Source: Ructibacterium sp. (GTDB lineage Bacteria; Bacillota; Clostridia; Monoglobales; Monoglobaceae). Taken from it: a DNA stretch of 64,000 nucleotides. The notes beneath the pieces were generated by a model. That model saw nothing but the letters and a program-made list of their open reading frames with translations, was not told the DNA's origin and did not search any database. The translations under genes were made by a program, and so were the position numbers. Location: positions 248 through 64,247 of the forward strand of contig JAZRQC010000037.1 in assembly GCA_045649565.1 (NCBI GenBank), written 5' to 3'. Shown in pieces: positions 1 through 64,000 of this stretch (position 1 is its first letter; the number at the start of each line of letters is the position of its first letter).

Positions 1-653
1 TCACCATTAATGATAATATGATTGTTCCTCCCGTGGCAGAAAGCGAAATGGACAGCGTTGAGGTTCTCCGTGGCCCCAACATTAAACCTTTCCCGGTATC
101 CGAGCCCATGGCAGAGGAAATTACTGCAAAGTGTAGCCTGAAGGTAGGAGACAATATCACCACCGACCATATTATGCCGGCAGGTGCCAAGATCCTCCCC
201 CTCCGTTCCAATATTCCCAAGATTTCCGAATATTGTTTTGCAGTTTGTGACGAACAGTTCCACGACAGAGCATTGGAACTGAAAAAGAGCATCATCGTGG
301 GCGGTTCCAACTACGGTCAGGGTTCTTCCAGAGAGCATGCTGCACTGGCTCCTCTCTACCTAGGAGTAAAAGCAGTTATCGTGAAATCCTTTGCACGTAT
401 CCACATGGCAAATCTGATTAATGCAGGTATTATCCCCATGACATTTGCAGATGAAGCAGATTACGACCGGATTGACCAGATGGACGAGCTTTCCATGACC
501 GATGTGATTGCTCAGATTCAAAAGGGTGATACCGTTACTGTTACCAATGTAACCAAGGGATTTGATTTTACTGTCAAGGTAGATCTCTCCGATCGGCAGA
601 AGGATATGCTGATTGCCGGCGGACTTCTCAACTATACCAAGAATAATGCATAA
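1..653 (+). CDS. aconitate hydratase, C-terminal swivel domain (5-prime end lies outside the window)
   Basis: Frame is open from nt 3 to the TAA at 651-653 with no upstream stop, so the gene continues to the left. Translation contains the aconitase/IPM-isomerase small-domain block GGSNYGQGSSREHAALAPLYLGVKAVIVKSFARIH. The next gene is an isocitrate-dehydrogenase-family enzyme. Confidence 0.8.
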   Translation, partial: TINDNMIVPPVAESEMDSVEVLRGPNIKPFPVSEPMAEEITAKCSLKVGDNITTDHIMPAGAKILPLRSNIPKISEYCFAVCDEQFHDRALELKKSIIVGGSNYGQGSSREHAALAPLYLGVKAVIVKSFARIHMANLINAGIIPMTFADEADYDRIDQMDELSMTDVIAQIQKGDTVTVTNVTKGFDFTVKVDLSDRQKDMLIAGGLLNYTKNNA

Positions 654-668
654 GAAAGGGTGTTTTTT

Positions 669-1835
669 ATGAGTCATACAGAAGAAATCAAAGTAGCACA
701 GGAAAAATTTGCGAAGCTCTTGACCGAGCAGTTTGATCGCATCGACAAAATGAAGGCTGACAAGGACTTCATCGACTACGAAAAGTTAGACCAGATTGTC
801 ATCGGCGTCGTAGGCGGTGACGGCATCGGCCCCTTTATTACCGCTCACGCCCAGAGAATTCTGGAATTCCTTTTGAAGGATGAAGTGGAAAAGGGCAAGG
901 TTGCTTTCAACGTGATTGATGGTTGCACCATCGAACATCGTGCCGAGGTTGGCAAGGCGCTTCCCGATGATGTGGTAGAAGAACTGAAAAAGTGCCACGT
1001 TATTCTGAAGGGCCCCACCACCACTCCTCGTGCCGGCGATCCTTGGCCCAACATCGAATCTGCTAACGTTGCAATGCGGAAAGAACTGGATCTCTTTGCT
1101 AACGTTCGTCCCGTTAAAGTTCCCGAAGAAGGTATTGACTGGACCTTCTATCGTGAAAACACCGAGGGTGCCTATGCAGTAGGCTCCAAGGGTGTTCACG
1201 TGAACGATGACCTGGCTATCGACTTTACCGTTACTACTCAGGAGGGTAGTGAACGTATTGCCCGCGCAGCATTTGAATATGCCAAGAAAGCAGGCAAGAC
1301 CAAGGTTACCGCTGTTACCAAGGCAAACGTTGTTAAGACCACCGATGGTAAGTTCCTGAGCATCTGTCAGGAAGTTGCAAAAGATTATCCCGACATTGAA
1401 CTGGATGACTGGTACATTGATATTATGACCGCAAAACTGGTTGATCCCAAGCGGAGAACCCAGTTCCAGGTTCTGGTACTTCCCAACCTCTATGGTGATA
1501 TTCTCACCGACGAGGCGGCAGAATTCCAGGGCGGTGTTGGTACTGCAGGAAGTGCTAACATTGGTAAGCGTTATGCCATGTTCGAGGCAATCCACGGTAG
1601 TGCGCCCAGAATGGTTGCTGAGGGAAGAGCACAGTATGCAGACCCCTGTAGCATCATCCGCGCAGACGTTATGCTTTTGGAACACATCGGCTATGCTGAC
1701 CGTGCTAAGAAGCTGGAGCGTGCATTAGACATCTGTATGTATGAAGAAAAGAAACTGGAAATCACCGGTCGTGACACCGGATGTACCGGCGCAGAATTCG
1801 CTGAGTACATTATGGAGACCATCCAGAAACTGTAA
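669..1835 (+). CDS. isocitrate/isopropylmalate dehydrogenase family enzyme, most likely isocitrate dehydrogenase
   Basis: The track ORF 660-1835 begins at a GTG. The ATG at 669 lies about 8 nt after GAAAGGG. Motifs LVLPNLYGDILTDEAAEFQGGVGTAGSANIG and FEAIHGSAP are typical of beta-decarboxylating dehydrogenases. It directly follows aconitase. Confidence 0.8.
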   Translation: MSHTEEIKVAQEKFAKLLTEQFDRIDKMKADKDFIDYEKLDQIVIGVVGGDGIGPFITAHAQRILEFLLKDEVEKGKVAFNVIDGCTIEHRAEVGKALPDDVVEELKKCHVILKGPTTTPRAGDPWPNIESANVAMRKELDLFANVRPVKVPEEGIDWTFYRENTEGAYAVGSKGVHVNDDLAIDFTVTTQEGSERIARAAFEYAKKAGKTKVTAVTKANVVKTTDGKFLSICQEVAKDYPDIELDDWYIDIMTAKLVDPKRRTQFQVLVLPNLYGDILTDEAAEFQGGVGTAGSANIGKRYAMFEAIHGSAPRMVAEGRAQYADPCSIIRADVMLLEHIGYADRAKKLERALDICMYEEKKLEITGRDTGCTGAEFAEYIMETIQKL

Positions 1836-1850
1836 AACAAGCTCACAAAA

Positions 1851-1886
1851 AAAGGACTTGAACATTCGTTCAAGTCCTTTTTCTTG
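1851..1886. terminator. bidirectional intrinsic terminator
   Basis: 13-bp stem aaaggacttgaac / gttcaagtccttt flanked by an A-run and a T-run, between two convergent genes. Confidence 0.8.
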
Positions 1887-1906
1887 TTACAAGGTCGATT
1901 CTTTTA

Positions 1907-3532
1907 TCAAGTACCAAGATAGGAAAAATGCATATAATCTCTGGGATTAGACCAAGAATCTCCACCCCATGTGAAACCGTACTTTTCAAAAGCATTGGTT
2001 ACATCACCATAGGGCTTTATGGAATATTGATCCGTATCCGGCCTCCAGTAGGAACCGATGGTGGTTCCGTTATTGTAGATACAGTAGTTTTCGTTGGGGT
2101 TGATATCAATCGCCGTTCCCCCATTGTGTTCCGATCTTCCGCCACGCCATGCATAACCACCAATGTCCTTAATGGGGAACTTCTCAGGTCCGTTAAAGAT
2201 TTCTTCAAAGACCAGTTTTACCTTATCCGCAATCTGGTAATGTACCTTAATGGTTGCGGTGGATTCGTACTTCTCACCATTCTTATCAACCTTCCAAACA
2301 GGGAAGGTTACCGACACCTGCAACGCCTCTGCCGCAGATTTTGATGTGGGATAACTGCTCTTGATACCATCTGCATCACTAGGCCAGATTTTCGGCATTT
2401 TGAAGCTGTGGGTATCACTGATGGTTCCCGCTTTCACTTCGATGTCATAGGAGCGTTTCTGGATGGCAGGAATGGTTAAACTATCCTCATCCACCACTTC
2501 ATAAACCACTGTCCGAGGAGCAATATCACCTTTGTGACGACAATCTCTTGCCTCTTTCACGGTGATAACATACTTCTCTATGCCGGGAATTCTGTCCCAA
2601 GTGATTTTACATGCACCCTGAATACTGGTCAAATCATAATTCACATGCAAATCGTAGGTATCTGTAAATACCCTGATCGGATCGGAGAATACACCATTAC
2701 ATTCTGCATACAGATAGTAAACCGAATTGGGTTGGAAATAACCAACTTGAATCAGGACATTCCCTGCATCTGTACAACTGCCGAGATACTTCATTTGGTT
2801 CTCTTCTCCGGACTTCACGCCATACAATTTAACCTCACCGGAGCCGGCAAGTTGAACATTGAGAGTCTCCGCTGAGAGAACGATATCGTCCTGAGAAGGA
2901 GACGTAATTTGAGGAGCCTGTTTCTGATCAAATCTGACACTACGCATAATCAGCGTAATTGCCATTTCCCAAGTCACCAACTCCTTACCGCCAAATCTTC
3001 CGTCCACATGTCCGTTAATCAAACCTTCTTCATAGGCGGCCGCAACATAAGGCTTTGCCCAATCACTTACCTGATCAAAATCATTAAACGGTGCTTCCGG
3101 CTTGCTGGATAAAAAAGTATCCTTTCCCAAAGCAACCCCTCTGAATGTCAAAAGAATTTTTGCCATTTGTTCCCGTGTTACATATTCGTCAAAACCAAAG
3201 AAGTCTTCTCCCATACCGTTCATGATACCAAGTTCATAAACCCCGGCAACTGCAGAGGTAATTCCATCCGTAAAAGGATTTTTGCCCTCTTGACGGTGCT
3301 CACTACCGGTATAAACCTTCAGAGCGTTCATCAAAAGTTCTGCCACATGACCTCTGGCAATGGATTCGGTATAATCACCCATATATTGATATCCCGGAAT
3401 GATACCGGCCTTGTTGGCATCTGCCACGCTATCAACTGCCCAATCATTTACCTTTCCCGGTGATGCCTGAACCACGGTAACACTCATCATTACCACTAAA
3501 AATATTGAAATAATGGATAGTATTTTTCTCAT
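1907..3532 (-). CDS. secreted SLH-domain protein with C-terminal VanY/M15-type (LAS metallopeptidase) domain
   Basis: Start moved to the ATG at 3532 (GAGGTG RBS; signal peptide MRKILSIISIFLVVMMSVTVVQA). Three SLH repeats are present (e.g. FNDFDQVSDWAKPYVAAAYEEGLINGHVDGRFGG). The C-terminus carries SEHNGGTAIDIN and DYMHFSY, fitting the SxHxxGxAxD ... H zinc-ligand pattern of D-Ala-D-Ala carboxypeptidase-like enzymes. Confidence 0.75.
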   Translation of the reverse strand: MRKILSIISIFLVVMMSVTVVQASPGKVNDWAVDSVADANKAGIIPGYQYMGDYTESIARGHVAELLMNALKVYTGSEHRQEGKNPFTDGITSAVAGVYELGIMNGMGEDFFGFDEYVTREQMAKILLTFRGVALGKDTFLSSKPEAPFNDFDQVSDWAKPYVAAAYEEGLINGHVDGRFGGKELVTWEMAITLIMRSVRFDQKQAPQITSPSQDDIVLSAETLNVQLAGSGEVKLYGVKSGEENQMKYLGSCTDAGNVLIQVGYFQPNSVYYLYAECNGVFSDPIRVFTDTYDLHVNYDLTSIQGACKITWDRIPGIEKYVITVKEARDCRHKGDIAPRTVVYEVVDEDSLTIPAIQKRSYDIEVKAGTISDTHSFKMPKIWPSDADGIKSSYPTSKSAAEALQVSVTFPVWKVDKNGEKYESTATIKVHYQIADKVKLVFEEIFNGPEKFPIKDIGGYAWRGGRSEHNGGTAIDINPNENYCIYNNGTTIGSYWRPDTDQYSIKPYGDVTNAFEKYGFTWGGDSWSNPRDYMHFSYLGT

Positions 3533-3646
3533 CTTATTTTTCACCTCATCTGCCTTTCTTACTGATATGACTAACCGGCTCCATTTCATTATACCACAAA
3601 AAACCAAAAAATACAAGAGCATTCCTTTTTTTCACATATCAGGCAA

Positions 3647-3676
3647 CAAAAAATCCCCCAAACGGGGGATTTTTTA
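3647..3676 (-). terminator. intrinsic terminator after the aldolase gene
   Basis: Stem atccccc / gggggat, loop aaac, flanked by A- and T-runs, immediately 3-prime of the stop at 3677. Confidence 0.75.
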
Positions 3677-4444
3677 TTAACCTCTGATTTGCTTTACGAT
3701 ATCATCCCAGTACATTCCAAGAGCCAGAACGTCTGCACCGGCGTTGATGAAGTTGAAGCCTTCTGCTTCCAGATCCTTGAAGTTTGCGGCACTACCTACG
3801 GTACCTGCAATCTTGCCGTACTTTCTTGCAGTTTCTGCAACCTTACGACGAGCCTTCAAAGTTTCCTCATTGAACACCTCAGTGGGGTTACCAATACCCT
3901 GACTGAAGTCAGCGGGACCGAAGAAAATCATATCAAGTCCGGGGAGCTGACAAATCTCTTCCAGTTCTGCCATAGGCTCCGGATCTTCAATCTGTACTAC
4001 CACGAAACGCTCCTCGTTAGCTTCCTTGATGTAGTCAGCAACGCCAACCTTACAATAGGAACCATCAATGTTACCGCCATCAATGGGACGACGACCAATG
4101 GGATGGAACTTGGTGTAGTAAACAATCTGCTTTGCCTCTTCGTAGTTCATCAGGTGAGGTACCATAATACCGGTACTGTCTGCCTCGAAGGGACGGATGA
4201 AGTCGTTGTAGCTACCCTTTGCAACACGGGTCATTACGTCAACATCATAAATCTTTGCAGCACGAATGATGTTCTCAACTGCCAGATAGTCAATGGGGCC
4301 GTGCTCCATATCAATCCAGATACAATCCACGCCGCTCATTGCAGCAAGTTCTGCAACCTTTGCTTCGCTCAGGTTCATTTTGGTACAGAGCGCGGTTTTA
4401 CCCTCTCTGATGGTCTTCATGACCTTACTTTTTCTCATATGCAT
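3677..4444 (-). CDS. HpcH/HpaI family aldolase (2-keto-3-deoxy-acid aldolase type)
   Basis: 255-aa ORF with AAGGAGAG upstream. It carries the block GVDCIWIDMEHGPIDY and has a length typical of the HpcH/HpaI family. Confidence 0.8.
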   Translation of the reverse strand: MHMRKSKVMKTIREGKTALCTKMNLSEAKVAELAAMSGVDCIWIDMEHGPIDYLAVENIIRAAKIYDVDVMTRVAKGSYNDFIRPFEADSTGIMVPHLMNYEEAKQIVYYTKFHPIGRRPIDGGNIDGSYCKVGVADYIKEANEERFVVVQIEDPEPMAELEEICQLPGLDMIFFGPADFSQGIGNPTEVFNEETLKARRKVAETARKYGKIAGTVGSAANFKDLEAEGFNFINAGADVLALGMYWDDIVKQIRG

Positions 4445-4479
4445 AGCGAATATCTCTCCTTTATATTAAAATAATCATT

Positions 4480-5403
4480 TTACTTTTTGGGCCAGTCCCA
4501 GGGACTGATAACAATGGGTTCAATCTCTTCGGAAATGGCAAGAATCTCCTGACGAACTGCGTCGGACATAGGTGCGGTGTCAAACTTGGAAACACTATCC
4601 AAAAGCTGTTCGGGAGTTTCGCAACCCAGAACCAGGGAAGTAATACCATCCGCATCCTTTAAGAAGGAAAGTGCCAACTGTGCCATGGACATATTCTCCC
4701 GTGCCGCAATGGCGTTGAGTTTGTCGATGGGTGCTTTTGCACAGGCAAGCTCAGCGGGGAGGGTGTTGGTATCCCGGAAGAACAGACCCTGCAGGTAGAC
4801 GCTTCTGATGAAGACAGAGATACCCATATCGCCAATCTTCTTAATAAGACCCGACTTCAGTTCGGGACAGTCAAACATATTTTGGGGAATCTGGATATGG
4901 TCAAAGATACCGCAGTCCAAAACTTCTTCCATCTTACTTCTGTCCGAGAAGGAGATACCGATGTTATCCACCAATCCCTCTTTCTTCAGTTCTACCAAAG
5001 AATCTAAGATAGTCTTTCCGTAGATTTCAACCATCTCTTCATTGTGAAGCATCAGGAAAGGAAGTTTTTCAAGACCCATCTTCTCCATAGAATCCTTTGC
5101 GTGTTCTACCAAAAGCTTGGGAATCTCGCTGATCGGCTCAGTCTGATATCTGATTTTGGTAATCAAGGTCTTCTCTGCAGGACTTGCCTTAAAGAACCGA
5201 CCCAAAACAGCCTCACTCTCGCCATAGCCTTTGGCGGTATCAAATGAGGTAATTCCTGCATCCAGAGCGGTCTGCAAAATGTTAGAAGACTCCTCAAAGG
5301 TGGGCATACCCTTATCGTTGTTGATACCATAGGGTAACCCTAACTGAACGGTTCCCAAGGTAAACTCGGAAATTTTATAACCGTTTTTCTCGATGATTTT
5401 CAT
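4480..5403 (-). CDS. aldo/keto reductase
   Basis: The ATG at 5403 lies 6 nt after AGGAGG; the track start at 5409 abuts the RBS. The N-terminal block LGTVQLGLPYG...ALDAGITSFDTAKGYGESE is typical of the AKR family. Confidence 0.85.
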   Translation of the reverse strand: MKIIEKNGYKISEFTLGTVQLGLPYGINNDKGMPTFEESSNILQTALDAGITSFDTAKGYGESEAVLGRFFKASPAEKTLITKIRYQTEPISEIPKLLVEHAKDSMEKMGLEKLPFLMLHNEEMVEIYGKTILDSLVELKKEGLVDNIGISFSDRSKMEEVLDCGIFDHIQIPQNMFDCPELKSGLIKKIGDMGISVFIRSVYLQGLFFRDTNTLPAELACAKAPIDKLNAIAARENMSMAQLALSFLKDADGITSLVLGCETPEQLLDSVSKFDTAPMSDAVRQEILAISEEIEPIVISPWDWPKK

Positions 5404-5415
5404 ATCCATCCTCCT

Positions 5416-5451
5416 AAAAAAACAATGCGTTTGTCATACAACAAACGCATT
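5416..5451 (-). terminator. terminator-like hairpin between the amidohydrolase and reductase genes
   Basis: 11-bp stem aatgcgtttgt / acaaacgcatt followed by a T-run on the minus strand. The T-run abuts the next RBS, so it may be an intercistronic attenuator rather than a full stop. Confidence 0.5.
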
Positions 5452-5493
5452 ATAGCACAGATTTTTCTATTTTGCAACCGTTATTACCAATTT

Positions 5494-6501
5494 TTAACGA
5501 TAAAACAACCCCATTGCATTATTGTAGAAATAGTCCTCCACATCACCGGGAGTCAAATCGGCAAGGGTGGCAAGTTGCTGTGCCGCCGCTAAGCCCTCAA
5601 TGCCGATGAACCAGTTTCGAACCGGAGTCTTGGACTTAAAGTTCTCTAAATCGTTCTCGTAAATCCAGTAGAAAGAGTCCGCAATTGCAATACACTTTCC
5701 TCTACCGCGACAAACGGGGTAGTCACTTCCCCACATACAACGCTTGATACCGACTTTCTTGATAATCTGGAACATGGCAGGGGTCTCACAAATTGCGGAG
5801 AAGTCAAACCAGACATTTTCCAGATGTGCAACCTTATCCACATTCTCAATGCCTGTCCAAGCCGCAAAGGAACGACCTGCATGAGCCAGAATCAACACCG
5901 CATCCGGATACTTCTTTGCCATTTCACAGATATACTTTTGATTCTCCTCGTTGGCAAGTGCTTCCTGTTTTACCATATGCAACGTAATTACCATCTTATG
6001 CTTGTTGGCAACTTCCCACGCACTTTCAGGAAGGTATTCCCCTATGTTGCAGTCAAAGGTGTACTCCTTATCAGCCAAAAGGTGATAACATTTAAGACCT
6101 TTGATGTTTGGATGAATCAAGCGCTTTTCGATATCTTCTGCGGTTTCCTTGGGATGCACTACGATTTCTCCCACCCAATCAGGCTCTGCTATCAGTTGCT
6201 TTACTAAGAACTCATCGGATTGTTGAAGCAACCCGGAACTCAGGTCATCCATAGCCTTATCGGGATATACGATAGCATTGATACGGAGCTCTTTGGGGTT
6301 TCCCAGCATCACGCTCATTTCTTCACGATACTCTTTGGCTCCTAAAATCAGACGTTCTGTCAGCGCCCCTGCAGCCACAGGTGTGAATGCAGTATCTATC
6401 ACATGGGCATGAACATCAAAAATCTTATCCGGAAGAAAATCCTTCAATCTCTTGATGCCATCTAAGTCATTCTCGGTAAAAATCAATTTTTGTTTCAACA
6501 T
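5494..6501 (-). CDS. amidohydrolase-2 family metal-dependent hydrolase/decarboxylase
   Basis: Start moved to the ATG at 6501 (AAGGAG RBS). The metal-ligand pattern DVHAHV ... LILAHAG ... WGSDYP matches the amidohydrolase_2 type. Confidence 0.7.
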   Translation of the reverse strand: MLKQKLIFTENDLDGIKRLKDFLPDKIFDVHAHVIDTAFTPVAAGALTERLILGAKEYREEMSVMLGNPKELRINAIVYPDKAMDDLSSGLLQQSDEFLVKQLIAEPDWVGEIVVHPKETAEDIEKRLIHPNIKGLKCYHLLADKEYTFDCNIGEYLPESAWEVANKHKMVITLHMVKQEALANEENQKYICEMAKKYPDAVLILAHAGRSFAAWTGIENVDKVAHLENVWFDFSAICETPAMFQIIKKVGIKRCMWGSDYPVCRGRGKCIAIADSFYWIYENDLENFKSKTPVRNWFIGIEGLAAAQQLATLADLTPGDVEDYFYNNAMGLFYR

Positions 6502-6514
6502 AGTGCATTTCTCC

Positions 6515-7348
6515 TTATTTGATATTTTTCGCACTCTCCTGCCGATAGATGGCCGGAGAGGTGCCATAATGTTCTTTAAACGCCTTGAAGAAGGAGGGCT
6601 CCGATTGATACCCTATCCGTTCACATATTTGGGAAATGGACATTCCCGTGGTTCTGAGGAGCCACCCGGCATGGTCCAGTCGTGCCGCTCGCCTTTTTTC
6701 CCGAAAACCCATACCGTAGTGTTTCATCAATACCCGTTGCAATTGTCTGCGGGAAAGATTCAAAAGTCCTGCAAGGTTTTCTTCGGTACAATCCTCGGTC
6801 ATACATTCCTCGAAGAAGGTGTCAATGATACCGAATCTTGGTTCGAGGACCGACAGTTCTTCCTTGTCCCGATGACTGATATAATCGGAAATTCTTCTAA
6901 ATAGCCTGCTAAGTAACAAAAAACAGATCGAGTAAAGGCTCTTTCTCCAAAAAATCTCCCTACGTTGAATCTCTTCCAAAAAGCTAGCACAGAGCATCTG
7001 CTCGGATTCGGTCAGGGAATGAACCTGACATTCGTCGGCATAAGTACCAATCTCCCGAGCAAGTTCCCCGCCCGTGATAGAAAATGGCAGGATAAAATGC
7101 CGATGGTTTGTTTCCGCCTCTTTTTGACAATGATATTTCCCCGGGGCAACCAAAACAGCGTCACCCTCGTCTAAAGAAAATTCTGTCCCGTCAATATCCA
7201 TCACACAGTTCCCTGCTAAGGAAATGTGCAACTCAAACCAGGCATTGCAATGCCGGTTGGCATCACAGACAGTTACCCGCTCTATGGTCGGGGTATCCAT
7301 CGCCAAAACACATCGACTGTCACCGAACTTCATTTCTGTTCTGTCCAC
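6515..7348 (-). CDS. AraC family transcriptional regulator
   Basis: C-terminal double HTH (LNLSRRQLQRVLMKHYGMGF ... SISQICERIGYQSEPSFFKAFKEHYGTSPAIYR). The start is uncertain: GTG at 7348 or ATG at 7333. Confidence 0.85.
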   Translation of the reverse strand: MDRTEMKFGDSRCVLAMDTPTIERVTVCDANRHCNAWFELHISLAGNCVMDIDGTEFSLDEGDAVLVAPGKYHCQKEAETNHRHFILPFSITGGELAREIGTYADECQVHSLTESEQMLCASFLEEIQRREIFWRKSLYSICFLLLSRLFRRISDYISHRDKEELSVLEPRFGIIDTFFEECMTEDCTEENLAGLLNLSRRQLQRVLMKHYGMGFREKRRAARLDHAGWLLRTTGMSISQICERIGYQSEPSFFKAFKEHYGTSPAIYRQESAKNIK

Positions 7349-7369
7349 AAAACCACTTCCGTTTTTGTC

Positions 7370-8695
7370 TTATTTCAGTAATCTGGCAAAACCGCTCTGA
7401 CAAACGTCACCATTCAGGGCTTCCAGAACAGCTTCCTTGCCGCCCTTTTTCAGGATGTCTGCAATCTTACCGAATACAACATCCATAGCATTCTTATACT
7501 TATCACAAATATCATCGTTGTGTGCCAGGGTAGGATAGAGTGCGGTGTTACCCAGGAATCCCTCTTCCAACATCAGGACAGTATAGAGGGTCTTGAGTTC
7601 CAGCTTGTGTTCCGCAAAATCAAAGTGTGCAAGACAGTTCTCGCCACTGCAATGAATGTCAACACCGTTCTTTGCAGCCATTTCTGCCCAATCTTCCTTT
7701 ACTCTTGCACCAATCTTGTCAACGTGTTCCCAAACACGGGTCTTTTCCATCTTGTCAATGGTAGCAAGCGCCGCAACTGGACCAACTGCCTCGGTCCAGT
7801 AGGTACTACTGATAAAGGACTCCTGCGCCATATCCATAGCTTCCAGAGTACCGATTACCGCACCAATGGGGTGACCGTTACCCAACGCCTTAGCAAATAC
7901 TGCAATATCAGGATTGATTCCCAATTTCAAGTGACTACCACCGAAGCAATATCTCCAACCAATGGTGATTTCATCGAAAATCAAAAGAGCGCCATGCTTG
8001 TGGAGGGTTTCCTTGACATAGGGCAGGAAATCTCCGTCAGGACTTTCCCCACGGAGAGGCTCCATGATGACACAGGCAAGTTCGTCACCGTGCTCTGCAA
8101 TCAGCTTGTCAAAAGATTCTCTGTCATTACCAAAGAAAGTATGGGTGGTGCCGGTAAGTTGCTGAGGAACACCGGTAGATTTCAGTCCGGGGAGCAGGTT
8201 TCCGTCCAGAGTATGGTCATCAGCAAGGTTTGCCGCCAAATACCAGTCACTCCAACCGTGGTAGCCACAGATCGCAACTAAGTTTCTGCCGGTGGTTGCT
8301 CTTGCAATACGAACCGCAACCGCACAGGTTTCACCGCCGGTTCTTGCAAAACGCGCCTGACTTGCCCAAGGATGGATTTCAAAGAGCTTATCTGCAAGGT
8401 AAACTTCCTCGGGAGCGTTCAGAGTGGACATAGAACCATCCTCGATTCTCTTGATAACCGCCGCAGAAACATCGGGGTCTGCAAAACCCAGCAGACATGC
8501 ACCGATACCATTGGAAGTCATATCCGTATAGGTATTTCCGTCCAAATCGGTAATCTGACAACCCTTTGCTGATGCAGCATAAGCCGGCCATACATTGGGA
8601 GCAAACTGCTCCGGTCTTTTAGACAGCAGCTGAACGCCGCCGGGAATGTGCTTCTTTGCGTGTCTGTATAAAGCTTGTGTTTTTTCTGTGTTCAT
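7370..8695 (-). CDS. class-III PLP-dependent aminotransferase (glutamate-1-semialdehyde aminomutase-like)
   Basis: The ATG at 8695 lies 8 nt after AAGGAG. The N-terminal IPGGVQLLSKRP and the internal FDEITIGWR and AVFAKALGNGHPIG (candidate PLP lysine) fit the class-III fold. Confidence 0.8.
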   Translation of the reverse strand: MNTEKTQALYRHAKKHIPGGVQLLSKRPEQFAPNVWPAYAASAKGCQITDLDGNTYTDMTSNGIGACLLGFADPDVSAAVIKRIEDGSMSTLNAPEEVYLADKLFEIHPWASQARFARTGGETCAVAVRIARATTGRNLVAICGYHGWSDWYLAANLADDHTLDGNLLPGLKSTGVPQQLTGTTHTFFGNDRESFDKLIAEHGDELACVIMEPLRGESPDGDFLPYVKETLHKHGALLIFDEITIGWRYCFGGSHLKLGINPDIAVFAKALGNGHPIGAVIGTLEAMDMAQESFISSTYWTEAVGPVAALATIDKMEKTRVWEHVDKIGARVKEDWAEMAAKNGVDIHCSGENCLAHFDFAEHKLELKTLYTVLMLEEGFLGNTALYPTLAHNDDICDKYKNAMDVVFGKIADILKKGGKEAVLEALNGDVCQSGFARLLK

Positions 8696-8823
8696 TTTCA
8701 TTTCTCCTTATATTTCGATTTTTCATTCTTAAGGAAAATATAACACATTTCAACTCCCCATACCATACGGGGAAATGCCCTCTTTTTTCACAAAATGTCA
8801 CATAGAGATAGTTTTGTTATCCA

Positions 8824-8853
8824 GAAAACGGTTTTCCGAAGAAAACCGTTTTT
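8824..8853 (-). terminator. intrinsic terminator after the acyl-CoA ligase gene
   Basis: Perfect 13-bp stem gaaaacggttttc / gaaaaccgttttc with loop cgaa, just 3-prime of the stop at 8860. Confidence 0.6.
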
Positions 8854-8859
8854 CTTATC

Positions 8860-10560
8860 TTACAGGGTGGTATCAATCTTATCTCTCTTGATTTTGTTGG
8901 TGGTGGTTTTCTCAAAGGCACAATCTCTTACAACCACATGGTTGATTCTCTTGTAAACCACCAGTTGGTTACAATGTTCCACAACCTCTCTCGATGCAAG
9001 AGCAGCGCCGTCCTCAACGCCCATTTCCTGAAGCTTATCTTCGGAAAGGAATACCTGACAACCAAGTTTGGTTTCAATACCCTCTTCGTTCTTGACACCA
9101 TAAACAATAACTTCTTCGATGTAGGGAAGCTTCATAATATGTTCCTCGATTTCCTCGGGGAAGATATTCTTACCGTTGTCCAGAATGATGATGTTCTTCT
9201 TCCGTCCGGTGATAGCAAGCTGACCCAGTTCGGTAATCTTACCATAGTCACCGGTCTTGAACCAACCGTCCTCACCCAAAACTTCCTTGGTCAGTTCCGG
9301 TTGCTTGTAGTAACCCATCATTACCACATCACCCTTGACACAGATTTCTCCGGTGCCATCCTCGGCAGGATTGTCAATCTTCAATTCGCAACAGGGCAAA
9401 GGAAGACCTACCGTAGTGCAATCGTTAAAGGTATCGTGGTTTACACTAACCAAAGGAGAACACTCGGTAATGCCATAGCCATTGGTCAGGCTGATACCGA
9501 TGGAGTCAAAGAACTCTCCCAGTTCCTTGCGGAGGGGAGCACCGCCACAGACAATCTTCTTGAGCTTTCCGCCGAATGCCTGATGGACAGAGCCAAAGAG
9601 TTTCCGACGAAGGTCGATACCCACCTTACGAAGAGCATTGCTGACTTTGATCATCACTTTCAGGATGCTCTCTTTACCGGAGGCTTTTGCATTTGCCCAA
9701 ATCTTCTTATAGAACACTTCCACAAATGCGGGAACCAGATAAATATGCTCCGGCTGATAAACAGTCATATTTTTAAGAACCGTCTTTAAATTCTCATTGA
9801 TGCACAGAGTGGAATGGAAATGGATGGATACCAAAATTCCGGGTACTGCTTCATAGGTGTGATGATAGGGAAGTACCGACAGACCTCTGTCATAGATGGT
9901 GGAAACAGACAGACCATAGTATACACTACTTGCCAAGTTATGTTCGCTGAGCATAACACCCTTAGCAACACCGGTGGTACCGGAGGTGTACACCAACATC
10001 CGCATATCCATGGGATCTTTTTCTAAGGTTTCGAAACGATGGTCTCCGCCCTCGTAGAGTTCCTTACCTTTTTCAATCAGTTTTTTGTAGGAAAGGGAAA
10101 GATCCGTATCTTCCTCTCCGTCTACTGCAATAAAGGTGGTAATCTTGGGAAAGTTTTCTCTATTTTCCCGAATGTAGTTTTCATACTTCTTGGTGTAGAA
10201 AAGAACCTCTGCATCACTTTCGCTCAAAACAAAATTCATTTGTTCGGGAGGGAGTTCTTTATCCACCGGAACGTATACACCGTCACTCTGCAGGACGGTC
10301 AGGTAGATACAAATCCAGTTATAACTGTTCTCACCTACATTTGCAATATGCTTTTTGTTCAATCCCAGATTGCAAAGAGCGGTACCGATATACATGGTGG
10401 TATCGCGGAACTCTTTGAAGGTCACGTCGCGAATTTCTCCGTTCTCACGGAACTTAAAGCCGACCTTTTCGCCAGCATCCTCTACCGCCATATCCACCAT
10501 CTGTCTGATGGTTTCGAACTTTTTGTGGGTGGGTTTGTAATCGTATTTTGCCTTTTTCAT
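8860..10560 (-). CDS. AMP-dependent acyl-CoA synthetase/ligase (long-chain-fatty-acid-CoA ligase-like)
   Basis: Start moved to the ATG at 10560 (GGAGA RBS). It carries the AMP-binding motif LVYTSGTTGVAKGVMLSH-like block (MLVYTSGTTGVAKGVMLSEHN), then TGDYG and KIKR near the C-terminus. Confidence 0.85.
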   Translation of the reverse strand: MKKAKYDYKPTHKKFETIRQMVDMAVEDAGEKVGFKFRENGEIRDVTFKEFRDTTMYIGTALCNLGLNKKHIANVGENSYNWICIYLTVLQSDGVYVPVDKELPPEQMNFVLSESDAEVLFYTKKYENYIRENRENFPKITTFIAVDGEEDTDLSLSYKKLIEKGKELYEGGDHRFETLEKDPMDMRMLVYTSGTTGVAKGVMLSEHNLASSVYYGLSVSTIYDRGLSVLPYHHTYEAVPGILVSIHFHSTLCINENLKTVLKNMTVYQPEHIYLVPAFVEVFYKKIWANAKASGKESILKVMIKVSNALRKVGIDLRRKLFGSVHQAFGGKLKKIVCGGAPLRKELGEFFDSIGISLTNGYGITECSPLVSVNHDTFNDCTTVGLPLPCCELKIDNPAEDGTGEICVKGDVVMMGYYKQPELTKEVLGEDGWFKTGDYGKITELGQLAITGRKKNIIILDNGKNIFPEEIEEHIMKLPYIEEVIVYGVKNEEGIETKLGCQVFLSEDKLQEMGVEDGAALASREVVEHCNQLVVYKRINHVVVRDCAFEKTTTNKIKRDKIDTTL

Positions 10561-10698
10561 AACATTCTCCATTTCATTTTCTATGATTTCAGCCGTATCA
10601 GACGATGTCTCATTTATATTCTTGTGTAATATTTTATCATAAGCGTTTTTCTCCTGCAAGAAAAATAAAGCAATTTTTCATAACATTTTTGTTACAAA

Positions 10699-10730
10699 GC
10701 AAAAAGGAAGGAACAAAGTTCCTCCCTTAC
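10699..10730 (-). terminator. intrinsic terminator after the oxidoreductase gene
   Basis: Stem aggaaggaac / gttcctccct (one mismatch) with a T-run on the minus strand. Confidence 0.55.
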
Positions 10731-10740
10731 AATTTGATAC

Positions 10741-12060
10741 TTAAATTTCAATTGGCATAATCTTATTCTCTTTTCTCGCCTGATCCGCACGGAACACGGC
10801 AAGATGTCCTACCATGGACTGCTTCAGTTCGGTACAGGAGATGGAAGGTTCGCCACCCTTAACGTACTCTACGAAGTCTGCCACCAATCTGGCATCACCG
10901 CCACCGTGGCCACCGGTTGCACCGGTCATATCTCCGGTAATCTTCAAATCCACATCCTCAAGAACATGTCCTCTGTAACTTTCGGGCATAGGCTTTTTAA
11001 TCTGGTAGGTCTGGTGGTCAAAGACACCACGGATTTCGCCCTTGGTACCAATGACATGGATATATCTTTGTGCACCGGGGGTACCGCCCACCAGGTTAAA
11101 GGTACCGGAAGCACCGTTTTCGAAGTTATATACCACGGTCTGGTTTTCAATACTGGAACCTCTGTCGATATCCCATACACATCTTCCAAAAGAACTGGTC
11201 TTTAAGTTTTCAATCTTCTCTTCGTCGGTGAAATTCATGCCGTCTACGATATTGGCACCATCCTTCTCGTTCTCTGCCCAAACATAGAACGCCCAACGAT
11301 CGTGTTCCTTGCTTACATAGTTCCGCTTCGCAGAGTAGGGACATTCCTTTTCAATGGGACAATCCACCACACAACGGGTTCCTGCATTTGCAGGTTTCTT
11401 CTCCTTGACGAACTTAAAGCAAGAGCCGTTACTGTAAACACTTACCGGCTTTACATCTCCCATCAGCCACATCATCAAATCCACATCGTGACAGGATTTT
11501 GCCAGAAGCACGGAAGATCCGCACGATTCCTCCGAAGGCCAAGGACCACGCACATAACAAGAAATCATATGATGGTATGCAATATGCTCGGTCATCTGGA
11601 TATTGTAAACATCTCCGATTTCACCGCTTGCAATGATTTCTTTGATTCTGCGATAGAAAGGTGCATATCGAAGCACGTGACAAATCATTACCTTAACACC
11701 TGCTTCTTCCGCTACCTTGGCAAGTTCTTTCATTTCCTCTTCATTTACTGCGAAGGGCTTTTCCAAAAGCATATCATATCCCTTCTTGAGCAAAGGAATC
11801 GAAGTGGGAACATGGTCGGTATCCTGTGTACCGTTTAAGATGGCATCCGCAAGTTTATCATGCTTTGCCAACTCTTCCGCACTTTCAAAACACATCTCAT
11901 CCGGAATGTTAAACTTCTTCTGTGCCGCTTTTCTTCTCAGTTCACTGACCTCGGCTACACCAACAATCTGCATTTTATCCGGATTTGCCAAAGCATACTC
12001 CGAATAGCGCATAGCACGAAAGCCTGCACCGACAATAATCACTTTTAAGGGTTCACTCAT
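10741..12060 (-). CDS. Gfo/Idh/MocA family oxidoreductase
   Basis: The ATG at 12060 lies 8 nt after GGAGG; the track start is a TTG. The N-terminal Rossmann motif is KVIIVGAGFRAMRY. Confidence 0.85.
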   Translation of the reverse strand: MSEPLKVIIVGAGFRAMRYSEYALANPDKMQIVGVAEVSELRRKAAQKKFNIPDEMCFESAEELAKHDKLADAILNGTQDTDHVPTSIPLLKKGYDMLLEKPFAVNEEEMKELAKVAEEAGVKVMICHVLRYAPFYRRIKEIIASGEIGDVYNIQMTEHIAYHHMISCYVRGPWPSEESCGSSVLLAKSCHDVDLMMWLMGDVKPVSVYSNGSCFKFVKEKKPANAGTRCVVDCPIEKECPYSAKRNYVSKEHDRWAFYVWAENEKDGANIVDGMNFTDEEKIENLKTSSFGRCVWDIDRGSSIENQTVVYNFENGASGTFNLVGGTPGAQRYIHVIGTKGEIRGVFDHQTYQIKKPMPESYRGHVLEDVDLKITGDMTGATGGHGGGDARLVADFVEYVKGGEPSISCTELKQSMVGHLAVFRADQARKENKIMPIEI

Positions 12061-12175
12061 TTTCAAAACCTCCGTCTATTGACTTTTATTGATTTTAGTT
12101 TATAATGAATTTATCGAGAATTCTATATCATTTTTGATTTAAACCAGCACATATTTGACCTAAGGAGGCTTTTTT

Positions 12176-13030
12176 ATGCCGAATCTTTCCGTCTACGAAA
12201 CCATACCGGAACTTCCCAATCATTTTTCGGTGAAGCTCCACACCCAATACACCCAAAGATACATCACACCACGCTGGCACGAGCATATTGAGATTCTGTA
12301 CTTCCAAGAGGGAACCGGGGATGTGACCTGCGGGGACGTGACCTATCCCGTGGCATCGGGGGATGTGATTTACGTAAACTCCACCTACATTCACGCCATC
12401 CGTCCCACCACCAAACTTCACTATTATTGTCTCATCCTCTATCCTGATTTCTTTAAGGATATTCATTTCGACCCGAAGATGCTGATTACCACACACATCA
12501 AGGGGGATACCTTTATCAAGGACTTGTTTTTGAAAATCTTTGAAGAGGGGGAGCTTTGTCCTAACGGGGTGGATCTTACTATCAAGGCAACGGCGGGAAG
12601 CGATATGATTGTCAAAGGCCACGCTTATACACTGATGGGGTATCTTACCCGAAATTATCCCGATCATCGGATGAATGATACGGACAGTTCCAATCACTCT
12701 TTGAAACTCCATCGTGCCAAGATGATTTTTGACTATATTGGGAAACATTACAACGAACCGATTACATCAAAGCAACTTGCTGACCTTTGTCACGTGAACG
12801 AAAGTTACTTCTGTCGGTTCTTCCGCAAAAGTTTCGGCAAAACACCCCTTTCCTACCTGAACGAATATCGGACAGAAAAGGCGGCACTTCTTTTAAAAGA
12901 GACGCAGAAAAGCATTACGGAAATTGCTTTGGAGACAGGTTTTGAGAACAGCAACTACTTCACCCGTATTTTTAAAAAGTTAAAGGGATGTTCTCCCTCC
13001 GCTTTTCGGAAAAGTTCCACAAGAGGTTAG
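12176..13030 (+). CDS. AraC family transcriptional regulator (cupin-like N-terminus plus HTH)
   Basis: AAGGAGG RBS. The C-terminal HTH blocks are ITSKQLADLCHVNESYFCRFFRKSFGKTP and ITEIALETGFENSNYFTRIFKK. Confidence 0.85.
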   Translation: MPNLSVYETIPELPNHFSVKLHTQYTQRYITPRWHEHIEILYFQEGTGDVTCGDVTYPVASGDVIYVNSTYIHAIRPTTKLHYYCLILYPDFFKDIHFDPKMLITTHIKGDTFIKDLFLKIFEEGELCPNGVDLTIKATAGSDMIVKGHAYTLMGYLTRNYPDHRMNDTDSSNHSLKLHRAKMIFDYIGKHYNEPITSKQLADLCHVNESYFCRFFRKSFGKTPLSYLNEYRTEKAALLLKETQKSITEIALETGFENSNYFTRIFKKLKGCSPSAFRKSSTRG

Positions 13031-13089
13031 GCAAAAAGTTTTTGTTTTTGATGAAAATGTCCGTTTTCGAAATTTTTACGAAAAATTAC

Positions 13090-13118
13090 TGTACAAACAG
13101 TCTTTCTTATGATATAAT
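13090..13118 (+). promoter_or_regulatory. predicted sigma-A-type promoter of rex
   Basis: tgtaca (4/6 match to TTGACA), 17-nt spacer, then extended -10 TGaTATAAT at 13110-13118. Confidence 0.5.
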
Positions 13119-13136
13119 TTGTTTGGAATTTAACAA
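13119..13136 (+). promoter_or_regulatory. candidate Rex operator
   Basis: TTGTTTGGAATTTAACAA matches the clostridial-type Rex half-sites TTGTTAA-N4-TTAACAA at 12 of 14 specified positions, with a perfect right half. It lies immediately downstream of the -10 element. Confidence 0.55.
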
Positions 13137-13166
13137 AGGTATGAAATTCCGGTAGGAGCGTACAAT

Positions 13167-13811
13167 ATGGAAAAAAGAATTTCAGATTCAGTCATCAATC
13201 GGTTGCCCCGATATTATCGGTACCTGACCGATTTGATTGAGAATGGAACAGAACGGATTTCTTCTCGGGAACTCAGTGAAAAGATGAACATTACTGCCTC
13301 ACAGATTCGGCAGGATTTGAACTGTTTCGGTGGCTTTGGTCAGCAAGGATACGGATATAATGTTAACCTTCTCCGAGACGAAATTGCCAAGATTTTAGGT
13401 ATTGACCAAGGTTATACCGCTATTCTGATTGGTGCGGGGCACATGGGTCGCACCTTTGCCACCAACACCAAGTTTGAAACCAGAGGTTTTCGATTGATTG
13501 GTATTTTTGACTCTGACCCCAAAAAGGTTGGTCAGGAAGTAGCACACCACACCATCCGTGATTACTCCACCATTCAGGATTTCATACAGGAGAATCAACC
13601 CAAAATGGCAATCCTCACCGTTCCCAAGGATGCGATGCATCGGGTGGCAGAAGAGATGATTCAGTATGGCATCCGCGCCTTTTTGAACTTCTCCTACACT
13701 GAACTCTCCGACAATGATGATGATATTGTGGTAGAGAATGTACATTTAAGCGATAGTTTGATGCGGCTTTCTTACAAACTCTCTAAAAAGGACAAAGAAA
13801 CCGAGAAATAA
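13167..13811 (+). CDS. rex: redox-sensing transcriptional repressor Rex
   Basis: The N-terminal RLPRYYRYL ... ISSRELSEKMNITASQIRQDLNCFGGFGQQGYGYNV, followed by the Rossmann motif LIGAGHMG, is the hallmark Rex architecture. Confidence 0.9.
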   Translation: MEKRISDSVINRLPRYYRYLTDLIENGTERISSRELSEKMNITASQIRQDLNCFGGFGQQGYGYNVNLLRDEIAKILGIDQGYTAILIGAGHMGRTFATNTKFETRGFRLIGIFDSDPKKVGQEVAHHTIRDYSTIQDFIQENQPKMAILTVPKDAMHRVAEEMIQYGIRAFLNFSYTELSDNDDDIVVENVHLSDSLMRLSYKLSKKDKETEK

Positions 13812-13829
13812 TAGAAACGGAGGCGTCCC

Positions 13830-14651
13830 ATGAAGGTATATGCTTTGGTTGGAAAATCCGGAACCGGCAAAAGTCATCACAGTCTGGCAGTTGCCCGTGA
13901 ACATGGCATTGACCATATCATTGATGATGGGCTTTTGATTTCCGACAATCGTATCATTGCCGGTCGTTCTGCCAAGCGTGCCGCCACCAAAGTGGCCTCG
14001 GTCCGCACCGCCATCTTCAGCGAGAATGACCACATTTTAGAAGTGCGGAACGCCATTCGGGATAATCAGGTAGAGTCTTTACTGATTATCGGTACCAGTA
14101 ACAAGATGGTAAACAAGATTGCCGAAGCGCTTCAAGTGGCGCCCATTGAGCGGATCATTCAAATCGAAGAGGTTTGTACGCCGGAAGAAATTTCCACCGC
14201 CTATGAAATGCGAAACAAACACGGAAAACATGTTATTCCTGTTCCTACCTTCGAATTGAAAAAACAGTTTTCCGGATATTTTATTGATTCTTTAAATTTG
14301 TTGTTTAAGAAAAAGGGGCAGACCATCGTAGAAGAAAAAACGGTCATGCGCCCCTCCTACAGTTATCTTGGTGAATATAAAATTTCACCCAAAGCAATCT
14401 CCGACATCTGCACCTATGAGGCCATGCAGTTTTCCAGCATCCACAAGGTGTTGCGTGTCAAGAATGACATGACTTCCGACGGACAGTTGCTCTTGGATAT
14501 TGATGTTTCCATGTACTTCCCTTGTCGGGTTTCCAAGCAGGCATCCCTCATCTCAAAACGGATTCAGGAAGCCATTGAGGATTTTACATCCATTAATGTG
14601 AGACGGGTAAACATCAATGTAAAAACGTTGCAAATCAAAAGCAACGACTAA
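13830..14651 (+). CDS. P-loop (Walker A) protein with an Asp23/Gls24-like C-terminal region; function unknown
   Basis: GGAGG RBS, 18 nt after rex. Walker A is GKSGTGKS at residues 8-15. The C-terminal part (KISPKAISDICTYEAMQFSSIHKV ... INVRRVNINVKTL) resembles the alkaline-shock Asp23 family. Confidence 0.6.
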   Translation: MKVYALVGKSGTGKSHHSLAVAREHGIDHIIDDGLLISDNRIIAGRSAKRAATKVASVRTAIFSENDHILEVRNAIRDNQVESLLIIGTSNKMVNKIAEALQVAPIERIIQIEEVCTPEEISTAYEMRNKHGKHVIPVPTFELKKQFSGYFIDSLNLLFKKKGQTIVEEKTVMRPSYSYLGEYKISPKAISDICTYEAMQFSSIHKVLRVKNDMTSDGQLLLDIDVSMYFPCRVSKQASLISKRIQEAIEDFTSINVRRVNINVKTLQIKSND

Positions 14652-14694
14652 CTTTCGAAAATTTAATTAAATATATAAATGGAGGTTTTACAAA

Positions 14695-15546
14695 ATGTTA
14701 GTTACAGGTAAAGAAATTCTGGATCATGCCCACAAGAACGGCTATGCCGTAGGTGCATTCAACTTTGTCAACATGGAAATGCTGCAGGCAATCCTTGCTG
14801 CTGCTGAAGAGGAAAAGGCTCCTGTCTTTGTTCAGACATCCGAAGGTGCTCTCTCCTATGCAGGTGTTGGTATGCTCTCTGCTATGGTACACCAGTTGGC
14901 AAGCGAAGTAAGTGTTCCCGTTGCACTGCATCTGGATCACGGCGGCAGTTTTGAAGTTGCTGTAAAGTGTATCCGCAACGGTTGGTCTTCCGTTATGATC
15001 GACGGTTCTCATCATCCTCTGGAAGGCAACATCGAAGTTTCTCGTCGCGTTGTTGACGTAGCACATGCAAGCGGTGTTTCCGTTGAGGCAGAACTGGGTC
15101 GTCTTGGTGGTATCGAGGATAACATCTGTGTTGACGAGAAGGACGCTATGTACACCAACCCTGCAGAGGCAAAGCAGTTCGTTACCGAATCCGGTGTTGA
15201 CTATCTGGCAATTGCTATCGGTACTGCTCATGGTAAGTACAAGGGTATCCCCAAGCTGGACTTTGATCGTCTGAACACCATCAAGCAGGATTTGAACATG
15301 CCCTTGGTTCTCCACGGTGCATCCGGTGTAGATGAAGAAAGCATCAAGAAGGCAGTTTCTCTGGGTATCAACAAGATTAACATCGATACCGAGCTCCGTT
15401 GCGCTTATACCGATAAGCTTCGTGCTTGTCTGGCAGAAGACACCGAAGTATTTGACCTGAGAAAGTACATCAAGCCTGCTCGTGAAGATGTAAAGGCAAA
15501 GGTTATTGAGAAGATTCGTCTTTTCGGCTCCAACGGCAAAGCGTAA
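14695..15546 (+). CDS. fba: class II fructose-1,6-bisphosphate aldolase
   Basis: Carries GYAVGAFNFVNMEMLQAILAAAEEEKAPVFVQTSEGA, LHLDHG and LVLHGASG, which are class II FBA/tagatose-bisphosphate aldolase motifs. Confidence 0.9.
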   Translation: MLVTGKEILDHAHKNGYAVGAFNFVNMEMLQAILAAAEEEKAPVFVQTSEGALSYAGVGMLSAMVHQLASEVSVPVALHLDHGGSFEVAVKCIRNGWSSVMIDGSHHPLEGNIEVSRRVVDVAHASGVSVEAELGRLGGIEDNICVDEKDAMYTNPAEAKQFVTESGVDYLAIAIGTAHGKYKGIPKLDFDRLNTIKQDLNMPLVLHGASGVDEESIKKAVSLGINKINIDTELRCAYTDKLRACLAEDTEVFDLRKYIKPAREDVKAKVIEKIRLFGSNGKA

Positions 15547-15566
15547 GCTTTTTCCGGTCGTGCTTG

Positions 15567-15595
15567 AAAGGAGCGTGACGCTCCACCCAAAGCCG
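15567..15595 (+). repeat. copy 1 of a short dispersed element (core gcgtgacgctccacccaa)
   Basis: The 18-nt core at 15573-15590 is identical to 31415-31432. The 29-nt flanked version differs at 2 positions. The core contains the palindrome gagcgt-g-acgctc. Confidence 0.7.
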
Positions 15596-15624
15596 ATGGT
15601 AATGTATCATAAAGATAAAACGAG

Positions 15625-15656
15625 ATTGCCGAGCCACAAGGTTCGGCAATTTTTTG
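15625..15656 (+). terminator. intrinsic terminator of fba
   Basis: Stem attgccga / tcggcaat followed by TTTTT. Confidence 0.8.
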
Positions 15657-15768
15657 TGTAACTGCAACGAAGAATGGCAGTTACGCACAAAGAGTACGCG
15701 CCCTCCTAAGAAAGACTCGCATCAAAGCAATCTTACCTCATTTTCTGCGCACTAGATTTACAAATGAT

Positions 15769-15798
15769 GACTCCCTAATTCCTAGGGAGTCTTTTTTT
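15769..15798 (+). terminator. orphan intrinsic terminator (no annotated upstream ORF)
   Basis: 9-bp stem gactcccta / tagggagtc followed by T7. It lies 110 nt downstream of the fba terminator. Confidence 0.7.
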
Positions 15799-15930
15799 GG
15801 GAGATAGCAACGGGGTTTCAAAAGGGGCAGAGCCCCTTTGTCGACTCCACACCGAAGGGGTGGAGAGAACCGCTCGGGTGGGCGAGCGGAACCGGGCAAG
15901 GCATCGCAAATGAAATCATACTCACAAAAC

Positions 15931-15963
15931 AAAAAAGTAGAAACAAATATGTTTCTACTTTTT
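15931..15963. terminator. bidirectional intrinsic terminator after the CNNM/CorC gene
   Basis: A6 run, stem agtagaaac / gtttctact, then T5 run. The stop of the minus-strand gene is at 15971. Confidence 0.8.
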
Positions 15964-15970
15964 AACTTTT

Positions 15971-17227
15971 TTATTCTTCCTCTTCGTCTTCTACAGGTTC
16001 ATACTTTACCAGAACCTTTCCGACCCGTCGTCCGTCCAGTTCTTTTACCACAACATGGAAACTTCCGTCAGTAAAGGCATCCCCTACCTCAGGCATTTTG
16101 TCCAGTTGTTCCATAACCCAACCGCTGACGGTGTTCTGTTCGATATCACAATCCATTTCGAAAAGTTCAAACAACTCTTCCACATCGGCACTGCCCAAAA
16201 CCAGATATTCATTCTCACTGATTTTCTCAATATCCTGCACCACGTCATCGTGCTCATCCCAGATTTCACCAACCAGTTCTTCTAAGATGTCCTCCATGGT
16301 AACAACCCCCATGGTACCGCCATACTCGTCGGTAACAATGGCCATGTGGGATTTTGACTTCTGCAGATGCTTAATCAACTTGGAAATTTTAATAGAATCC
16401 GAAACAAAGATTGCAGGCTTGATGATATCCTGCAGAGTTTGTCCTTTGGTGTGAAGCATCACAAAGAAGTCTCTTTGATGAATGACACCGATAATATTAT
16501 CGATGGTATCCTTATAAACAGGGATTCTGGAATAACGACTCTCCATAAACATCCGATAGATTGCCTGATGGTCTTCTTCCGCATCTACCGCCATCAAGTC
16601 AACTCTTGATGTCAAAATGTCACCTGCATCCAAATCCTTGAATTCAATGGCACTCTTAATCAGGTCGCCCTCTTCCTCGTCAATCTCACCCTCGCTTTGC
16701 GCTTCTTCTACAATGGTAAGGAGTTCTTCGTCGGTAATGCCTGCACTTTCCTTTGTCTTGAACACCTTTTGCAGAAGTTTCTTCCACATTCCGAACAATC
16801 GGTTAAAGGGCGTCATAACCACCAAAAGAATCCGCATCAAAGGCGCAGAGAACATAGCAAAAGCCTCAGGAGATTCTTTGGCAAGGCTCTTGGGAGAAAT
16901 CTCACCGAAAATCAAAACTGCTACCGTCATCACAATGGTAGAAACCGTAACACCATAATCGGGGAAGAATTTCAAGAATAACACGGTTGCCAAGGAGGAT
17001 GCCGCAATATTCACAACATTATTACCAATCAGAATACTGGATAACAAATCGTCATATCGATCCGTAAGATATAAAGCCAGTTCTGCCTTTTTGTTTCCGT
17101 CATTTGCAAGATTCTTCAGTCGAATTCGGTTCAAAGACGAAAATGCCGTCTCGGTTGCCGAAAAATACGCGGAACATATCACAAGTATAATCAATGTGAT
17201 TATCATACCCGTACTGCTACTGTCCAT
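15971..17227 (-). CDS. CNNM/HlyC-CorC family transporter (DUF21 membrane domain, CBS pair, CorC_HlyC domain)
   Basis: The hydrophobic N-terminal third carries FSATETAFSSLNRIRL. It is followed by a CBS-pair region and the C-terminal transporter-associated domain (TVSGWVMEQLDKMPEVGD). Confidence 0.85.
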   Translation of the reverse strand: MDSSSTGMIITLIILVICSAYFSATETAFSSLNRIRLKNLANDGNKKAELALYLTDRYDDLLSSILIGNNVVNIAASSLATVLFLKFFPDYGVTVSTIVMTVAVLIFGEISPKSLAKESPEAFAMFSAPLMRILLVVMTPFNRLFGMWKKLLQKVFKTKESAGITDEELLTIVEEAQSEGEIDEEEGDLIKSAIEFKDLDAGDILTSRVDLMAVDAEEDHQAIYRMFMESRYSRIPVYKDTIDNIIGVIHQRDFFVMLHTKGQTLQDIIKPAIFVSDSIKISKLIKHLQKSKSHMAIVTDEYGGTMGVVTMEDILEELVGEIWDEHDDVVQDIEKISENEYLVLGSADVEELFELFEMDCDIEQNTVSGWVMEQLDKMPEVGDAFTDGSFHVVVKELDGRRVGKVLVKYEPVEDEEEE

Positions 17228-17279
17228 AAGGAAAAAATCACCTCAAACTTCAAAATATTATCTGCAGTATATCACAAAC

Positions 17280-17311
17280 AGGAAAGGACTGCAAGTCCTT
17301 TCCTGCTTTTT
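17280..17311 (-). terminator. terminator-like hairpin after the oxidoreductase gene
   Basis: 11-bp stem aggaaaggact / agtcctttcct; the downstream minus-strand T-tract is only moderate. Confidence 0.5.
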
Positions 17312-17312
17312 C

Positions 17313-18599
17313 TTATTTTTCTTGTTTTTTCTTTTCTTGTTTCTTTGCTTCTTCGTCCAAGAACATCTGTCTGATTTCCTCATACTTTTCATCCGAAACA
17401 GGGGGATGGGGATAGGTAGTAACGGGCACCAATTGGTCTCCCGCCACATCCGGGTTGGTGCAAGCGTGGTCATTCCGATACGCATCCCGTTCCTCAGGAT
17501 TTCTCAGATTCGGAACCTTGATGGGAATATTTCCATTGCAAGCAGATTTCCATGCTAAGATACCACAAATTCCCATATCTACTGCCTGATAAACATCCAC
17601 AGACCATTTTCCGTCTTCATTACCCTTAATCTTCTCTAAGAAGAAATAGGGGGCATAGAAGTCAGCACCGGCGTGAGCCTTCATATCCACTGCTTTGACT
17701 GCATACTCACGGGCAAGCTCGGTAATGGGTTCGTACTTTTCCCAAGCGCCCTTATTCAGCTTTTCGCCCTCTTTATAGACGTGGAGTAACTTCTGTTCAT
17801 AAAAACGACCGCTCTCCATCATTCCGTTCTGACAATACATCTGATAATTCCAAGGATAAGCGTGTTCTCTGGGGAAAGGTCCATGGATGCTCTTGACAAC
17901 AGCTCCATTCTCCAGCGTTACCATCTCAACGCCGGGACCGTAAACAACTGCCATTTCCTCAAAATCACGTTCCCGTCTGGGGCATTCGTAACCCGTTACT
18001 TGAACCGGACGCATTCCGGTTGCGGTGAAGATGGGACCCAAAGAATGGGTACAGTAGAATGTAGCATACATCCGATTTCTCCAATGGTTGGGGTCTCCGA
18101 AGGTAAGACCCGGCCAACTGTGTGCACAGTCGTGGAGATATTCACACTCGGCGTACATAATCTCGCCCATTTCCCCTGACTCGTACCGACGCCACATCTC
18201 AAAAGCGTGGGGCATATAACAGCAGTTCTCTGCAAAGGCATAAACCTTGCCGGAACGCTCTACCGCCTCAATCAGTTCCACCGCCTGTGCCATGGTCTCA
18301 CAAGGGAGACACTCGGACAGAACGTGCAATCCCTTCTCCAGACAACGAACTGCAAAAGGAGCGTGTTCCGTTGCATAGTTCGCAAGGACTACTGCATCCA
18401 TATCGTGATTGATAAAATCATCAAAATTCTCGTAGAGCTCAACGGAGCATCCAAACTCATCCGCCTTTTCTTTTACCTTATCAAGCAACGGACGATATTT
18501 ATCACAAACCGCAACCAGTTCTGCACCCTCATAGCCGAGGAATGCCTGAATCATAGACATACCACGGCCGGCTCCAAAAACACCAACTTTAATTTTCAT
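17313..18599 (-). CDS. Gfo/Idh/MocA family oxidoreductase with a K/E-rich C-terminal tail
   Basis: AAGGAGA RBS. The Rossmann N-terminus is MKIKVGVFGAGRG. It lies 12 nt downstream of the GH78-like gene. The tail is EEAKKQEKKKQEK. Confidence 0.8.
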   Translation of the reverse strand: MKIKVGVFGAGRGMSMIQAFLGYEGAELVAVCDKYRPLLDKVKEKADEFGCSVELYENFDDFINHDMDAVVLANYATEHAPFAVRCLEKGLHVLSECLPCETMAQAVELIEAVERSGKVYAFAENCCYMPHAFEMWRRYESGEMGEIMYAECEYLHDCAHSWPGLTFGDPNHWRNRMYATFYCTHSLGPIFTATGMRPVQVTGYECPRRERDFEEMAVVYGPGVEMVTLENGAVVKSIHGPFPREHAYPWNYQMYCQNGMMESGRFYEQKLLHVYKEGEKLNKGAWEKYEPITELAREYAVKAVDMKAHAGADFYAPYFFLEKIKGNEDGKWSVDVYQAVDMGICGILAWKSACNGNIPIKVPNLRNPEERDAYRNDHACTNPDVAGDQLVPVTTYPHPPVSDEKYEEIRQMFLDEEAKKQEKKKQEK

Positions 18600-18611
18600 A
18601 GTTTTTTCTCC

Positions 18612-20765
18612 TTAAAACTCTTTAATTCCATTCGGGGTAAGCAGTGTGCCGGTTGCCTTTTCCCAACCGGGAATCGGCGCATTGGTTCTCTCAACAACGC
18701 CCGGCTTTTCGGGATAGACACCCATCATATACCGCCAGAACACATAGACCGGAACTGCCGCCCAACCGTGGCACAAACTTGCTGCATAGCCAAAGTCATC
18801 GGCACCTCTGGAGGTTTCCCAAAATGTAGTCGCACCGGCATAGAGCATGGTCCCCCACATCTTCTCAATATCATCCAGTACAATTTCTGCATATTCCTTT
18901 GAGGTCTGCATCAGGGCATCGTACTTATAAATCAGGTAACTCAGCTCAATGGGAACAAATTCCTCATTCAGCAGCGCTGCAATGATTTCTTCTTTCTTAT
19001 CCTCCGGAACAAATCCTGCCAGAAGAACAATTGCCTGGGTCAACTGGGCAAAGTGAGGTTCTCCGTCGATAAAGCTTTGATATGCCTTTTTCTCAGGAAC
19101 GTAGAAACAATCATGGAATCCGCCTGCCAACTCTTTACACAGTTCCTCTGCCCATGCCTTTTCCTCCGCTTTGTTCAGATATTCGGCAATATCGGCATAG
19201 TTTTTCAAAGTAATACCAAGGAATGCCGTTGCCAATGCATCAGGCTTTGCATGATGCTGATCGCCATACAGACCGGGCATCCATCCGTAGAAGTTCCAGT
19301 ATTCCTCACCATCCGGTTGGAGGATAACGCCATCTTTCTTGCTACTTGCCATAAACTGAAGAACCCCTTTGGCTGTGGAGAGTTTCTCCTCTGCAAATGC
19401 CAAGTCACCGCTAAAGAGGGTATATTCCTTCAAGGCGGTCACCCAACCCATGGAAAAGCTGGGAATGGTACGCCAATAACTGCCCGGTGCAATATGGGTC
19501 AGAAGTCCGCAATCCCAACTATGCTGGGAAAGGAGATCAAGACATGCTCTTGGCATTTTGGTTTCACCAAAGGAATAATAACTCATCAGCATCTCGTTCC
19601 GACTATCGAAGCCGTAGAGCGCCTGCTCTCTTTGGGGACAGTCCTCATAATGCTCGTGCATACAATTGTGGAGGGTGTCCATTGCCACCTGATAGATTTT
19701 GTCAAAAAGACGGTCGCCGCTCTTTAAGGTAGAACGATAAGGTACCGGGTATTCTACCCGATGAATCCCCACGGTATGTACCGCCTTGATACCCTTGTGA
19801 GCAAAAATCTGAAGATACCGTCCTGCAAAGCGGTGGATATAGCAGGCAATTTTTTGTCTGCCTTCACGACAGGTACAACGGAATCCGAAATTTCTGTTGC
19901 CGATAAAGGAACGAACTCTCAAATCATCCAGATGTTCTCCGAAGGCAAGGTCAAGAATCGCACCATCTTTTGCCTCTACATCAATCACAAAGTAACCTGC
20001 AATTTCTCGCCCTAAATCCATCAACCAGAAATTGTTATCACCCTCGGTGTAAACGCTTCCGTTTTCCCGTTTCATAAACTTCCAACGATCTTTATGCGCC
20101 ATGGATGCATACTGCATCTGTGCCGCTGGTGTGTCACCATCAGTGATGGTAAAGATTCCTTGCCCGGCAGGTTTTCCGGTGCATACCTCATGAAGAGTCA
20201 GATTCTTAATAGGCCGAGGAGAATAGATAATCTCGGAATCATCCACCACCTGAGCGTTCTCCCACGCCTCACTGACATCGTTTTCTCTCCATCCGTCATC
20301 CCCACGGAAATCAATCTCCAGATTAAAAGGACGCTCCTGACTGATCCATTCTATATCACCACTGCGATATTCCTTGGCAGGACTCATCTTGGTCTTTTCA
20401 CAACTTACAGAAAGGGGAGTTTCTCCCTCGACAACGGCAAACTTCACCATAGGAATTCCCACTGCACGCTGAGAAGAATCTCTACCCTGAGAATAACCCA
20501 AAACCGAAATCAGGTTGCTTCCCGCTTTCACATACTCGGTAATATCATAGGTATCATACATCTTCTCTTCGGGGAAATCCGCATACTGACCGAATCCCAC
20601 CAGGCTTCCGTTGATGTACAATTCGTAATTGGTGTCGGTACAGATAAATACTGAAATGTTACCTTCTTTTTTGCTTTCAAACTGATCCTGAAAGCGAACA
20701 AATTGGTTCACGGTTGTTGTCTTGTCCCAAATGGCTTTAGCGCCATATTTTTCAAAAACATTCAT
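18612..20765 (-). CDS. six-hairpin glycoside hydrolase, alpha-L-rhamnosidase (GH78)-like
   Basis: The ATG at 20765 lies 8 nt after AAGGAG; the track start is a GTG. The block HEHYEDCPQREQALYGFDSR resembles the DCPQR(D/E) signature of bacterial rhamnosidase catalytic domains. The family assignment is by eye only. Confidence 0.6.
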   Translation of the reverse strand: MNVFEKYGAKAIWDKTTTVNQFVRFQDQFESKKEGNISVFICTDTNYELYINGSLVGFGQYADFPEEKMYDTYDITEYVKAGSNLISVLGYSQGRDSSQRAVGIPMVKFAVVEGETPLSVSCEKTKMSPAKEYRSGDIEWISQERPFNLEIDFRGDDGWRENDVSEAWENAQVVDDSEIIYSPRPIKNLTLHEVCTGKPAGQGIFTITDGDTPAAQMQYASMAHKDRWKFMKRENGSVYTEGDNNFWLMDLGREIAGYFVIDVEAKDGAILDLAFGEHLDDLRVRSFIGNRNFGFRCTCREGRQKIACYIHRFAGRYLQIFAHKGIKAVHTVGIHRVEYPVPYRSTLKSGDRLFDKIYQVAMDTLHNCMHEHYEDCPQREQALYGFDSRNEMLMSYYSFGETKMPRACLDLLSQHSWDCGLLTHIAPGSYWRTIPSFSMGWVTALKEYTLFSGDLAFAEEKLSTAKGVLQFMASSKKDGVILQPDGEEYWNFYGWMPGLYGDQHHAKPDALATAFLGITLKNYADIAEYLNKAEEKAWAEELCKELAGGFHDCFYVPEKKAYQSFIDGEPHFAQLTQAIVLLAGFVPEDKKEEIIAALLNEEFVPIELSYLIYKYDALMQTSKEYAEIVLDDIEKMWGTMLYAGATTFWETSRGADDFGYAASLCHGWAAVPVYVFWRYMMGVYPEKPGVVERTNAPIPGWEKATGTLLTPNGIKEF

Positions 20766-21215
20766 GTCTTGCACTCCTTAACATGGTATTGTTAAGCGCA
20801 TTATAACACAGACGAAAAATATTGCAACCTATATTTTTAGATTTAACAGATTTTAACATTTTTTTAATATTAGAAAGGCTATAATCGTAATTTAAATCAT
20901 TTTTATATATTTTGCAAGCGAAAAAATTAGTATTCACAATTAATTTACACAAACCCAACTATTTCCCCACATAAAAGGACGAAAACAATCAAAAATAAAA
21001 GTGCAAATAAAATTTCAGGAGGTTACTATGAATATTCTTCGCAACACCATTTTCAACCCCGACTGGATTTTATTGCATCCCTTTCACCTGTTTCATTCTT
21101 CTCGCTGATTACACCATAAAAAAGCCCCTGCCAAAGATACGGCAGGGACTTTACATAAAGGAGATTTTTTTGCACATACTATGGTTCAGGAACTTTTTGG
21201 AAAGGAAGAAACGAT

Positions 21216-22475
21216 ATGGCACACTACCTTATTACACCGGGAGAACCACTTTCCGGAACCATCTCTATCAGCGGCTCTAAAAATGCATCTCTGCCTATTC
21301 TTGCAGCAGGCTTGCTCGCGGATACTCCCTCTGTCCTTCAAAGAATCCCTCTTTTGTCCGACACAGCGGACATGCTTACATTACTGTCTTCGGTGGGCGG
21401 AACAGTGGAGCAAATGGACGAAACCACCTTTTCTGTTTCCCTCTCGGCAGATGCCAAGCGCAAAACCCTTTCTCCCGCACAGTTCAACCGCCTTCGTGGT
21501 TCCTTTTTGATTATGGGACCACTCCTTGCACGAACGGGAAAAATACGAATTCCTCTGCCGGGCGGTTGTCAGATTGGTGCACGCCCGATTGACCTCCACC
21601 TAAAAGGTTTTTCGGCTATGGGCGTCAAAATCAAACAGGGACATGGGTTTGTAGAAGCGCGGTGTGATCAATTAATGGGCGCACGTATCTACCTGGACTT
21701 TCCCAGCGTGGGTGCCACCGAGAATCTTCTCCTTGCCGCCTGTCTTGCCAAAGGAGAAACCGTCATCGAAAATGCCGCCGCAGAACCTGAAATTGCAGAT
21801 CTGGCTCTTTGCTTATCCAAGATGGGTGCACAGATAGAAGGTGCCGGCAGTGATACCATTACCATCCAAGGAAAAAAATCTCTCAAGGGATGTCGTCATC
21901 AGGTCATTCCTGATCGCATTGAGGCCGGAACCTTTCTTGCCATGGCCGCCGCATCTCACGGAGAAATCACCCTAACCGATGTCTGTCCCGATCATGTAAA
22001 GCCGGTTCTTGCCAAACTTCAGGAGATGGGTTTTGAAATCGAGGCAGGAGAAGATTTTCTCCATCTGTTCCCCTTGGAAAAATTTCGTTCGGTGGATATC
22101 AAAACCCTTCCCTATCCCGGTTTCCCCACCGATATGCAATCTCCCTTCATGGCATTGTTGAGTGTGGCAGACGGCACCGGTGTTGTGGTGGAAACCATCT
22201 TTGAAAATCGGTTTATGCAGGTTCCCGAACTTTTGCGAATGGGTGCCAAAATTAAATTAGACGGACGAACTGCCGTCATTGACGGAACCCGAAAATTAAG
22301 TGGCGCTCAGGTCAAAGCCACCGATCTTCGTGCAGGAGCCGCCTTGGTAGTGGCTGCCTTAGCCGCACAAGGTGAAACTCGTTTGGACGGCATTGAGCAT
22401 ATGGAACGCGGCTACGAACACTTCGTAGAAAAACTCTCTTCCATAGGTGGTAGAATCCAACGTATTGAGGACTGA
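21216..22475 (+). CDS. murA: UDP-N-acetylglucosamine 1-carboxyvinyltransferase
   Basis: Carries ISGSKNASLPILAAGLLA, IGARPIDLHLKG, YPGFPTDMQ and TDLRAGAALVVAALAA, the canonical MurA/EPSP-fold motifs. Confidence 0.9.
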   Translation: MAHYLITPGEPLSGTISISGSKNASLPILAAGLLADTPSVLQRIPLLSDTADMLTLLSSVGGTVEQMDETTFSVSLSADAKRKTLSPAQFNRLRGSFLIMGPLLARTGKIRIPLPGGCQIGARPIDLHLKGFSAMGVKIKQGHGFVEARCDQLMGARIYLDFPSVGATENLLLAACLAKGETVIENAAAEPEIADLALCLSKMGAQIEGAGSDTITIQGKKSLKGCRHQVIPDRIEAGTFLAMAAASHGEITLTDVCPDHVKPVLAKLQEMGFEIEAGEDFLHLFPLEKFRSVDIKTLPYPGFPTDMQSPFMALLSVADGTGVVVETIFENRFMQVPELLRMGAKIKLDGRTAVIDGTRKLSGAQVKATDLRAGAALVVAALAAQGETRLDGIEHMERGYEHFVEKLSSIGGRIQRIED

Positions 22476-22478
22476 TGG

Positions 22479-23216
22479 TTATTCGTGTATCATCTTGCTA
22501 ATATCCCGACGTAATCTCAAAATAATCCTTTTTTCTAATCTTGAAATATAGGACTGGGAAATCCCCAACATATCTGCCACCTCTTTTTGGGTCTTTTCCT
22601 CACTCCCTCGGTTCAATCCAAATCGCAACTCCATAATCCTTTGTTCTCTGCCTGAAAGTTTCTTCATGGCGATTCTCAAAAGTTGCTTATCCACTTCTTC
22701 GTCCAAACCACGCCAGATGATATCTTCCTCTGTCCCCAGTATATCTGAGAGCAACAATTCGTTCCCGTCCCAGTCCACATTCAAGGGTTCATCAATGGAT
22801 ATTTCAGATTTGGTTCCGTTATTTTTTCTCAGATACATCAAAATTTCATTCTCTATACAACGGGAGGCATAGGTTGCAAGTTTGATTTTCTTGTCTGTCT
22901 TGAAGGTATTGATTGCCTTGATTAAGCCAATGGTACCGATGGATATCAAATCCTCAATACCGATTCCGGTATTCTCAAACTTCCGTGCTATGTAAACAAC
23001 CAATCGCAGGTTCCTTTCGATTAAGGTTTTCCGCACCTGTTCCCGTTCCTCCGGCAGATCCAATCGTGCAAGGAGACTTTCTTCCTCTTCCTTTCCAAGT
23101 GGTGCCGGAAGACTTTCGCTTCCGCCAATATAATACACATCCCTTGGCCGGACTCTTAACCATTTGGGTAAGATTTTTTGTAAGTACTGTAAAAACTTCT
23201 GTAGTTTCATCTTCAT
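22479..23216 (-). CDS. sigE: sporulation sigma factor E (pro-sigma-E)
   Basis: The ATG at 23216 lies about 8 nt after GGAGG. It has a pro-sequence, then [35 protein letters not shown] and the region 4 block [20 protein letters not shown]. It lies immediately downstream of spoIIGA. Confidence 0.9.
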
Positions 23217-24060
23217 ACTTTCTGCCTCCACTTTGCTTTATTTCGCTTATGATTTGAGGATTAAATACCCCCGAATATAATCCGTCCCTTGAAAAATTCT
23301 CCCTGACAATTCCAATCAAAGGCCTTTCTGCCAGTTCATAGCGTTGACTCAGACAGGTTATTTCTTCCGGATAGAACGCAGGAATCCTATCCTCTCCGGA
23401 TGCGGTATGAATACTTAACCAAAAACTTTCCTTTGGCGTAACCCCTTCTATGAGTTTTTCCGAGATTAACAAGACACCCTCTCCGCTTACAGGTGCGGTT
23501 AATTCACAGCCGGTATCTGCAAGAGCTGTCAGGGTAATGTTCTCTTCTCCCACCATTATCTTCATAGGAATCAAAATCTTATCCCGTGAGAAATTTCGAA
23601 TACAACTTCTGCGAAACCAAAGGAGGAGACCGAACGAAAGAAAAATCCCGGCTAATAATAGTCGCATATCAAGCAAAAAATATACTGTTCCATTAACAGA
23701 GATTCCCCGAAGGTTCCGCCCCAGTTGGGTACCAACGGCCAATCCATAAACCACACCGCCAACACCTACCGAAACCAATCCGAGCATTATTCTCGCCTTA
23801 AGAAAACCAAGCCATCCACCGTTGGGTTTTAAAATCCAAACAGCAACCATACCGACGATACCTCTCCCAAGAAAGGACGGGATGACCCCAACTTCAGGCA
23901 AAAAGCTTACCGTTCCGTAAAGAGCCAGCAAGGCCGATGCTATGGTCAACCGTCCTAAACGCCAATCTATTCTTGACAATTGGACTGTCAAAAAAAGGAT
24001 TACCAAATCCATTAAAAAATTGGTAGCAAAAAGCACATCCGCATAGACTGTCAACTCCAT
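22975..24060 (-). CDS. spoIIGA: sigma-E processing peptidase SpoIIGA (ORF runs on into sigE)
   Basis: Polytopic membrane N-terminus ([24 protein letters not shown]) followed by the [10 protein letters not shown] aspartic-protease-type motif. The position upstream of sigE is conserved in endospore formers. The 3-prime end is questionable (see findings). Confidence 0.8.
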
Positions 24061-24154
24061 CGTTCCCCCTCCCTTCCTCTTTATTATAGCCTTATGGGAA
24101 AAAGAAAACTGTCAAAATATGGAAATAGAATTCTAATTTTTCAGACAAAAAAAG

Positions 24155-24187
24155 ACAAAAAAATCTCCCCATTCAGGGGAGACTTTT
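24155..24187 (-). terminator. intrinsic terminator after the MATE gene
   Basis: Stem tctcccc / ggggaga, loop attca, with a long T-run on the minus strand. Confidence 0.8.
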
Positions 24188-25558
24188 TTATGATTCGATT
24201 GGTTTCATTTCTTTGCTCAGCCGTTTGACAGAGAACAAGAATACACAGATAAACATAAGGGCCGCGCTGAGCCATGCAAGAGGGCCTGCAAAGGCAACAC
24301 CCAAATGTCCGAAGGCACCTGCCAACAAGAAGGCACAAGATACACGGACACAGAACTCCAAAATACTTCCCACCAACACGATACCCGCTTTACCAATACC
24401 CTGCAAGGTATTCTTAAACACAAAGATTGCACCCATGGCAGGGAAGAAGCAAGCGGTGACAGTCATAAATTCACGGGCGTAGAAGATAACAGATTCCACG
24501 TTTTTCTCTCCGGAATCAATAAAGAGCAAGGTCAGATATCTTCCGAAGATGATAATCAACGCTCCGCCTACCACCGTAAGGCATCCCATCATAATACAGG
24601 TAATGGAAACGCCCTTCTTGATACGTTCCAGATTCTGTGCTCCGTAGTTCTGACCGATAAATGTTGCAAGCGTCATACCAAGGGATAACATAACCTGAGA
24701 TACCAACTGTTCGATTCTGACCGATGCGGTAAATCCGGCTACCGCCTCTGTACCGAATCCGTTCAGGCTTGCCTGTACCGCAATAGCACCGGATGCGATT
24801 ACTGCCATCTGGGCTCCCATGGGAAGTCCGAGACGAAGATGTGCCCAAGTAAACTTCCAGTCAAGTTTCCAATCCTCCTTCTTCAAATGAAGGGTGGGGA
24901 AGAAAAATACAATATAAAAGAAACAGAGAATGCCCGAAATCGCCTGAGAAACCACCGTCGCAACTGCGGCACCCATGGTTCCCATATGGAACACCAAAAT
25001 ACAAACAAAATCCAAAATGATATTCAAAATGGAAGCAATCAATAAGAACACCAGCGGGATCTTGCTATTTCCCAAAGCGCGCATAATGCTGGAAAGATAG
25101 TTATAAAGCATGGTTGTTGGGATACCCCAACAAATAACCACCAAATACATATATGCATCCTGCTCAATATCTTTAGGCGTATTCATCAGGCTTAAAATCC
25201 CATGGGATCCCAGTACGCAAACAGTGGTAAGAAGCAATGCAACAACGGAACTGATCACCGCACCTGTTGCCACACTACGTCGAACCCCCTGCATATCACC
25301 GGCACCGAATCGTTGGGATGTCATTATCACAAAACCATTGGTCAACCCTGCAGAAAAACCCACAATCAAAAAGACCAAAGATCCACATGCACCAACCGCA
25401 GCCAGGGCGTTCATACCCAATGTTCTTCCCACGATGATGGTGTCTGCCATATTATAAAGTTGCTGGAACACATTACCGATGATCAAAGGAATACTGAACA
25501 TTAGCAAATGTCGAAAAATATTTCCTTTTGTCATATCTATCGTTTTGTCTTTTCTCAT
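24188..25558 (-). CDS. MATE family efflux transporter
   Basis: 456 aa with about 12 predicted hydrophobic segments. The N-terminal block GNIFRHLLMFSIPLIIGNVFQQLYNMADTIIVGR is typical of MATE/NorM-like proteins. Confidence 0.85.
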   Translation of the reverse strand: MRKDKTIDMTKGNIFRHLLMFSIPLIIGNVFQQLYNMADTIIVGRTLGMNALAAVGACGSLVFLIVGFSAGLTNGFVIMTSQRFGAGDMQGVRRSVATGAVISSVVALLLTTVCVLGSHGILSLMNTPKDIEQDAYMYLVVICWGIPTTMLYNYLSSIMRALGNSKIPLVFLLIASILNIILDFVCILVFHMGTMGAAVATVVSQAISGILCFFYIVFFFPTLHLKKEDWKLDWKFTWAHLRLGLPMGAQMAVIASGAIAVQASLNGFGTEAVAGFTASVRIEQLVSQVMLSLGMTLATFIGQNYGAQNLERIKKGVSITCIMMGCLTVVGGALIIIFGRYLTLLFIDSGEKNVESVIFYAREFMTVTACFFPAMGAIFVFKNTLQGIGKAGIVLVGSILEFCVRVSCAFLLAGAFGHLGVAFAGPLAWLSAALMFICVFLFSVKRLSKEMKPIES

Positions 25559-25644
25559 TACTTAGCCTCCGTTTTAATTTCATGCTACCACTATACTACG
25601 TTTCAGGGGCATCGTCAATAGATAGCAGGATTTCTTAATATATT

Positions 25645-25687
25645 TTTAAAATATGAAAACCGCCACAGATCTACTCTGTGGCGGTTT
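25645..25687 (-). terminator. intrinsic terminator after binding-protein gene 1
   Basis: 12-bp stem aaaccgccacag / ctgtggcggttt followed by a T-rich tract on the minus strand. Confidence 0.75.
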
Positions 25688-25699
25688 AAGGATACATTA

Positions 25700-27352
25700 T
25701 CAAGGAGTCTGTGCCTCTTCTGCCGTTGCCTGAGATCGGGTATAGATATCCTGATACATTTCAACAAACTCGTCAATATCCATAAGTTCTAAGTTTTGTT
25801 TGTACAACTCCCAGTCGTTCTCTAAATTCTCGCCATCAATAATCCACTTTTCCAGTTTCACCTTAACCATGATAGCGATATCCGTAATCAATTCTGTCAG
25901 CCGTTCGGATTCCTCCTCTGTGCAATCCGGTCGAGTCCATGGTTCCTGATCCAGATACGGCTTATAGATTTCATAAACTTCCATTCTGGATTTCCACTCT
26001 TCCCGCAAAGGAAGTGTCTCTGTTCCATAAAGTTCCATCGGAAGATAACAGGGCATGGCACCGGTTAAGATACACCGATACACATAATCCTGAAATTCCA
26101 TGTCCTCCTCTGGCAACTCATTCCATGTAAAGACATCGTTTTCCACGGAGAAGGTGGAGTTTTCCGCCGACTCACCAAAGGCGTTTCGGATGGACTCTTC
26201 CGGCAGGTAGAACTTATCAATCCAGCGCATTGCCGCACCCGGATTTTTGCAATTCTTAAACATACAAAAGGCATTCTTGGTTCCAATACGTAAAGGATTC
26301 ACGTGCCATGAAGGCTTGACATTACTTTTCGCCTTCAAGGGAGCCATTGCCACATATTCGTCCCCATTGAGTTCCGGTTTCTCACTTGACACAAGAACAC
26401 CTATGGTCGTTGTCTCCTCCTGCAATTTTTCAAGGAAGGTTTCGTTATCATGCTCAAAAACTTCCGAATCCAGAAGTCCCTCGCGATACAGTTCCCGATA
26501 GTAGGCAACCATCTCTTTCCATTCGTCCATAACGGGTGTAAATCTTACCTCTCCGTTCTTTACGTTCAACCAATAGTCACCTGTGCCTGCCTTACTCGAA
26601 ATTCCCCAAGAGGACAGAAGCATCTCGGGATGAATCCCCTCGTCCAATGCATAAAAAGTCATGGGAACTTCGTCCGCTTCACCATTACCATTGGGGTCGT
26701 TTTCCTTAAATGCCCGAAGAACATTCTTAAGTTCCGCCAAGGTTCTGGGAACACCCAGATTCATTTTATCCAACCATGTTTTGTTAATCCACATGGCACT
26801 TTCGATATAATCGGGCATGAATTCCTTAATAGAGGGCAGGGTATAAATATGTCCATCTGCGGCAATGGAGGCCTTTTTTACATCGGGTCTTTCCTGATAT
26901 AATTTCCAGATGTTAGGGGTATCCGTCTCGTTAATATAATCTTCAATGGGAAGAAGAATCCCTTTGGATGCATACTGAGAAAGTTCATCGGATGTGAACA
27001 CCTTTCCAATTACAACCCCCGGATACTTTCCTTTTCCGATATTCTTCTTCATGGTATGTTGACCATGTCCGCCATTCATGTACTTCCACTCAATAGGAGC
27101 ATCCGCAAGGCCTTCCAATCGCTTGATGCTGGCATCATAAAGACCATCAGGCTTTTCGTCACTTTCTGCAGGAATGGTAACCCGAAACGGCGTTGTTGTA
27201 TCTATGGTAGGTTCTGTCTCCACCGTTTCTTCCGTCTTCCCTATATCCTCCGAAGTTTTTTCGGGGAAAAGGTAGTCCTTTGCAAAAAAACCGGCAACAG
27301 CCAACGCAAGGATAACAAGTATAATTGATAAAATGATTATTTTCTTCTTCAT
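25700..27352 (-). CDS. large extracellular solute-binding protein (CUT1, LplA-like) with an N-terminal membrane anchor and no lipobox
   Basis: 550 aa, paralogous by eye to the gene at 27519-29126 (e.g. DGHIYTLPSIKEFMPDYIE vs DGHMYTLPGLKEFMPDYIE). The N-terminus MKKKIIILSIILVILALAVAGFFA has no cysteine. Confidence 0.8.
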   Translation of the reverse strand: MKKKIIILSIILVILALAVAGFFAKDYLFPEKTSEDIGKTEETVETEPTIDTTTPFRVTIPAESDEKPDGLYDASIKRLEGLADAPIEWKYMNGGHGQHTMKKNIGKGKYPGVVIGKVFTSDELSQYASKGILLPIEDYINETDTPNIWKLYQERPDVKKASIAADGHIYTLPSIKEFMPDYIESAMWINKTWLDKMNLGVPRTLAELKNVLRAFKENDPNGNGEADEVPMTFYALDEGIHPEMLLSSWGISSKAGTGDYWLNVKNGEVRFTPVMDEWKEMVAYYRELYREGLLDSEVFEHDNETFLEKLQEETTTIGVLVSSEKPELNGDEYVAMAPLKAKSNVKPSWHVNPLRIGTKNAFCMFKNCKNPGAAMRWIDKFYLPEESIRNAFGESAENSTFSVENDVFTWNELPEEDMEFQDYVYRCILTGAMPCYLPMELYGTETLPLREEWKSRMEVYEIYKPYLDQEPWTRPDCTEEESERLTELITDIAIMVKVKLEKWIIDGENLENDWELYKQNLELMDIDEFVEMYQDIYTRSQATAEEAQTP

Positions 27353-27465
27353 AGGAATTCCTCATCTTGATTTTCTCTATTTTATCATATGGATTTACTG
27401 CAATATTATGCTTCGCTTATTGTAACACAAAACCATTTTTTCGTCAAGAACCGCTCTTTTGCCAC

Positions 27466-27502
27466 AAAAAAATACCGCAGAGAAACCTCTGCGGTATTTT
27501 TT
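27466..27502. terminator. bidirectional intrinsic terminator between the two binding-protein genes
   Basis: A-run, stem ataccgcagag / tctgcggtat, then T6. Confidence 0.8.
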
Positions 27503-27518
27503 AATGTCATTGCAAGAC

Positions 27519-29126
27519 TTATTTGGGCATACCATCCTGGTATCTGTCGTATGCAGTCTGGTAGATTTCTACCATTTCATTTACGCCCATCTTTTCCATT
27601 TCTGCAACGTACTTCTTCCAAGAAGCATCGGTCAGTTCTTCCTGTCCGCAAACCCACTTTGCTCTCTGGGTCTCGGTCAGGTTGAAGATGTCGGTGGTCA
27701 GCTCGGAAAGTCTGTCTGCTTCGTCTACTGCATAGTAGGGACGAGGCCAGGTTTCCTTGTCAAGATATTCTTCATACATATTGTAGACTTCCATCTTTGC
27801 TTCCTGACCTTCCCGCCAAGGCATCTTCTCGCTTCCGTATACATCTTCAGGAATCCAGCAGGGCATACCACCGGTCAGTACGCACTGATACAGATAGGAC
27901 GCGAAGTACTTACCTTCGGGAAGTTCGTTCCAGGAAACATTTCCGGTCTTCTCGTCGATGGTCAAAGTAGAATTGGGAGCGGACTCACCAAATGCGTTCT
28001 GGATGGAGTGATCGATTTCGAAGAACTTATCTGCCCACTTCAAAACATTTGCAGGGTTCTGACAAGACTTGAAGATTACCAAGAAGTCCTTGGTACCGAT
28101 GTATCCGGGGTGGATACGCCATACAGGCTTAACCTTACCATCTGCGCTCAGAGGAGGAATTGCAATATACTCATCTGCATTCAGGAAGGGGTTCGCATTG
28201 GACCACATAACACCAACAGTGGATACGGGAGTCTGCTGCTTCGCATTGAACTGTGCGCCATCATGGGTGAATGCTTCAAAGTCCAGAAGACCTTCTGCGT
28301 ACAGATCACGGTAGTATTCCAGCATCTGTCTCCATTCCTTCATAATGGGAGTGAACTTTACTTCGCCCTTCTGAACGGTGAGCCAGGAATCCCAGGTACC
28401 GAACTTGGTAGCAACACCCCAGGAAGAAAGGAGAACTTCAGGATAAGCAGAGGAACTGGTGGTGTTGAAGGTCAAGGGAATTTCATCTGCCTTACCATTA
28501 CCGTTGGGATCCTTCTCCTTGAATGCTTTCAGTACTTCTTTCAGTTCAACCAGAGTGGTGGGAACTTCCATACCAACCTTATCGAGCCACTTTTTGTTGA
28601 TGTACATAACGTTCTCGATGTAGTCGGGCATAAATTCCTTCAACCCGGGAAGGGTATACATGTGACCATCGGGAGCATTGAGCGCCGCTCTGATCTCAGG
28701 TCTTTCCTGGAACATCTTGTAGATGTTGGGGGTATCCTTTTCATTGATATAATCTTCGATGGGAAGAATGATACCATTTGCAGCAAACTGAGAAATGTCA
28801 GAGGGCTGGAAGCTGTTACCAACAACTACCTGCGGGAACTCACCTGCTGCGATTTGCTGTCTTAATACGTTTGCACCATCAACCTTTGCACTATATTCCC
28901 AAGTGATGGGAACATCGGTCAAGGATTCCATACGCTTCAGCGCTAAATCACGTACACCCTCGGGTACATCGTCACCTTCGGGAGGAATCAATACGCTGAA
29001 ACCGCCGTTTTCTTTCTGCTGCTTCTGGAGTTCACTCAGGTTTTCGCCACCGCCACAACCGGCAAGGCACAGAGTGAGCATCAGAATTGCCATCATCAGG
29101 CAAATGCCTTTTTTGAACATTTTCAT
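27519..29126 (-). CDS. large extracellular solute-binding lipoprotein (CUT1, LplA-like)
   Basis: AGGAG RBS. It has a lipoprotein signal with lipobox LTLCLAGCGG and forms an operon with the two permease genes upstream. Confidence 0.85.
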   Translation of the reverse strand: MKMFKKGICLMMAILMLTLCLAGCGGGENLSELQKQQKENGGFSVLIPPEGDDVPEGVRDLALKRMESLTDVPITWEYSAKVDGANVLRQQIAAGEFPQVVVGNSFQPSDISQFAANGIILPIEDYINEKDTPNIYKMFQERPEIRAALNAPDGHMYTLPGLKEFMPDYIENVMYINKKWLDKVGMEVPTTLVELKEVLKAFKEKDPNGNGKADEIPLTFNTTSSSAYPEVLLSSWGVATKFGTWDSWLTVQKGEVKFTPIMKEWRQMLEYYRDLYAEGLLDFEAFTHDGAQFNAKQQTPVSTVGVMWSNANPFLNADEYIAIPPLSADGKVKPVWRIHPGYIGTKDFLVIFKSCQNPANVLKWADKFFEIDHSIQNAFGESAPNSTLTIDEKTGNVSWNELPEGKYFASYLYQCVLTGGMPCWIPEDVYGSEKMPWREGQEAKMEVYNMYEEYLDKETWPRPYYAVDEADRLSELTTDIFNLTETQRAKWVCGQEELTDASWKKYVAEMEKMGVNEMVEIYQTAYDRYQDGMPK

Positions 29127-29185
29127 ACTTACAACTCCTTTTATATATATTTTAATTTTTTTCAGATGAAAATGTTATGAATGGA

Positions 29186-30103
29186 TTAACCCTTTACGGA
29201 ACCAATCATAACGCCCTTTACGAAGTACTTCTGTACAAAGGGATACATCAGGAAGACGGGGATGGAACCAACAACCATAACAGCGTACTGTACAGCCTGT
29301 TCTGCCTTCATCTTCTCGATGAGTGCCTTGGAGTCCATCATAGAGCCGTCGGTAGATGCAGTTTTGAAGGTTTCGCTCAGACCCTTCAATACGATCTGCA
29401 GAGGCATCTTTTCGTTGGAACGCAGGAAGTAAAGTGCATCGGTGTAGTTGTTCCAGTGATAGAGTACGTGATAGAGGGTCAGTACTGCCAAGATTGCCTT
29501 GGACAGGGGAAGTACAACCTTGATAAAGAAGGTGGTGTAGCTACCGCCGTCAATCTTGGTTGCTTCGAACAATTCCTCGGAGATACTGCTCATCAAGAAG
29601 GAACGACATACGATCATGTTATATACGTTCAAAGCAGTAGGAATGATCATAACCCAAATGGTATCCAAAATAGCCAAGTCTCTGTAGAGGATGTAACTGG
29701 GAACCAGACCACCGCCCACATACATGGTCAGCATGAAGAAACCATTGATGATTCTTCTGAAGGGAAGCTCTTTTCTGGAAAGAGCGAATGAACAGGTTAC
29801 ACAGGTGAACATCTGTACAGATACACCGGTTACGGTGTAGAGAACGGAGTTCAGGAAACCATCCACGATACTGGGGTATTCCAGAAGCTTCTGATAACCC
29901 AGGAAGTTAATACCCTTGGGAATCAAGAAGGTCTGACCCAAGTTAACTGCGGTGGGGTCACTGATGGATGCGGACAGGATAAAATAAATCGGATAGAGCA
30001 ACAACGCTGCGAAGAGACCCAGCAGAGTTCCGTTTACAATACCGAAGACTTTATCGCTGCCGGAGTCTTTGATTGTATTTTTCATAACTTTTTCTTTACT
30101 CAT
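29186..30103 (-). CDS. carbohydrate ABC transporter permease (LplC-like)
   Basis: Start moved to the ATG at 30103 (AAGGAGG RBS). It is a six-TM MalG/BPD-type permease with an EAA-like loop (EELFEATKIDGGSYTTFFIKVVLPL). Confidence 0.85.
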   Translation of the reverse strand: MSKEKVMKNTIKDSGSDKVFGIVNGTLLGLFAALLLYPIYFILSASISDPTAVNLGQTFLIPKGINFLGYQKLLEYPSIVDGFLNSVLYTVTGVSVQMFTCVTCSFALSRKELPFRRIINGFFMLTMYVGGGLVPSYILYRDLAILDTIWVMIIPTALNVYNMIVCRSFLMSSISEELFEATKIDGGSYTTFFIKVVLPLSKAILAVLTLYHVLYHWNNYTDALYFLRSNEKMPLQIVLKGLSETFKTASTDGSMMDSKALIEKMKAEQAVQYAVMVVGSIPVFLMYPFVQKYFVKGVMIGSVKG

Positions 30104-30116
30104 CACGCCCACCTCC

Positions 30117-31061
30117 TTAGAATACTGATGTATCACTGAGCTTGTTACAGATGGTGTTAACTGTTACAAGACAGATGATGTTAACAATTGTGTTAAACAA
30201 ACTGATTGCTGTGGAGAAACCGTACTGCGCCTTAATAAGACCGGTTTTGTAGCTGTATGTAGAGATAATTTCGGATGCACCTCTGTTAAGCTCGGTCTGT
30301 AACAGCAACATCTTATCGGGACCTACTGCAAACATAGAACCACAACCCAATACCAGCTGAATAACAATGGTACTGATCAATGCCGGAATCTCGATGTGCC
30401 AGATGATTCTCATACGGCTTGCACCATCGATCTTTGCAGCTTCCAACTGCTCCTGGTCGATACCGGAGAGAGCCGCCAGATAGATGATTGCCGAGAAACC
30501 TGTACTGGACCACATATTGGTGACAATGTAGATCGGGAGAACGTACTTATCATGGCCGAAGAACAGAACCGGGTCACCACCCAATTTCTGAATGATGATG
30601 TTAATAACACCGGTGCTGGGTGCCAAGAATACGTTGGTGATTGCAATAACTACTACAACGGAGAACAGGTGAGGTATGTAGGAAATGTTCTGCACCAGTT
30701 TTTTCGCTCTTTCATTCCGTACCTGATTGAGCATCAATGCAAAAATAACGGGCAGGGGGAAACCAAACACCAGATTGTAAATTGCGGTTTTGGCAGTATT
30801 GCCAATCAATTCCCAGAAGTTGTTCAGACCAAAGAATCTTGCAAAATGCTTGAATCCCACCCAGGGAGCCTCCGCAATTGACTGACCAAACTTCATATCC
30901 TTAAACGCAAGCTGAATACCATAAATGGGAACATACTTAAAGATAATAGTAACCACAATGGCGGGAACCAAGAACAGATATAATTCCCAGCTGCCAAGGA
31001 TGCGTTTCAGTAATGACTTTTTCTTGTTTAGAACCAAAGGTTTACTTGTTACGCTTTCCAT
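30117..31061 (-). CDS. carbohydrate ABC transporter permease (LplB-like)
   Basis: MalF/BPD-type permease with EAA loop EQLEAAKIDGASRMRIIWHIEIPAL. No ATPase gene is present in the locus. Confidence 0.85.
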   Translation of the reverse strand: MESVTSKPLVLNKKKSLLKRILGSWELYLFLVPAIVVTIIFKYVPIYGIQLAFKDMKFGQSIAEAPWVGFKHFARFFGLNNFWELIGNTAKTAIYNLVFGFPLPVIFALMLNQVRNERAKKLVQNISYIPHLFSVVVVIAITNVFLAPSTGVINIIIQKLGGDPVLFFGHDKYVLPIYIVTNMWSSTGFSAIIYLAALSGIDQEQLEAAKIDGASRMRIIWHIEIPALISTIVIQLVLGCGSMFAVGPDKMLLLQTELNRGASEIISTYSYKTGLIKAQYGFSTAISLFNTIVNIICLVTVNTICNKLSDTSVF

Positions 31062-31408
31062 AAACTAACATGTCCTCGCTTTCACTTAAATGTAATGTTT
31101 TGGGGTGAACCCGCAGTATCAGATCAAACCTGACAAAAAACAACAGACCGAATATGTACGGATGCGTCCGATCTCATGGTTTTTTGAACAAGCATAATCC
31201 TCCTACTGCATCTTCTATTTGTTCATTATAACAAATAGTATTTCACAATGCAATACCCAAAGCGGACATTTTTTCATATTTTTGTCTTATAATCATAAAA
31301 TTGAGTTTTTTTTCTTGTTAATTTTCCTAATTTTATGATAATTTTTTTGCTTTTTTCTTTTTTATCATATTTTGACAGAATAAGAGATTTTTTTTGGGGA
31401 AGGTGAAC

Positions 31409-31437
31409 AAAGGCGCGTGACGCTCCACCCAACGCCG
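31409..31437 (+). repeat. copy 2 of the short dispersed element (core gcgtgacgctccacccaa)
   Basis: See copy 1 at 15567-15595. Both copies are in the same orientation and both are intergenic. Confidence 0.7.
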
Positions 31438-31538
31438 GGCAGAATTTGCAAAAAGATTCACGCCCCTCATCCGTCGGCTCACGCCGACACCTTCCCCCGA
31501 GGGGGAAGGCTTTCCTGCATTTCCCATTTAATATGTTG

Positions 31539-31635
31539 AAAATGAGTGCGCAGAAAAGGAGCATTAACGGAACGACACATAGGTCGTTTCCTACAATGAT
31601 TTATCGCAAAATGAGTGCGCAGAAAAATGAGTGAG
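31539..31635. repeat. 19-nt direct repeat aaaatgagtgcgcagaaaa (31539-31557 and 31608-31626) plus a partial third copy, flanking a hairpin
   Basis: Exact 19-nt identity read directly from the sequence. aaaatgagtg recurs at 31624-31633. The hairpin ggaacgac / gtcgtttcc lies between the copies. Confidence 0.85.
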
Positions 31636-31903
31636 ATTCGTTTGGAGCGAGGTTCGGCAAGGTCATACCATTCTCGGTATCAAAGGATATTTCATTAAAA
31701 TCACATCCACAACCGGAAGTTCCATACAATGCTTCTGCATTGGACGCAGTGAAATTGTATGTCTTGCTTGCCGCAACGACAACACCCACAATATCATCAA
31801 TGGAATCGTAGGTTGTCACCTCTGCAGATACCTGCCATACGGGAAGAATGGTCATCACCATCATCACGCACAGAAGAACTGCTAACACTCTTGTTTTTTT
31901 CAT
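31601..31903 (-). CDS. small secreted protein; possible truncated remnant of an A-type giant surface protein
   Basis: The ATG at 31903 lies after AAGGAG. The signal peptide MKKTRVLAVLLCVMMVMTILPV closely matches that of A1 (MKKTRILAALLCVMMVITCLPV). The mature part aligns by eye with the first strands of A1 modules 1 and 3. The ORF ends inside the 19-nt repeat. Confidence 0.5.
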   Translation of the reverse strand: MKKTRVLAVLLCVMMVMTILPVWQVSAEVTTYDSIDDIVGVVVAASKTYNFTASNAEALYGTSGCGCDFNEISFDTENGMTLPNLAPNESHSFFCALILR

Positions 31904-32285
31904 GTAGGTCACTCCTTTTAAGAATATGATATATTTTCAGAGCATAATTTTACAAATATACAGCATAATTATACAAAAAATCCGCAAAAACTTCTTTGCA
32001 CTTTTGTATTCTTTTTGTATATTTTTGAACACAAACCCACACATGAAAATATGGACTTTTAAACATAATTTTTAATTCTTTATCGAAAAACCGTGGTTTT
32101 TCTCCTAACTTCACCATATGGATCGGAGGTATTTCTATTATAAATAAAAATCGACAAAAAATCTATTGGTTTTTTTATCCGGACTTTTGGTTTGAGAAGA
32201 CGACATGGACGTAGCGTTCCTGCGCTTCCGGATGGTTTGTATAAAACCAGAAGGTCAGTGTCGTCCTTCCCTTACCGGTTGCAAA

Positions 32286-32320
32286 CAAAAAATTCCCGAC
32301 CATATTGGTCGGGATTTTTG
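32286..32320 (-). terminator. intrinsic terminator of cassette 1
   Basis: Stem tcccgacc / ggtcggga followed by T6 on the minus strand, starting 5 nt after the C1 stop. Confidence 0.85.
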
Positions 32321-32324
32321 TTAC

Positions 32325-35300
32325 TTAAAGTTCTTTTGAGAAGAAGTCCAGGGAGAATCTCAAACTATTCAACTGGAGACTACTCCAGGACTCGTAGGGA
32401 CTGACAACAATGGTGCCAAGCTTTTCGGATACATAGAATCCAAAGGCCTCTGCAAAGGCATTGATGTCAATGTAGAGCTTACCATTAAAGGTAGATACCT
32501 GCTCGGGAGAGAATACGATCTCGTTGCCAAGGCTATTGATCACCAGACCACCATCCTCGGAGGATGCGATGGTACCGCTGACATAAGCCGCTGCAACATC
32601 TGCCGCCACGCCATTTTCGTAAGCCGCCTCTTCCACTCTCTTGTTATTGAGGAGTGCAGAACCGCTTTCAGGATGGAGTACCAGAGTCTTTAAGAACTGG
32701 AAGTCATAAACTGTCCGAGTGTTCTCTGCGTGATTATCCTGACGAAGGTGAAGCTGTTCGAAACGGTTGGAGCCTACCTGCGCATCCTTCTGGAGGGCGA
32801 TGGTTCGACCGTACTGGGAACCACCAAAGCCATCATCGTAAGAAAATGCGTTACAGATAACCTGATTCTCGGTGATATGGATGTTGGTATTCATCATCGC
32901 ACCGATGGTACCCTGATTCTCGTGAACGGTACCAATAATCTGCCAGGTCTTCATACTGTCGGTACTTCTTGCAAAGGTCCAACGGGTTCTGGGATACTGA
33001 CCCTTACCAACAACGTTATCGTTATCGTAGCCAAACACCGCATATACGTGTTCAGGATTGTAGGGGTCAACCTCGACACTGTAACATACCTCAACGCTCA
33101 GGAGGGGCGTTACATATACGTTCTCGGTATCGAAGGTCTTACCACGGTCATAGGATCTGATGTAACCCAAGTAACCTAAGTTGGTTCTACCGAAGAGGTA
33201 CAGATCTCCGTTTGCCAGTTCCAGAGGAACCAACTCAACGAAGGTAATACCGGGGGTGTTGTGGCTCGCGCCTGCCAACTGGGTATTATCGATGGTGGTT
33301 TCAGAATCGTTCCAAGTGAGACCATAGTCATCACTGTAGAACACCTTAAGCTGCGCCCACCACTCGCAGGCAACGTCCGTGGTACATACCGCGTACAATC
33401 TACCGGAAGGAGCCAACTTGATACGGTTCTGCATTGCAGCATAGGTCATACCAATATGGTCTTCTTCTGCCAGTTTATCGGTACCATGACGTTCCCATGT
33501 CTTACCATTGTCATGAGAGATGTAGGGAATGAAGTTCCAGTACTGTTTTCCATCTTCACCAACGGACTGGAGTTCGGACTTAAGACCCAGAACATCGCCA
33601 TTGGGCAAAGAAACCAAGTTATCGCTGAGGGTGGTATAACTGGTATCCTGCACGAAGCTCTTACCACCGTCATCGGTTCTCCAAGCATTGGTATTTGCCA
33701 GAATGTAACTATCGCCACCCAAGTCAATCAGGTCAAGGTTTACGTTCAGGAAGGTCTCTCTTGCATCTGCAATAACCTTGGTATCACCACGATACTTGAA
33801 GTTATCCACGTATGCACTACCATCCTTCAGCACGAAACCGAACTTACCTCTCCAGTAAGAAGGAGAATCCTTCAAGGAGAGAACCTCTTCCCCGTTCACA
33901 TACAACGTAGCAGTCTTAACATCGTTTACCTTGCGAACCTTCAACGCCATATTTACCCATTCGCCGGTGGGGAAGTCACCCTTCTTTGCCACACGAACAT
34001 TCTGGGATGCACTGGTCTGAACATCCACAATCTCGAACTCACCGGTCTCGAAGTTGTAACCGGCTCTGGAATACGGATGGTTGGTAGCACGGTTAAAGTC
34101 GAACCAGAAGCCCTTGGCTCCGCTTACTACCTTAACATCTGCGCTGATATCAATATCACCACCGAATGCGGCAACATCCACAAAGGAGTACTTATCCGGT
34201 GCACCAAGAACCATGTACTGCTCCTTTTCATCAATGGATACGGAAATACCATTATCCTTGGAACGGTTCACATATCTCCACTGGGTCATGGTATCAAACT
34301 CGGTGTCTCCGGAGAAATCATCCTCGTAGTAGTATACGTCCTTATTATCGCCAACACATACATACTCAAAACCATCGCCGGAGGCTACATCGAACGCCGC
34401 AATACCCTCACCAACGGTGGGAACGCTACGGAAACTGAATACCCATCTGCCGTTGGCATAGAGTCTGGTCATACCAACTGCAGTCTCGGCACGGAGGTAA
34501 ATCTTACCGTCTGCATTTGCCCAATCGGCAAGTTTACCTGCTTCCTTACGGAAGGGTTCCATCATCTCGACCTTGGTGGTCCATACATATACAGTACCAT
34601 TTTCCACCTGCAGGTCGGTGCGGTAGTATTCATCGTTTACAACCAATCTACCTTCATCGGTTACGTCCAAAACCACATCCATTACGTGGTAGTTGGGCAG
34701 ATCACCTAAGTTGTATACCAGATTCTTTCCAACCATATTGGTGGTCTGGAAGTAGGTTGCTCTGTCATAACTGGGAACGATACTCTCATTAGAGATGGTC
34801 AAACCATCGGATACAAAACTCTTTTCCAGAGTCTTGGTCATAGGCATTACAAAAGCGAATACCATCTGACCATTGCGATATGCCTCAGCAAAGGGACCAT
34901 CGGTTACGATGATGAAATCACCAAGACCCTTGTCATAGGTCATCTCACCCTCGTCGGTCAGGTAGGTTACTCCATCTCTGGTGTGGGTCATCTTCAGCAG
35001 ATGTCTGCCATTTGCATAAGTGACCTCAGCCTGACCAAACTCGCCTACTACATTGTACTTGATTTCGTTGGCAAAGTTCTCGGAAGGTGCACTTTGATAT
35101 GCCTTACCTACCAACTGAACGGCATCCTCATATACAATGATACCGGATTCATTGTAGCAGATGGCTTCTAATGTGTGCTGCATGGGAGACAGTGCCGCCA
35201 GACTCATCTCATAGTAGGGACCCTGCTCGGCGGTGGCAACGGTGTTACCGTCCAGACGATACTCTACCTTGGTAATCTGGGGACGTCTGTCAAAGAACTC

Positions 35301-36845
35301 TAGGTTAGCAAACAGGTTGCCGTAATCGTCCTGACTGGTCTGGATTTCCGCCTTTACACCGGGAACCACAGAGAACTCTTTTTCCACCGCAACATAGTCA
35401 CCATACTCTGCAGAAACCTGATAGTTACCTGCAGACATACCGTTGATGACAGCCTTGTAATCAGGCGCCTGACCGGTTGCAACTGTTTTACCATTGATTT
35501 TGTAATCAAGATAAGGAATTTCGTCCTTCAAATCCGCCGCTACGTGTGCCGCCAATTCGATGGGATCATCTTCTAAGTACTCGGAACCGGCAATGGGATC
35601 ATCCACAACCACCTTATCCTTTACCAGCTCAACCTTAGTCCAGTCGATACTCAAACCTGAGAACATGGAACCGTTGGGGTAGGTAAAGTAGTAGGTCATA
35701 CCATTTCTGGGATGATTGTTGTTGTCCAATGCAGGCTCAACTGCAGTAATGGGAACATCGTCAATAAAGAGCTGGTTTCTGGTACCGCCACCGGTAACCT
35801 CTACCTTGTACTCGTACCATCTGTTTTCTTCCAGATGAATCTCGTTACTTCTTTTCATGCCGTAAGGAGTTTCAAACTCTACATACTCACGATAGATGTA
35901 ACCACGGAAAGAACCATTGGGCCAAGAGGGAATGATACCCTGCTGCTCACCAAACTTATCCATTCTGAAACGGGCAGTATAGGTGAAGTCCTGTCCTGCT
36001 TCTACTGCAAAGGGACCGTACAGAGAGAGCATCTTCAAGTCCTGTGTATTCCAGCTGGATGCAATACCATCTTTGATTTCCCAAGTTGCACGCTTTCTCC
36101 AACCTGCGTAATCATCCGGATTGTCAAACTCATAAAGAGTATCCTCGTTGGGAAGGGGCATATACTCCCAATCCTTTGCATCAAAGGTAGATGTGGTGGG
36201 CACGTCGCTCTGCTCGGTGTTACCGCCAATCTTTCTGCCGGTATACTTGTTAAACTTCATGTTACCGATCTTGTAGGACGCAGGACCACTATTCTGGGTT
36301 CTGGCAAGAATCTCGATACGACCCTGCTGATGGGTACTTGCCTCACCGCTGATGGTTCCTGCATAGTAACCGTCAATATACAAATCACCATAGTTACCAT
36401 CGGTAATCAACTGATAATGGTGCATCTCATAACCGATGTCATAAGGTGTTGTCAGGGATTCATACTGCGCTGTAGAGGAATAACCTCTGCACCAGATGTT
36501 ATCCAGATTAAAGTGCATATAAAATCTGTTCTTACCGGTGTAGAAAATAACCAGCTGAGAACCATTGTGCTTTAAAATCTGCAGATCAAATTCCACATCC
36601 ATCTGGGGCTTTACATTACCTGCATCCACCTTATAGATGGTCGCCAAATCGGCATCAGCGGTAGTTTTACCGGATGTCAAAGTAGCAAAACCGTCTTTTC
36701 TGGCTACAGTACCGGTACCATCAGGATAGCCAATGGTAAAACTGTCATACCATTCTACCTCTGCCGCGGAGGCGGTTACGCCAAAAGCCGCAAACAAAGA
36801 CACTGTCAGACAGAGTAAAGTAATAATTGATACTAATTTCTTCAT
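32325..36845 (-). CDS. C1: secreted multidomain protein (ConA/LamG-like modules, Ig-like repeats, Asp-box beta-propeller, C-terminal copper-amine-oxidase-N-like domain)
   Basis: 1506-aa ORF with signal peptide MKKLVSIITLLCLTVSLFAAFGVTASA. There are five Asp-box motifs: RTDDGGKSF, SHDNGKTWE, SDDYGLTWN, SYDRGKTFD and STDSMKTWQ. The RBS GAGGAGG lies 8 nt upstream, inside the B1 3-prime end. Confidence 0.85.
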   Translation of the reverse strand: MKKLVSIITLLCLTVSLFAAFGVTASAAEVEWYDSFTIGYPDGTGTVARKDGFATLTSGKTTADADLATIYKVDAGNVKPQMDVEFDLQILKHNGSQLVIFYTGKNRFYMHFNLDNIWCRGYSSTAQYESLTTPYDIGYEMHHYQLITDGNYGDLYIDGYYAGTISGEASTHQQGRIEILARTQNSGPASYKIGNMKFNKYTGRKIGGNTEQSDVPTTSTFDAKDWEYMPLPNEDTLYEFDNPDDYAGWRKRATWEIKDGIASSWNTQDLKMLSLYGPFAVEAGQDFTYTARFRMDKFGEQQGIIPSWPNGSFRGYIYREYVEFETPYGMKRSNEIHLEENRWYEYKVEVTGGGTRNQLFIDDVPITAVEPALDNNNHPRNGMTYYFTYPNGSMFSGLSIDWTKVELVKDKVVVDDPIAGSEYLEDDPIELAAHVAADLKDEIPYLDYKINGKTVATGQAPDYKAVINGMSAGNYQVSAEYGDYVAVEKEFSVVPGVKAEIQTSQDDYGNLFANLEFFDRRPQITKVEYRLDGNTVATAEQGPYYEMSLAALSPMQHTLEAICYNESGIIVYEDAVQLVGKAYQSAPSENFANEIKYNVVGEFGQAEVTYANGRHLLKMTHTRDGVTYLTDEGEMTYDKGLGDFIIVTDGPFAEAYRNGQMVFAFVMPMTKTLEKSFVSDGLTISNESIVPSYDRATYFQTTNMVGKNLVYNLGDLPNYHVMDVVLDVTDEGRLVVNDEYYRTDLQVENGTVYVWTTKVEMMEPFRKEAGKLADWANADGKIYLRAETAVGMTRLYANGRWVFSFRSVPTVGEGIAAFDVASGDGFEYVCVGDNKDVYYYEDDFSGDTEFDTMTQWRYVNRSKDNGISVSIDEKEQYMVLGAPDKYSFVDVAAFGGDIDISADVKVVSGAKGFWFDFNRATNHPYSRAGYNFETGEFEIVDVQTSASQNVRVAKKGDFPTGEWVNMALKVRKVNDVKTATLYVNGEEVLSLKDSPSYWRGKFGFVLKDGSAYVDNFKYRGDTKVIADARETFLNVNLDLIDLGGDSYILANTNAWRTDDGGKSFVQDTSYTTLSDNLVSLPNGDVLGLKSELQSVGEDGKQYWNFIPYISHDNGKTWERHGTDKLAEEDHIGMTYAAMQNRIKLAPSGRLYAVCTTDVACEWWAQLKVFYSDDYGLTWNDSETTIDNTQLAGASHNTPGITFVELVPLELANGDLYLFGRTNLGYLGYIRSYDRGKTFDTENVYVTPLLSVEVCYSVEVDPYNPEHVYAVFGYDNDNVVGKGQYPRTRWTFARSTDSMKTWQIIGTVHENQGTIGAMMNTNIHITENQVICNAFSYDDGFGGSQYGRTIALQKDAQVGSNRFEQLHLRQDNHAENTRTVYDFQFLKTLVLHPESGSALLNNKRVEEAAYENGVAADVAAAYVSGTIASSEDGGLVINSLGNEIVFSPEQVSTFNGKLYIDINAFAEAFGFYVSEKLGTIVVSPYESWSSLQLNSLRFSLDFFSKEL
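32780..33730 (-). other. Asp-box (BNR) beta-propeller region of C1
   Basis: The five S/T-x-D-x-G-x-T/S-W/F motifs are spaced 50-70 aa apart. Coordinates are approximate. Confidence 0.7.
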
Positions 36846-36848
36846 TGT

Positions 36849-39569
36849 TTACGCCTCCTCTACAATCACAAGTACATATTGGATATGACCACCGCGCTGG
36901 ATACTGATGGCCGCCTTTTGGTTGGTGTCGGGATCCATAGCATAGGTTACCAGATCCTTAGCACTACCCTGAGACACGGTGGGTTTACCATTGTTGTTTC
37001 TGTATACATAAATTACAGTACCATTATGCTTATAGTTATGAAGTTCATTGAACGCCTCAACACCATCCGGATCTTCCTTCACAGAAGTGGTATGGGTATA
37101 GATGTTATTCTCAAAACTTACCAAAGTACCATACATGGTTCTGAAGTTGTAATACAGGTTATGATAACCACCGTTACCACCACGGTTCTGAACACGGGTC
37201 TGATTGTGACCCAGAGAAACGTCAAAGAGAACCTCTACTGCCTGCACCACATTCTTTGCATTGGTCTGGAACTGAATAATATCACCGATGCTGATATCGG
37301 TATTATAAAGTTCATCCGACAGGGTAACCGTCTTTGAACCGGAAGGATGGGTAATATCCATCATTCGAACCGTCTGACCTTCCTCGTTCAGGGTATCATA
37401 GATATCAGAAATGATACTGGGCGCGTTGTATCTTAAGTCATTTGCCGCAGTATTGGTATCGTAGATCATCAGGTATTTTGCAACCTTAGTAAGCGGATCT
37501 ACATTGAATGCTTCTACTACGGGGTAGTGACCATCGATGATGGTAGAACGGAAGTATTCAACCTCGTCTCTGTCGTCCTGCAGAACACGCATTGCTCTGT
37601 TCATGCCAAGCGCAGTAAATATCAGCTCAGAACCTGCCTGATTGTAGAAACTGTTGGGATAGGAAGCATAAGCCAGTCTTCTTACCTCGGATTTTCCTGT
37701 CTCTGCAGGCTGGAGAGAATCTTCTCTCTCGTAATCACGCTCATAGATAATGGTGTCGATGTGAGTCAACATTCCCTCATCATTCAAGCGGAAACGAATG
37801 GGCTGAGCATAGGGGAATTCCGCATCACCATTCTTCATTCTGTCAAGTTCATTGTTGCCATCAGCATCTGCGGTACCCAGAGTCATATCGTCGTTGTAAG
37901 CACGAAGTGCATTAGCATCACTCAAACGCTGCATTGCCGCATCTACCTTGTTGTACTTGATTTCGTCCATGTAGAAGTTCTTGGTTGCGGCAAACTCGCG
38001 AATTTCGTAGTTCTGGTCAATCAGTCGAACGGAAAGTTCACCATTGAAACCGCCACCACTATTCCGAGCTCCCAACAGATATGCAAACTGATATACATCG
38101 TTGGAAGCATGCAGAATTACTGCCGCCGCGTCTCCATCAGGGTAGATGGAAACTGTCTCGCCCAGACGAACGGTTTCGTCAATAACAGTACCGGTAGTTA
38201 CCTTGTAGATGGTATCGTTTACGGTAATGGTATCATCCATGAAGGATGTAACCTGACCGGTAACAATATCTTCCATCTTGGTCATGGTAACCTTTACGGT
38301 TCCTGTGGTGTTCTTACTCTTACGATATCTCAAAACAGTACCTTCGGTCAGGGTACCCAGATTCACGGGACCATACTCACCGGTTAAGGTAATATCATTG
38401 ATCTGACCCTTACCGCCAATAGCAGAATCCTGGGGATACTTACCATAGAGAATCTTATTCTCCTTATCCTGACTCTGGTATACCATGTACTCGATATCGT
38501 CTACGGTAATCACATCGTAGAGTTCGTCATCATCGTTATCAATCAAGGTTATGGTACCGGTTGCAGGCTTTAAATCCTCATCATCAAAGCCGGGGAACGC
38601 AACACCATTCACAATCACGTCAGGAGCCAAAGCAAGCTTATAACCCTTATCCTTTGCGCCAACCCAATACTTAAGTTGACCATCTTCGATACCGATAACA
38701 TCTTCACCCTCGATGGTTACCATATTGTTTCTGGTTTCGTCTGCAAAGAGATAGAATATATCCTTTGCAGTGGAACTACCGTCTTTCTTGCTGTAGAAGT
38801 TTACATACTTACCAAGCAAGGTGGGATCATCCCAGTTAAAGATACGATTGTTAATCTGAATGGAACCTGCCGGAATCATATCGGTGGGTTCAATCAAGGT
38901 GGTGTACTGCACACCCTTTACGATGCCATCCTGCTTAACCAGACCGTGGTAGCACTCGATGGCAAGGAAGCCTTCGTTCTTCTTGAACTCCTTGGTATCA
39001 CCATAGGTAATTGCCTCGAACATATCTGCGTGCAGAGTATTGTATGCCATTGCCAGCGCCTCACCATAGGTTACAACGCCGTCCATGGTAACACCTTCGG
39101 TAATCTCCGCATCCCGAGCAATCCGCAGGAAGGACATATACTCCCCTGCTTCCTTATAGCCCAGGAGAACAGAAAACACCTTGCAGATTTCAATATCGGA
39201 AACGGTATCATTGGGACGGAAGTAGCCATCTCCGTCTCCGGAAAGAACACCCATCTGACCCAATGCATAGATGTCAGCAAAATAAGGATTATCTTCCATA
39301 ACATCATAGAAATAATAGTCCGTTCCTGTATATGCCGGTGCATTGGCAATCTTCGCACCTAAATGGGCCAACTCTCCTCTTGTCAACGCCTTGTCATAAT
39401 TGGGATTCTTCTCAGTTACGACTCCCAACACACGGAGCAGACCTTCCTGACCGGGGGTCAGGAGGCTGCCGGTTGCCGCAGATGCGGACATTCCGGTACA
39501 AACGGAAAGCGTGGTTGCCAAGACAGTAATGGCAACGATTGCACTAATTTTACGTAGTAATTTTTTCAT
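36849..39569 (-). CDS. B1: secreted protein with N-terminal SLH repeats and a ~700-aa unassigned body
   Basis: 906-aa ORF with signal peptide MKKLLRKISAIVAITVLATTLSVCTGMSASA. It has an SLH-type repeat FYDVMEDNPYFADIYALGQMGVLSGDGDGYFRPNDTVSDIE plus flanking degenerate repeats. The RBS AAGGGAG lies inside the A1 3-prime end. Confidence 0.8.
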   Translation of the reverse strand: MKKLLRKISAIVAITVLATTLSVCTGMSASAATGSLLTPGQEGLLRVLGVVTEKNPNYDKALTRGELAHLGAKIANAPAYTGTDYYFYDVMEDNPYFADIYALGQMGVLSGDGDGYFRPNDTVSDIEICKVFSVLLGYKEAGEYMSFLRIARDAEITEGVTMDGVVTYGEALAMAYNTLHADMFEAITYGDTKEFKKNEGFLAIECYHGLVKQDGIVKGVQYTTLIEPTDMIPAGSIQINNRIFNWDDPTLLGKYVNFYSKKDGSSTAKDIFYLFADETRNNMVTIEGEDVIGIEDGQLKYWVGAKDKGYKLALAPDVIVNGVAFPGFDDEDLKPATGTITLIDNDDDELYDVITVDDIEYMVYQSQDKENKILYGKYPQDSAIGGKGQINDITLTGEYGPVNLGTLTEGTVLRYRKSKNTTGTVKVTMTKMEDIVTGQVTSFMDDTITVNDTIYKVTTGTVIDETVRLGETVSIYPDGDAAAVILHASNDVYQFAYLLGARNSGGGFNGELSVRLIDQNYEIREFAATKNFYMDEIKYNKVDAAMQRLSDANALRAYNDDMTLGTADADGNNELDRMKNGDAEFPYAQPIRFRLNDEGMLTHIDTIIYERDYEREDSLQPAETGKSEVRRLAYASYPNSFYNQAGSELIFTALGMNRAMRVLQDDRDEVEYFRSTIIDGHYPVVEAFNVDPLTKVAKYLMIYDTNTAANDLRYNAPSIISDIYDTLNEEGQTVRMMDITHPSGSKTVTLSDELYNTDISIGDIIQFQTNAKNVVQAVEVLFDVSLGHNQTRVQNRGGNGGYHNLYYNFRTMYGTLVSFENNIYTHTTSVKEDPDGVEAFNELHNYKHNGTVIYVYRNNNGKPTVSQGSAKDLVTYAMDPDTNQKAAISIQRGGHIQYVLVIVEEA

Positions 39570-39574
39570 TGCCC

Positions 39575-42500
39575 TTATCTCCCTTCTACCATGTAATTAT
39601 AGATTCTGTAAATTGCTACAGCCGACTCTGCACGAGTTGCAGAAGCGTTGCCTTCGAAGTTATTATCACCCTTACCATTCATCAACTGTGCCTGAGCCAA
39701 AGCGGTAACACTTGCTCTTGCATAATCGGGAATGGTATCGAAATCGTCGAAGACATATGCCGCAACCTTCTTCTCGATGCCAATGTTCTTGTAGTCCATA
39801 ATCCGCTTGAGCATTACTGCCATGTCGGCTCTGGTAATCTTCTCACCAATACCGAAGGTAGTCTCGCTCATACCATTTACAATACCTGCCTCGTAAGCGA
39901 TTGCAATGTAGGGATAATACCATGCGTTTGCATCCACATCAGTAAATGCCATATCCACATTACCGTTACCCTTGATGCCTGCCGCTTGCAGAGCCATCTT
40001 CAGGAATTCTTCACGGGTTACTTCACGGTTAGGAGCAAAGGTGCCATCACCGTTACCGGAAATTACACCCATATTTCTCAGGGCCTTGATGGAATCCTTT
40101 GCCCAATCAACATCACCTAAATCGGAGAAGTCCTCAGGAAGGGTAACAGGAGCCTGACCACCAAAGGAACCGCCACCTGCAGCACCACCGCCACCAGTAT
40201 TCTCGAATCCGGTAGTACCCTGGAAGATGCCGGAACCAACGCTACCGCCACCTGCGGCACCACCACCTGCAGCACCACCGAAGCCTGCGCCGGTGTTGGA
40301 TTCTGCAGTCTTTTGTGCCGCAAGAGCACTCTGGAATGCTGCCAGAACGTCAGCTTCACTACTATAGCCACCGGTCATTCTCATAAAGAGTGCCTTCTTA
40401 TCGGAGATACCTGCCATACTTTCAACAGTAACGCCTAAGGTACCATCCATAACCAGATCCTGAACATCGGACCACTTACCATTCTTAGCAGCGGTGTTCA
40501 CGTCCAGACAGAACTGACGCTCGTGAACCTCGCCATTGGTTGCAACGTCCATAACATCACGGAAGTCATAGAGAGTTGCGAAGGTTGTGGCAGAACCCTT
40601 AGCATCCAAGAACCGTGCATATACGTCGGATGCAAAAGTCTCTTCTTCATTCCACTTCTTTGCGGTTTCACTACCGTAGCTATCAATGAAAGAACTCATG
40701 CTATTTACATCGGTAATAGTGTTATAGGGAATATCGTCACAGAAGAGTTCGATGTCGGTTGTTACCGCCTCGGCACTACCATACTGAACTCTTACAGTGT
40801 AGGTTCCGCTGGGACAGGAAGGATCTACTGCAACGGAAACATCCACCAGACCGGTACCGGAGGAGGTGGTCTGACCTACCGCACGGAGATTGCCGCCTTC
40901 GTCTACCACACTGATGGTAACTCTGCCGTTCCTGATACCGGTGTAACCGGTTACTCTGACGTCATTGTAGTTTGCCTCTGCTTTCACCCCAACCTGAGCA
41001 TCCTTTTTGGGAGCGCCGGTTGCATTGTTCTTGAGTGCCACACCTGCCATATCACCGAGGGGAATACCGGTTTCCAAAGTATCCCACAGCATTACTGCTG
41101 CAGTATCCTTGGTTTCGTCAACATTCTCGGTGACAAAGGTATTGGTCAGGTTTGCACCTCTACCGCTGAGTACTTCGTAATCCTTTGCCTTCACGAACTT
41201 GGTGTAGCCATAGGTTTCGTCGTATACTGCGGTGATCAAGGTTGCACGACGGTCATATCTGGATTCCAGAGTACCGGTGAAGTATTCACCACTGGTCTTT
41301 ACCAGACCGGATTCCAGAACAGGTTCGTCAACTCTCAGGTAGTCACCGGAGTAAACCTTAACATCGTCCACCTCGCCCGCCAAGCTACAATGGAATGCCA
41401 GCTTGTCGTTTGCCTCGGAACCGGGAACGAACTTGGTGTGGGTCTTAATCCACTCATCATCCCCTACCTTGTGCCAGTAAACATCAACATATGCATTGTC
41501 GGTCCAGGAGAAGAGAAGTTCTGCCCAGTTACCAACACCTGCCGCCGCCAAAGTATCACTCTTACCCACACCGGCAGTACGATTGATGATGAAGACAGAG
41601 TCATCATGGCAGTCGATGGCGATTTTGTTACCGTTGTTTACCATATCACAGGACATAACAGATTCTGCAGTGGGAATTCTGTACTTAAAGCGTACGAACC
41701 ACTGACCCTTGGGGTTCACCTGACTCAAATCAACATCCAGACGGGAAGAATTGGGGTAAGAGGTGTGAGGCTCTGCGTCGGGGTCTCTCTTGAACACACC
41801 ATCCTCAATTTTACCGGTGATCATATTGTGAATTCCAGTATCCTCGGAGAAGTCCTCATCGATGTATACACGATTGGTCATGGTCGCAATGGCATTGGGG
41901 TCGGTCAATACCATTCTTTCAATCTTATATTGCTTTACTTCAGACAGGGTTACCTTGTTCGCGGTGGTGTTTGCAAAGAGGACACCATAGAAGCCTGCAG
42001 TACGGAAACCATTGGAGGTCACACGGAGGGTCCACTCGGTTTCACCGTCCAGCTTGGTCCATACCATAAAGTTGGAACTGTCACGGGTTACCAGGTAGTT
42101 CACCCAACCGGTACCGGGCGCAAAGTCTTTTGCCTGGGTCTGGCTGGTACCCTGAACAATCAGCTTTTCGGGGTACAGATAGATGCTTGCTCTGGGATTA
42201 GCATTGAGCTGAACATCCAACATACTGCCCGCGTCCAGTTTCGCACGGAACATCACAGGATTTTCCTTGGTCAGAGGCTTCCAGGAATTCTCGGTACCGG
42301 AGTTCCATGCAAAGTACTTACCTGCAGTCTGCACCAGTTCCAATCCGTTTGCGCCAACGGTGGGCTGTTCCTCTGCCACTTCGCCACTTTGTACATTCTT
42401 GAGCTGTGCATTGGCTTCGATACCATTGAAGTTAGCGTCGAATACCAGTTCTTCCTTGGCAACTGCAATACCGCCGATGATATCCTCAATGGTCATCTTG

Positions 42501-45286
42501 GTACCTGCCTCGGGGCCTTCCGGCTCGGGAAGCTGATCCTGCGTTCCGTAAACGGATGCATACTTGATCCAGCTGGAGCCCTTGGAGGAGTAAAGCTGAA
42601 TACCCATGCCTGCACCGCCGCCGGGACGGAAGCTGGTGGTAGAACAAACTAAAGTCCAGTCTTCCTCTGCCTGAGGTTTCGCATAAACATCATAACCCTG
42701 ATTTTCATTCATAGTAATCAGGTAATCATTCCAGTCACTTCCGGGCACATAATCTACCAGATTGGCAGCTCCCGCAAATCCACCTTGTCCGTCGCCCTGA
42801 CATACCCAGACTTTGCCGGTCTCAATCTGAACGTAAGTACGAAGTGTATTATTGTTAGGATGCTTCACCTGAATCACGACTGCATCACCGGCTCCCACCT
42901 TAACACCGGCTGTCATACCCTTGTAGGCAAGGGGGGTGTATCCGCTTGCGGGCAGATACTGGAACTGTTTACCTTCCCCAAGCATCATACCCTTTCCATC
43001 ATCAAAGAGGGAGTCTGCAGGAGAGGTTACGCCAGCCATCTGCTTATCAAAGTCGGTGGAGAACTGAAGATCTGTGATGATAACTGCATCGCTGCCCAAA
43101 ACATCTGCAATCTTACCCTGGGTTCCATCATATGCCTCACCACTGGGGGTGGAGGGAGTGTTTCCGCCACCGCCGCTCTGTGCCACATTGGAGGGAGCCG
43201 CGATTGCCGCATAAGGAATTACTGCATTGGTTGCGGTAAAGTTAAAACCGCCGTTGTATCCACTGTTTCTCCAAGTGGTTGCGGTATAGAGCTTGGTCCA
43301 CTCGGACACATTGCCGCCCTTAGCGTAAATAACCTGATCACGGTTGTCCTTGTAGAACATATATTCTACATAGCCGGTACCGGGTTTGAAGTCCTCCTTA
43401 TGAACGGTAACACCACTTGCACCATGTATCGCAACACTTTCGCTTTCAATTTGGAGGTAAGCACGCCAATGGTCTGCTTCCGGCCAGTATGCCTGCATGA
43501 TAACATTGCCGCCCTCGTTTACCTTTGCTTTGAAGTAGATAACACTACCATGAGAGAAGGGACACCACTTGGTGGAAGGATTGTACTTCCAGTTACCCTG
43601 CTCTGCACCAAAGGTCATACCTGCTTCCTTATAAGTAAGGTTGGTTGCGATTTCCACGCCGGCAGGTTGCTCGTAGGAGGTGCCTGCACCAACAAAGTCA
43701 AAAGCCAGACCCTCTGCAGGGAGGATAGACGCCTTGCCCAGTGCTGCACCTGCTGCATCAAACTCTTCCGCAGTAGGAGTGGTGCCACTGCCTTCGCTAC
43801 CTGTGTTGTCACCACCGGGGGTGTCACCACCTGTTCCACCGCCGCCTGCGGGAGCATCTGCACCTACCCAGGAAACGGCATAGCTGACATAGGCATTTTT
43901 TGCAGTTACATAGAATCCCGTAGATCCCCATGCACCACCGCCTGAACGATAGGATGTGGTTGCCGCTACCTTTGTGAAGTTGGCATCAGTAGCTTTCTTC
44001 ATATAGACAACATAGCCATCCGGACTATTGGGGGTAACCATCACATCAACCCAGTCAGTGCCGGGCACGAAGTCAACCAACTTGGTTACTACACCACTAG
44101 AAGCCCCATCAGCTCCACCATCGAAAATGGTAACGCCGGAGGTGGTGATATCCATAAAGATTCTCATGTTATTCCAAATCTTCGGAGACTGCTGATTCAG
44201 GGTTCCACCCTCCTTCAGCTTGAAACCAAAGGTATAGTTATTGGAAATACAGAGGGGCGACCAACCATTGTGCTTACAGGTGGGTCTATACTTCAGAATT
44301 GCATCGGTTGCGGGGAAAGTCGCACCCATCTTGCTATCGTAGGTGATGCCGGTTCCTGTGTTCATGCCATCCTGGGTAGAATCAAAGGTACCGGTGAATT
44401 CCAGATTCATAGCCGCCCAGTCACTGGAAGATGTTGCCGGGTCTGCATAAGCCGCGCCCAAAACACTACCAATAGCACTGCGCAATTCGGCGGTAACACC
44501 AGGAGCGTTCGTTTCGGTTTCACCACCGGGGGTGTCGCCGCCGGACTCACCGCCGCCGGAGCCGGAGGTATCCTGCTTGGTTGCAGAAGGTTCTACCACC
44601 GCGCAGTAGTTTACAGTACCGGAACCGGAGAAATTAACACCCACGTTATTGCTGGAATCTAACCACTTATCAATACCGGTCGTTGCGATCTTGGTCCAGT
44701 TGGTCAGGCTTCCACCCTTGACAAACCAGTTCTGTGCGCCGTTGCTGTAGGACGCACTCACACTGGGGTCTCTTTGGAGGATAATCTCAATCCATCCGGT
44801 ACCGGGTGTGATTTCTGCCAGGTTGGTCATAGTACCATCCTTGTCATGGAAGGTAATCGCATCCTTGGTCAGCTTGAACACTGCCTTTGCATGGGTTGCG
44901 GCACACAGGTAAATGGAACCGGTAAGGGTTCCTTCCTCTGCCGCCTTTACCTTCATATAAACATAGGAACCGAAGTTAAAAACTGTCCATCTGGCAGCAC
45001 CGGAATATCTCCAGTCGCCCTCGTTCAGCACCAATCCGTCCGCAGTATATTCTGCATCCACCATACTGGTGGCAGTTACAGAAAGATTTGCGCCGGAATT
45101 GGCAAAATCAAGAACACCGCCGGCATTAGCCAATGCATTTGCAGTAGGTGTAATGCTTGCCGCTCCTAAAAACTCACCGGCTGCATCCATTTCTGCCGCA
45201 GTCGGCGCTGCCAATGTCGCAACGGGAAGACAGGTGATTACCATCATCACGCACAACAAGGCTGCTAAAATTCTTGTCTTCTTCAT
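39575..45286 (-). CDS. A1: giant secreted protein with six ConA/LamG-like modules, Ig-like and helical regions, a Gly-rich linker and three C-terminal SLH domains
   Basis: 1903-aa ORF with RBS AAGGAGTG and signal peptide MKKTRILAALLCVMMVITCLPVATLAA. Modules of ~200 aa recur, each with an F/Y-x-PGT/S-G/D-W motif. The SLH repeats include DVDWAKDSIKALRNMGVISGNGDGTFAPNREVTREEF. Confidence 0.85.
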   Translation of the reverse strand: MKKTRILAALLCVMMVITCLPVATLAAPTAAEMDAAGEFLGAASITPTANALANAGGVLDFANSGANLSVTATSMVDAEYTADGLVLNEGDWRYSGAARWTVFNFGSYVYMKVKAAEEGTLTGSIYLCAATHAKAVFKLTKDAITFHDKDGTMTNLAEITPGTGWIEIILQRDPSVSASYSNGAQNWFVKGGSLTNWTKIATTGIDKWLDSSNNVGVNFSGSGTVNYCAVVEPSATKQDTSGSGGGESGGDTPGGETETNAPGVTAELRSAIGSVLGAAYADPATSSSDWAAMNLEFTGTFDSTQDGMNTGTGITYDSKMGATFPATDAILKYRPTCKHNGWSPLCISNNYTFGFKLKEGGTLNQQSPKIWNNMRIFMDITTSGVTIFDGGADGASSGVVTKLVDFVPGTDWVDVMVTPNSPDGYVVYMKKATDANFTKVAATTSYRSGGGAWGSTGFYVTAKNAYVSYAVSWVGADAPAGGGGTGGDTPGGDNTGSEGSGTTPTAEEFDAAGAALGKASILPAEGLAFDFVGAGTSYEQPAGVEIATNLTYKEAGMTFGAEQGNWKYNPSTKWCPFSHGSVIYFKAKVNEGGNVIMQAYWPEADHWRAYLQIESESVAIHGASGVTVHKEDFKPGTGYVEYMFYKDNRDQVIYAKGGNVSEWTKLYTATTWRNSGYNGGFNFTATNAVIPYAAIAAPSNVAQSGGGGNTPSTPSGEAYDGTQGKIADVLGSDAVIITDLQFSTDFDKQMAGVTSPADSLFDDGKGMMLGEGKQFQYLPASGYTPLAYKGMTAGVKVGAGDAVVIQVKHPNNNTLRTYVQIETGKVWVCQGDGQGGFAGAANLVDYVPGSDWNDYLITMNENQGYDVYAKPQAEEDWTLVCSTTSFRPGGGAGMGIQLYSSKGSSWIKYASVYGTQDQLPEPEGPEAGTKMTIEDIIGGIAVAKEELVFDANFNGIEANAQLKNVQSGEVAEEQPTVGANGLELVQTAGKYFAWNSGTENSWKPLTKENPVMFRAKLDAGSMLDVQLNANPRASIYLYPEKLIVQGTSQTQAKDFAPGTGWVNYLVTRDSSNFMVWTKLDGETEWTLRVTSNGFRTAGFYGVLFANTTANKVTLSEVKQYKIERMVLTDPNAIATMTNRVYIDEDFSEDTGIHNMITGKIEDGVFKRDPDAEPHTSYPNSSRLDVDLSQVNPKGQWFVRFKYRIPTAESVMSCDMVNNGNKIAIDCHDDSVFIINRTAGVGKSDTLAAAGVGNWAELLFSWTDNAYVDVYWHKVGDDEWIKTHTKFVPGSEANDKLAFHCSLAGEVDDVKVYSGDYLRVDEPVLESGLVKTSGEYFTGTLESRYDRRATLITAVYDETYGYTKFVKAKDYEVLSGRGANLTNTFVTENVDETKDTAAVMLWDTLETGIPLGDMAGVALKNNATGAPKKDAQVGVKAEANYNDVRVTGYTGIRNGRVTISVVDEGGNLRAVGQTTSSGTGLVDVSVAVDPSCPSGTYTVRVQYGSAEAVTTDIELFCDDIPYNTITDVNSMSSFIDSYGSETAKKWNEEETFASDVYARFLDAKGSATTFATLYDFRDVMDVATNGEVHERQFCLDVNTAAKNGKWSDVQDLVMDGTLGVTVESMAGISDKKALFMRMTGGYSSEADVLAAFQSALAAQKTAESNTGAGFGGAAGGGAAGGGSVGSGIFQGTTGFENTGGGGAAGGGSFGGQAPVTLPEDFSDLGDVDWAKDSIKALRNMGVISGNGDGTFAPNREVTREEFLKMALQAAGIKGNGNVDMAFTDVDANAWYYPYIAIAYEAGIVNGMSETTFGIGEKITRADMAVMLKRIMDYKNIGIEKKVAAYVFDDFDTIPDYARASVTALAQAQLMNGKGDNNFEGNASATRAESAVAIYRIYNYMVEGR
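39578..40150 (-). other. three tandem SLH domains (A1 C-terminus)
   Basis: Three repeats fit the SLH consensus (F-x-D-V ... W ... G-x-x-x-G ... F-x-P ... T-R-x-E). Confidence 0.85.
41339..45205 (-). repeat. array of six divergent ~200-aa beta-sandwich-like modules in A1 separated by G/P/T/E-rich linkers
   Basis: By-eye module limits are aa 28-235, 263-476, 505-699, 718-915, 931-1122 and 1135-1316. Linkers include SGSGGGESGGDTPGGETETN and PAGGGGTGGDTPGGDNTGSEGSG. Confidence 0.7.
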
Positions 45287-45483
45287 AAAGATTCACTCCT
45301 TTGATGAATTTATAATGTATGTTTAATTATATTTACTAAGTAATATAGTATCAGACACCCTCATTTGAAACAAGGTCCTAATCTTGCATTTTTCGGTTTT
45401 TCCCTGATACAAAAGACATTTCAGGTGAATTTAAATCTTTTCTGTTATTTCATACCGAGACAACACACCTATTTTGCAACAAT

Positions 45484-45512
45484 ATTTTAACATAATCAAC
45501 AAAAAGGGTCAA
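45484..45512 (-). promoter_or_regulatory. predicted promoter of cassette 1
   Basis: On the minus strand: TTGACC, 17-nt spacer, then extended -10 TGtTAAAAT. This implies a 5-prime UTR of roughly 190 nt. Confidence 0.4.
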
Positions 45513-45769
45513 CTACTGATTGTGCTTTTTTATAAACATATTATGCTTTTTTAGGAAAGTTCTGCTCACCCTTCCATAAATATAGCCCACAGGACGTTTT
45601 TTTCATTCTCTCTCCTTATAAAATATTCACAATCTGCAAAAAGAAAAAATAACCCATTATCATCACGATTCTAACACAAACATATTTAAATGTCAACTCA
45701 ATTGAGGTAATGTTTTTAACTCAAAAGCGGTAGACTAAGAGTAACAAAACTCTTTGGAGGTAGGATCTC

Positions 45770-46012
45770 ATGAATATTGGAGATGCGGTTCGGCTTCGGA
45801 TTTTGGATTTATGCAAAACACAAGGCATTACCGTTAATAAACTGGCTACACGAAGCGGTGTGACCCAATCCACCTTGAACAATATTACCGGCGGACGAAA
45901 CAACAGCGCCACCATTTCCACCATTAAGAAATTGTGTGACGGCTTGGAGATTAGCATTTTGGAGTTCTTCTCCTCCCCCTTATTTGAGCATTTGGAGCAG
46001 GAAATTAAATAA
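45770..46012 (+). CDS. XRE (Cro/CI) family helix-turn-helix transcriptional regulator
   Basis: 80 aa with a GGAGG RBS. The HTH is ITVNKLATRSGVTQSTLNNITGGRN. It is divergent from A1. Confidence 0.85.
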   Translation: MNIGDAVRLRILDLCKTQGITVNKLATRSGVTQSTLNNITGGRNNSATISTIKKLCDGLEISILEFFSSPLFEHLEQEIK

Positions 46013-46049
46013 AAAGAATCCCAATCAAAAAGATTGGGATTCTTTTTTT
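46011..46049. terminator. bidirectional intrinsic terminator (XRE gene / cassette 2)
   Basis: 13-bp stem aagaatcccaatc / gattgggattctt, loop aaaaa, with T- and A-runs on both sides. The T-run overlaps the C2 stop codon. Confidence 0.85.
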
Positions 46050-49000
46050 ATAGTTCTGTGGAGAAATAATCCAAAGCGAATCGGATACTTGCTCTTTGCA
46101 CCTTACTCCAACCCTCATAGGGGCTGATGATTTTGGTACCCAACTCCTCTTCTGCGAAGAGGCCGTAGGCTTTTGCAAAAGCATCCATATCCACGAAGTA
46201 TCTTCCATCCTTGATGGTGATATACTCTGCATGGAAGGTGGTTTCGTCATCCATTACCTTGAAGATCAGGTTACTCTCATCATCCACACCCATGGAAGCC
46301 CCCACATAAGACGCCGCAACATCTGCCGCCAGATAGTTGTCAAAGGCAACCCCCTCTACTCTGCGGTTGTGCAGAAGTGCATTACCTCCTGCCGAATACA
46401 CTGCCAAGGTTCTTTCCGCCTGATCCGTGGACACAGCACGGGTGTTTTCCGCTTGTTCCGGATACTTCAAATGAATCTGTTCGAACCGATTGGTTCCCAC
46501 CTGAGCATCCTTGGGCACGGTAATGATTCTTCCACCGGGTAAGGAACCGCTGAAATCATCCGTTGAGAACGCCTCTGCAACCAACAGATTTTCCGTGATG
46601 TTCAGGTTCAGGTTCATCATACATCCCGAAACATTCACATGATTGTTCTCGTACAAGGTGCCTAAAATCTGCCAAGTCTGCATGCTGTCCGAACTCTTTG
46701 CTAAGGTCCAACGGGTTCTGGGGAACTGACCTTTGCCGCTTAAGTTATCGTTATCATAACCGAATACTGCATAAACCGTCTGCGGATCATAGGGATCTAC
46801 CTCGATGTTGTAGCAATTCTCAGTAGACAAGAACGGAGTGGTGTAAATATGCTCTGTATCAAAAGTCTTTCCTCGGTCATAGGACTTGATATAGCCAATA
46901 TAACCCAATGACGTTCTACCAAAAAGGTAGACACTGCCATCTGCCAGCTCCAGAGGAACAACCTCACAAAAGACGCTTCCGGCAGGCTCATTGTTTCCGC
47001 TGCCGATTTCGGTGCTTTTGATTACCGTTTCACTTTCATTCCAAGTCCGACCATTGTCGTCACTGTAGAATACCTTGAGCCAATGTACCCACTCGGTAGC
47101 CACCTCGGTCTCGCAGGCAGCATAGATTCTGCCTGAGGGACCTTGCTTCACACGATTCTGCATAGATGCGTGGTTCAAGCCGATATGATCTTCTTCCGAA
47201 ACCTTATCGTTACCGGCTCTTTCGTAGGTCTTACCCTGATCTTTGGAGATATAGGGGATAAAGTTCCGATAGGATCTTCCGTCGTCGCCAATATACTGCA
47301 CCTCGGATTTGAGGGCAAGCACTTCCCCATTTTGCAAGGTGATTACATCATCACTCATAGGAGTAATCTCTGTGGCTTTCTGGAAGCTCCGACCGCCGTC
47401 GATGGTTTTCCATGCCGCACCGCCATTGGTCAGGACAAAGGAATCGTTGCCTAAGTCTATCATATCCATGGTCACGTTATCACACCATACGTCACGAGTA
47501 TCTACCACCACCTTGGCGTCACCACGGAGGGAAAGATTATCCACATAAGCAGTTCCGTTGGTTAGAACAACCCCCGCTCTGCCTCGGTGATTACTGGAAT
47601 CGGTCTTGGAAAGAACCTCTGTTCCGTTCAGGAAGAGTGTTACCTTTTTGCCGGCATCCTCCTGCTGAACCTCCACCGACAGTTTCACAAACTCACCCAC
47701 GGGGAATTCTCCTGCTTGGGTAGCTGTTGTGGTCTTACCTTTGTCGTAGTCAATAATTTCAAACTCACCTGTTCTGAAATTGTAACCTGCCTTGGAGTAA
47801 TAATGATACACCGGATGGTTCAACGCAAACCAGAAGCCATCGGTTCCTTCGATAACCTTTACATCGGCACTTAAGGAAAACTCTCCCAAGGATGCCGTTA
47901 TGTCAGCAATGGCATCTTCCTGATTGGTAGCACTGAGCATCAGGTACTGAAGATCAGGGTCAATGGTCATGGACATATTATCCTGCAAACGCCACTGTGT
48001 TGCAGATGCAAATTCCGTGTCACCGCTAAAATCATCCTCATAGAAGTATACGTCCTTGTTGTCACCAACACAGAGGAACTCAAAACCGTTACCCTCTGTC
48101 ACTTCTACCGCCAAGGTTCCGTCACCTACGGTGGGAACACTACGGAAACTGAACACCCATCTGCCGTTGGCATAAAGACGGGTCATGCCCACCGCCGTCT
48201 CGGCACGGAGGTATACTTTTCCATCTTCATTTGCCCAATCGCCAAGATTTCCTGCTTCTTTGCGGAAGGGATCGGTAAACTCGATTTTGGTAGTCCATAC
48301 ATAGACCTTTCCGTCCTCTATCTGTAAATCGGTGCGGTAATACTCATCATTGAGCACCAAACGCCCATTGTCATTTACATCCAGAACCACATCCACCACA
48401 TGGTAGTTGGGTAAATCTCCCAAATCGTATACCGCCCTGGCTGTTACGTTGTTCATGGCAAAATAGTTTGCCCGATCAGGAGATGCCACAATGTTTTCTT
48501 TGGAGATGGTCAAGCCGTTGCCAGCGAAGGATTTTGCAATCTCCTTGGTCATAGGCATAACATAAGAGAACACCATCTGTCCGTTTCGATACACTTCAGC
48601 AAAGGCGCCATCGGTAACCACAAGGAAGTTACCGAGACCCTTATCATAAGTCATCTCTCCTGTATCGGTCAGGTAGGTAACCCCCTCTTTGGTGTGGGTC
48701 ATCTTCAGTTGATGTCTGCCATTGGAGAAGTTCACTTCTGCCGTTCCGAATTCTCCGTCCACACTATAACGAACCTCGTTGGCAAAGTTTTCGGACGCCT
48801 GTGTCTGAACCTGCTTACTTTCAAATTTCTTAGCACTCTCATAAACCACAATACCTGCTTTGTCATAGCAGATTGCCTCTAAGGTGTGTTGCATGGGAGA
48901 CAGAGCCGAAAGACTCATTTCGTAATAGGGTGCCGCCTCACTGGTGGCAACCACCTGTCCATCCAGACGGTACTCTACCTTGGAAACCTGAGCCCCCTTA

Positions 49001-50523
49001 TCAAAGAACTCCAGATTCGCAAAGAAGTTACCGTAATCATCCTGACTGGTTTGTACCTCTGCCAAAACACCGGGGATTACTTTGAAAATACGAGCTTCTG
49101 ATTTATGATTTTCCCCATACTCTGCAGTGATTTCATAAGTTCCTGCCGGAAGACCCGGGATTTCCGCCTGATAATCAGGAGCCTTACCGGCGGCGATTAC
49201 CTTGCCGTTGATTTTATAATCCACCGAGGGAATTTCTCCCTGCTTTTCTTCGTCCACCTGAGCCGCCAGCCGAATCTTCTCATCTTCTAAGAACTCTGCC
49301 CCTGCCATGGGTTTTTGGAGTTTAATATCCTGATGTTCCAGCTCCACCTTGAACCAATCTACACTCAATCCGGAGAACATACCTAAGTTACCATAGGTAA
49401 AGAGATAAAGTTCGCCTTTGGTATAGGGGCCGTCGTTTGCTCCTGCTTCCTCTACACCGGTAATGGGCTTTCCGTCAATGAACAGCTGGTTCTTGGCTCC
49501 ACCATCCGTCACCTGAAGCTTAAACTCATACCATTTTCCCTTCTCGAATTTGAAAAGTTCGCTTCGTTTCTGTCCGTGAGGGGTATGGAACTCAATATAA
49601 TTTGTATACATATAGGCACGAAATGCACCGTTGGGCCAAGAAACAATGATACCCTGTTGCTCACCGAATTCCTCAATCCGATACCGTGCGGTCAGCGTAA
49701 AGTTCTGACCACGCTCCAATTCAAAAGGAACATATGCGGAGCGTTGCTGAAGATCCAGTTTGTTCATGCCGTATACCATGCCGTCCTTGATTTCCCATGT
49801 TTCACGAAGGGTCCAGTCTTTGTATTCCTCCAGATCTTCAAAACCCATATAGGTGTCTCCGTTGGGCAGGGTTCCGGCAAGCGCTTTTTCTTCTTCTACC
49901 TCCACCTTTTCTGTCCCTTCTGCTTTTGGCATTCCGTTGTACTTGTTAAACACCAGATTGCTGAACGAAACCGAAGATGTTCCTGCATCGGTACCATAGG
50001 CAACCAACTCGATTCTGCCGGGAGACTGGGTATTCTTTTCTGCAGAAACGTGTCCTGCATAGTATCCGTCGATGTAGAGGATACCCTCATATTTGCCGTC
50101 GGTAATCAACCGATAGTGATGCTTTTCGTATCCGATATCATAGGTGATTCTTTTGGATTCGAAGTTGGTTGAAGCCGAATATCCACGATACCAGATGTTA
50201 TCCAGATTGAAATGGATATAGAACCGATATGCACCGGTATAGATTTCTATGTGTTGTTCCCCGTTATGCTTAATGATTTGTGCATCAAACTCCATATCAA
50301 TCTTTCCGCCATTGACCTCGGGGATATTATTACGATAAGCATGGCCAAAGGTTTCCCCCGGCGCAGATGTTAAGATAAGGGTATCTCCCTTAGAGGTGAC
50401 ATCACCACTCTTGGTAAAACTATCGTGCCAAGACATACTTGCCGCCGATACCGTTGCTCCAAAGGAGGCAAACAAGGTAAGGGTGATACAAATTACTGTA
50501 AAAACAGAAATAAATTTTTTCAT
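46048..50523 (-). CDS. C2: paralogue of C1 with the same domain order
   Basis: 1491 aa with signal peptide MKKFISVFTVICITLTLFASFGATVSA. The Asp-boxes are KTIDGGRSF, SKDQGKTYE, SDDNGRTWN, SYDRGKTFD and SSDSMQTWQ. It is collinear with C1 by eye. Confidence 0.85.
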   Translation of the reverse strand: MKKFISVFTVICITLTLFASFGATVSAASMSWHDSFTKSGDVTSKGDTLILTSAPGETFGHAYRNNIPEVNGGKIDMEFDAQIIKHNGEQHIEIYTGAYRFYIHFNLDNIWYRGYSASTNFESKRITYDIGYEKHHYRLITDGKYEGILYIDGYYAGHVSAEKNTQSPGRIELVAYGTDAGTSSVSFSNLVFNKYNGMPKAEGTEKVEVEEEKALAGTLPNGDTYMGFEDLEEYKDWTLRETWEIKDGMVYGMNKLDLQQRSAYVPFELERGQNFTLTARYRIEEFGEQQGIIVSWPNGAFRAYMYTNYIEFHTPHGQKRSELFKFEKGKWYEFKLQVTDGGAKNQLFIDGKPITGVEEAGANDGPYTKGELYLFTYGNLGMFSGLSVDWFKVELEHQDIKLQKPMAGAEFLEDEKIRLAAQVDEEKQGEIPSVDYKINGKVIAAGKAPDYQAEIPGLPAGTYEITAEYGENHKSEARIFKVIPGVLAEVQTSQDDYGNFFANLEFFDKGAQVSKVEYRLDGQVVATSEAAPYYEMSLSALSPMQHTLEAICYDKAGIVVYESAKKFESKQVQTQASENFANEVRYSVDGEFGTAEVNFSNGRHQLKMTHTKEGVTYLTDTGEMTYDKGLGNFLVVTDGAFAEVYRNGQMVFSYVMPMTKEIAKSFAGNGLTISKENIVASPDRANYFAMNNVTARAVYDLGDLPNYHVVDVVLDVNDNGRLVLNDEYYRTDLQIEDGKVYVWTTKIEFTDPFRKEAGNLGDWANEDGKVYLRAETAVGMTRLYANGRWVFSFRSVPTVGDGTLAVEVTEGNGFEFLCVGDNKDVYFYEDDFSGDTEFASATQWRLQDNMSMTIDPDLQYLMLSATNQEDAIADITASLGEFSLSADVKVIEGTDGFWFALNHPVYHYYSKAGYNFRTGEFEIIDYDKGKTTTATQAGEFPVGEFVKLSVEVQQEDAGKKVTLFLNGTEVLSKTDSSNHRGRAGVVLTNGTAYVDNLSLRGDAKVVVDTRDVWCDNVTMDMIDLGNDSFVLTNGGAAWKTIDGGRSFQKATEITPMSDDVITLQNGEVLALKSEVQYIGDDGRSYRNFIPYISKDQGKTYERAGNDKVSEEDHIGLNHASMQNRVKQGPSGRIYAACETEVATEWVHWLKVFYSDDNGRTWNESETVIKSTEIGSGNNEPAGSVFCEVVPLELADGSVYLFGRTSLGYIGYIKSYDRGKTFDTEHIYTTPFLSTENCYNIEVDPYDPQTVYAVFGYDNDNLSGKGQFPRTRWTLAKSSDSMQTWQILGTLYENNHVNVSGCMMNLNLNITENLLVAEAFSTDDFSGSLPGGRIITVPKDAQVGTNRFEQIHLKYPEQAENTRAVSTDQAERTLAVYSAGGNALLHNRRVEGVAFDNYLAADVAASYVGASMGVDDESNLIFKVMDDETTFHAEYITIKDGRYFVDMDAFAKAYGLFAEEELGTKIISPYEGWSKVQRASIRFALDYFSTEL

Positions 50524-50526
50524 TGT

Positions 50527-53232
50527 TTACGCCTCCTCCATAATTAAAATATATTCCAGATAACCACCACGTCTTACACAGGTTACCGCCTTTTGGTTGG
50601 TATCCTTATCCATGGTGTAGGTTACCATATCTTTTACACTACCCTGACGGATTTCCATCTTTCCGCCCACCGTCTTACAAACGTAGATTTTGGTGCCGTT
50701 GTTCCGATAGTTGTGGAACTCATTGCATGCCTCTACCCCGTCATTGTCCTCCTTCACCGAGGTGGTGTGAGAGAACACATTACCGTCATAGTGATATAAG
50801 GTTCCGTAAGACACACGATAATTGTAATAAAGGTTATGATATCCGCCCGTACCGCCTCGGGTTGCTACACGGGTCTGGTCCTTGCCCAAACTCTTGTCAA
50901 ACATCACTGATGCCGCCAGCATGAGGTTTTTGTCATTAACCTCTACCTGAATCACATCACCCACATCAATATCGGTTCGAATCTCCGGGGGCATGGTAAC
51001 CGTCTTGGAATAGTTCGGATGGGCAAGATCCACCTTCCGAACGATGTTTCCGTCCTCATCCATGGTGTCATAGATATCCGTTACGATACAAGGAGGATTG
51101 GATTGAACAACGTTGTCTACCGCCTTGTCGTAAACCACCACATATTTGGCAACCTTGTTGTAAGGATCTAAGTTAAAGGCTTCTACCACGGGGTAATATC
51201 CGTCGATGATTTCTTCACGGAATCCTTCTGTCTCGTCCCGATCCACCTGCTGAATCCGAAGTGCTTGGTAGATATCACTTGCCGTAAACACCATTTCGGT
51301 TCCTGCATTGTTGTAAAAACTGTGGGGAGCGGAGGCAAACGCCAATCTTCTTACCTCGGAAACGCCGGTCTTTGCAGGTTGCAAAGAATCTTCTGTTTCG
51401 TAATCGGATTCGTAAATCATGGTATCCAGATGGGTCAGTTCCCCTGCATCATTCAGGCGGAACCGAACGGGTTGCGCATAGGGGAAGTCTGCATCTCCCG
51501 TCTGCATACGATCCAGATCATTCAAGCCGTTTTTGTCCACTTCACCCAATTCCATATCCTCATGATAGGTACGAAGACTATTGGCGGTCAGCAACCGTTC
51601 CAACATTGCATCTACCTTGGTATACTTGATTTCATCCAGATAGATGTTGGATGCTGCCACGTACTCTTTTAACATGTAGTTACGATCAACCACCCGAATG
51701 GACAACTTTCCGTTGAAGCCACCACCTGCATTTCTTGCACCGGTCAGGTAACCAAACTGGTAACTGTCATTGGAGGCATGGAGAATCACCGCCGCCAAAT
51801 CCTGATCAGGGTAAACCGAAACCGTTTCTCCGATACGAACTGTTTCATCAATAACAGTACCGTTGTTGATGGTATATTCCTTGCCTGCAACGGTAATCTT
51901 ATCCTTCAAAAATGCCGTAACCTGACCTGTTACACAGGTTTCAATCCGACTCATGGAAATCTTACGGATTCCCATTGTATTCTTACTGCTCTGAACCCGA
52001 AGTACATCGCCGGTCACCAAGGTTCCCACATTGATACGACCATAAGGACCTGTCATAACAATCTCATTTTTTACTTCCTTATCTCCGATGGCAACCTGAG
52101 GATATTTGCCGTAGAGAATCTGATTTTCCTTATCCTGACTGTCATAAACCACATATTCCACCGAATCAATAACAATCACATCATAAATATCATCATCATT
52201 GTTATCAATCAAGGTAACGGTTCCCGAGGGAGGCTTCAAATCCTCCTCGGTCGCAGTAGGATAGGCAACACCATTTAAAATGGTGTCATGTGCCGCTGTG
52301 AGTTTATAGCCTTTCTCCTTGGCGCCAACCCAATACTTCAACTGACCCTCACGAATACCGATGACATCGGTTCCCTCGATGGTTACGATGTTGTTCCGTT
52401 CTTCGTCGGGGTAGATATATTCAATATCCTTTGCAGTGGAATCTCCCTCTCGCTTACTGTAGAATACCACATATTTACCAAGCAGAGTTTCATCATCATA
52501 GCGGAATAAACGATTCCCAATCATGATTTCGCCTTCAGGGATATTGATATCGGGTTTAATCAAGGTGGTGTATTGTACACCTTCTACGATACCTTCTTGT
52601 CTTACCAAACCGTGATACCGCTCCATGGCAAGATACCCTTTTTGAACTTTATAGGTTCTCTCTTCTCCGTAGGTTGTAGGTTCCAGCATCTCTGCCATCA
52701 GAGTGTTATACGCCATAGAAAGCGCCTCTCCATAGATAACTACGCCATCCATTACCACCCCATCGGTTACACCTGCTTCCCGTGCGGTACGAAGATAACC
52801 CTCAAACTGACCGACTTCTTTATAACCCAATATCACAGAAAAGATTTTACTTGCCTCTTCTTCTGTAATGCCGTCATGGGGACGGAAATAGCCGTTACCG
52901 TCTCCTGAGAGAACCCCCTGCTGAACCAGACTATGAATTGCACCATAGTAGGGACTTTTCGCATCCACATCATAGAACTTGGTACCTTCCCCGGTATAGG
53001 CAGGAAGATTCATCACCTGAGCCGCCATTACGGCCAGTTCGCCACGATTAACACTTTTGTGATAATCAGGAGCATCCTCCGACACAATCTCAAGATGCCG
53101 AAGCAATCCTTCCTGACCATCATTTAACATACTGCCGCTTTCCACCGCAGAAACACCAAGTCCTGCCGAAAGCATGGTTGCCAAAAGGGTAATGGCAACG
53201 AGAGCACTAATCATCTTGTTATATTTCTTCAT
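50527..53232 (-). CDS. B2: paralogue of B1 (N-terminal SLH repeats plus unassigned body)
   Basis: 901 aa with signal peptide MKKYNKMISALVAITLLATMLSAGLGVSA. The SLH repeat is FYDVDAKSPYYGAIHSLVQQGVLSGDGNGYFRPHDGITEEE. It is collinear with B1. Confidence 0.8.
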   Translation of the reverse strand: MKKYNKMISALVAITLLATMLSAGLGVSAVESGSMLNDGQEGLLRHLEIVSEDAPDYHKSVNRGELAVMAAQVMNLPAYTGEGTKFYDVDAKSPYYGAIHSLVQQGVLSGDGNGYFRPHDGITEEEASKIFSVILGYKEVGQFEGYLRTAREAGVTDGVVMDGVVIYGEALSMAYNTLMAEMLEPTTYGEERTYKVQKGYLAMERYHGLVRQEGIVEGVQYTTLIKPDINIPEGEIMIGNRLFRYDDETLLGKYVVFYSKREGDSTAKDIEYIYPDEERNNIVTIEGTDVIGIREGQLKYWVGAKEKGYKLTAAHDTILNGVAYPTATEEDLKPPSGTVTLIDNNDDDIYDVIVIDSVEYVVYDSQDKENQILYGKYPQVAIGDKEVKNEIVMTGPYGRINVGTLVTGDVLRVQSSKNTMGIRKISMSRIETCVTGQVTAFLKDKITVAGKEYTINNGTVIDETVRIGETVSVYPDQDLAAVILHASNDSYQFGYLTGARNAGGGFNGKLSIRVVDRNYMLKEYVAASNIYLDEIKYTKVDAMLERLLTANSLRTYHEDMELGEVDKNGLNDLDRMQTGDADFPYAQPVRFRLNDAGELTHLDTMIYESDYETEDSLQPAKTGVSEVRRLAFASAPHSFYNNAGTEMVFTASDIYQALRIQQVDRDETEGFREEIIDGYYPVVEAFNLDPYNKVAKYVVVYDKAVDNVVQSNPPCIVTDIYDTMDEDGNIVRKVDLAHPNYSKTVTMPPEIRTDIDVGDVIQVEVNDKNLMLAASVMFDKSLGKDQTRVATRGGTGGYHNLYYNYRVSYGTLYHYDGNVFSHTTSVKEDNDGVEACNEFHNYRNNGTKIYVCKTVGGKMEIRQGSVKDMVTYTMDKDTNQKAVTCVRRGGYLEYILIMEEA

Positions 53233-53237
53233 TGCCT

Positions 53238-56200
53238 TTATCTCCTTTCTGCCATATAGTTATAGATTCTGTAAATAGCCACCGCAGACTCTGCACGAGT
53301 TGCAGAAGCATCGCCTGCAAAACAATTGTTTCCCACACCGTTCATCAGTTCTGCTTGTGCAAGCAAATCAACACTTTCTCTTGCATACTGAGGAATGGTA
53401 TTAAAGTCCGCAAAGACAAAAGGCGCAATGGTTTCTTCCACTTGGATTCCCTGATGATCCAGAATCCGCTTGATGATAACCGCCATGTCTGCTCTTGTAA
53501 TCTGTTGACCGATACCGAAGTATTCTTCACTCATGCCATTGACGATACCAACCTGATATGCCATTGCCACATAGTCGTAATACCACGCATCTTTATCCAC
53601 ATCCAAGAAGGAAGCATCTCCTATCGCTTTGTTGGAAATTCCGGCCGCCTGCAACGCCATCTTCAGGAACTCCTCACGAGTGACCGCCCGATTGGGTGCA
53701 AAGGTGCCGTCTCCGTTTCCGTTAACGATTCCCATATTCCGCAGAGCCAGAATGCTTTCTTCTGCCCACGGAACGGAAGTTAAATCTCCGAATTCTTCCG
53801 GCTTTATTTCAGGTGTCTGCACCGAACCGCCAACACCGCCGCCACCGGCAACAGGACCGCTTACCGTTGCTCCGGTACTGTCGTACTTATTACCGGGTGC
53901 TATCGCACCACCACCGCCTGCACCGCCACCGCCGACAGCGCCGCCACCGACGTTACCTGTGCTTGCCTCGGCTTGTTTTTGTGCCACAACTGCACTGCGG
54001 AAACCTGCCAGAACTTCGTCCGCGCTTGTATAGTCAGAACCCATCCGCAAGAAGAGTTGCTTTTCGTTTTGGATACCTGCAATATCTGCAATACTGATGC
54101 CCAAAACTTCTCCGTACGTATGCAAAAGAAGATTCTGAACATCTGCCCATCTGCTCTCTTTTGCGGCTTCATTAACACGTTTACAAAGTTCCCGCTCCTG
54201 CACTTCGTCGTTGGTTGCAACGTCAATCACTTCACGGAAACGATAGAGACTGTCAAAGGTAACCACATTCCCCTTTTCCTCCAGATAACGTGCATAAACG
54301 TCAAATGCGAAATCGGATTCTGCGTTCCATTTCTTTGCAGTTTCACTTCCGTATTGGTTCAAAAATGCCCCCATGCTTGCCGCATCATGAATGGCATTAT
54401 AAGGAATGTCGCCACAGAAGAGTTCCACCTGTGTTTCAGATGCCACCGCATTACCATACTGAACCCTTACCGTATAGGTTCCGCTGGCACAATCAGGATT
54501 TACTGCAACGGTGGTATCTACCAGTCCTGTCGCTGTTGCAACAGTCTGTCCTGCACCGCAAAGAACTCCCTCGGCATCGGTTACGCTGATGGTAACCCGA
54601 CCATTTCTCACACCAATATTACCCACAACACGAATATCATTGTAGTTGGCTTCTGCATTCACCGAAACACCTGCTCCTGCTTCGAGAGCGCCGGATGCAC
54701 GATTCTCAAGGGCTGCTCCTGCCATATCTCCCAAGGGGATTCCTGTTTCAATGGTATCCCAAAGCATAACAACTGCCTTGTCCTCGTTCTCGTCCACATC
54801 AGTTGTGCTGAAGGTGTTGGAAAGATTTACCCCTACACCGCTTGCCACTTCATAATTCTTTGCTTTGACAAACTTGGTATATCCGTACTCCTTATCGTAA
54901 ACCGCAGTAATCAAGGTTGCTCGTCTGTCATACGGAGTGTCCAATGTACCGGAGAAGAATTCACCATTCGTCTTAACAACGCCTGATTCCAGTTCAGGCT
55001 CCTCAATTACCAGATAATCTCCGGCATAAATCTTAAGATCATCAAATTGTGCACTCATTCCTGCATGAATTTCCAGATTATCTCTGCCACTGGAACCGGG
55101 GACAAAGGCGGTATTCGTTTTCATCCATTCATCCTCGCCAACCTTATGCCAGTAAACATCCACCTTATCATTATCCGTCCACGCAAAGAGCAGTTCCGCC
55201 CATTGATTGGTCCCAAGCGGTGTGTCTTTTCCCACCGCATAGTTTGTGGTTCTGTTATGAAGTACTACCTTCGTTGAAGTTGCATCAATGGCAATTTTTG
55301 CCCCGTTGTTCTGCATATCAACAGAAATAACAGAATCACTTGTGGGAAGCATATACTTGTAACGGATAAACCATTGTCCCTTTGGATTGATGGTACCCAT
55401 ATCCACCACCAAACGACTCAGATCGGGATAAGATGGGTTGGGTTCTGCATCGGGATCTCTTTGGAATACACCATCTTCAATCTTACCGGTGATGATATCG
55501 TAATCTCCTCTGTCCTCCGAGAAATCTTCGTCCAGATACACCGTGTTGGTCATAGACGCAATCACAGAGGTATCCTTCAGTACCGCACGTTCACTCTTGT
55601 ATTGTTTCACAGTGGATACATACGCCTTTGCCGTGGTGGTGTTATCCAACAGAACACCATAAAAACCTGCGGTACGGAATCCGTTGGAGGTTACCCGTAC
55701 TGTCCACTTGGTTTCTCGGTCTGTTTTGGTATAGACGGTAAAATTACTTCCGTTTTGAGTTACCAGATAATTCACCCAATCGGTACCGGGAACAAAACCC
55801 TCCGCTACCTTCTGGTCAGAACCCCACGCCACAAGTTTCTCCGGATAAACATAGATGCTTGCTCTGGGATAACCATTCATCTGTACCCCCAACGCAGCCC
55901 CCGTGTCCACCTTGGCACGGAACATAACCGGATTGGCTGTCGTTAATGGTTTCCACGCATTTACACTGCCGGAACCCCATGCGAAATAAAATCCGCCTGT
56001 TTCCTTTAACTCCAAACCATGCTCACCCACGACGGGTTGCTCAGCTGCAACATTGCCGTTGGATACATTCATCAGTTGTGCATTCTCATCCACGCCATTA
56101 AAGTTGCTGTCAAATACCAACTCCTCTTTTACCACAGCCACACCTTCAACAATTTCATCCAAGGTGAACTGTTCTCCTGCCTGAGGGCCTTCCGGCTCAG

Positions 56201-57704
56201 GCAATTCTTCCTGCGTTCCATACATACTGATGTATTTGATAAACCCTTTTCCCTTTTCCGAGTATAATGACACACCAAGATTGGGGCCGCCACCGGGACG
56301 ATAGGATGCGGTAGATGCAATCTTCGTCCAGTCGGCATCTTCTGCACTCTTGGCATAAACATCATAACCGCCACCGTCATTCACACACAGAGCATAGTCA
56401 TGCCATTGGTTTTGAGGCACATAGTCTACCAGTTTGGTTGCACCTTGGAAGCCACCCTCGCCGTTACTCTCATAGATTGTCAGACCGGTTTCACTGATAA
56501 CTATATATGCTCTTTGTGATACGTTGGTAGGACTGGTAATCTCCAGATGAATCTTCTCTTCCGCTCCTACCTTGACACCAAGGGTTATACCCTTACTGGA
56601 AAGAGGCGTGTATCCACTTGCGGGCAGATATTTCCATATGCTATCTGCCGGAATGGTTAATCCCATGGTATCAGAATAGGTCGCACTACTCGGAGAGGTA
56701 ACACCGGTCTGCGCTTGATCAAAATCACCGGAGAACTGAAAATCCTTAATTTTTACCGCATCTTCACCCAATACATATCCAATGTTTCCTTGGGCTCCGT
56801 CATAGGGATCATCCGTTCCGGGAGTTTCTCCGCCCTGACCGGGATCGGGAGTTTCTCCGCCCTGACCGGGATCGGGTGCTTCTCCACCCTGACCGGGATC
56901 AGGTGCTTCTCCACCCTGACCGGGATCGGGTGTTTCACCGCCTTGACCGGGGTCGGGGTTCGGGTTTCCACCCTCTACCTGAAAACAAACAGAATATGCG
57001 AGACAGGCGTTTGCCGCATCGAATCTTCCGCCATAGGTGGTCCAACACTTGTTGTTATAGTTGGAGTTACTGTTTTTTGCGGCTACTGCCTCAATTACTT
57101 TGGTATAAGCAGTATCGGATGCTTTTTTCATATAAACTTCGTAGGCACTGGTGCCGTCACAAGTAATCAACACATCGTTCCAATCCGTTCCGCAAGAATA
57201 TTCTGCAACCATGGCAGAAGATGCTTTGGAACTAACCGAAATATACGTAGGCGCAAAGGTAAGTTCAGAAATGGTGTTATCCCATCCGGTGGTGGCTGTA
57301 CTGATCAACCAACCATTGGAATCCAATTTGAAACGGAATCCCCATGTTCCTAAGTTAAGAGGAGACCAATAAGCATTTCCCGTATCCGGCACCGTATACT
57401 TAATAGGAGAACTGTAATATAAATTACCTGAACTTCCAAACATGGCACCGCCAACAGAGTCGTAGGTCACACCGGACGTAGTCAATCCTACCACCGAAGA
57501 ATCAAACTCACCGGTAAAATCCAGATTCATGGCACCCCAATCCTGAGTCCCCGGATGCGCCTCTGCCTTTTCCGCACCCAGCACAGCGCCGATGGCATTC
57601 AAAAGTCCATCGTCAATTACCGCTGCCGATACAGAAATTCCGGGAATCAACCCCGTTATCATTACAGTGCAAATCAGGCATGCTAACAAACGTTTTAGCT
57701 TCAT
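53238..57704 (-). CDS. A2: paralogue of A1 with four ConA/LamG-like modules and three C-terminal SLH domains
   Basis: 1488 aa with RBS AAGGAGTGG and signal peptide MKLKRLLACLICTVMITGLIPGISVSA. Its modules match A1 modules 2, 4, 5 and 6. The SLH triad spans about 53241-53801. Confidence 0.85.
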   Translation of the reverse strand: MKLKRLLACLICTVMITGLIPGISVSAAVIDDGLLNAIGAVLGAEKAEAHPGTQDWGAMNLDFTGEFDSSVVGLTTSGVTYDSVGGAMFGSSGNLYYSSPIKYTVPDTGNAYWSPLNLGTWGFRFKLDSNGWLISTATTGWDNTISELTFAPTYISVSSKASSAMVAEYSCGTDWNDVLITCDGTSAYEVYMKKASDTAYTKVIEAVAAKNSNSNYNNKCWTTYGGRFDAANACLAYSVCFQVEGGNPNPDPGQGGETPDPGQGGEAPDPGQGGEAPDPGQGGETPDPGQGGETPGTDDPYDGAQGNIGYVLGEDAVKIKDFQFSGDFDQAQTGVTSPSSATYSDTMGLTIPADSIWKYLPASGYTPLSSKGITLGVKVGAEEKIHLEITSPTNVSQRAYIVISETGLTIYESNGEGGFQGATKLVDYVPQNQWHDYALCVNDGGGYDVYAKSAEDADWTKIASTASYRPGGGPNLGVSLYSEKGKGFIKYISMYGTQEELPEPEGPQAGEQFTLDEIVEGVAVVKEELVFDSNFNGVDENAQLMNVSNGNVAAEQPVVGEHGLELKETGGFYFAWGSGSVNAWKPLTTANPVMFRAKVDTGAALGVQMNGYPRASIYVYPEKLVAWGSDQKVAEGFVPGTDWVNYLVTQNGSNFTVYTKTDRETKWTVRVTSNGFRTAGFYGVLLDNTTTAKAYVSTVKQYKSERAVLKDTSVIASMTNTVYLDEDFSEDRGDYDIITGKIEDGVFQRDPDAEPNPSYPDLSRLVVDMGTINPKGQWFIRYKYMLPTSDSVISVDMQNNGAKIAIDATSTKVVLHNRTTNYAVGKDTPLGTNQWAELLFAWTDNDKVDVYWHKVGEDEWMKTNTAFVPGSSGRDNLEIHAGMSAQFDDLKIYAGDYLVIEEPELESGVVKTNGEFFSGTLDTPYDRRATLITAVYDKEYGYTKFVKAKNYEVASGVGVNLSNTFSTTDVDENEDKAVVMLWDTIETGIPLGDMAGAALENRASGALEAGAGVSVNAEANYNDIRVVGNIGVRNGRVTISVTDAEGVLCGAGQTVATATGLVDTTVAVNPDCASGTYTVRVQYGNAVASETQVELFCGDIPYNAIHDAASMGAFLNQYGSETAKKWNAESDFAFDVYARYLEEKGNVVTFDSLYRFREVIDVATNDEVQERELCKRVNEAAKESRWADVQNLLLHTYGEVLGISIADIAGIQNEKQLFLRMGSDYTSADEVLAGFRSAVVAQKQAEASTGNVGGGAVGGGGAGGGGAIAPGNKYDSTGATVSGPVAGGGGVGGSVQTPEIKPEEFGDLTSVPWAEESILALRNMGIVNGNGDGTFAPNRAVTREEFLKMALQAAGISNKAIGDASFLDVDKDAWYYDYVAMAYQVGIVNGMSEEYFGIGQQITRADMAVIIKRILDHQGIQVEETIAPFVFADFNTIPQYARESVDLLAQAELMNGVGNNCFAGDASATRAESAVAIYRIYNYMAERR
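56823..56957 (-). repeat. 5 x 27-nt in-frame tandem repeat encoding (PDPGQGGE[T/A])5 in an A2 linker
   Basis: The units are 56931-56957, 56904-56930, 56877-56903, 56850-56876 and 56823-56849. The last two are identical, and the middle two differ at one base. Confidence 0.95.
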
Positions 57705-57776
57705 ATACCGTCCACTCCTTCAATCAATTTGTATTTTCGACTTACCTTTGTCAAATTGCTTTAATTCATTTATTCT

Positions 57777-57806
57777 ATTTTATCACAACAAGAATATTTT
57801 GCGCAA
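57777..57806 (-). promoter_or_regulatory. predicted promoter of cassette 2
   Basis: On the minus strand: TTGCGC, 18-nt spacer, then extended -10 TGaTAAAAT. This implies a 5-prime UTR of about 65 nt. Confidence 0.4.
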
Positions 57807-57899
57807 GTGAAAACTCGAAACTACTTCCTGAAAAATTGGTTTGATTACCTCATGCTTTTTTAACTTTTCTTGCACTACTCAAATGAAAATTTTTTGTCA

Positions 57900-57928
57900 T
57901 TGACAAATACTTAACTATATTGTATCAT
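57900..57928 (+). promoter_or_regulatory. predicted promoter of the AraC-family gene
   Basis: TTGACA, 17-nt spacer ending in TG, then TATCAT. Confidence 0.5.
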
Positions 57929-57971
57929 ATTGAATAGTTGATATATTATGCTTTTTGGAAAGGAGTTCATC

Positions 57972-58766
57972 ATGGATATTATCAAGGTCGGTTACGGTTT
58001 TCATGAACCTCCCTCTTTCTCTGTAAATCGTCCCTACGGTTCGGGGGACTACGTCCTGATTGTACTGCGTACAACCAGCTATTTTGTCCTTCACGGCAAG
58101 CATCAGATTGTTCCTGCCAATTCTGTTATTATCTTTCAGGAAGGTACTGCGCAACATTACGGTGCTGTAGAGGATCAATTTATTAATGACTGGATTCACT
58201 TTTCTCCTTCCGAAGAGGAAGTTGCCAAGTTTCACGAGATGGATATTCCTTTTGATACCATCCTTCCTCTTTATGACACAGCGCCCCTTTCTCTTCTGAT
58301 CAAGAATCTGATTTATGAAAATATTTCTCAAAACAAAAACAAGAAGGATTCCATGAATCTTTACTTTGACTTGCTTTTATATAAAATTTCGGATCTTCTT
58401 TCCATATCCATCAACACAGATAAGAACTTTTTCCATGCCCTTTCTTCCCTGCGAAATAAAATTTATCTCTCTCCCGGTAAGGAATGGAAAATTGAACGCA
58501 TCAGTAAAGATCTGAACTTCAGTCGTTCCTACATCCAACACTCTTATAAGACATGTTTTGGCGAAAGCATTCAGGATTCCATCACCAACAGTCGTATCGA
58601 ATACGCCAAGCATCTTCTTTCCAGTACCGAAACCAAAATCAGTCATATTGCATCTCTTTGTGGTTATCACAGCGATGTGCATTTTATCCGTATTTTTAAA
58701 TCCAAAATCGGTATAACACCCTCTCTCTTCCGAAAGACAAATTCCAATCCCACAAGGAAGAAATAA
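57972..58766 (+). CDS. AraC family transcriptional regulator (cupin-like N-terminus)
   Basis: The ATG at 57972 lies after AAGGAG. The C-terminal HTH blocks are WKIERISKDLNFSRSYIQHSYKTCFGES and ISHIASLCGYHSDVHFIRIFKSKIGITP. It is divergent from A2. Confidence 0.85.
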   Translation: MDIIKVGYGFHEPPSFSVNRPYGSGDYVLIVLRTTSYFVLHGKHQIVPANSVIIFQEGTAQHYGAVEDQFINDWIHFSPSEEEVAKFHEMDIPFDTILPLYDTAPLSLLIKNLIYENISQNKNKKDSMNLYFDLLLYKISDLLSISINTDKNFFHALSSLRNKIYLSPGKEWKIERISKDLNFSRSYIQHSYKTCFGESIQDSITNSRIEYAKHLLSSTETKISHIASLCGYHSDVHFIRIFKSKIGITPSLFRKTNSNPTRKK

Positions 58767-58776
58767 CCTTACAATT

Positions 58777-58822
58777 AAAAAGCGTACTCTCTGCATATTC
58801 CTGCAAAGAGTACGCTTTTTTT
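58777..58822. terminator. bidirectional intrinsic terminator
   Basis: 10-bp stem agcgtactct / agagtacgct flanked by A5 and T7, between the convergent AraC and glycosyltransferase genes. Confidence 0.75.
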
Positions 58823-59924
58823 ATTCTCCCAGTTTCATCACAAACTCTACCAAATCTCGTGTGGAATTGGGTTTCCCTAAGAATCGTACCGCCTGATCCA
58901 GTATGCTTAGTCGCTCCTCATTGAGGAACAATTGATAAATCGCATCACTTAAGGAAAAGGTTTCACTGATTTTCAATGCCGCACCGGCATTTAAAAGAAA
59001 CTCAACATTTCTGTCCTCCTGACCGGGAACCGGATTGTTCATGATAATGGGAAGTCCTTTCGCCAAGGCCTCACTGGTGGTCAATCCACCGGGTTTGGTG
59101 ACCACGCAATCCACCGCATCCATAAAGACATCCACATTATCCACATAACCATAGTTATAGATATCTTTTTTTAAATCCAACCGATCGATTTGCTCCTTCA
59201 ACTTTTTATTGTTGCCGCAAATGGTAACAATCTGAAAATCAAAGGGGAGTTTATCCAGTTCCAGAATACCGTCTGTCATCTTTCCGAAGCCCATGCTTCC
59301 GCTCATGACCAATACAGTCTTTCTTTCAGGAATTCCCAGCATGGAAAAGGCTTCTTTTTTGGTTCTTTTGGTTGCAAATTTAGGGTCAATGGGAATACCA
59401 AACGCCTTGAGCTTATTGGGAGCAATTCCCTTTTTTACCCCTTGATGTTCCAAAAGTTCACTGGCGGTTATATAGTAATCCAATTTGGTATCCTCCCAAA
59501 AAGGATGGATGGTGTAGTCGGTCACAATTCCAATGGTGTGTACCTTCTTTTGGAAATAATCTCTCAGGCATGTTACCAGTAGCGCCGCAAACACATGGGT
59601 GCAGATAATAAAATCCGGTTCTTCCTGCTCAATCAGTTTTAAAAGTTTTTTGGCAAGAACCCGATTGGTCAGCATGGGGAAACTATAGTTATTTCCGGCT
59701 TCTCTCATTTCCATCATCCGATAACCTGCACCAAATACCTTGGGAACATTTTTGGTTGACATCAGGTATATCTTGGAAATTGACTCGGAAAGCACAGGAT
59801 GAATATACTCATACACATCCATATATTTACAAGAAATCCCGTTTTTCTCCAACTCTTCCGCCATTACTTTTGCTGTCTGGTTATGACCTTGACCTGTTGT
59901 AATAGAAAAAATTAATCCTTTCAT
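58821..59924 (-). CDS. diacylglycerol glycosyltransferase (MGDG-synthase/UgtP-like, GT28-type)
   Basis: The N-terminal block is FSITTGQGHNQTAKVMAEEL and the C-terminal block is KPGGLTTSEALAKGLPII, typical of MGDG synthase-like processive glycosyltransferases. It lies 17 nt downstream of addA. Confidence 0.75.
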   Translation of the reverse strand: MKGLIFSITTGQGHNQTAKVMAEELEKNGISCKYMDVYEYIHPVLSESISKIYLMSTKNVPKVFGAGYRMMEMREAGNNYSFPMLTNRVLAKKLLKLIEQEEPDFIICTHVFAALLVTCLRDYFQKKVHTIGIVTDYTIHPFWEDTKLDYYITASELLEHQGVKKGIAPNKLKAFGIPIDPKFATKRTKKEAFSMLGIPERKTVLVMSGSMGFGKMTDGILELDKLPFDFQIVTICGNNKKLKEQIDRLDLKKDIYNYGYVDNVDVFMDAVDCVVTKPGGLTTSEALAKGLPIIMNNPVPGQEDRNVEFLLNAGAALKISETFSLSDAIYQLFLNEERLSILDQAVRFLGKPNSTRDLVEFVMKLGE

Positions 59925-59941
59925 CCTATCACCTCGTCTCG

Positions 59942-62900
59942 CTATATTTTCACAGCCTTACCACAATGAAGAAAATACAGGTATCGTTCCTTAACCGGGC
60001 ATTCCAACACATCCGAAAGCCCCTTTGCATAATACTCCATCTGCAAACGATAAAACTCTGCACGTTCTTCTGATCGTTCTTCTGCAATCCGATCGGTTTT
60101 ATAATCGATCAAGACTACGCCATCGCCATCATAGAAGAAACAGTCAGAAATACCCTGCAACAAAATGGCTTCGTCTTTGTCATCCTCAGACAGGTTATCA
60201 TCCAGCACCGATGCCGGTATCTCCATATAGAAATCATACTCTCGTTCCACCTGTTCTGCCGCCTTTAATCTTTGTCCTAAGGGATGAACAAAAAATCCGT
60301 AAATCCCCTCCGGTGAAACTGCCGCTTTCTGCTTTTCTGTAATCAATCCTGCTGCAACCATTTCCTCTAACTGTCGGCAGACCTCTTCCAAGGTTCCTGT
60401 TCGACTAAAATCTATATGTTGCATCACATAGTGGGTGATGGTTCCTCGTTCCGACGCACCAATCTCCGTCATTTCACTCAGTACCACATCCCGTGTTTGC
60501 AACACGCTCTGTACATACTCATCCTCCGGCATATTCCGTCGCTTCATCTCGCTGATGGAAAGTTTTATCGGAACATGACCCAACATCTCATGGGGATATT
60601 GATAAGAAAGTCTATTAGAAACACTCTTATCTGAATCGCCTGTTTGCGATAAAGTCTTTTCCTCTGATGCCACGAAACTTCCTGTCACTTCCCCTTGAGG
60701 AACCTGATAACAAACGGAAAGGGGAAAATCCATCTGCAGATTCTGCCCTTCACATCCGGCAATTTCGCGAAGTTTCTTTCCTTCAGGATGCGCAAGCAGA
60801 CAAGACAGCGTCCATTCACGCATGGACTTTTGTCTGCGCAAAAGACCTTCCGGCAAGGGACCGCCAACATACGGCGCCGCCTTTTTCCATCCGTCATAAT
60901 GGGTTCCCACTGTGGTAGACAAAATCAACTTTTCCTTGGCACGGGTCAATGCCACATAGAAGATTCTCATTTCCTCTGCCCGAGAATCGCTGACAATCTG
61001 TCCATGTACCAACTTTTTCACAAGGTTTGGGTATCTTACCCGAAGGCGTGTATCCACATAATCCATGGCTACCCCTGCCTTTTCCTCCCAGATAATTCCT
61101 GCAGAGGCATCCCTTTCATTGAATTCTCCGTCCATACAACAAAGAATTACCACCGGGAACTCCAAACCCTTGGACTTGTGCACCGTCATAATGTTTACGG
61201 TATTTTCCTGATCGGAAAAATCCGTTCCAGCCTTCATATCCGCCTTTTCTTTCCGCAGATTTTCAATGTACAACATAAACTGGAACAATCCCTGAAGAGT
61301 GCCTTGTTCAAATTCTTCACCACGTTCATAGAGAAGATCCAAATTTCTCTGGCGCACCGTTCCTCCCGACATTGCCCCCACAAGGGTCCTATACTGCAGT
61401 TCATGACAAATACGGAAAATCAGGTGTCCCACACCTTTGCTTACCGCATCGTCACGAAGGCTTTCTAAAACATTCAAAAATTGCTTAACTCGCAAATTCC
61501 CTTCTTCTGCCGCAATCTGCAACGCCTCATAGAAAAGTCCCTTCGAACAAAGTCGTATTTGAGACAATTCCTCCGCCGTAAAGTTAAAAATAGCAGAACG
61601 AAGCACCGCCAGAAGTGGAATATCCTGTCTGGGGTTATCAATAATCTGCAGGAAACTCAGCACCGTCATAACTTCCAAAGAGTCAAGATACTGTTGACCC
61701 ACCTCAGACATGGTAGGAATGCCATACCCATTCAGCACCGCTTCCATCTCCTGAACACGACCCTTGTTCCGAACCAGAATCGTAATATCTCCCATACGAA
61801 CCGGCCTCGGCTCTTTGGTAACCGCATCCAGAACAGAAAGTTCCCCTTTGTCAACCATCCTTCGAATCCGCTTGGCAATCACCTCTGCCTCTGCCTTCGC
61901 CTTGGACGGTTCTTCCATGCTATTCTCCATGGCATCCTTCATGGCACCATAATCTGTAATCAGCAATTCGGTAGTATAATCATCTCCCGTTTGGGGATAT
62001 GTTGCACCGGGAATCAAGAATTCCTCCGGCGTATAATCCACACCACCGGTCTTCTTCGTCATGATATTGGAAAAAATGCCGTTTACCCCGTCTACCACCG
62101 TCTGTCGGCTTCGGAAATTATTGAAAAGACGAATACAAATACCACCGTCACCATTCAGATAACGACGATATTTTTCCGCAAATATATTCGGGTTTGCATT
62201 TCGGAATCGATAGATACTTTGTTTCAGGTCACCAACCATGAAGATATTACTCTCATCCTTGGACAACAGCCTGAAAATGGTATCCTGAATGTCATTGGTA
62301 TCCTGATATTCGTCCACCAGAATTTCCTCAAACCGCTCTCGCAACTGCAAAGCAATTCGGCTTGGCTCTCCGTGACGATTCACCAAAAGGCGAATCATTT
62401 CATGCTCCAGATCACCAAAATCCAGAAGGGATTTTTCACGCTTCATTGCTTTATGAAGTCTGCCTGTCTGTCGCACCAGTTTTTTCAGAACATCCACCCG
62501 TGGTGTACACTTTAACACCCGTTCCAACTTTTCAGGCTCCGTACTGTCTATAAGATTTTTCAATTCCTCCCATGAGGCTTTCAGCAAATTCTTTTTTACA
62601 CTGTCAATCCGAGCAAAAACCTCTTCGTCCACCCCTTTTTTAACAGGGGTTTTGGGAATATCAAAATGGATAATCCCATCCCTTATGATATCCCATGATA
62701 CGTCCGTCTTCATGATGGGTTCAAAGGTTTGGGAAAACCGTTGATATAACTCCTGATAATACTCAAAGTATTTATGATCCGAGGGGACATCTGCTTCTAC
62801 AATCTTCCAGATAAACTCATAACATCCCATCAAATCTGAAAGCAACTCCCTGCAACGACTTTGAAGCATCTGTGCCCAATCTGTCCCCTCCAAGGTTCCT

Positions 62901-63520
62901 TCCTTGGCCAATTGCTTGTACTGTTTCACCCCATAGGAAAGCCATTTTTCAGGGTAGGTGAGGCTTTGGCTGTAGTGGTACAGTTTCATAACGGTTTCCC
63001 GCAGGTTATCATCTGATTTGGTTCCGCCATAACCTAACACCAGATCCCGAAAGGCGTCTTTCGTTTCAATTCTCTGGTAATATTTTTCCAGCACCGCATC
63101 TAAGGCCTTGTTTTCCAAGACCTTGTTTTCCACATCATCTATCAAGGAGAAATCCACCGGCAGATCCGTTTGATGAATGTTGTTCTGCAGAATGGTTTTA
63201 CAAAAAGCATGCACGGTGGAAATGTGCGCCGACGAAACCATCAGAAGTTGATCCCGAATCCATCGATTGTTGGGTTCTAATCGCAACTTTTCTTCCAGCG
63301 CCGATGCAATTTTCCGCTTCATCTCTGCCGCCGCCGCTTCGGTAAAGGTCAACACCAAAAAGCGGTGTACCGGAATCGGGTTTTCCTCATCACAAATACG
63401 ACGGATAATACGTTCTACCAAAACCGCCGTCTTTCCGCTACCTGCCGCCGCTGCCACCAAAATGTTACTGCCCCGTTCCCGAATGGCACGAAGTTGTTCA
63501 TCTGTCCAGTTAACCGCCAT
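59942..63520 (-). CDS. addA: ATP-dependent helicase/nuclease subunit A
   Basis: The UvrD-type N-terminus is WTDEQLRAIRERGSNILVAAAAGSGKTAVLVERI, with the helicase motif VDEYQDTN. The C-terminal PD-(D/E)XK nuclease motif is QGISDCFFYDGDGVVLIDYKTD. Confidence 0.9.
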   Translation of the reverse strand: MAVNWTDEQLRAIRERGSNILVAAAAGSGKTAVLVERIIRRICDEENPIPVHRFLVLTFTEAAAAEMKRKIASALEEKLRLEPNNRWIRDQLLMVSSAHISTVHAFCKTILQNNIHQTDLPVDFSLIDDVENKVLENKALDAVLEKYYQRIETKDAFRDLVLGYGGTKSDDNLRETVMKLYHYSQSLTYPEKWLSYGVKQYKQLAKEGTLEGTDWAQMLQSRCRELLSDLMGCYEFIWKIVEADVPSDHKYFEYYQELYQRFSQTFEPIMKTDVSWDIIRDGIIHFDIPKTPVKKGVDEEVFARIDSVKKNLLKASWEELKNLIDSTEPEKLERVLKCTPRVDVLKKLVRQTGRLHKAMKREKSLLDFGDLEHEMIRLLVNRHGEPSRIALQLRERFEEILVDEYQDTNDIQDTIFRLLSKDESNIFMVGDLKQSIYRFRNANPNIFAEKYRRYLNGDGGICIRLFNNFRSRQTVVDGVNGIFSNIMTKKTGGVDYTPEEFLIPGATYPQTGDDYTTELLITDYGAMKDAMENSMEEPSKAKAEAEVIAKRIRRMVDKGELSVLDAVTKEPRPVRMGDITILVRNKGRVQEMEAVLNGYGIPTMSEVGQQYLDSLEVMTVLSFLQIIDNPRQDIPLLAVLRSAIFNFTAEELSQIRLCSKGLFYEALQIAAEEGNLRVKQFLNVLESLRDDAVSKGVGHLIFRICHELQYRTLVGAMSGGTVRQRNLDLLYERGEEFEQGTLQGLFQFMLYIENLRKEKADMKAGTDFSDQENTVNIMTVHKSKGLEFPVVILCCMDGEFNERDASAGIIWEEKAGVAMDYVDTRLRVRYPNLVKKLVHGQIVSDSRAEEMRIFYVALTRAKEKLILSTTVGTHYDGWKKAAPYVGGPLPEGLLRRQKSMREWTLSCLLAHPEGKKLREIAGCEGQNLQMDFPLSVCYQVPQGEVTGSFVASEEKTLSQTGDSDKSVSNRLSYQYPHEMLGHVPIKLSISEMKRRNMPEDEYVQSVLQTRDVVLSEMTEIGASERGTITHYVMQHIDFSRTGTLEEVCRQLEEMVAAGLITEKQKAAVSPEGIYGFFVHPLGQRLKAAEQVEREYDFYMEIPASVLDDNLSEDDKDEAILLQGISDCFFYDGDGVVLIDYKTDRIAEERSEERAEFYRLQMEYYAKGLSDVLECPVKERYLYFLHCGKAVKI

Positions 63521-63581
63521 AAGCGTGTCTCCTTTCTTCTTTTGTTTATTACTTCAAACTCTCCTCTGCGGAGATTTTTCT

Positions 63582-63989
63582 CTAATTCTTTGCTTTTTTC
63601 CAATCCAATCGCACCATAGCAATCACAATGGAAACCATCACAAAAACATTGCCTGCTACCGAGCCGTATGCTCCATTTGCCAAATTGTAAATCAACCAAA
63701 AAGGTGCGGCAAACAAGGAAAGAATTCGTATATTCTTTTCCTTGGTCAACCACATGGCAGTGATTTCAAAAACAATTCCTAAAATCGCAAATATACTGAA
63801 AATATTTTCATACAAGGCAAGCCCTACTGCCACCAATAACAGGTTAATCCCAATAATAATGACACCAAAATACTTTGCAACAAAAGCTTTTTCCTTTTGC
63901 CCTGCAAAGAAGGAAAACAAAAATCCCATAAAATCCAGAACGGCTCCTTCAAAGGCTCCGAGCAGGATATATTGCAGTATGTATAACAT
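63582..63989 (-). CDS. YgjV-like small integral membrane protein (N-terminus may lie beyond the window edge)
   Basis: It is hydrophobic throughout. The block ILSLFAAPFWLIYNLANGAYGSVAGNVF resembles the YgjV family signature. No in-frame stop lies between the first ATG and the window end. Confidence 0.55.
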   Translation of the reverse strand: MLYILQYILLGAFEGAVLDFMGFLFSFFAGQKEKAFVAKYFGVIIIGINLLLVAVGLALYENIFSIFAILGIVFEITAMWLTKEKNIRILSLFAAPFWLIYNLANGAYGSVAGNVFVMVSIVIAMVRLDWKKAKN

Positions 63990-64000
63990 ACGTGATGTCA

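Follow-up and report, generated by a model that had tools for sequence, protein, structure and literature searches.

Tandem three-gene cassettes for large SLH-anchored surface proteins in Ructibacterium: a candidate variant of Gram-positive polysaccharide-utilization loci

Organization of the locus

The window analyzed here, a 64,000-nucleotide stretch of DNA from Ructibacterium sp., an uncultured member of the gut Clostridia, contains two co-oriented cassettes of three genes, A, B and C, in a common order on the minus strand. The six open reading frames (ORFs) were found where the initial annotation had placed them: A1 (39575-45286; 1903 aa), B1 (36849-39569; 906 aa) and C1 (32325-36845; 1506 aa) in cassette 1, and A2 (53238-57704; 1488 aa), B2 (50527-53232; 901 aa) and C2 (46048-50523; 1491 aa) in cassette 2. 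The intercistronic gaps are alike in both cassettes, as that annotation had stated, with 5 nt between A and B and 3 nt between B and C. The single terminator proposed past each C gene corresponds to a hairpin, one 3' of C1 (32294..32314, minus strand; 9-bp stem with 6 GC pairs and a T tract) and the other 3' of C2 (46011..46047; 16-bp stem), where it is bidirectional and also lies 3' of a small ORF described below.

The ribosome-binding site of B is located within the final codons of A, in the Shine–Dalgarno (SD) context GAA-A/GGG-AGA-TAA-N5-ATG, and 17 cassettes, with B identities as low as about 35%, keep the A-B junction with this SD. The junction is conserved and, judged by its sequence, appears suited to translational coupling. 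The B-C junction is likewise conserved (GAGGAGGCG-TAA-ACA-ATG). All six products have the Sec-type signal peptides that had been assigned to them, their N-termini passing from a Lys-rich to a hydrophobic stretch and then to an A-x-A type site. The predicted-secreted proteins A, B and C are the products of one tightly coupled operon. (A truncated A-like 5' fragment, a 103-aa ORF with an A-type signal peptide, is found between C1 and the neighboring importer at 31601..31912 on the minus strand; it has 82% identity to A1 residues 1-22 and 36% to A2 over 67 aa.)

How old is the duplication? The early rough estimate of half to two-thirds identical residues between paralogues was a good one: the identity is 56.5% for A (60% over 1205 aa), 61.2% for B and 56-57.3% for C. 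At the DNA level the pairs are 61-64% identical, and the longest identical runs are 23 nt in A, 18 nt in B and 20 nt in C, the last agreeing with the limit of about 20 nt reported from a partial comparison of the C pair. For all three pairs dS exceeds 2 and is saturated, and dN/dS is 0.11-0.18. The tandem copies are old duplicates, and the cassettes appear from these values to be under purifying selection. The suggestion that the two copies might be antigenic variants, on the other hand, found no specific support. Diverged blastn matches are the sole evidence of repeats between the cassettes, and no invertible promoter or recombination cassette was noticed.

Regulatory sequences and neighboring genes

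Each cassette had been credited with its own promoter and a divergent regulator. Both regulator genes are present, and a consensus promoter is found for A1, but the scan upstream of A2 returned no consensus promoter, and inspection by eye reveals only a weak -35 and an extended -10 there. The promoter-like site of cassette 1 (45668..45696, minus strand) consists of TTGACA, a 17-nt spacer and TAGAAT with a TG (11/12 matches), and precedes the A1 start by about 380 nt; an Rfam search of the cassette 1 leader returned no element. The gene divergent from A2 encodes an AraC-family regulator (57948-58766, plus strand; HTH_18 2e-16 and HTH_AraC), and in nine other loci, too, an AraC gene is found next to a homologous cassette. 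The gene divergent from A1, between the cassettes, is an 80-aa XRE-type HTH ORF (45770-46012, plus strand) with weak NCBIfam matches to SlrR/PuuR-type HTH; it is not present in the corresponding inter-cassette gap of locus L001.

Directly downstream of cassette 1 is a CUT1-type ABC importer (25700..31061, minus strand; Pfam BPD_transp_1 and SBP_bac_1/8), made up of permeases (30117-31061 and 29186-30136) and solute-binding proteins of about 540 aa each (27519-29126 and 25700-27352), all on the same strand. The proposed tie between the cassettes and this importer is borne out by conserved synteny, since permease-permease-SBP follows A-B-C in seven other loci (L001, L010, L018, L020, L022, L023 and L024). 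The tie proposed to the GH78 and oxidoreductase genes is not supported: between them and the importer lie MatE, SpoIIGA and a MurA-like gene, the strands being mixed, and no conserved linkage was seen. Within the window, the locus shows neither an ATPase gene nor one for a cytoplasmic glycosidase. An SLH-bearing M15 peptidase is encoded in the same window, from which it follows that the organism uses SLH anchoring.

The three proteins

Both A proteins end in three SLH motifs (Pfam; A2 SLH E 2.9e-32, in three stretches). In A1 these occupy residues ~1716-1903 (window 39578-40141) and carry the TRxE signature, which can be read directly as TREE, TRAD and TRAE. A2 has about four repeat modules of ~200 aa, an Ig-like/helical region and a Gly-rich linker ahead of the SLH motifs, and A1 has three additional N-terminal repeat modules. 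The modules are genuine internal repeats, as hhalign comparison of five of them shows (probability 98-100%); no Pfam family, no PDB sequence match and no known carbohydrate-binding module was found for them. Of the ConA/LamG-like modules previously described in both A and C, those in C are real (Laminin_G_3 / 3keto-disac_hyd), but those in A lack Pfam or PDB sequence support.

Protein B carries its SLH motifs at the other end. In B1 an SLH trimer at the N-terminus (residues ~39-180, window 39030-39455) precedes an all-beta body (residues 181-906); the AF2 model of B1 (pLDDT 83.6) matches the SpaA-SLH trimer in Foldseek with a probability of 1.0 and a TM of 0.7. B2 similarly has an N-terminal SLH trimer (Pfam SLH E 2.2e-9) and an all-beta body of ~720 aa. 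In PDB sequence searches B matches only Sap and further SLH proteins, with the similarity restricted to the SLH region; the body itself has no Pfam and no PDB match, and no S-layer assembly domain is among the 50 Foldseek matches listed for B. The body defines an unnamed protein family; clustering at 50% identity gives at least 1,800 clusters (1809 counted).

C2 is composed of DUF1080/LamG-like modules, two Big_7, a LamG and a propeller of sialidase fold, and ends in a small domain (Pfam: Big_7 7e-14, BNR_2 4e-12, 3keto-disac_hyd 3e-7). The Ig-like repeats and Asp-box propeller that had been recognized in C are thus recovered by Pfam as Big_7 and as BNR_2 with Asp boxes. In C1, residues ~1020-1380 (window 32706-33788) form the propeller and residues ~1381-1506 the C-terminal domain. 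The claim that all six products have a wall-binding module is valid for A and B, with their SLH domains, but is not supported for C, in which Pfam recognized no SLH and the copper amine oxidase N-like match of the C-terminal domain is sub-threshold (E 0.025 in C1, none in C2, and 3/15 members across the C family, with a best E of 0.007).

The C propeller is clearly a six-bladed sialidase fold related to GH33. Against PDB profiles it matches GH33 sialidases with an E of 8e-18, and the AF2 model of the C1 propeller (pLDDT 77) matches the sialidase fold with a Foldseek probability of 1.0, the top structural match being 5hx0, a BNR protein without known function. The earlier statement that there is no catalytic GH signature was therefore too strong, although the reported absence of cohesin, dockerin, LPXTG, RHS and pilin modules agrees with Pfam and NCBIfam, in which no such family was matched. 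The propeller has five conserved Asp boxes, and a conserved Glu and Arg align to NanI E539 and R555. The charged residues E1161, E1204, R1220, D1274, R1286 and R1347 are invariant down to 23% identity, and this cluster fits a site at which an acidic sugar is bound or acted upon. The RIP motif is absent from the propeller, and an invariant Asn, N1319, is found at the position of the GH33 nucleophile Tyr in a low-confidence hhalign alignment.

Occurrence in other genomes

A database search for co-occurring triads, which the initial annotation had suggested, showed that the triad is not confined to the window: A-B-C occurs at about 20 loci spread over several species, with the order kept wherever flanks exist. 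The carriers include several Ructibacterium species, other gut Clostridia and one Monoglobaceae MAG, and about 12 B paralogues are found in one species-level MAG. The triad is supported as a conserved unit, and divergence is correlated among A, B and C (Mantel rho 0.62-0.82, p ~5e-4). In distant B loci, the SLH protein and B adjoin GH10 xylanases or heparinase-II/III-like lyases: R. gallinarum DSM 107454 has GH10 twice and GH94, and L004, L031 and L034 have Hepar_II_III-like lyases with CBM96, F5/8C and SLH. The third (enzyme) position is thus taken by recognized CAZymes in distant relatives.

Function of the cassettes

What purpose might these cassettes serve? On balance, we somewhat favor the view that each provides the surface part of a Gram-positive polysaccharide-utilization locus (PUL), SLH-anchored and serving glycan capture and processing. 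The three-motif SLH domain binds pyruvylated secondary cell-wall polymer. Held to the wall via its C-terminus, A would project a series of repeat modules, varying in number from 3 to 6, that capture glycan, while B, held via its N-terminus, may be a conserved accessory or scaffold partner in a fixed ratio to A. That A and B bind glycan is purely what we infer, no known module having been matched in either. C, which has no SLH, would be kept near the surface through A/B or by its own C-terminal domain, where it would bind and probably cleave the glycan, a putative activity. The released oligosaccharides would then be taken up by the neighboring permeases together with the two binding proteins of lipoprotein type, and AraC would control the process. 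The tandem pair and about 10 further paralogous cassettes in the genome would be old duplicates specialized for different glycans.

It is possible, if rather doubtful, that the proteins act in nutrient acquisition without forming a physical complex, A, B and C working independently and being merely co-transcribed. In some distant loci (L004, L034) the enzyme has its own SLH and consequently has no need of A or B as an anchor. However, C has no recognized wall-binding module, and the conserved translational-coupling junctions, the strict gene order and the joint divergence of A, B and C all argue for a closer association. We consider it unlikely that the three proteins are adhesins or lectins, making up a multivalent organelle that is anchored in the wall and attaches to host mucus, plant fiber or other bacteria, in which the C propeller would be a non-catalytic sugar-binding domain and the set of paralogues would provide different binding specificities. 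The proteins are indeed very large and without recognizable catalytic domains, A consists of a long series of beta-rich repeats with Gly/Pro/Thr linkers between them, as in many adhesins, and C apparently lacks the Tyr nucleophile and the RIP motif. On the other hand, the cassette consistently adjoins a sugar ABC importer and AraC regulators, true enzymes (GH10, heparinase-II/III-like lyases) are the third gene in distant relatives, and the invariant charged residues of the C propeller fit the binding or turnover of an acidic sugar.

Sap, EA1 and SbsB are classical S-layer proteins, with the same overall architecture and size as B. With three N-terminal SLH motifs and an all-beta body of ~700 aa, PDB sequence matches only to Sap and other SLH proteins, and many diverged paralogues per genome, B could be taken, together with A, for an S-layer or envelope structural paralogue forming an alternative lattice or envelope, with C as an associated envelope protein and with duplication serving surface variation, e.g., in phage or immune evasion. 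This we regard as quite improbable. The similarity to Sap is limited to the SLH region of B, the 50 Foldseek matches listed include no assembly domain, and the separate AraC regulators and sugar importers of ~12 cassettes point to substrate-inducible loci rather than to a single abundant lattice protein. Nor does the dN/dS of 0.11-0.18 give any sign of diversifying selection, and no invertible promoter or recombination cassette was noticed.

Relationship to known systems

No named system with the A-B-C architecture was found in Pfam, NCBIfam, PDB or the literature searched, in line with the initial annotation. Its description of an undescribed cell-surface system applies to the protein families, which are new, but not to the logic, which fits known Gram-positive PULs and SLH-anchored polysaccharide processing.

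The propeller of C shares with the GH33 exo-alpha-sialidases (NanI, NanJ, NanA, NanB) its six blades, the Asp boxes, the GRL motif and the aligned active-site Glu and second Arg. Unlike these enzymes, it has no RIP motif and no Tyr at the nucleophile position, its blades 5-6 have no detectable sequence similarity, its nearest structure is the uncharacterized BNR protein 5hx0, and it forms part of a 1500-aa protein that also carries DUF1080/LamG and Big_7 modules. In cellulosomes, with anchoring scaffoldins of the OlpB/SdbA type, SLH-anchored non-catalytic proteins likewise organize enzymes at the surface of Clostridia, but no cohesin or dockerin was detected in A, B or C (Pfam, NCBIfam). The Sus-like systems of Bacteroidota (SusC/D) resemble the cassettes by analogy only, in having a conserved surface pair, variable enzymes, a dedicated importer, a regulator and many paralogues; there is no homology, and the cassettes involve no outer membrane but SLH anchoring to a cell-wall polymer and ABC import.

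Another parallel is Paenibacillus sp. JDR-2 (PMC4765114), for which a "vectorial" model of SLH-enzyme and ABC transporter was proposed, with Clostridium and Caldicellulosiruptor cited as related cases. There, large secreted proteins fixed to the wall by a triple SLH process a polysaccharide at the surface beside substrate-specific ABC transporters, as proposed for the cassettes. However, SLH, CBMs and the catalytic module are on one polypeptide in JDR-2, whereas in the cassettes the SLH (A, B) and the enzyme-like C are split over three co-translated genes, and A and B are without a known CBM or GH.

Gram-positive PULs (gpPULs) are defined by three features, a degrading enzyme, transport and a regulator (Sheridan et al. 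2016, PMC5320581), and two of these three, transport and regulator, are present here. Like gpPULs, the cassettes bring secreted carbohydrate-directed proteins together with a regulator of the AraC type and an ABC importer (CUT1) for sugars, and each genome of a gut Firmicute has many diverged copies. As described, gpPULs have no conserved hallmark surface proteins, in contrast to the fixed pair of SLH protein and B, apparently translationally coupled, that precedes the enzyme slot in the cassettes, and C falls outside assigned CAZy families. Most likely, the cassettes represent a PUL variant built around two protein families not yet described.

Layout and age of the two cassettes

The two cassettes lie in tandem on the minus strand. 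Cassette 1 comprises A1 (39575-45286, 1903 aa), B1 (36849-39569, 906 aa) and C1 (32325-36845, 1506 aa), and cassette 2 comprises A2 (53238-57704, 1488 aa), B2 (50527-53232, 901 aa) and C2 (46048-50523, 1491 aa). The positions and strand of all six ORFs are as the initial annotation had placed them, as are the intercistronic gaps, measured at 5 nt (A-B) and 3 nt (B-C) in both cassettes, and the Sec signal peptides, which can be read at the N-termini of all six proteins. At the A-B junction, the final A codons, GAA-(A/G)GG-AGA-TAA, constitute a Shine-Dalgarno sequence, followed after 5 nt by the B ATG, an arrangement found in 17 cassettes; the B-C junction GAGGAGGCG-TAA-ACA-ATG is kept among the closer cassettes. 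These junctions carry the signature of translational coupling. A G+C-rich hairpin with a T tract (32294-32314) follows C1, and a 16-bp bidirectional hairpin (46011-46047), common to the end of an XRE-type ORF, follows C2. The best promoter-like site for cassette 1 is ~380 nt upstream of the A1 start (region 45287-45696, minus strand), which implies a long leader. Rfam gave no match anywhere in the window, this ~380-nt leader included, and so no known riboswitch or leader element there.

How old is the duplication? By BLASTP, A1 and A2 are 60% identical across their C-terminal 1205 residues but only about 26% identical in their N-termini, A1 being longer by 415 aa; B1 and B2 share 61% identity and C1 and C2 56%. 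Codon-level alignment gives 61–64% nucleotide identity, the longest identical DNA runs being 23, 18 and 20 nt for A, B and C, respectively. Since dS is saturated (2.1–3.0) and dN/dS is low (0.11–0.18), the duplication is old, with purifying selection acting on both copies, in agreement with the initial view of an ancient duplication with both copies retained.

C1 and the importer genes are 1.26 kb apart, and a 103-aa ORF (31601-31912, minus strand) lies in this interval. (The equivalent gap in L001, the syntenic locus of SGB_995, is only about 500 bp.) The ORF matches the A1 signal peptide over its first 22 residues (82% identity) and A2 over 67 aa (36% identity). It resembles what remains of a third A gene after truncation to its 5' end. 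The G+C content rises to 0.50–0.52 inside A1 (40000-44000), compared to about 0.45 elsewhere, which matches the Gly/Ala/Thr-rich modules and linkers and does not point to foreign DNA.

The A and B proteins

A1 and A2 each end in three SLH stretches (Pfam, E 6e-36 and 3e-32), every one with a TRxE-type motif, and thus have the three SLH motifs of an SCWP-binding trimer. No csaB-like gene (pyruvylated secondary cell-wall polymer) is present within the 64-kb window. A further SLH protein, encoded at 1907-3622 (minus strand), carries a Peptidase_M15_4 domain (D-Ala-D-Ala carboxypeptidase-like); this SLH-anchored cell-wall peptidase indicates that the organism uses SLH anchoring more generally.

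Outside the SLH region, A has no Pfam match, even after cutting into modules (E<=1). BLASTP found internal repeats in none of A, B or C, and for A it took profile–profile comparison (hhalign) to reveal five clearly homologous modules of ~200 aa in A1 (residues 28-240, 262-505, 525-705, 715-920 and 925-1125; probability 98–100%) and a more distant sixth (residues 1125-1325), with Gly/Pro/Thr linkers between modules. The module profile gives no match in Pfam and none in the PDB at E<=10, and hhalign finds no link above 50% probability to the LamG/DUF1080 modules of C. The ConA/LamG-like modules initially assigned to A are therefore unverified, finding no backing in the Pfam, PDB-profile or hhalign searches. 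The A module is an undescribed repeat of ~200 aa.

By sequence, B shows only a weak SLH match in Pfam, and NCBIfam matches A and B in the SLH region only (C has no match there). In an AlphaFold2 (AF2) model of B1 built from 39 homologues (pLDDT 83.6), residues 39-180 form a helical domain that can be superposed on the SpaA SLH trimer (Foldseek probability 1.0, TM 0.7), bearing out the earlier placement of SLH at the N-terminus of B. The remaining ~720 residues are all-beta in the model. This body has no PDB match by sequence or profile; in Pfam it matches DUF5666 only, and that in 11 of 31 members. The PDB sequence and profile matches of B end at the SLH region, with no Sap/SbsB-type crystallisation/assembly domain detected, and an S-layer assembly domain is absent among the 50 listed Foldseek matches. 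(DDB1 matches of the whole model, at TM about 0.1 and rmsd about 27 Å, were disregarded as spurious beta-rich hits; only the SLH matches are meaningful.) An exhaustive HMM search with the SLH-free body recovered 1809 representative clusters, defined at 50% identity, at E<=1e-3, 733 of them at <=1e-10. Nearly all are 850–930 aa long, the body beginning at residue ~180-215, and those sampled are unnamed or merely called 'S-layer homology domain-containing protein'.

The C proteins and their sialidase-fold propeller

C contains Big_7, Laminin_G_3 / 3keto-disac_hyd and BNR_2 domains by Pfam; SLH was not found. The copper-amine-oxidase-N-like wall module first proposed for C falls below the PF07833 (Cu_amine_oxidN1) gathering score: the C1 C-terminus reaches 15 bits (E 0.025) where 24.2 are required, C2 gives no match, and 3 of 15 homologues match sub-threshold (best E 0.0073). 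A profile of this C-terminal domain gives only chance-level matches in the PDB (e.g., myosin, E 0.01). C is therefore without a demonstrated wall-binding module, and the claim that all six products carry one stands for A and B, through SLH, and is not borne out for C.

The C family profile matches the GH33 sialidases NanJ, NanI, NanB and NanA over blades 2–4, with E down to 8e-18. The AF2 model of C1 residues 1010-1506 (pLDDT 77) is a six-bladed sialidase fold with Foldseek probability 1.0 to many GH33 structures, the top match being 5hx0, an uncharacterised BNR protein. C thus has the six-bladed beta-propeller with Asp-box repeats expected of GH33 (five Asp boxes). Conserved across 22 homologues, down to 23% identity, are the five Asp boxes, a GR(L) motif and E1161, E1204, R1220, Y1268, D1274, R1286, N1319 and R1347; a low-pLDDT segment ahead of blade 1 holds an invariant R1019-G-D1021. 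The NanI residues aligned to E1204 and R1220 are E539 and R555, and R1286 fits the third arginine of the GH33 triad by spacing alone. The RIP motif is absent, and the Tyr/Glu pair is incomplete: the Glu (E1204) is kept, while the Tyr-aligned position is M/N, in a low-confidence hhalign alignment to P0062, the one weak match found in a homologue search with the C propeller alone; the invariant N1319 is nearby. Taken together, the profile and fold matches and the partial residue conservation make C a divergent GH33-related protein and a putative enzyme, for which the label 'sialidase' is too strong. The initial statement that no catalytic GH signature is present was likewise too strong in view of this propeller.

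Distribution of the triad

A scan of one genome per species with a 12-sequence B-family alignment recovered 55 loci, in all of which ORFs were called and then compared with A, B and C. The order (C-terminal-SLH protein)-B-C is retained wherever the flanks are present, so that the triad co-occurs in other species, the check that the initial annotation had set itself. Carriers include several Ructibacterium species bins, other uncultured gut Clostridia (water deer, Hadza human, UMGS1326) and a Monoglobaceae MAG in which B is just 23% identical. The MAG Ructibacterium sp. SGB_4831 (Clostridia, Oscillospiraceae in NCBI taxonomy) has B1 at 99%, B2 at 97% and C2 at 94% identity, which places the window in that species or one very close to it, and about 12 B paralogues on separate contigs.

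In SGB_995 (L001), the same tandem cassette pair is followed by the same importer, and similarity matrices place the window cassette w1 nearest to the L010 cassette; the tandem duplication therefore predates the split of these species. Matrices for A (non-SLH), B (non-SLH) and C are congruent over 16 cassettes (Mantel rho 0.82, 0.62 and 0.74; p about 5e-4), from which it follows that the cassettes duplicated and diverged as units. The cassette is expanded in two Ructibacterium MAGs (L002/L015 and L007, ~3000-21300). There, an additional SLH-less A-like protein (1221–1223 aa) stands ahead of A-B-C and another C paralogue, shorter than the first, comes after it; upstream of the whole set are two AraC genes and a trehalase/MGH1-like glycoside hydrolase.

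Importer, regulators and enzymes

Directly downstream of cassette 1 are two CUT1 permeases (BPD_transp_1) and two ~540-aa SBP_bac_1/8 solute-binding proteins (25700-31061). In searches with the window proteins, permease-permease-SBP immediately follows A-B-C in seven homologous loci (L001, L010, L018, L020, L022, L023 and L024), a conserved synteny that upholds the suggested link to the importer. A divergent AraC regulator (57948-58766) precedes cassette 2, and AraC genes adjoin cassettes in nine other loci. An 80-aa XRE-type HTH ORF (45770-46012, plus strand) lies between the cassettes; it is missing from the equivalent 320-bp gap of L001 and so is not among the conserved components.

The suggested link to the GH78-like/oxidoreductase genes had to be given up. 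The GH78-like alpha-L-rhamnosidase (720 aa) adjoins a GFO/IDH/MocA oxidoreductase (17313-20774, minus strand) but is not contiguous with the importer; with a MurA-like gene (plus strand), SpoIIGA and MatE intervening, it is probably outside the cassette transcription unit. Further off, 3677-12066 (minus strand) and 12176-13030 (plus strand) encode an HpcH/HpaI aldolase, an aldo-keto reductase, an Amidohydro_2 (lactonase-like) protein, a class-III aminotransferase, an AMP-binding enzyme, a GFO/IDH/MocA oxidoreductase and an AraC regulator, a cluster that resembles a non-phosphorylative deoxy-sugar or sugar-acid catabolic route.

Where B is more distantly related (28% identity or less), another SLH protein takes the upstream position, e.g., aBig_2 + F5/8C + SLH, and recognised CAZymes lie nearby together with an importer of the same kind. 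In L004, L031 and L034, the enzymes near B are heparinase-II/III-like lyases with CBM96, F5/8C and SLH. A JGI metagenome contig encodes GH3, PIG-L and CBM_4_9 proteins at its B locus; the CBM_4_9 proteins measure 709 and 2021 aa, and the longer one has a faint WbsX-like match. In the cultured type strain Ructibacterium gallinarum DSM 107454 (L037, 1903-21225), two GH10 xylanases with N-terminal Cu_amine_oxidN1 precede an SLH protein (571 aa) and a B-family member (870 aa), and a GH94 phosphorylase is encoded close by; the locus is a possible experimental handle on B function.

What do the cassettes do?

The best-supported reading, and a somewhat probable one, is that the cassettes are a Gram-positive PUL-type system. 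A and B would bind glycan, C would act on it catalytically and be kept at the surface through A or B, and the paralogous cassettes may differ in specificity. The same nutrient function might also be served by A, B and C without a physical complex between them, which we regard as possible. An adhesin or lectin system with a non-catalytic C propeller would explain why C is missing the Tyr and the RIP motif; it is nevertheless unlikely, given the synteny of the cassette with transporter and regulator and the true enzymes that fill the third slot elsewhere. Less likely still are S-layer or envelope variants, as the Sap/SbsB-type architecture of B might suggest: the B body has no homology to proteins of that type, diversifying selection is not indicated, and every cassette bears the hallmarks of an inducible locus.

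Other classes were discarded. None of the six proteins has a cohesin or dockerin match in Pfam (cellulosome), LPXTG-type matches are absent (sortase-anchored adhesin), and no toxin/RHS, phage or mobile-element family was matched, both flanks being housekeeping (AddA, SpoIIGA, the MurA-like gene). The initial annotation had recognised no such modules either. Its remark that no named system has this architecture also holds, in that the triad was found in no named operon family in Pfam, NCBIfam, the PDB or the literature, including literature on Ructibacterium, on Monoglobus with SLH, and on SLH with sialidase and PUL.

Why does the PUL-type reading matter? Glycan foraging in Bacteroidota is understood through the hallmark genes SusC/D, which make PULs easy to find. 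For Gram-positive gut bacteria, we know of no equivalent PUL marker, and the surface steps are, to our knowledge, poorly known. The data point to a large unannotated B family and an unrecognised ~200-aa A repeat module, in a fixed, coupled arrangement before variable enzymes and sugar importers, in a gut lineage that has been little studied and has about a dozen such loci per genome. More speculatively, an SLH-anchored binding protein plus B may be the hallmark of widespread, undescribed Gram-positive glycan-utilisation machines, in which A, B and the following enzyme would form a wall-tethered complex handing oligosaccharides to the ABC importer, C being a new sialidase-fold class that acts on acidic sugars by a non-Tyr mechanism. 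If so, the B family (at least 1,800 clusters at 50% identity, none of them named) would be a marker for such loci in Oscillospiraceae-/Monoglobaceae-type gut bacteria, C would be a candidate new sialidase-fold enzyme family, and R. gallinarum DSM 107454 would offer a tractable entry point to B function, because its B-family locus lies beside GH10 xylanases. If not, these are still among the largest uncharacterised surface proteins of the lineage. In our opinion, the conserved SLH-protein/B pair, the size of the unnamed B family and the divergent sialidase-fold C family merit follow-up in gut glycobiology.

The triad fits a known kind of system. A gpPUL is a locus with a degrading enzyme, a transporter and a regulator (Sheridan et al. 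2016, PMC5320581). The window locus resembles one in having a transporter (the CUT1 genes) and a regulator (AraC; the XRE ORF); as for the enzyme, C has a GH33-related fold with partly conserved catalytic residues, and the distant B loci have true GH10 and PL-like enzymes. In Paenibacillus JDR-2, SLH-anchored multimodular enzymes produce oligosaccharides at the wall, which ABC transporters import at once (PMC4765114), and the cassettes may follow the same operating logic of SLH anchoring and ABC import. What is new is that the surface layer of the system is divided among three coupled genes, that the B family and the A repeat module are undescribed families, and that a variable enzyme slot accompanies a conserved SLH-protein/B pair. 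The functional counterpart that we tentatively propose for these SLH-protein/B machines is the SusC/D-based utilisome of Bacteroidota.
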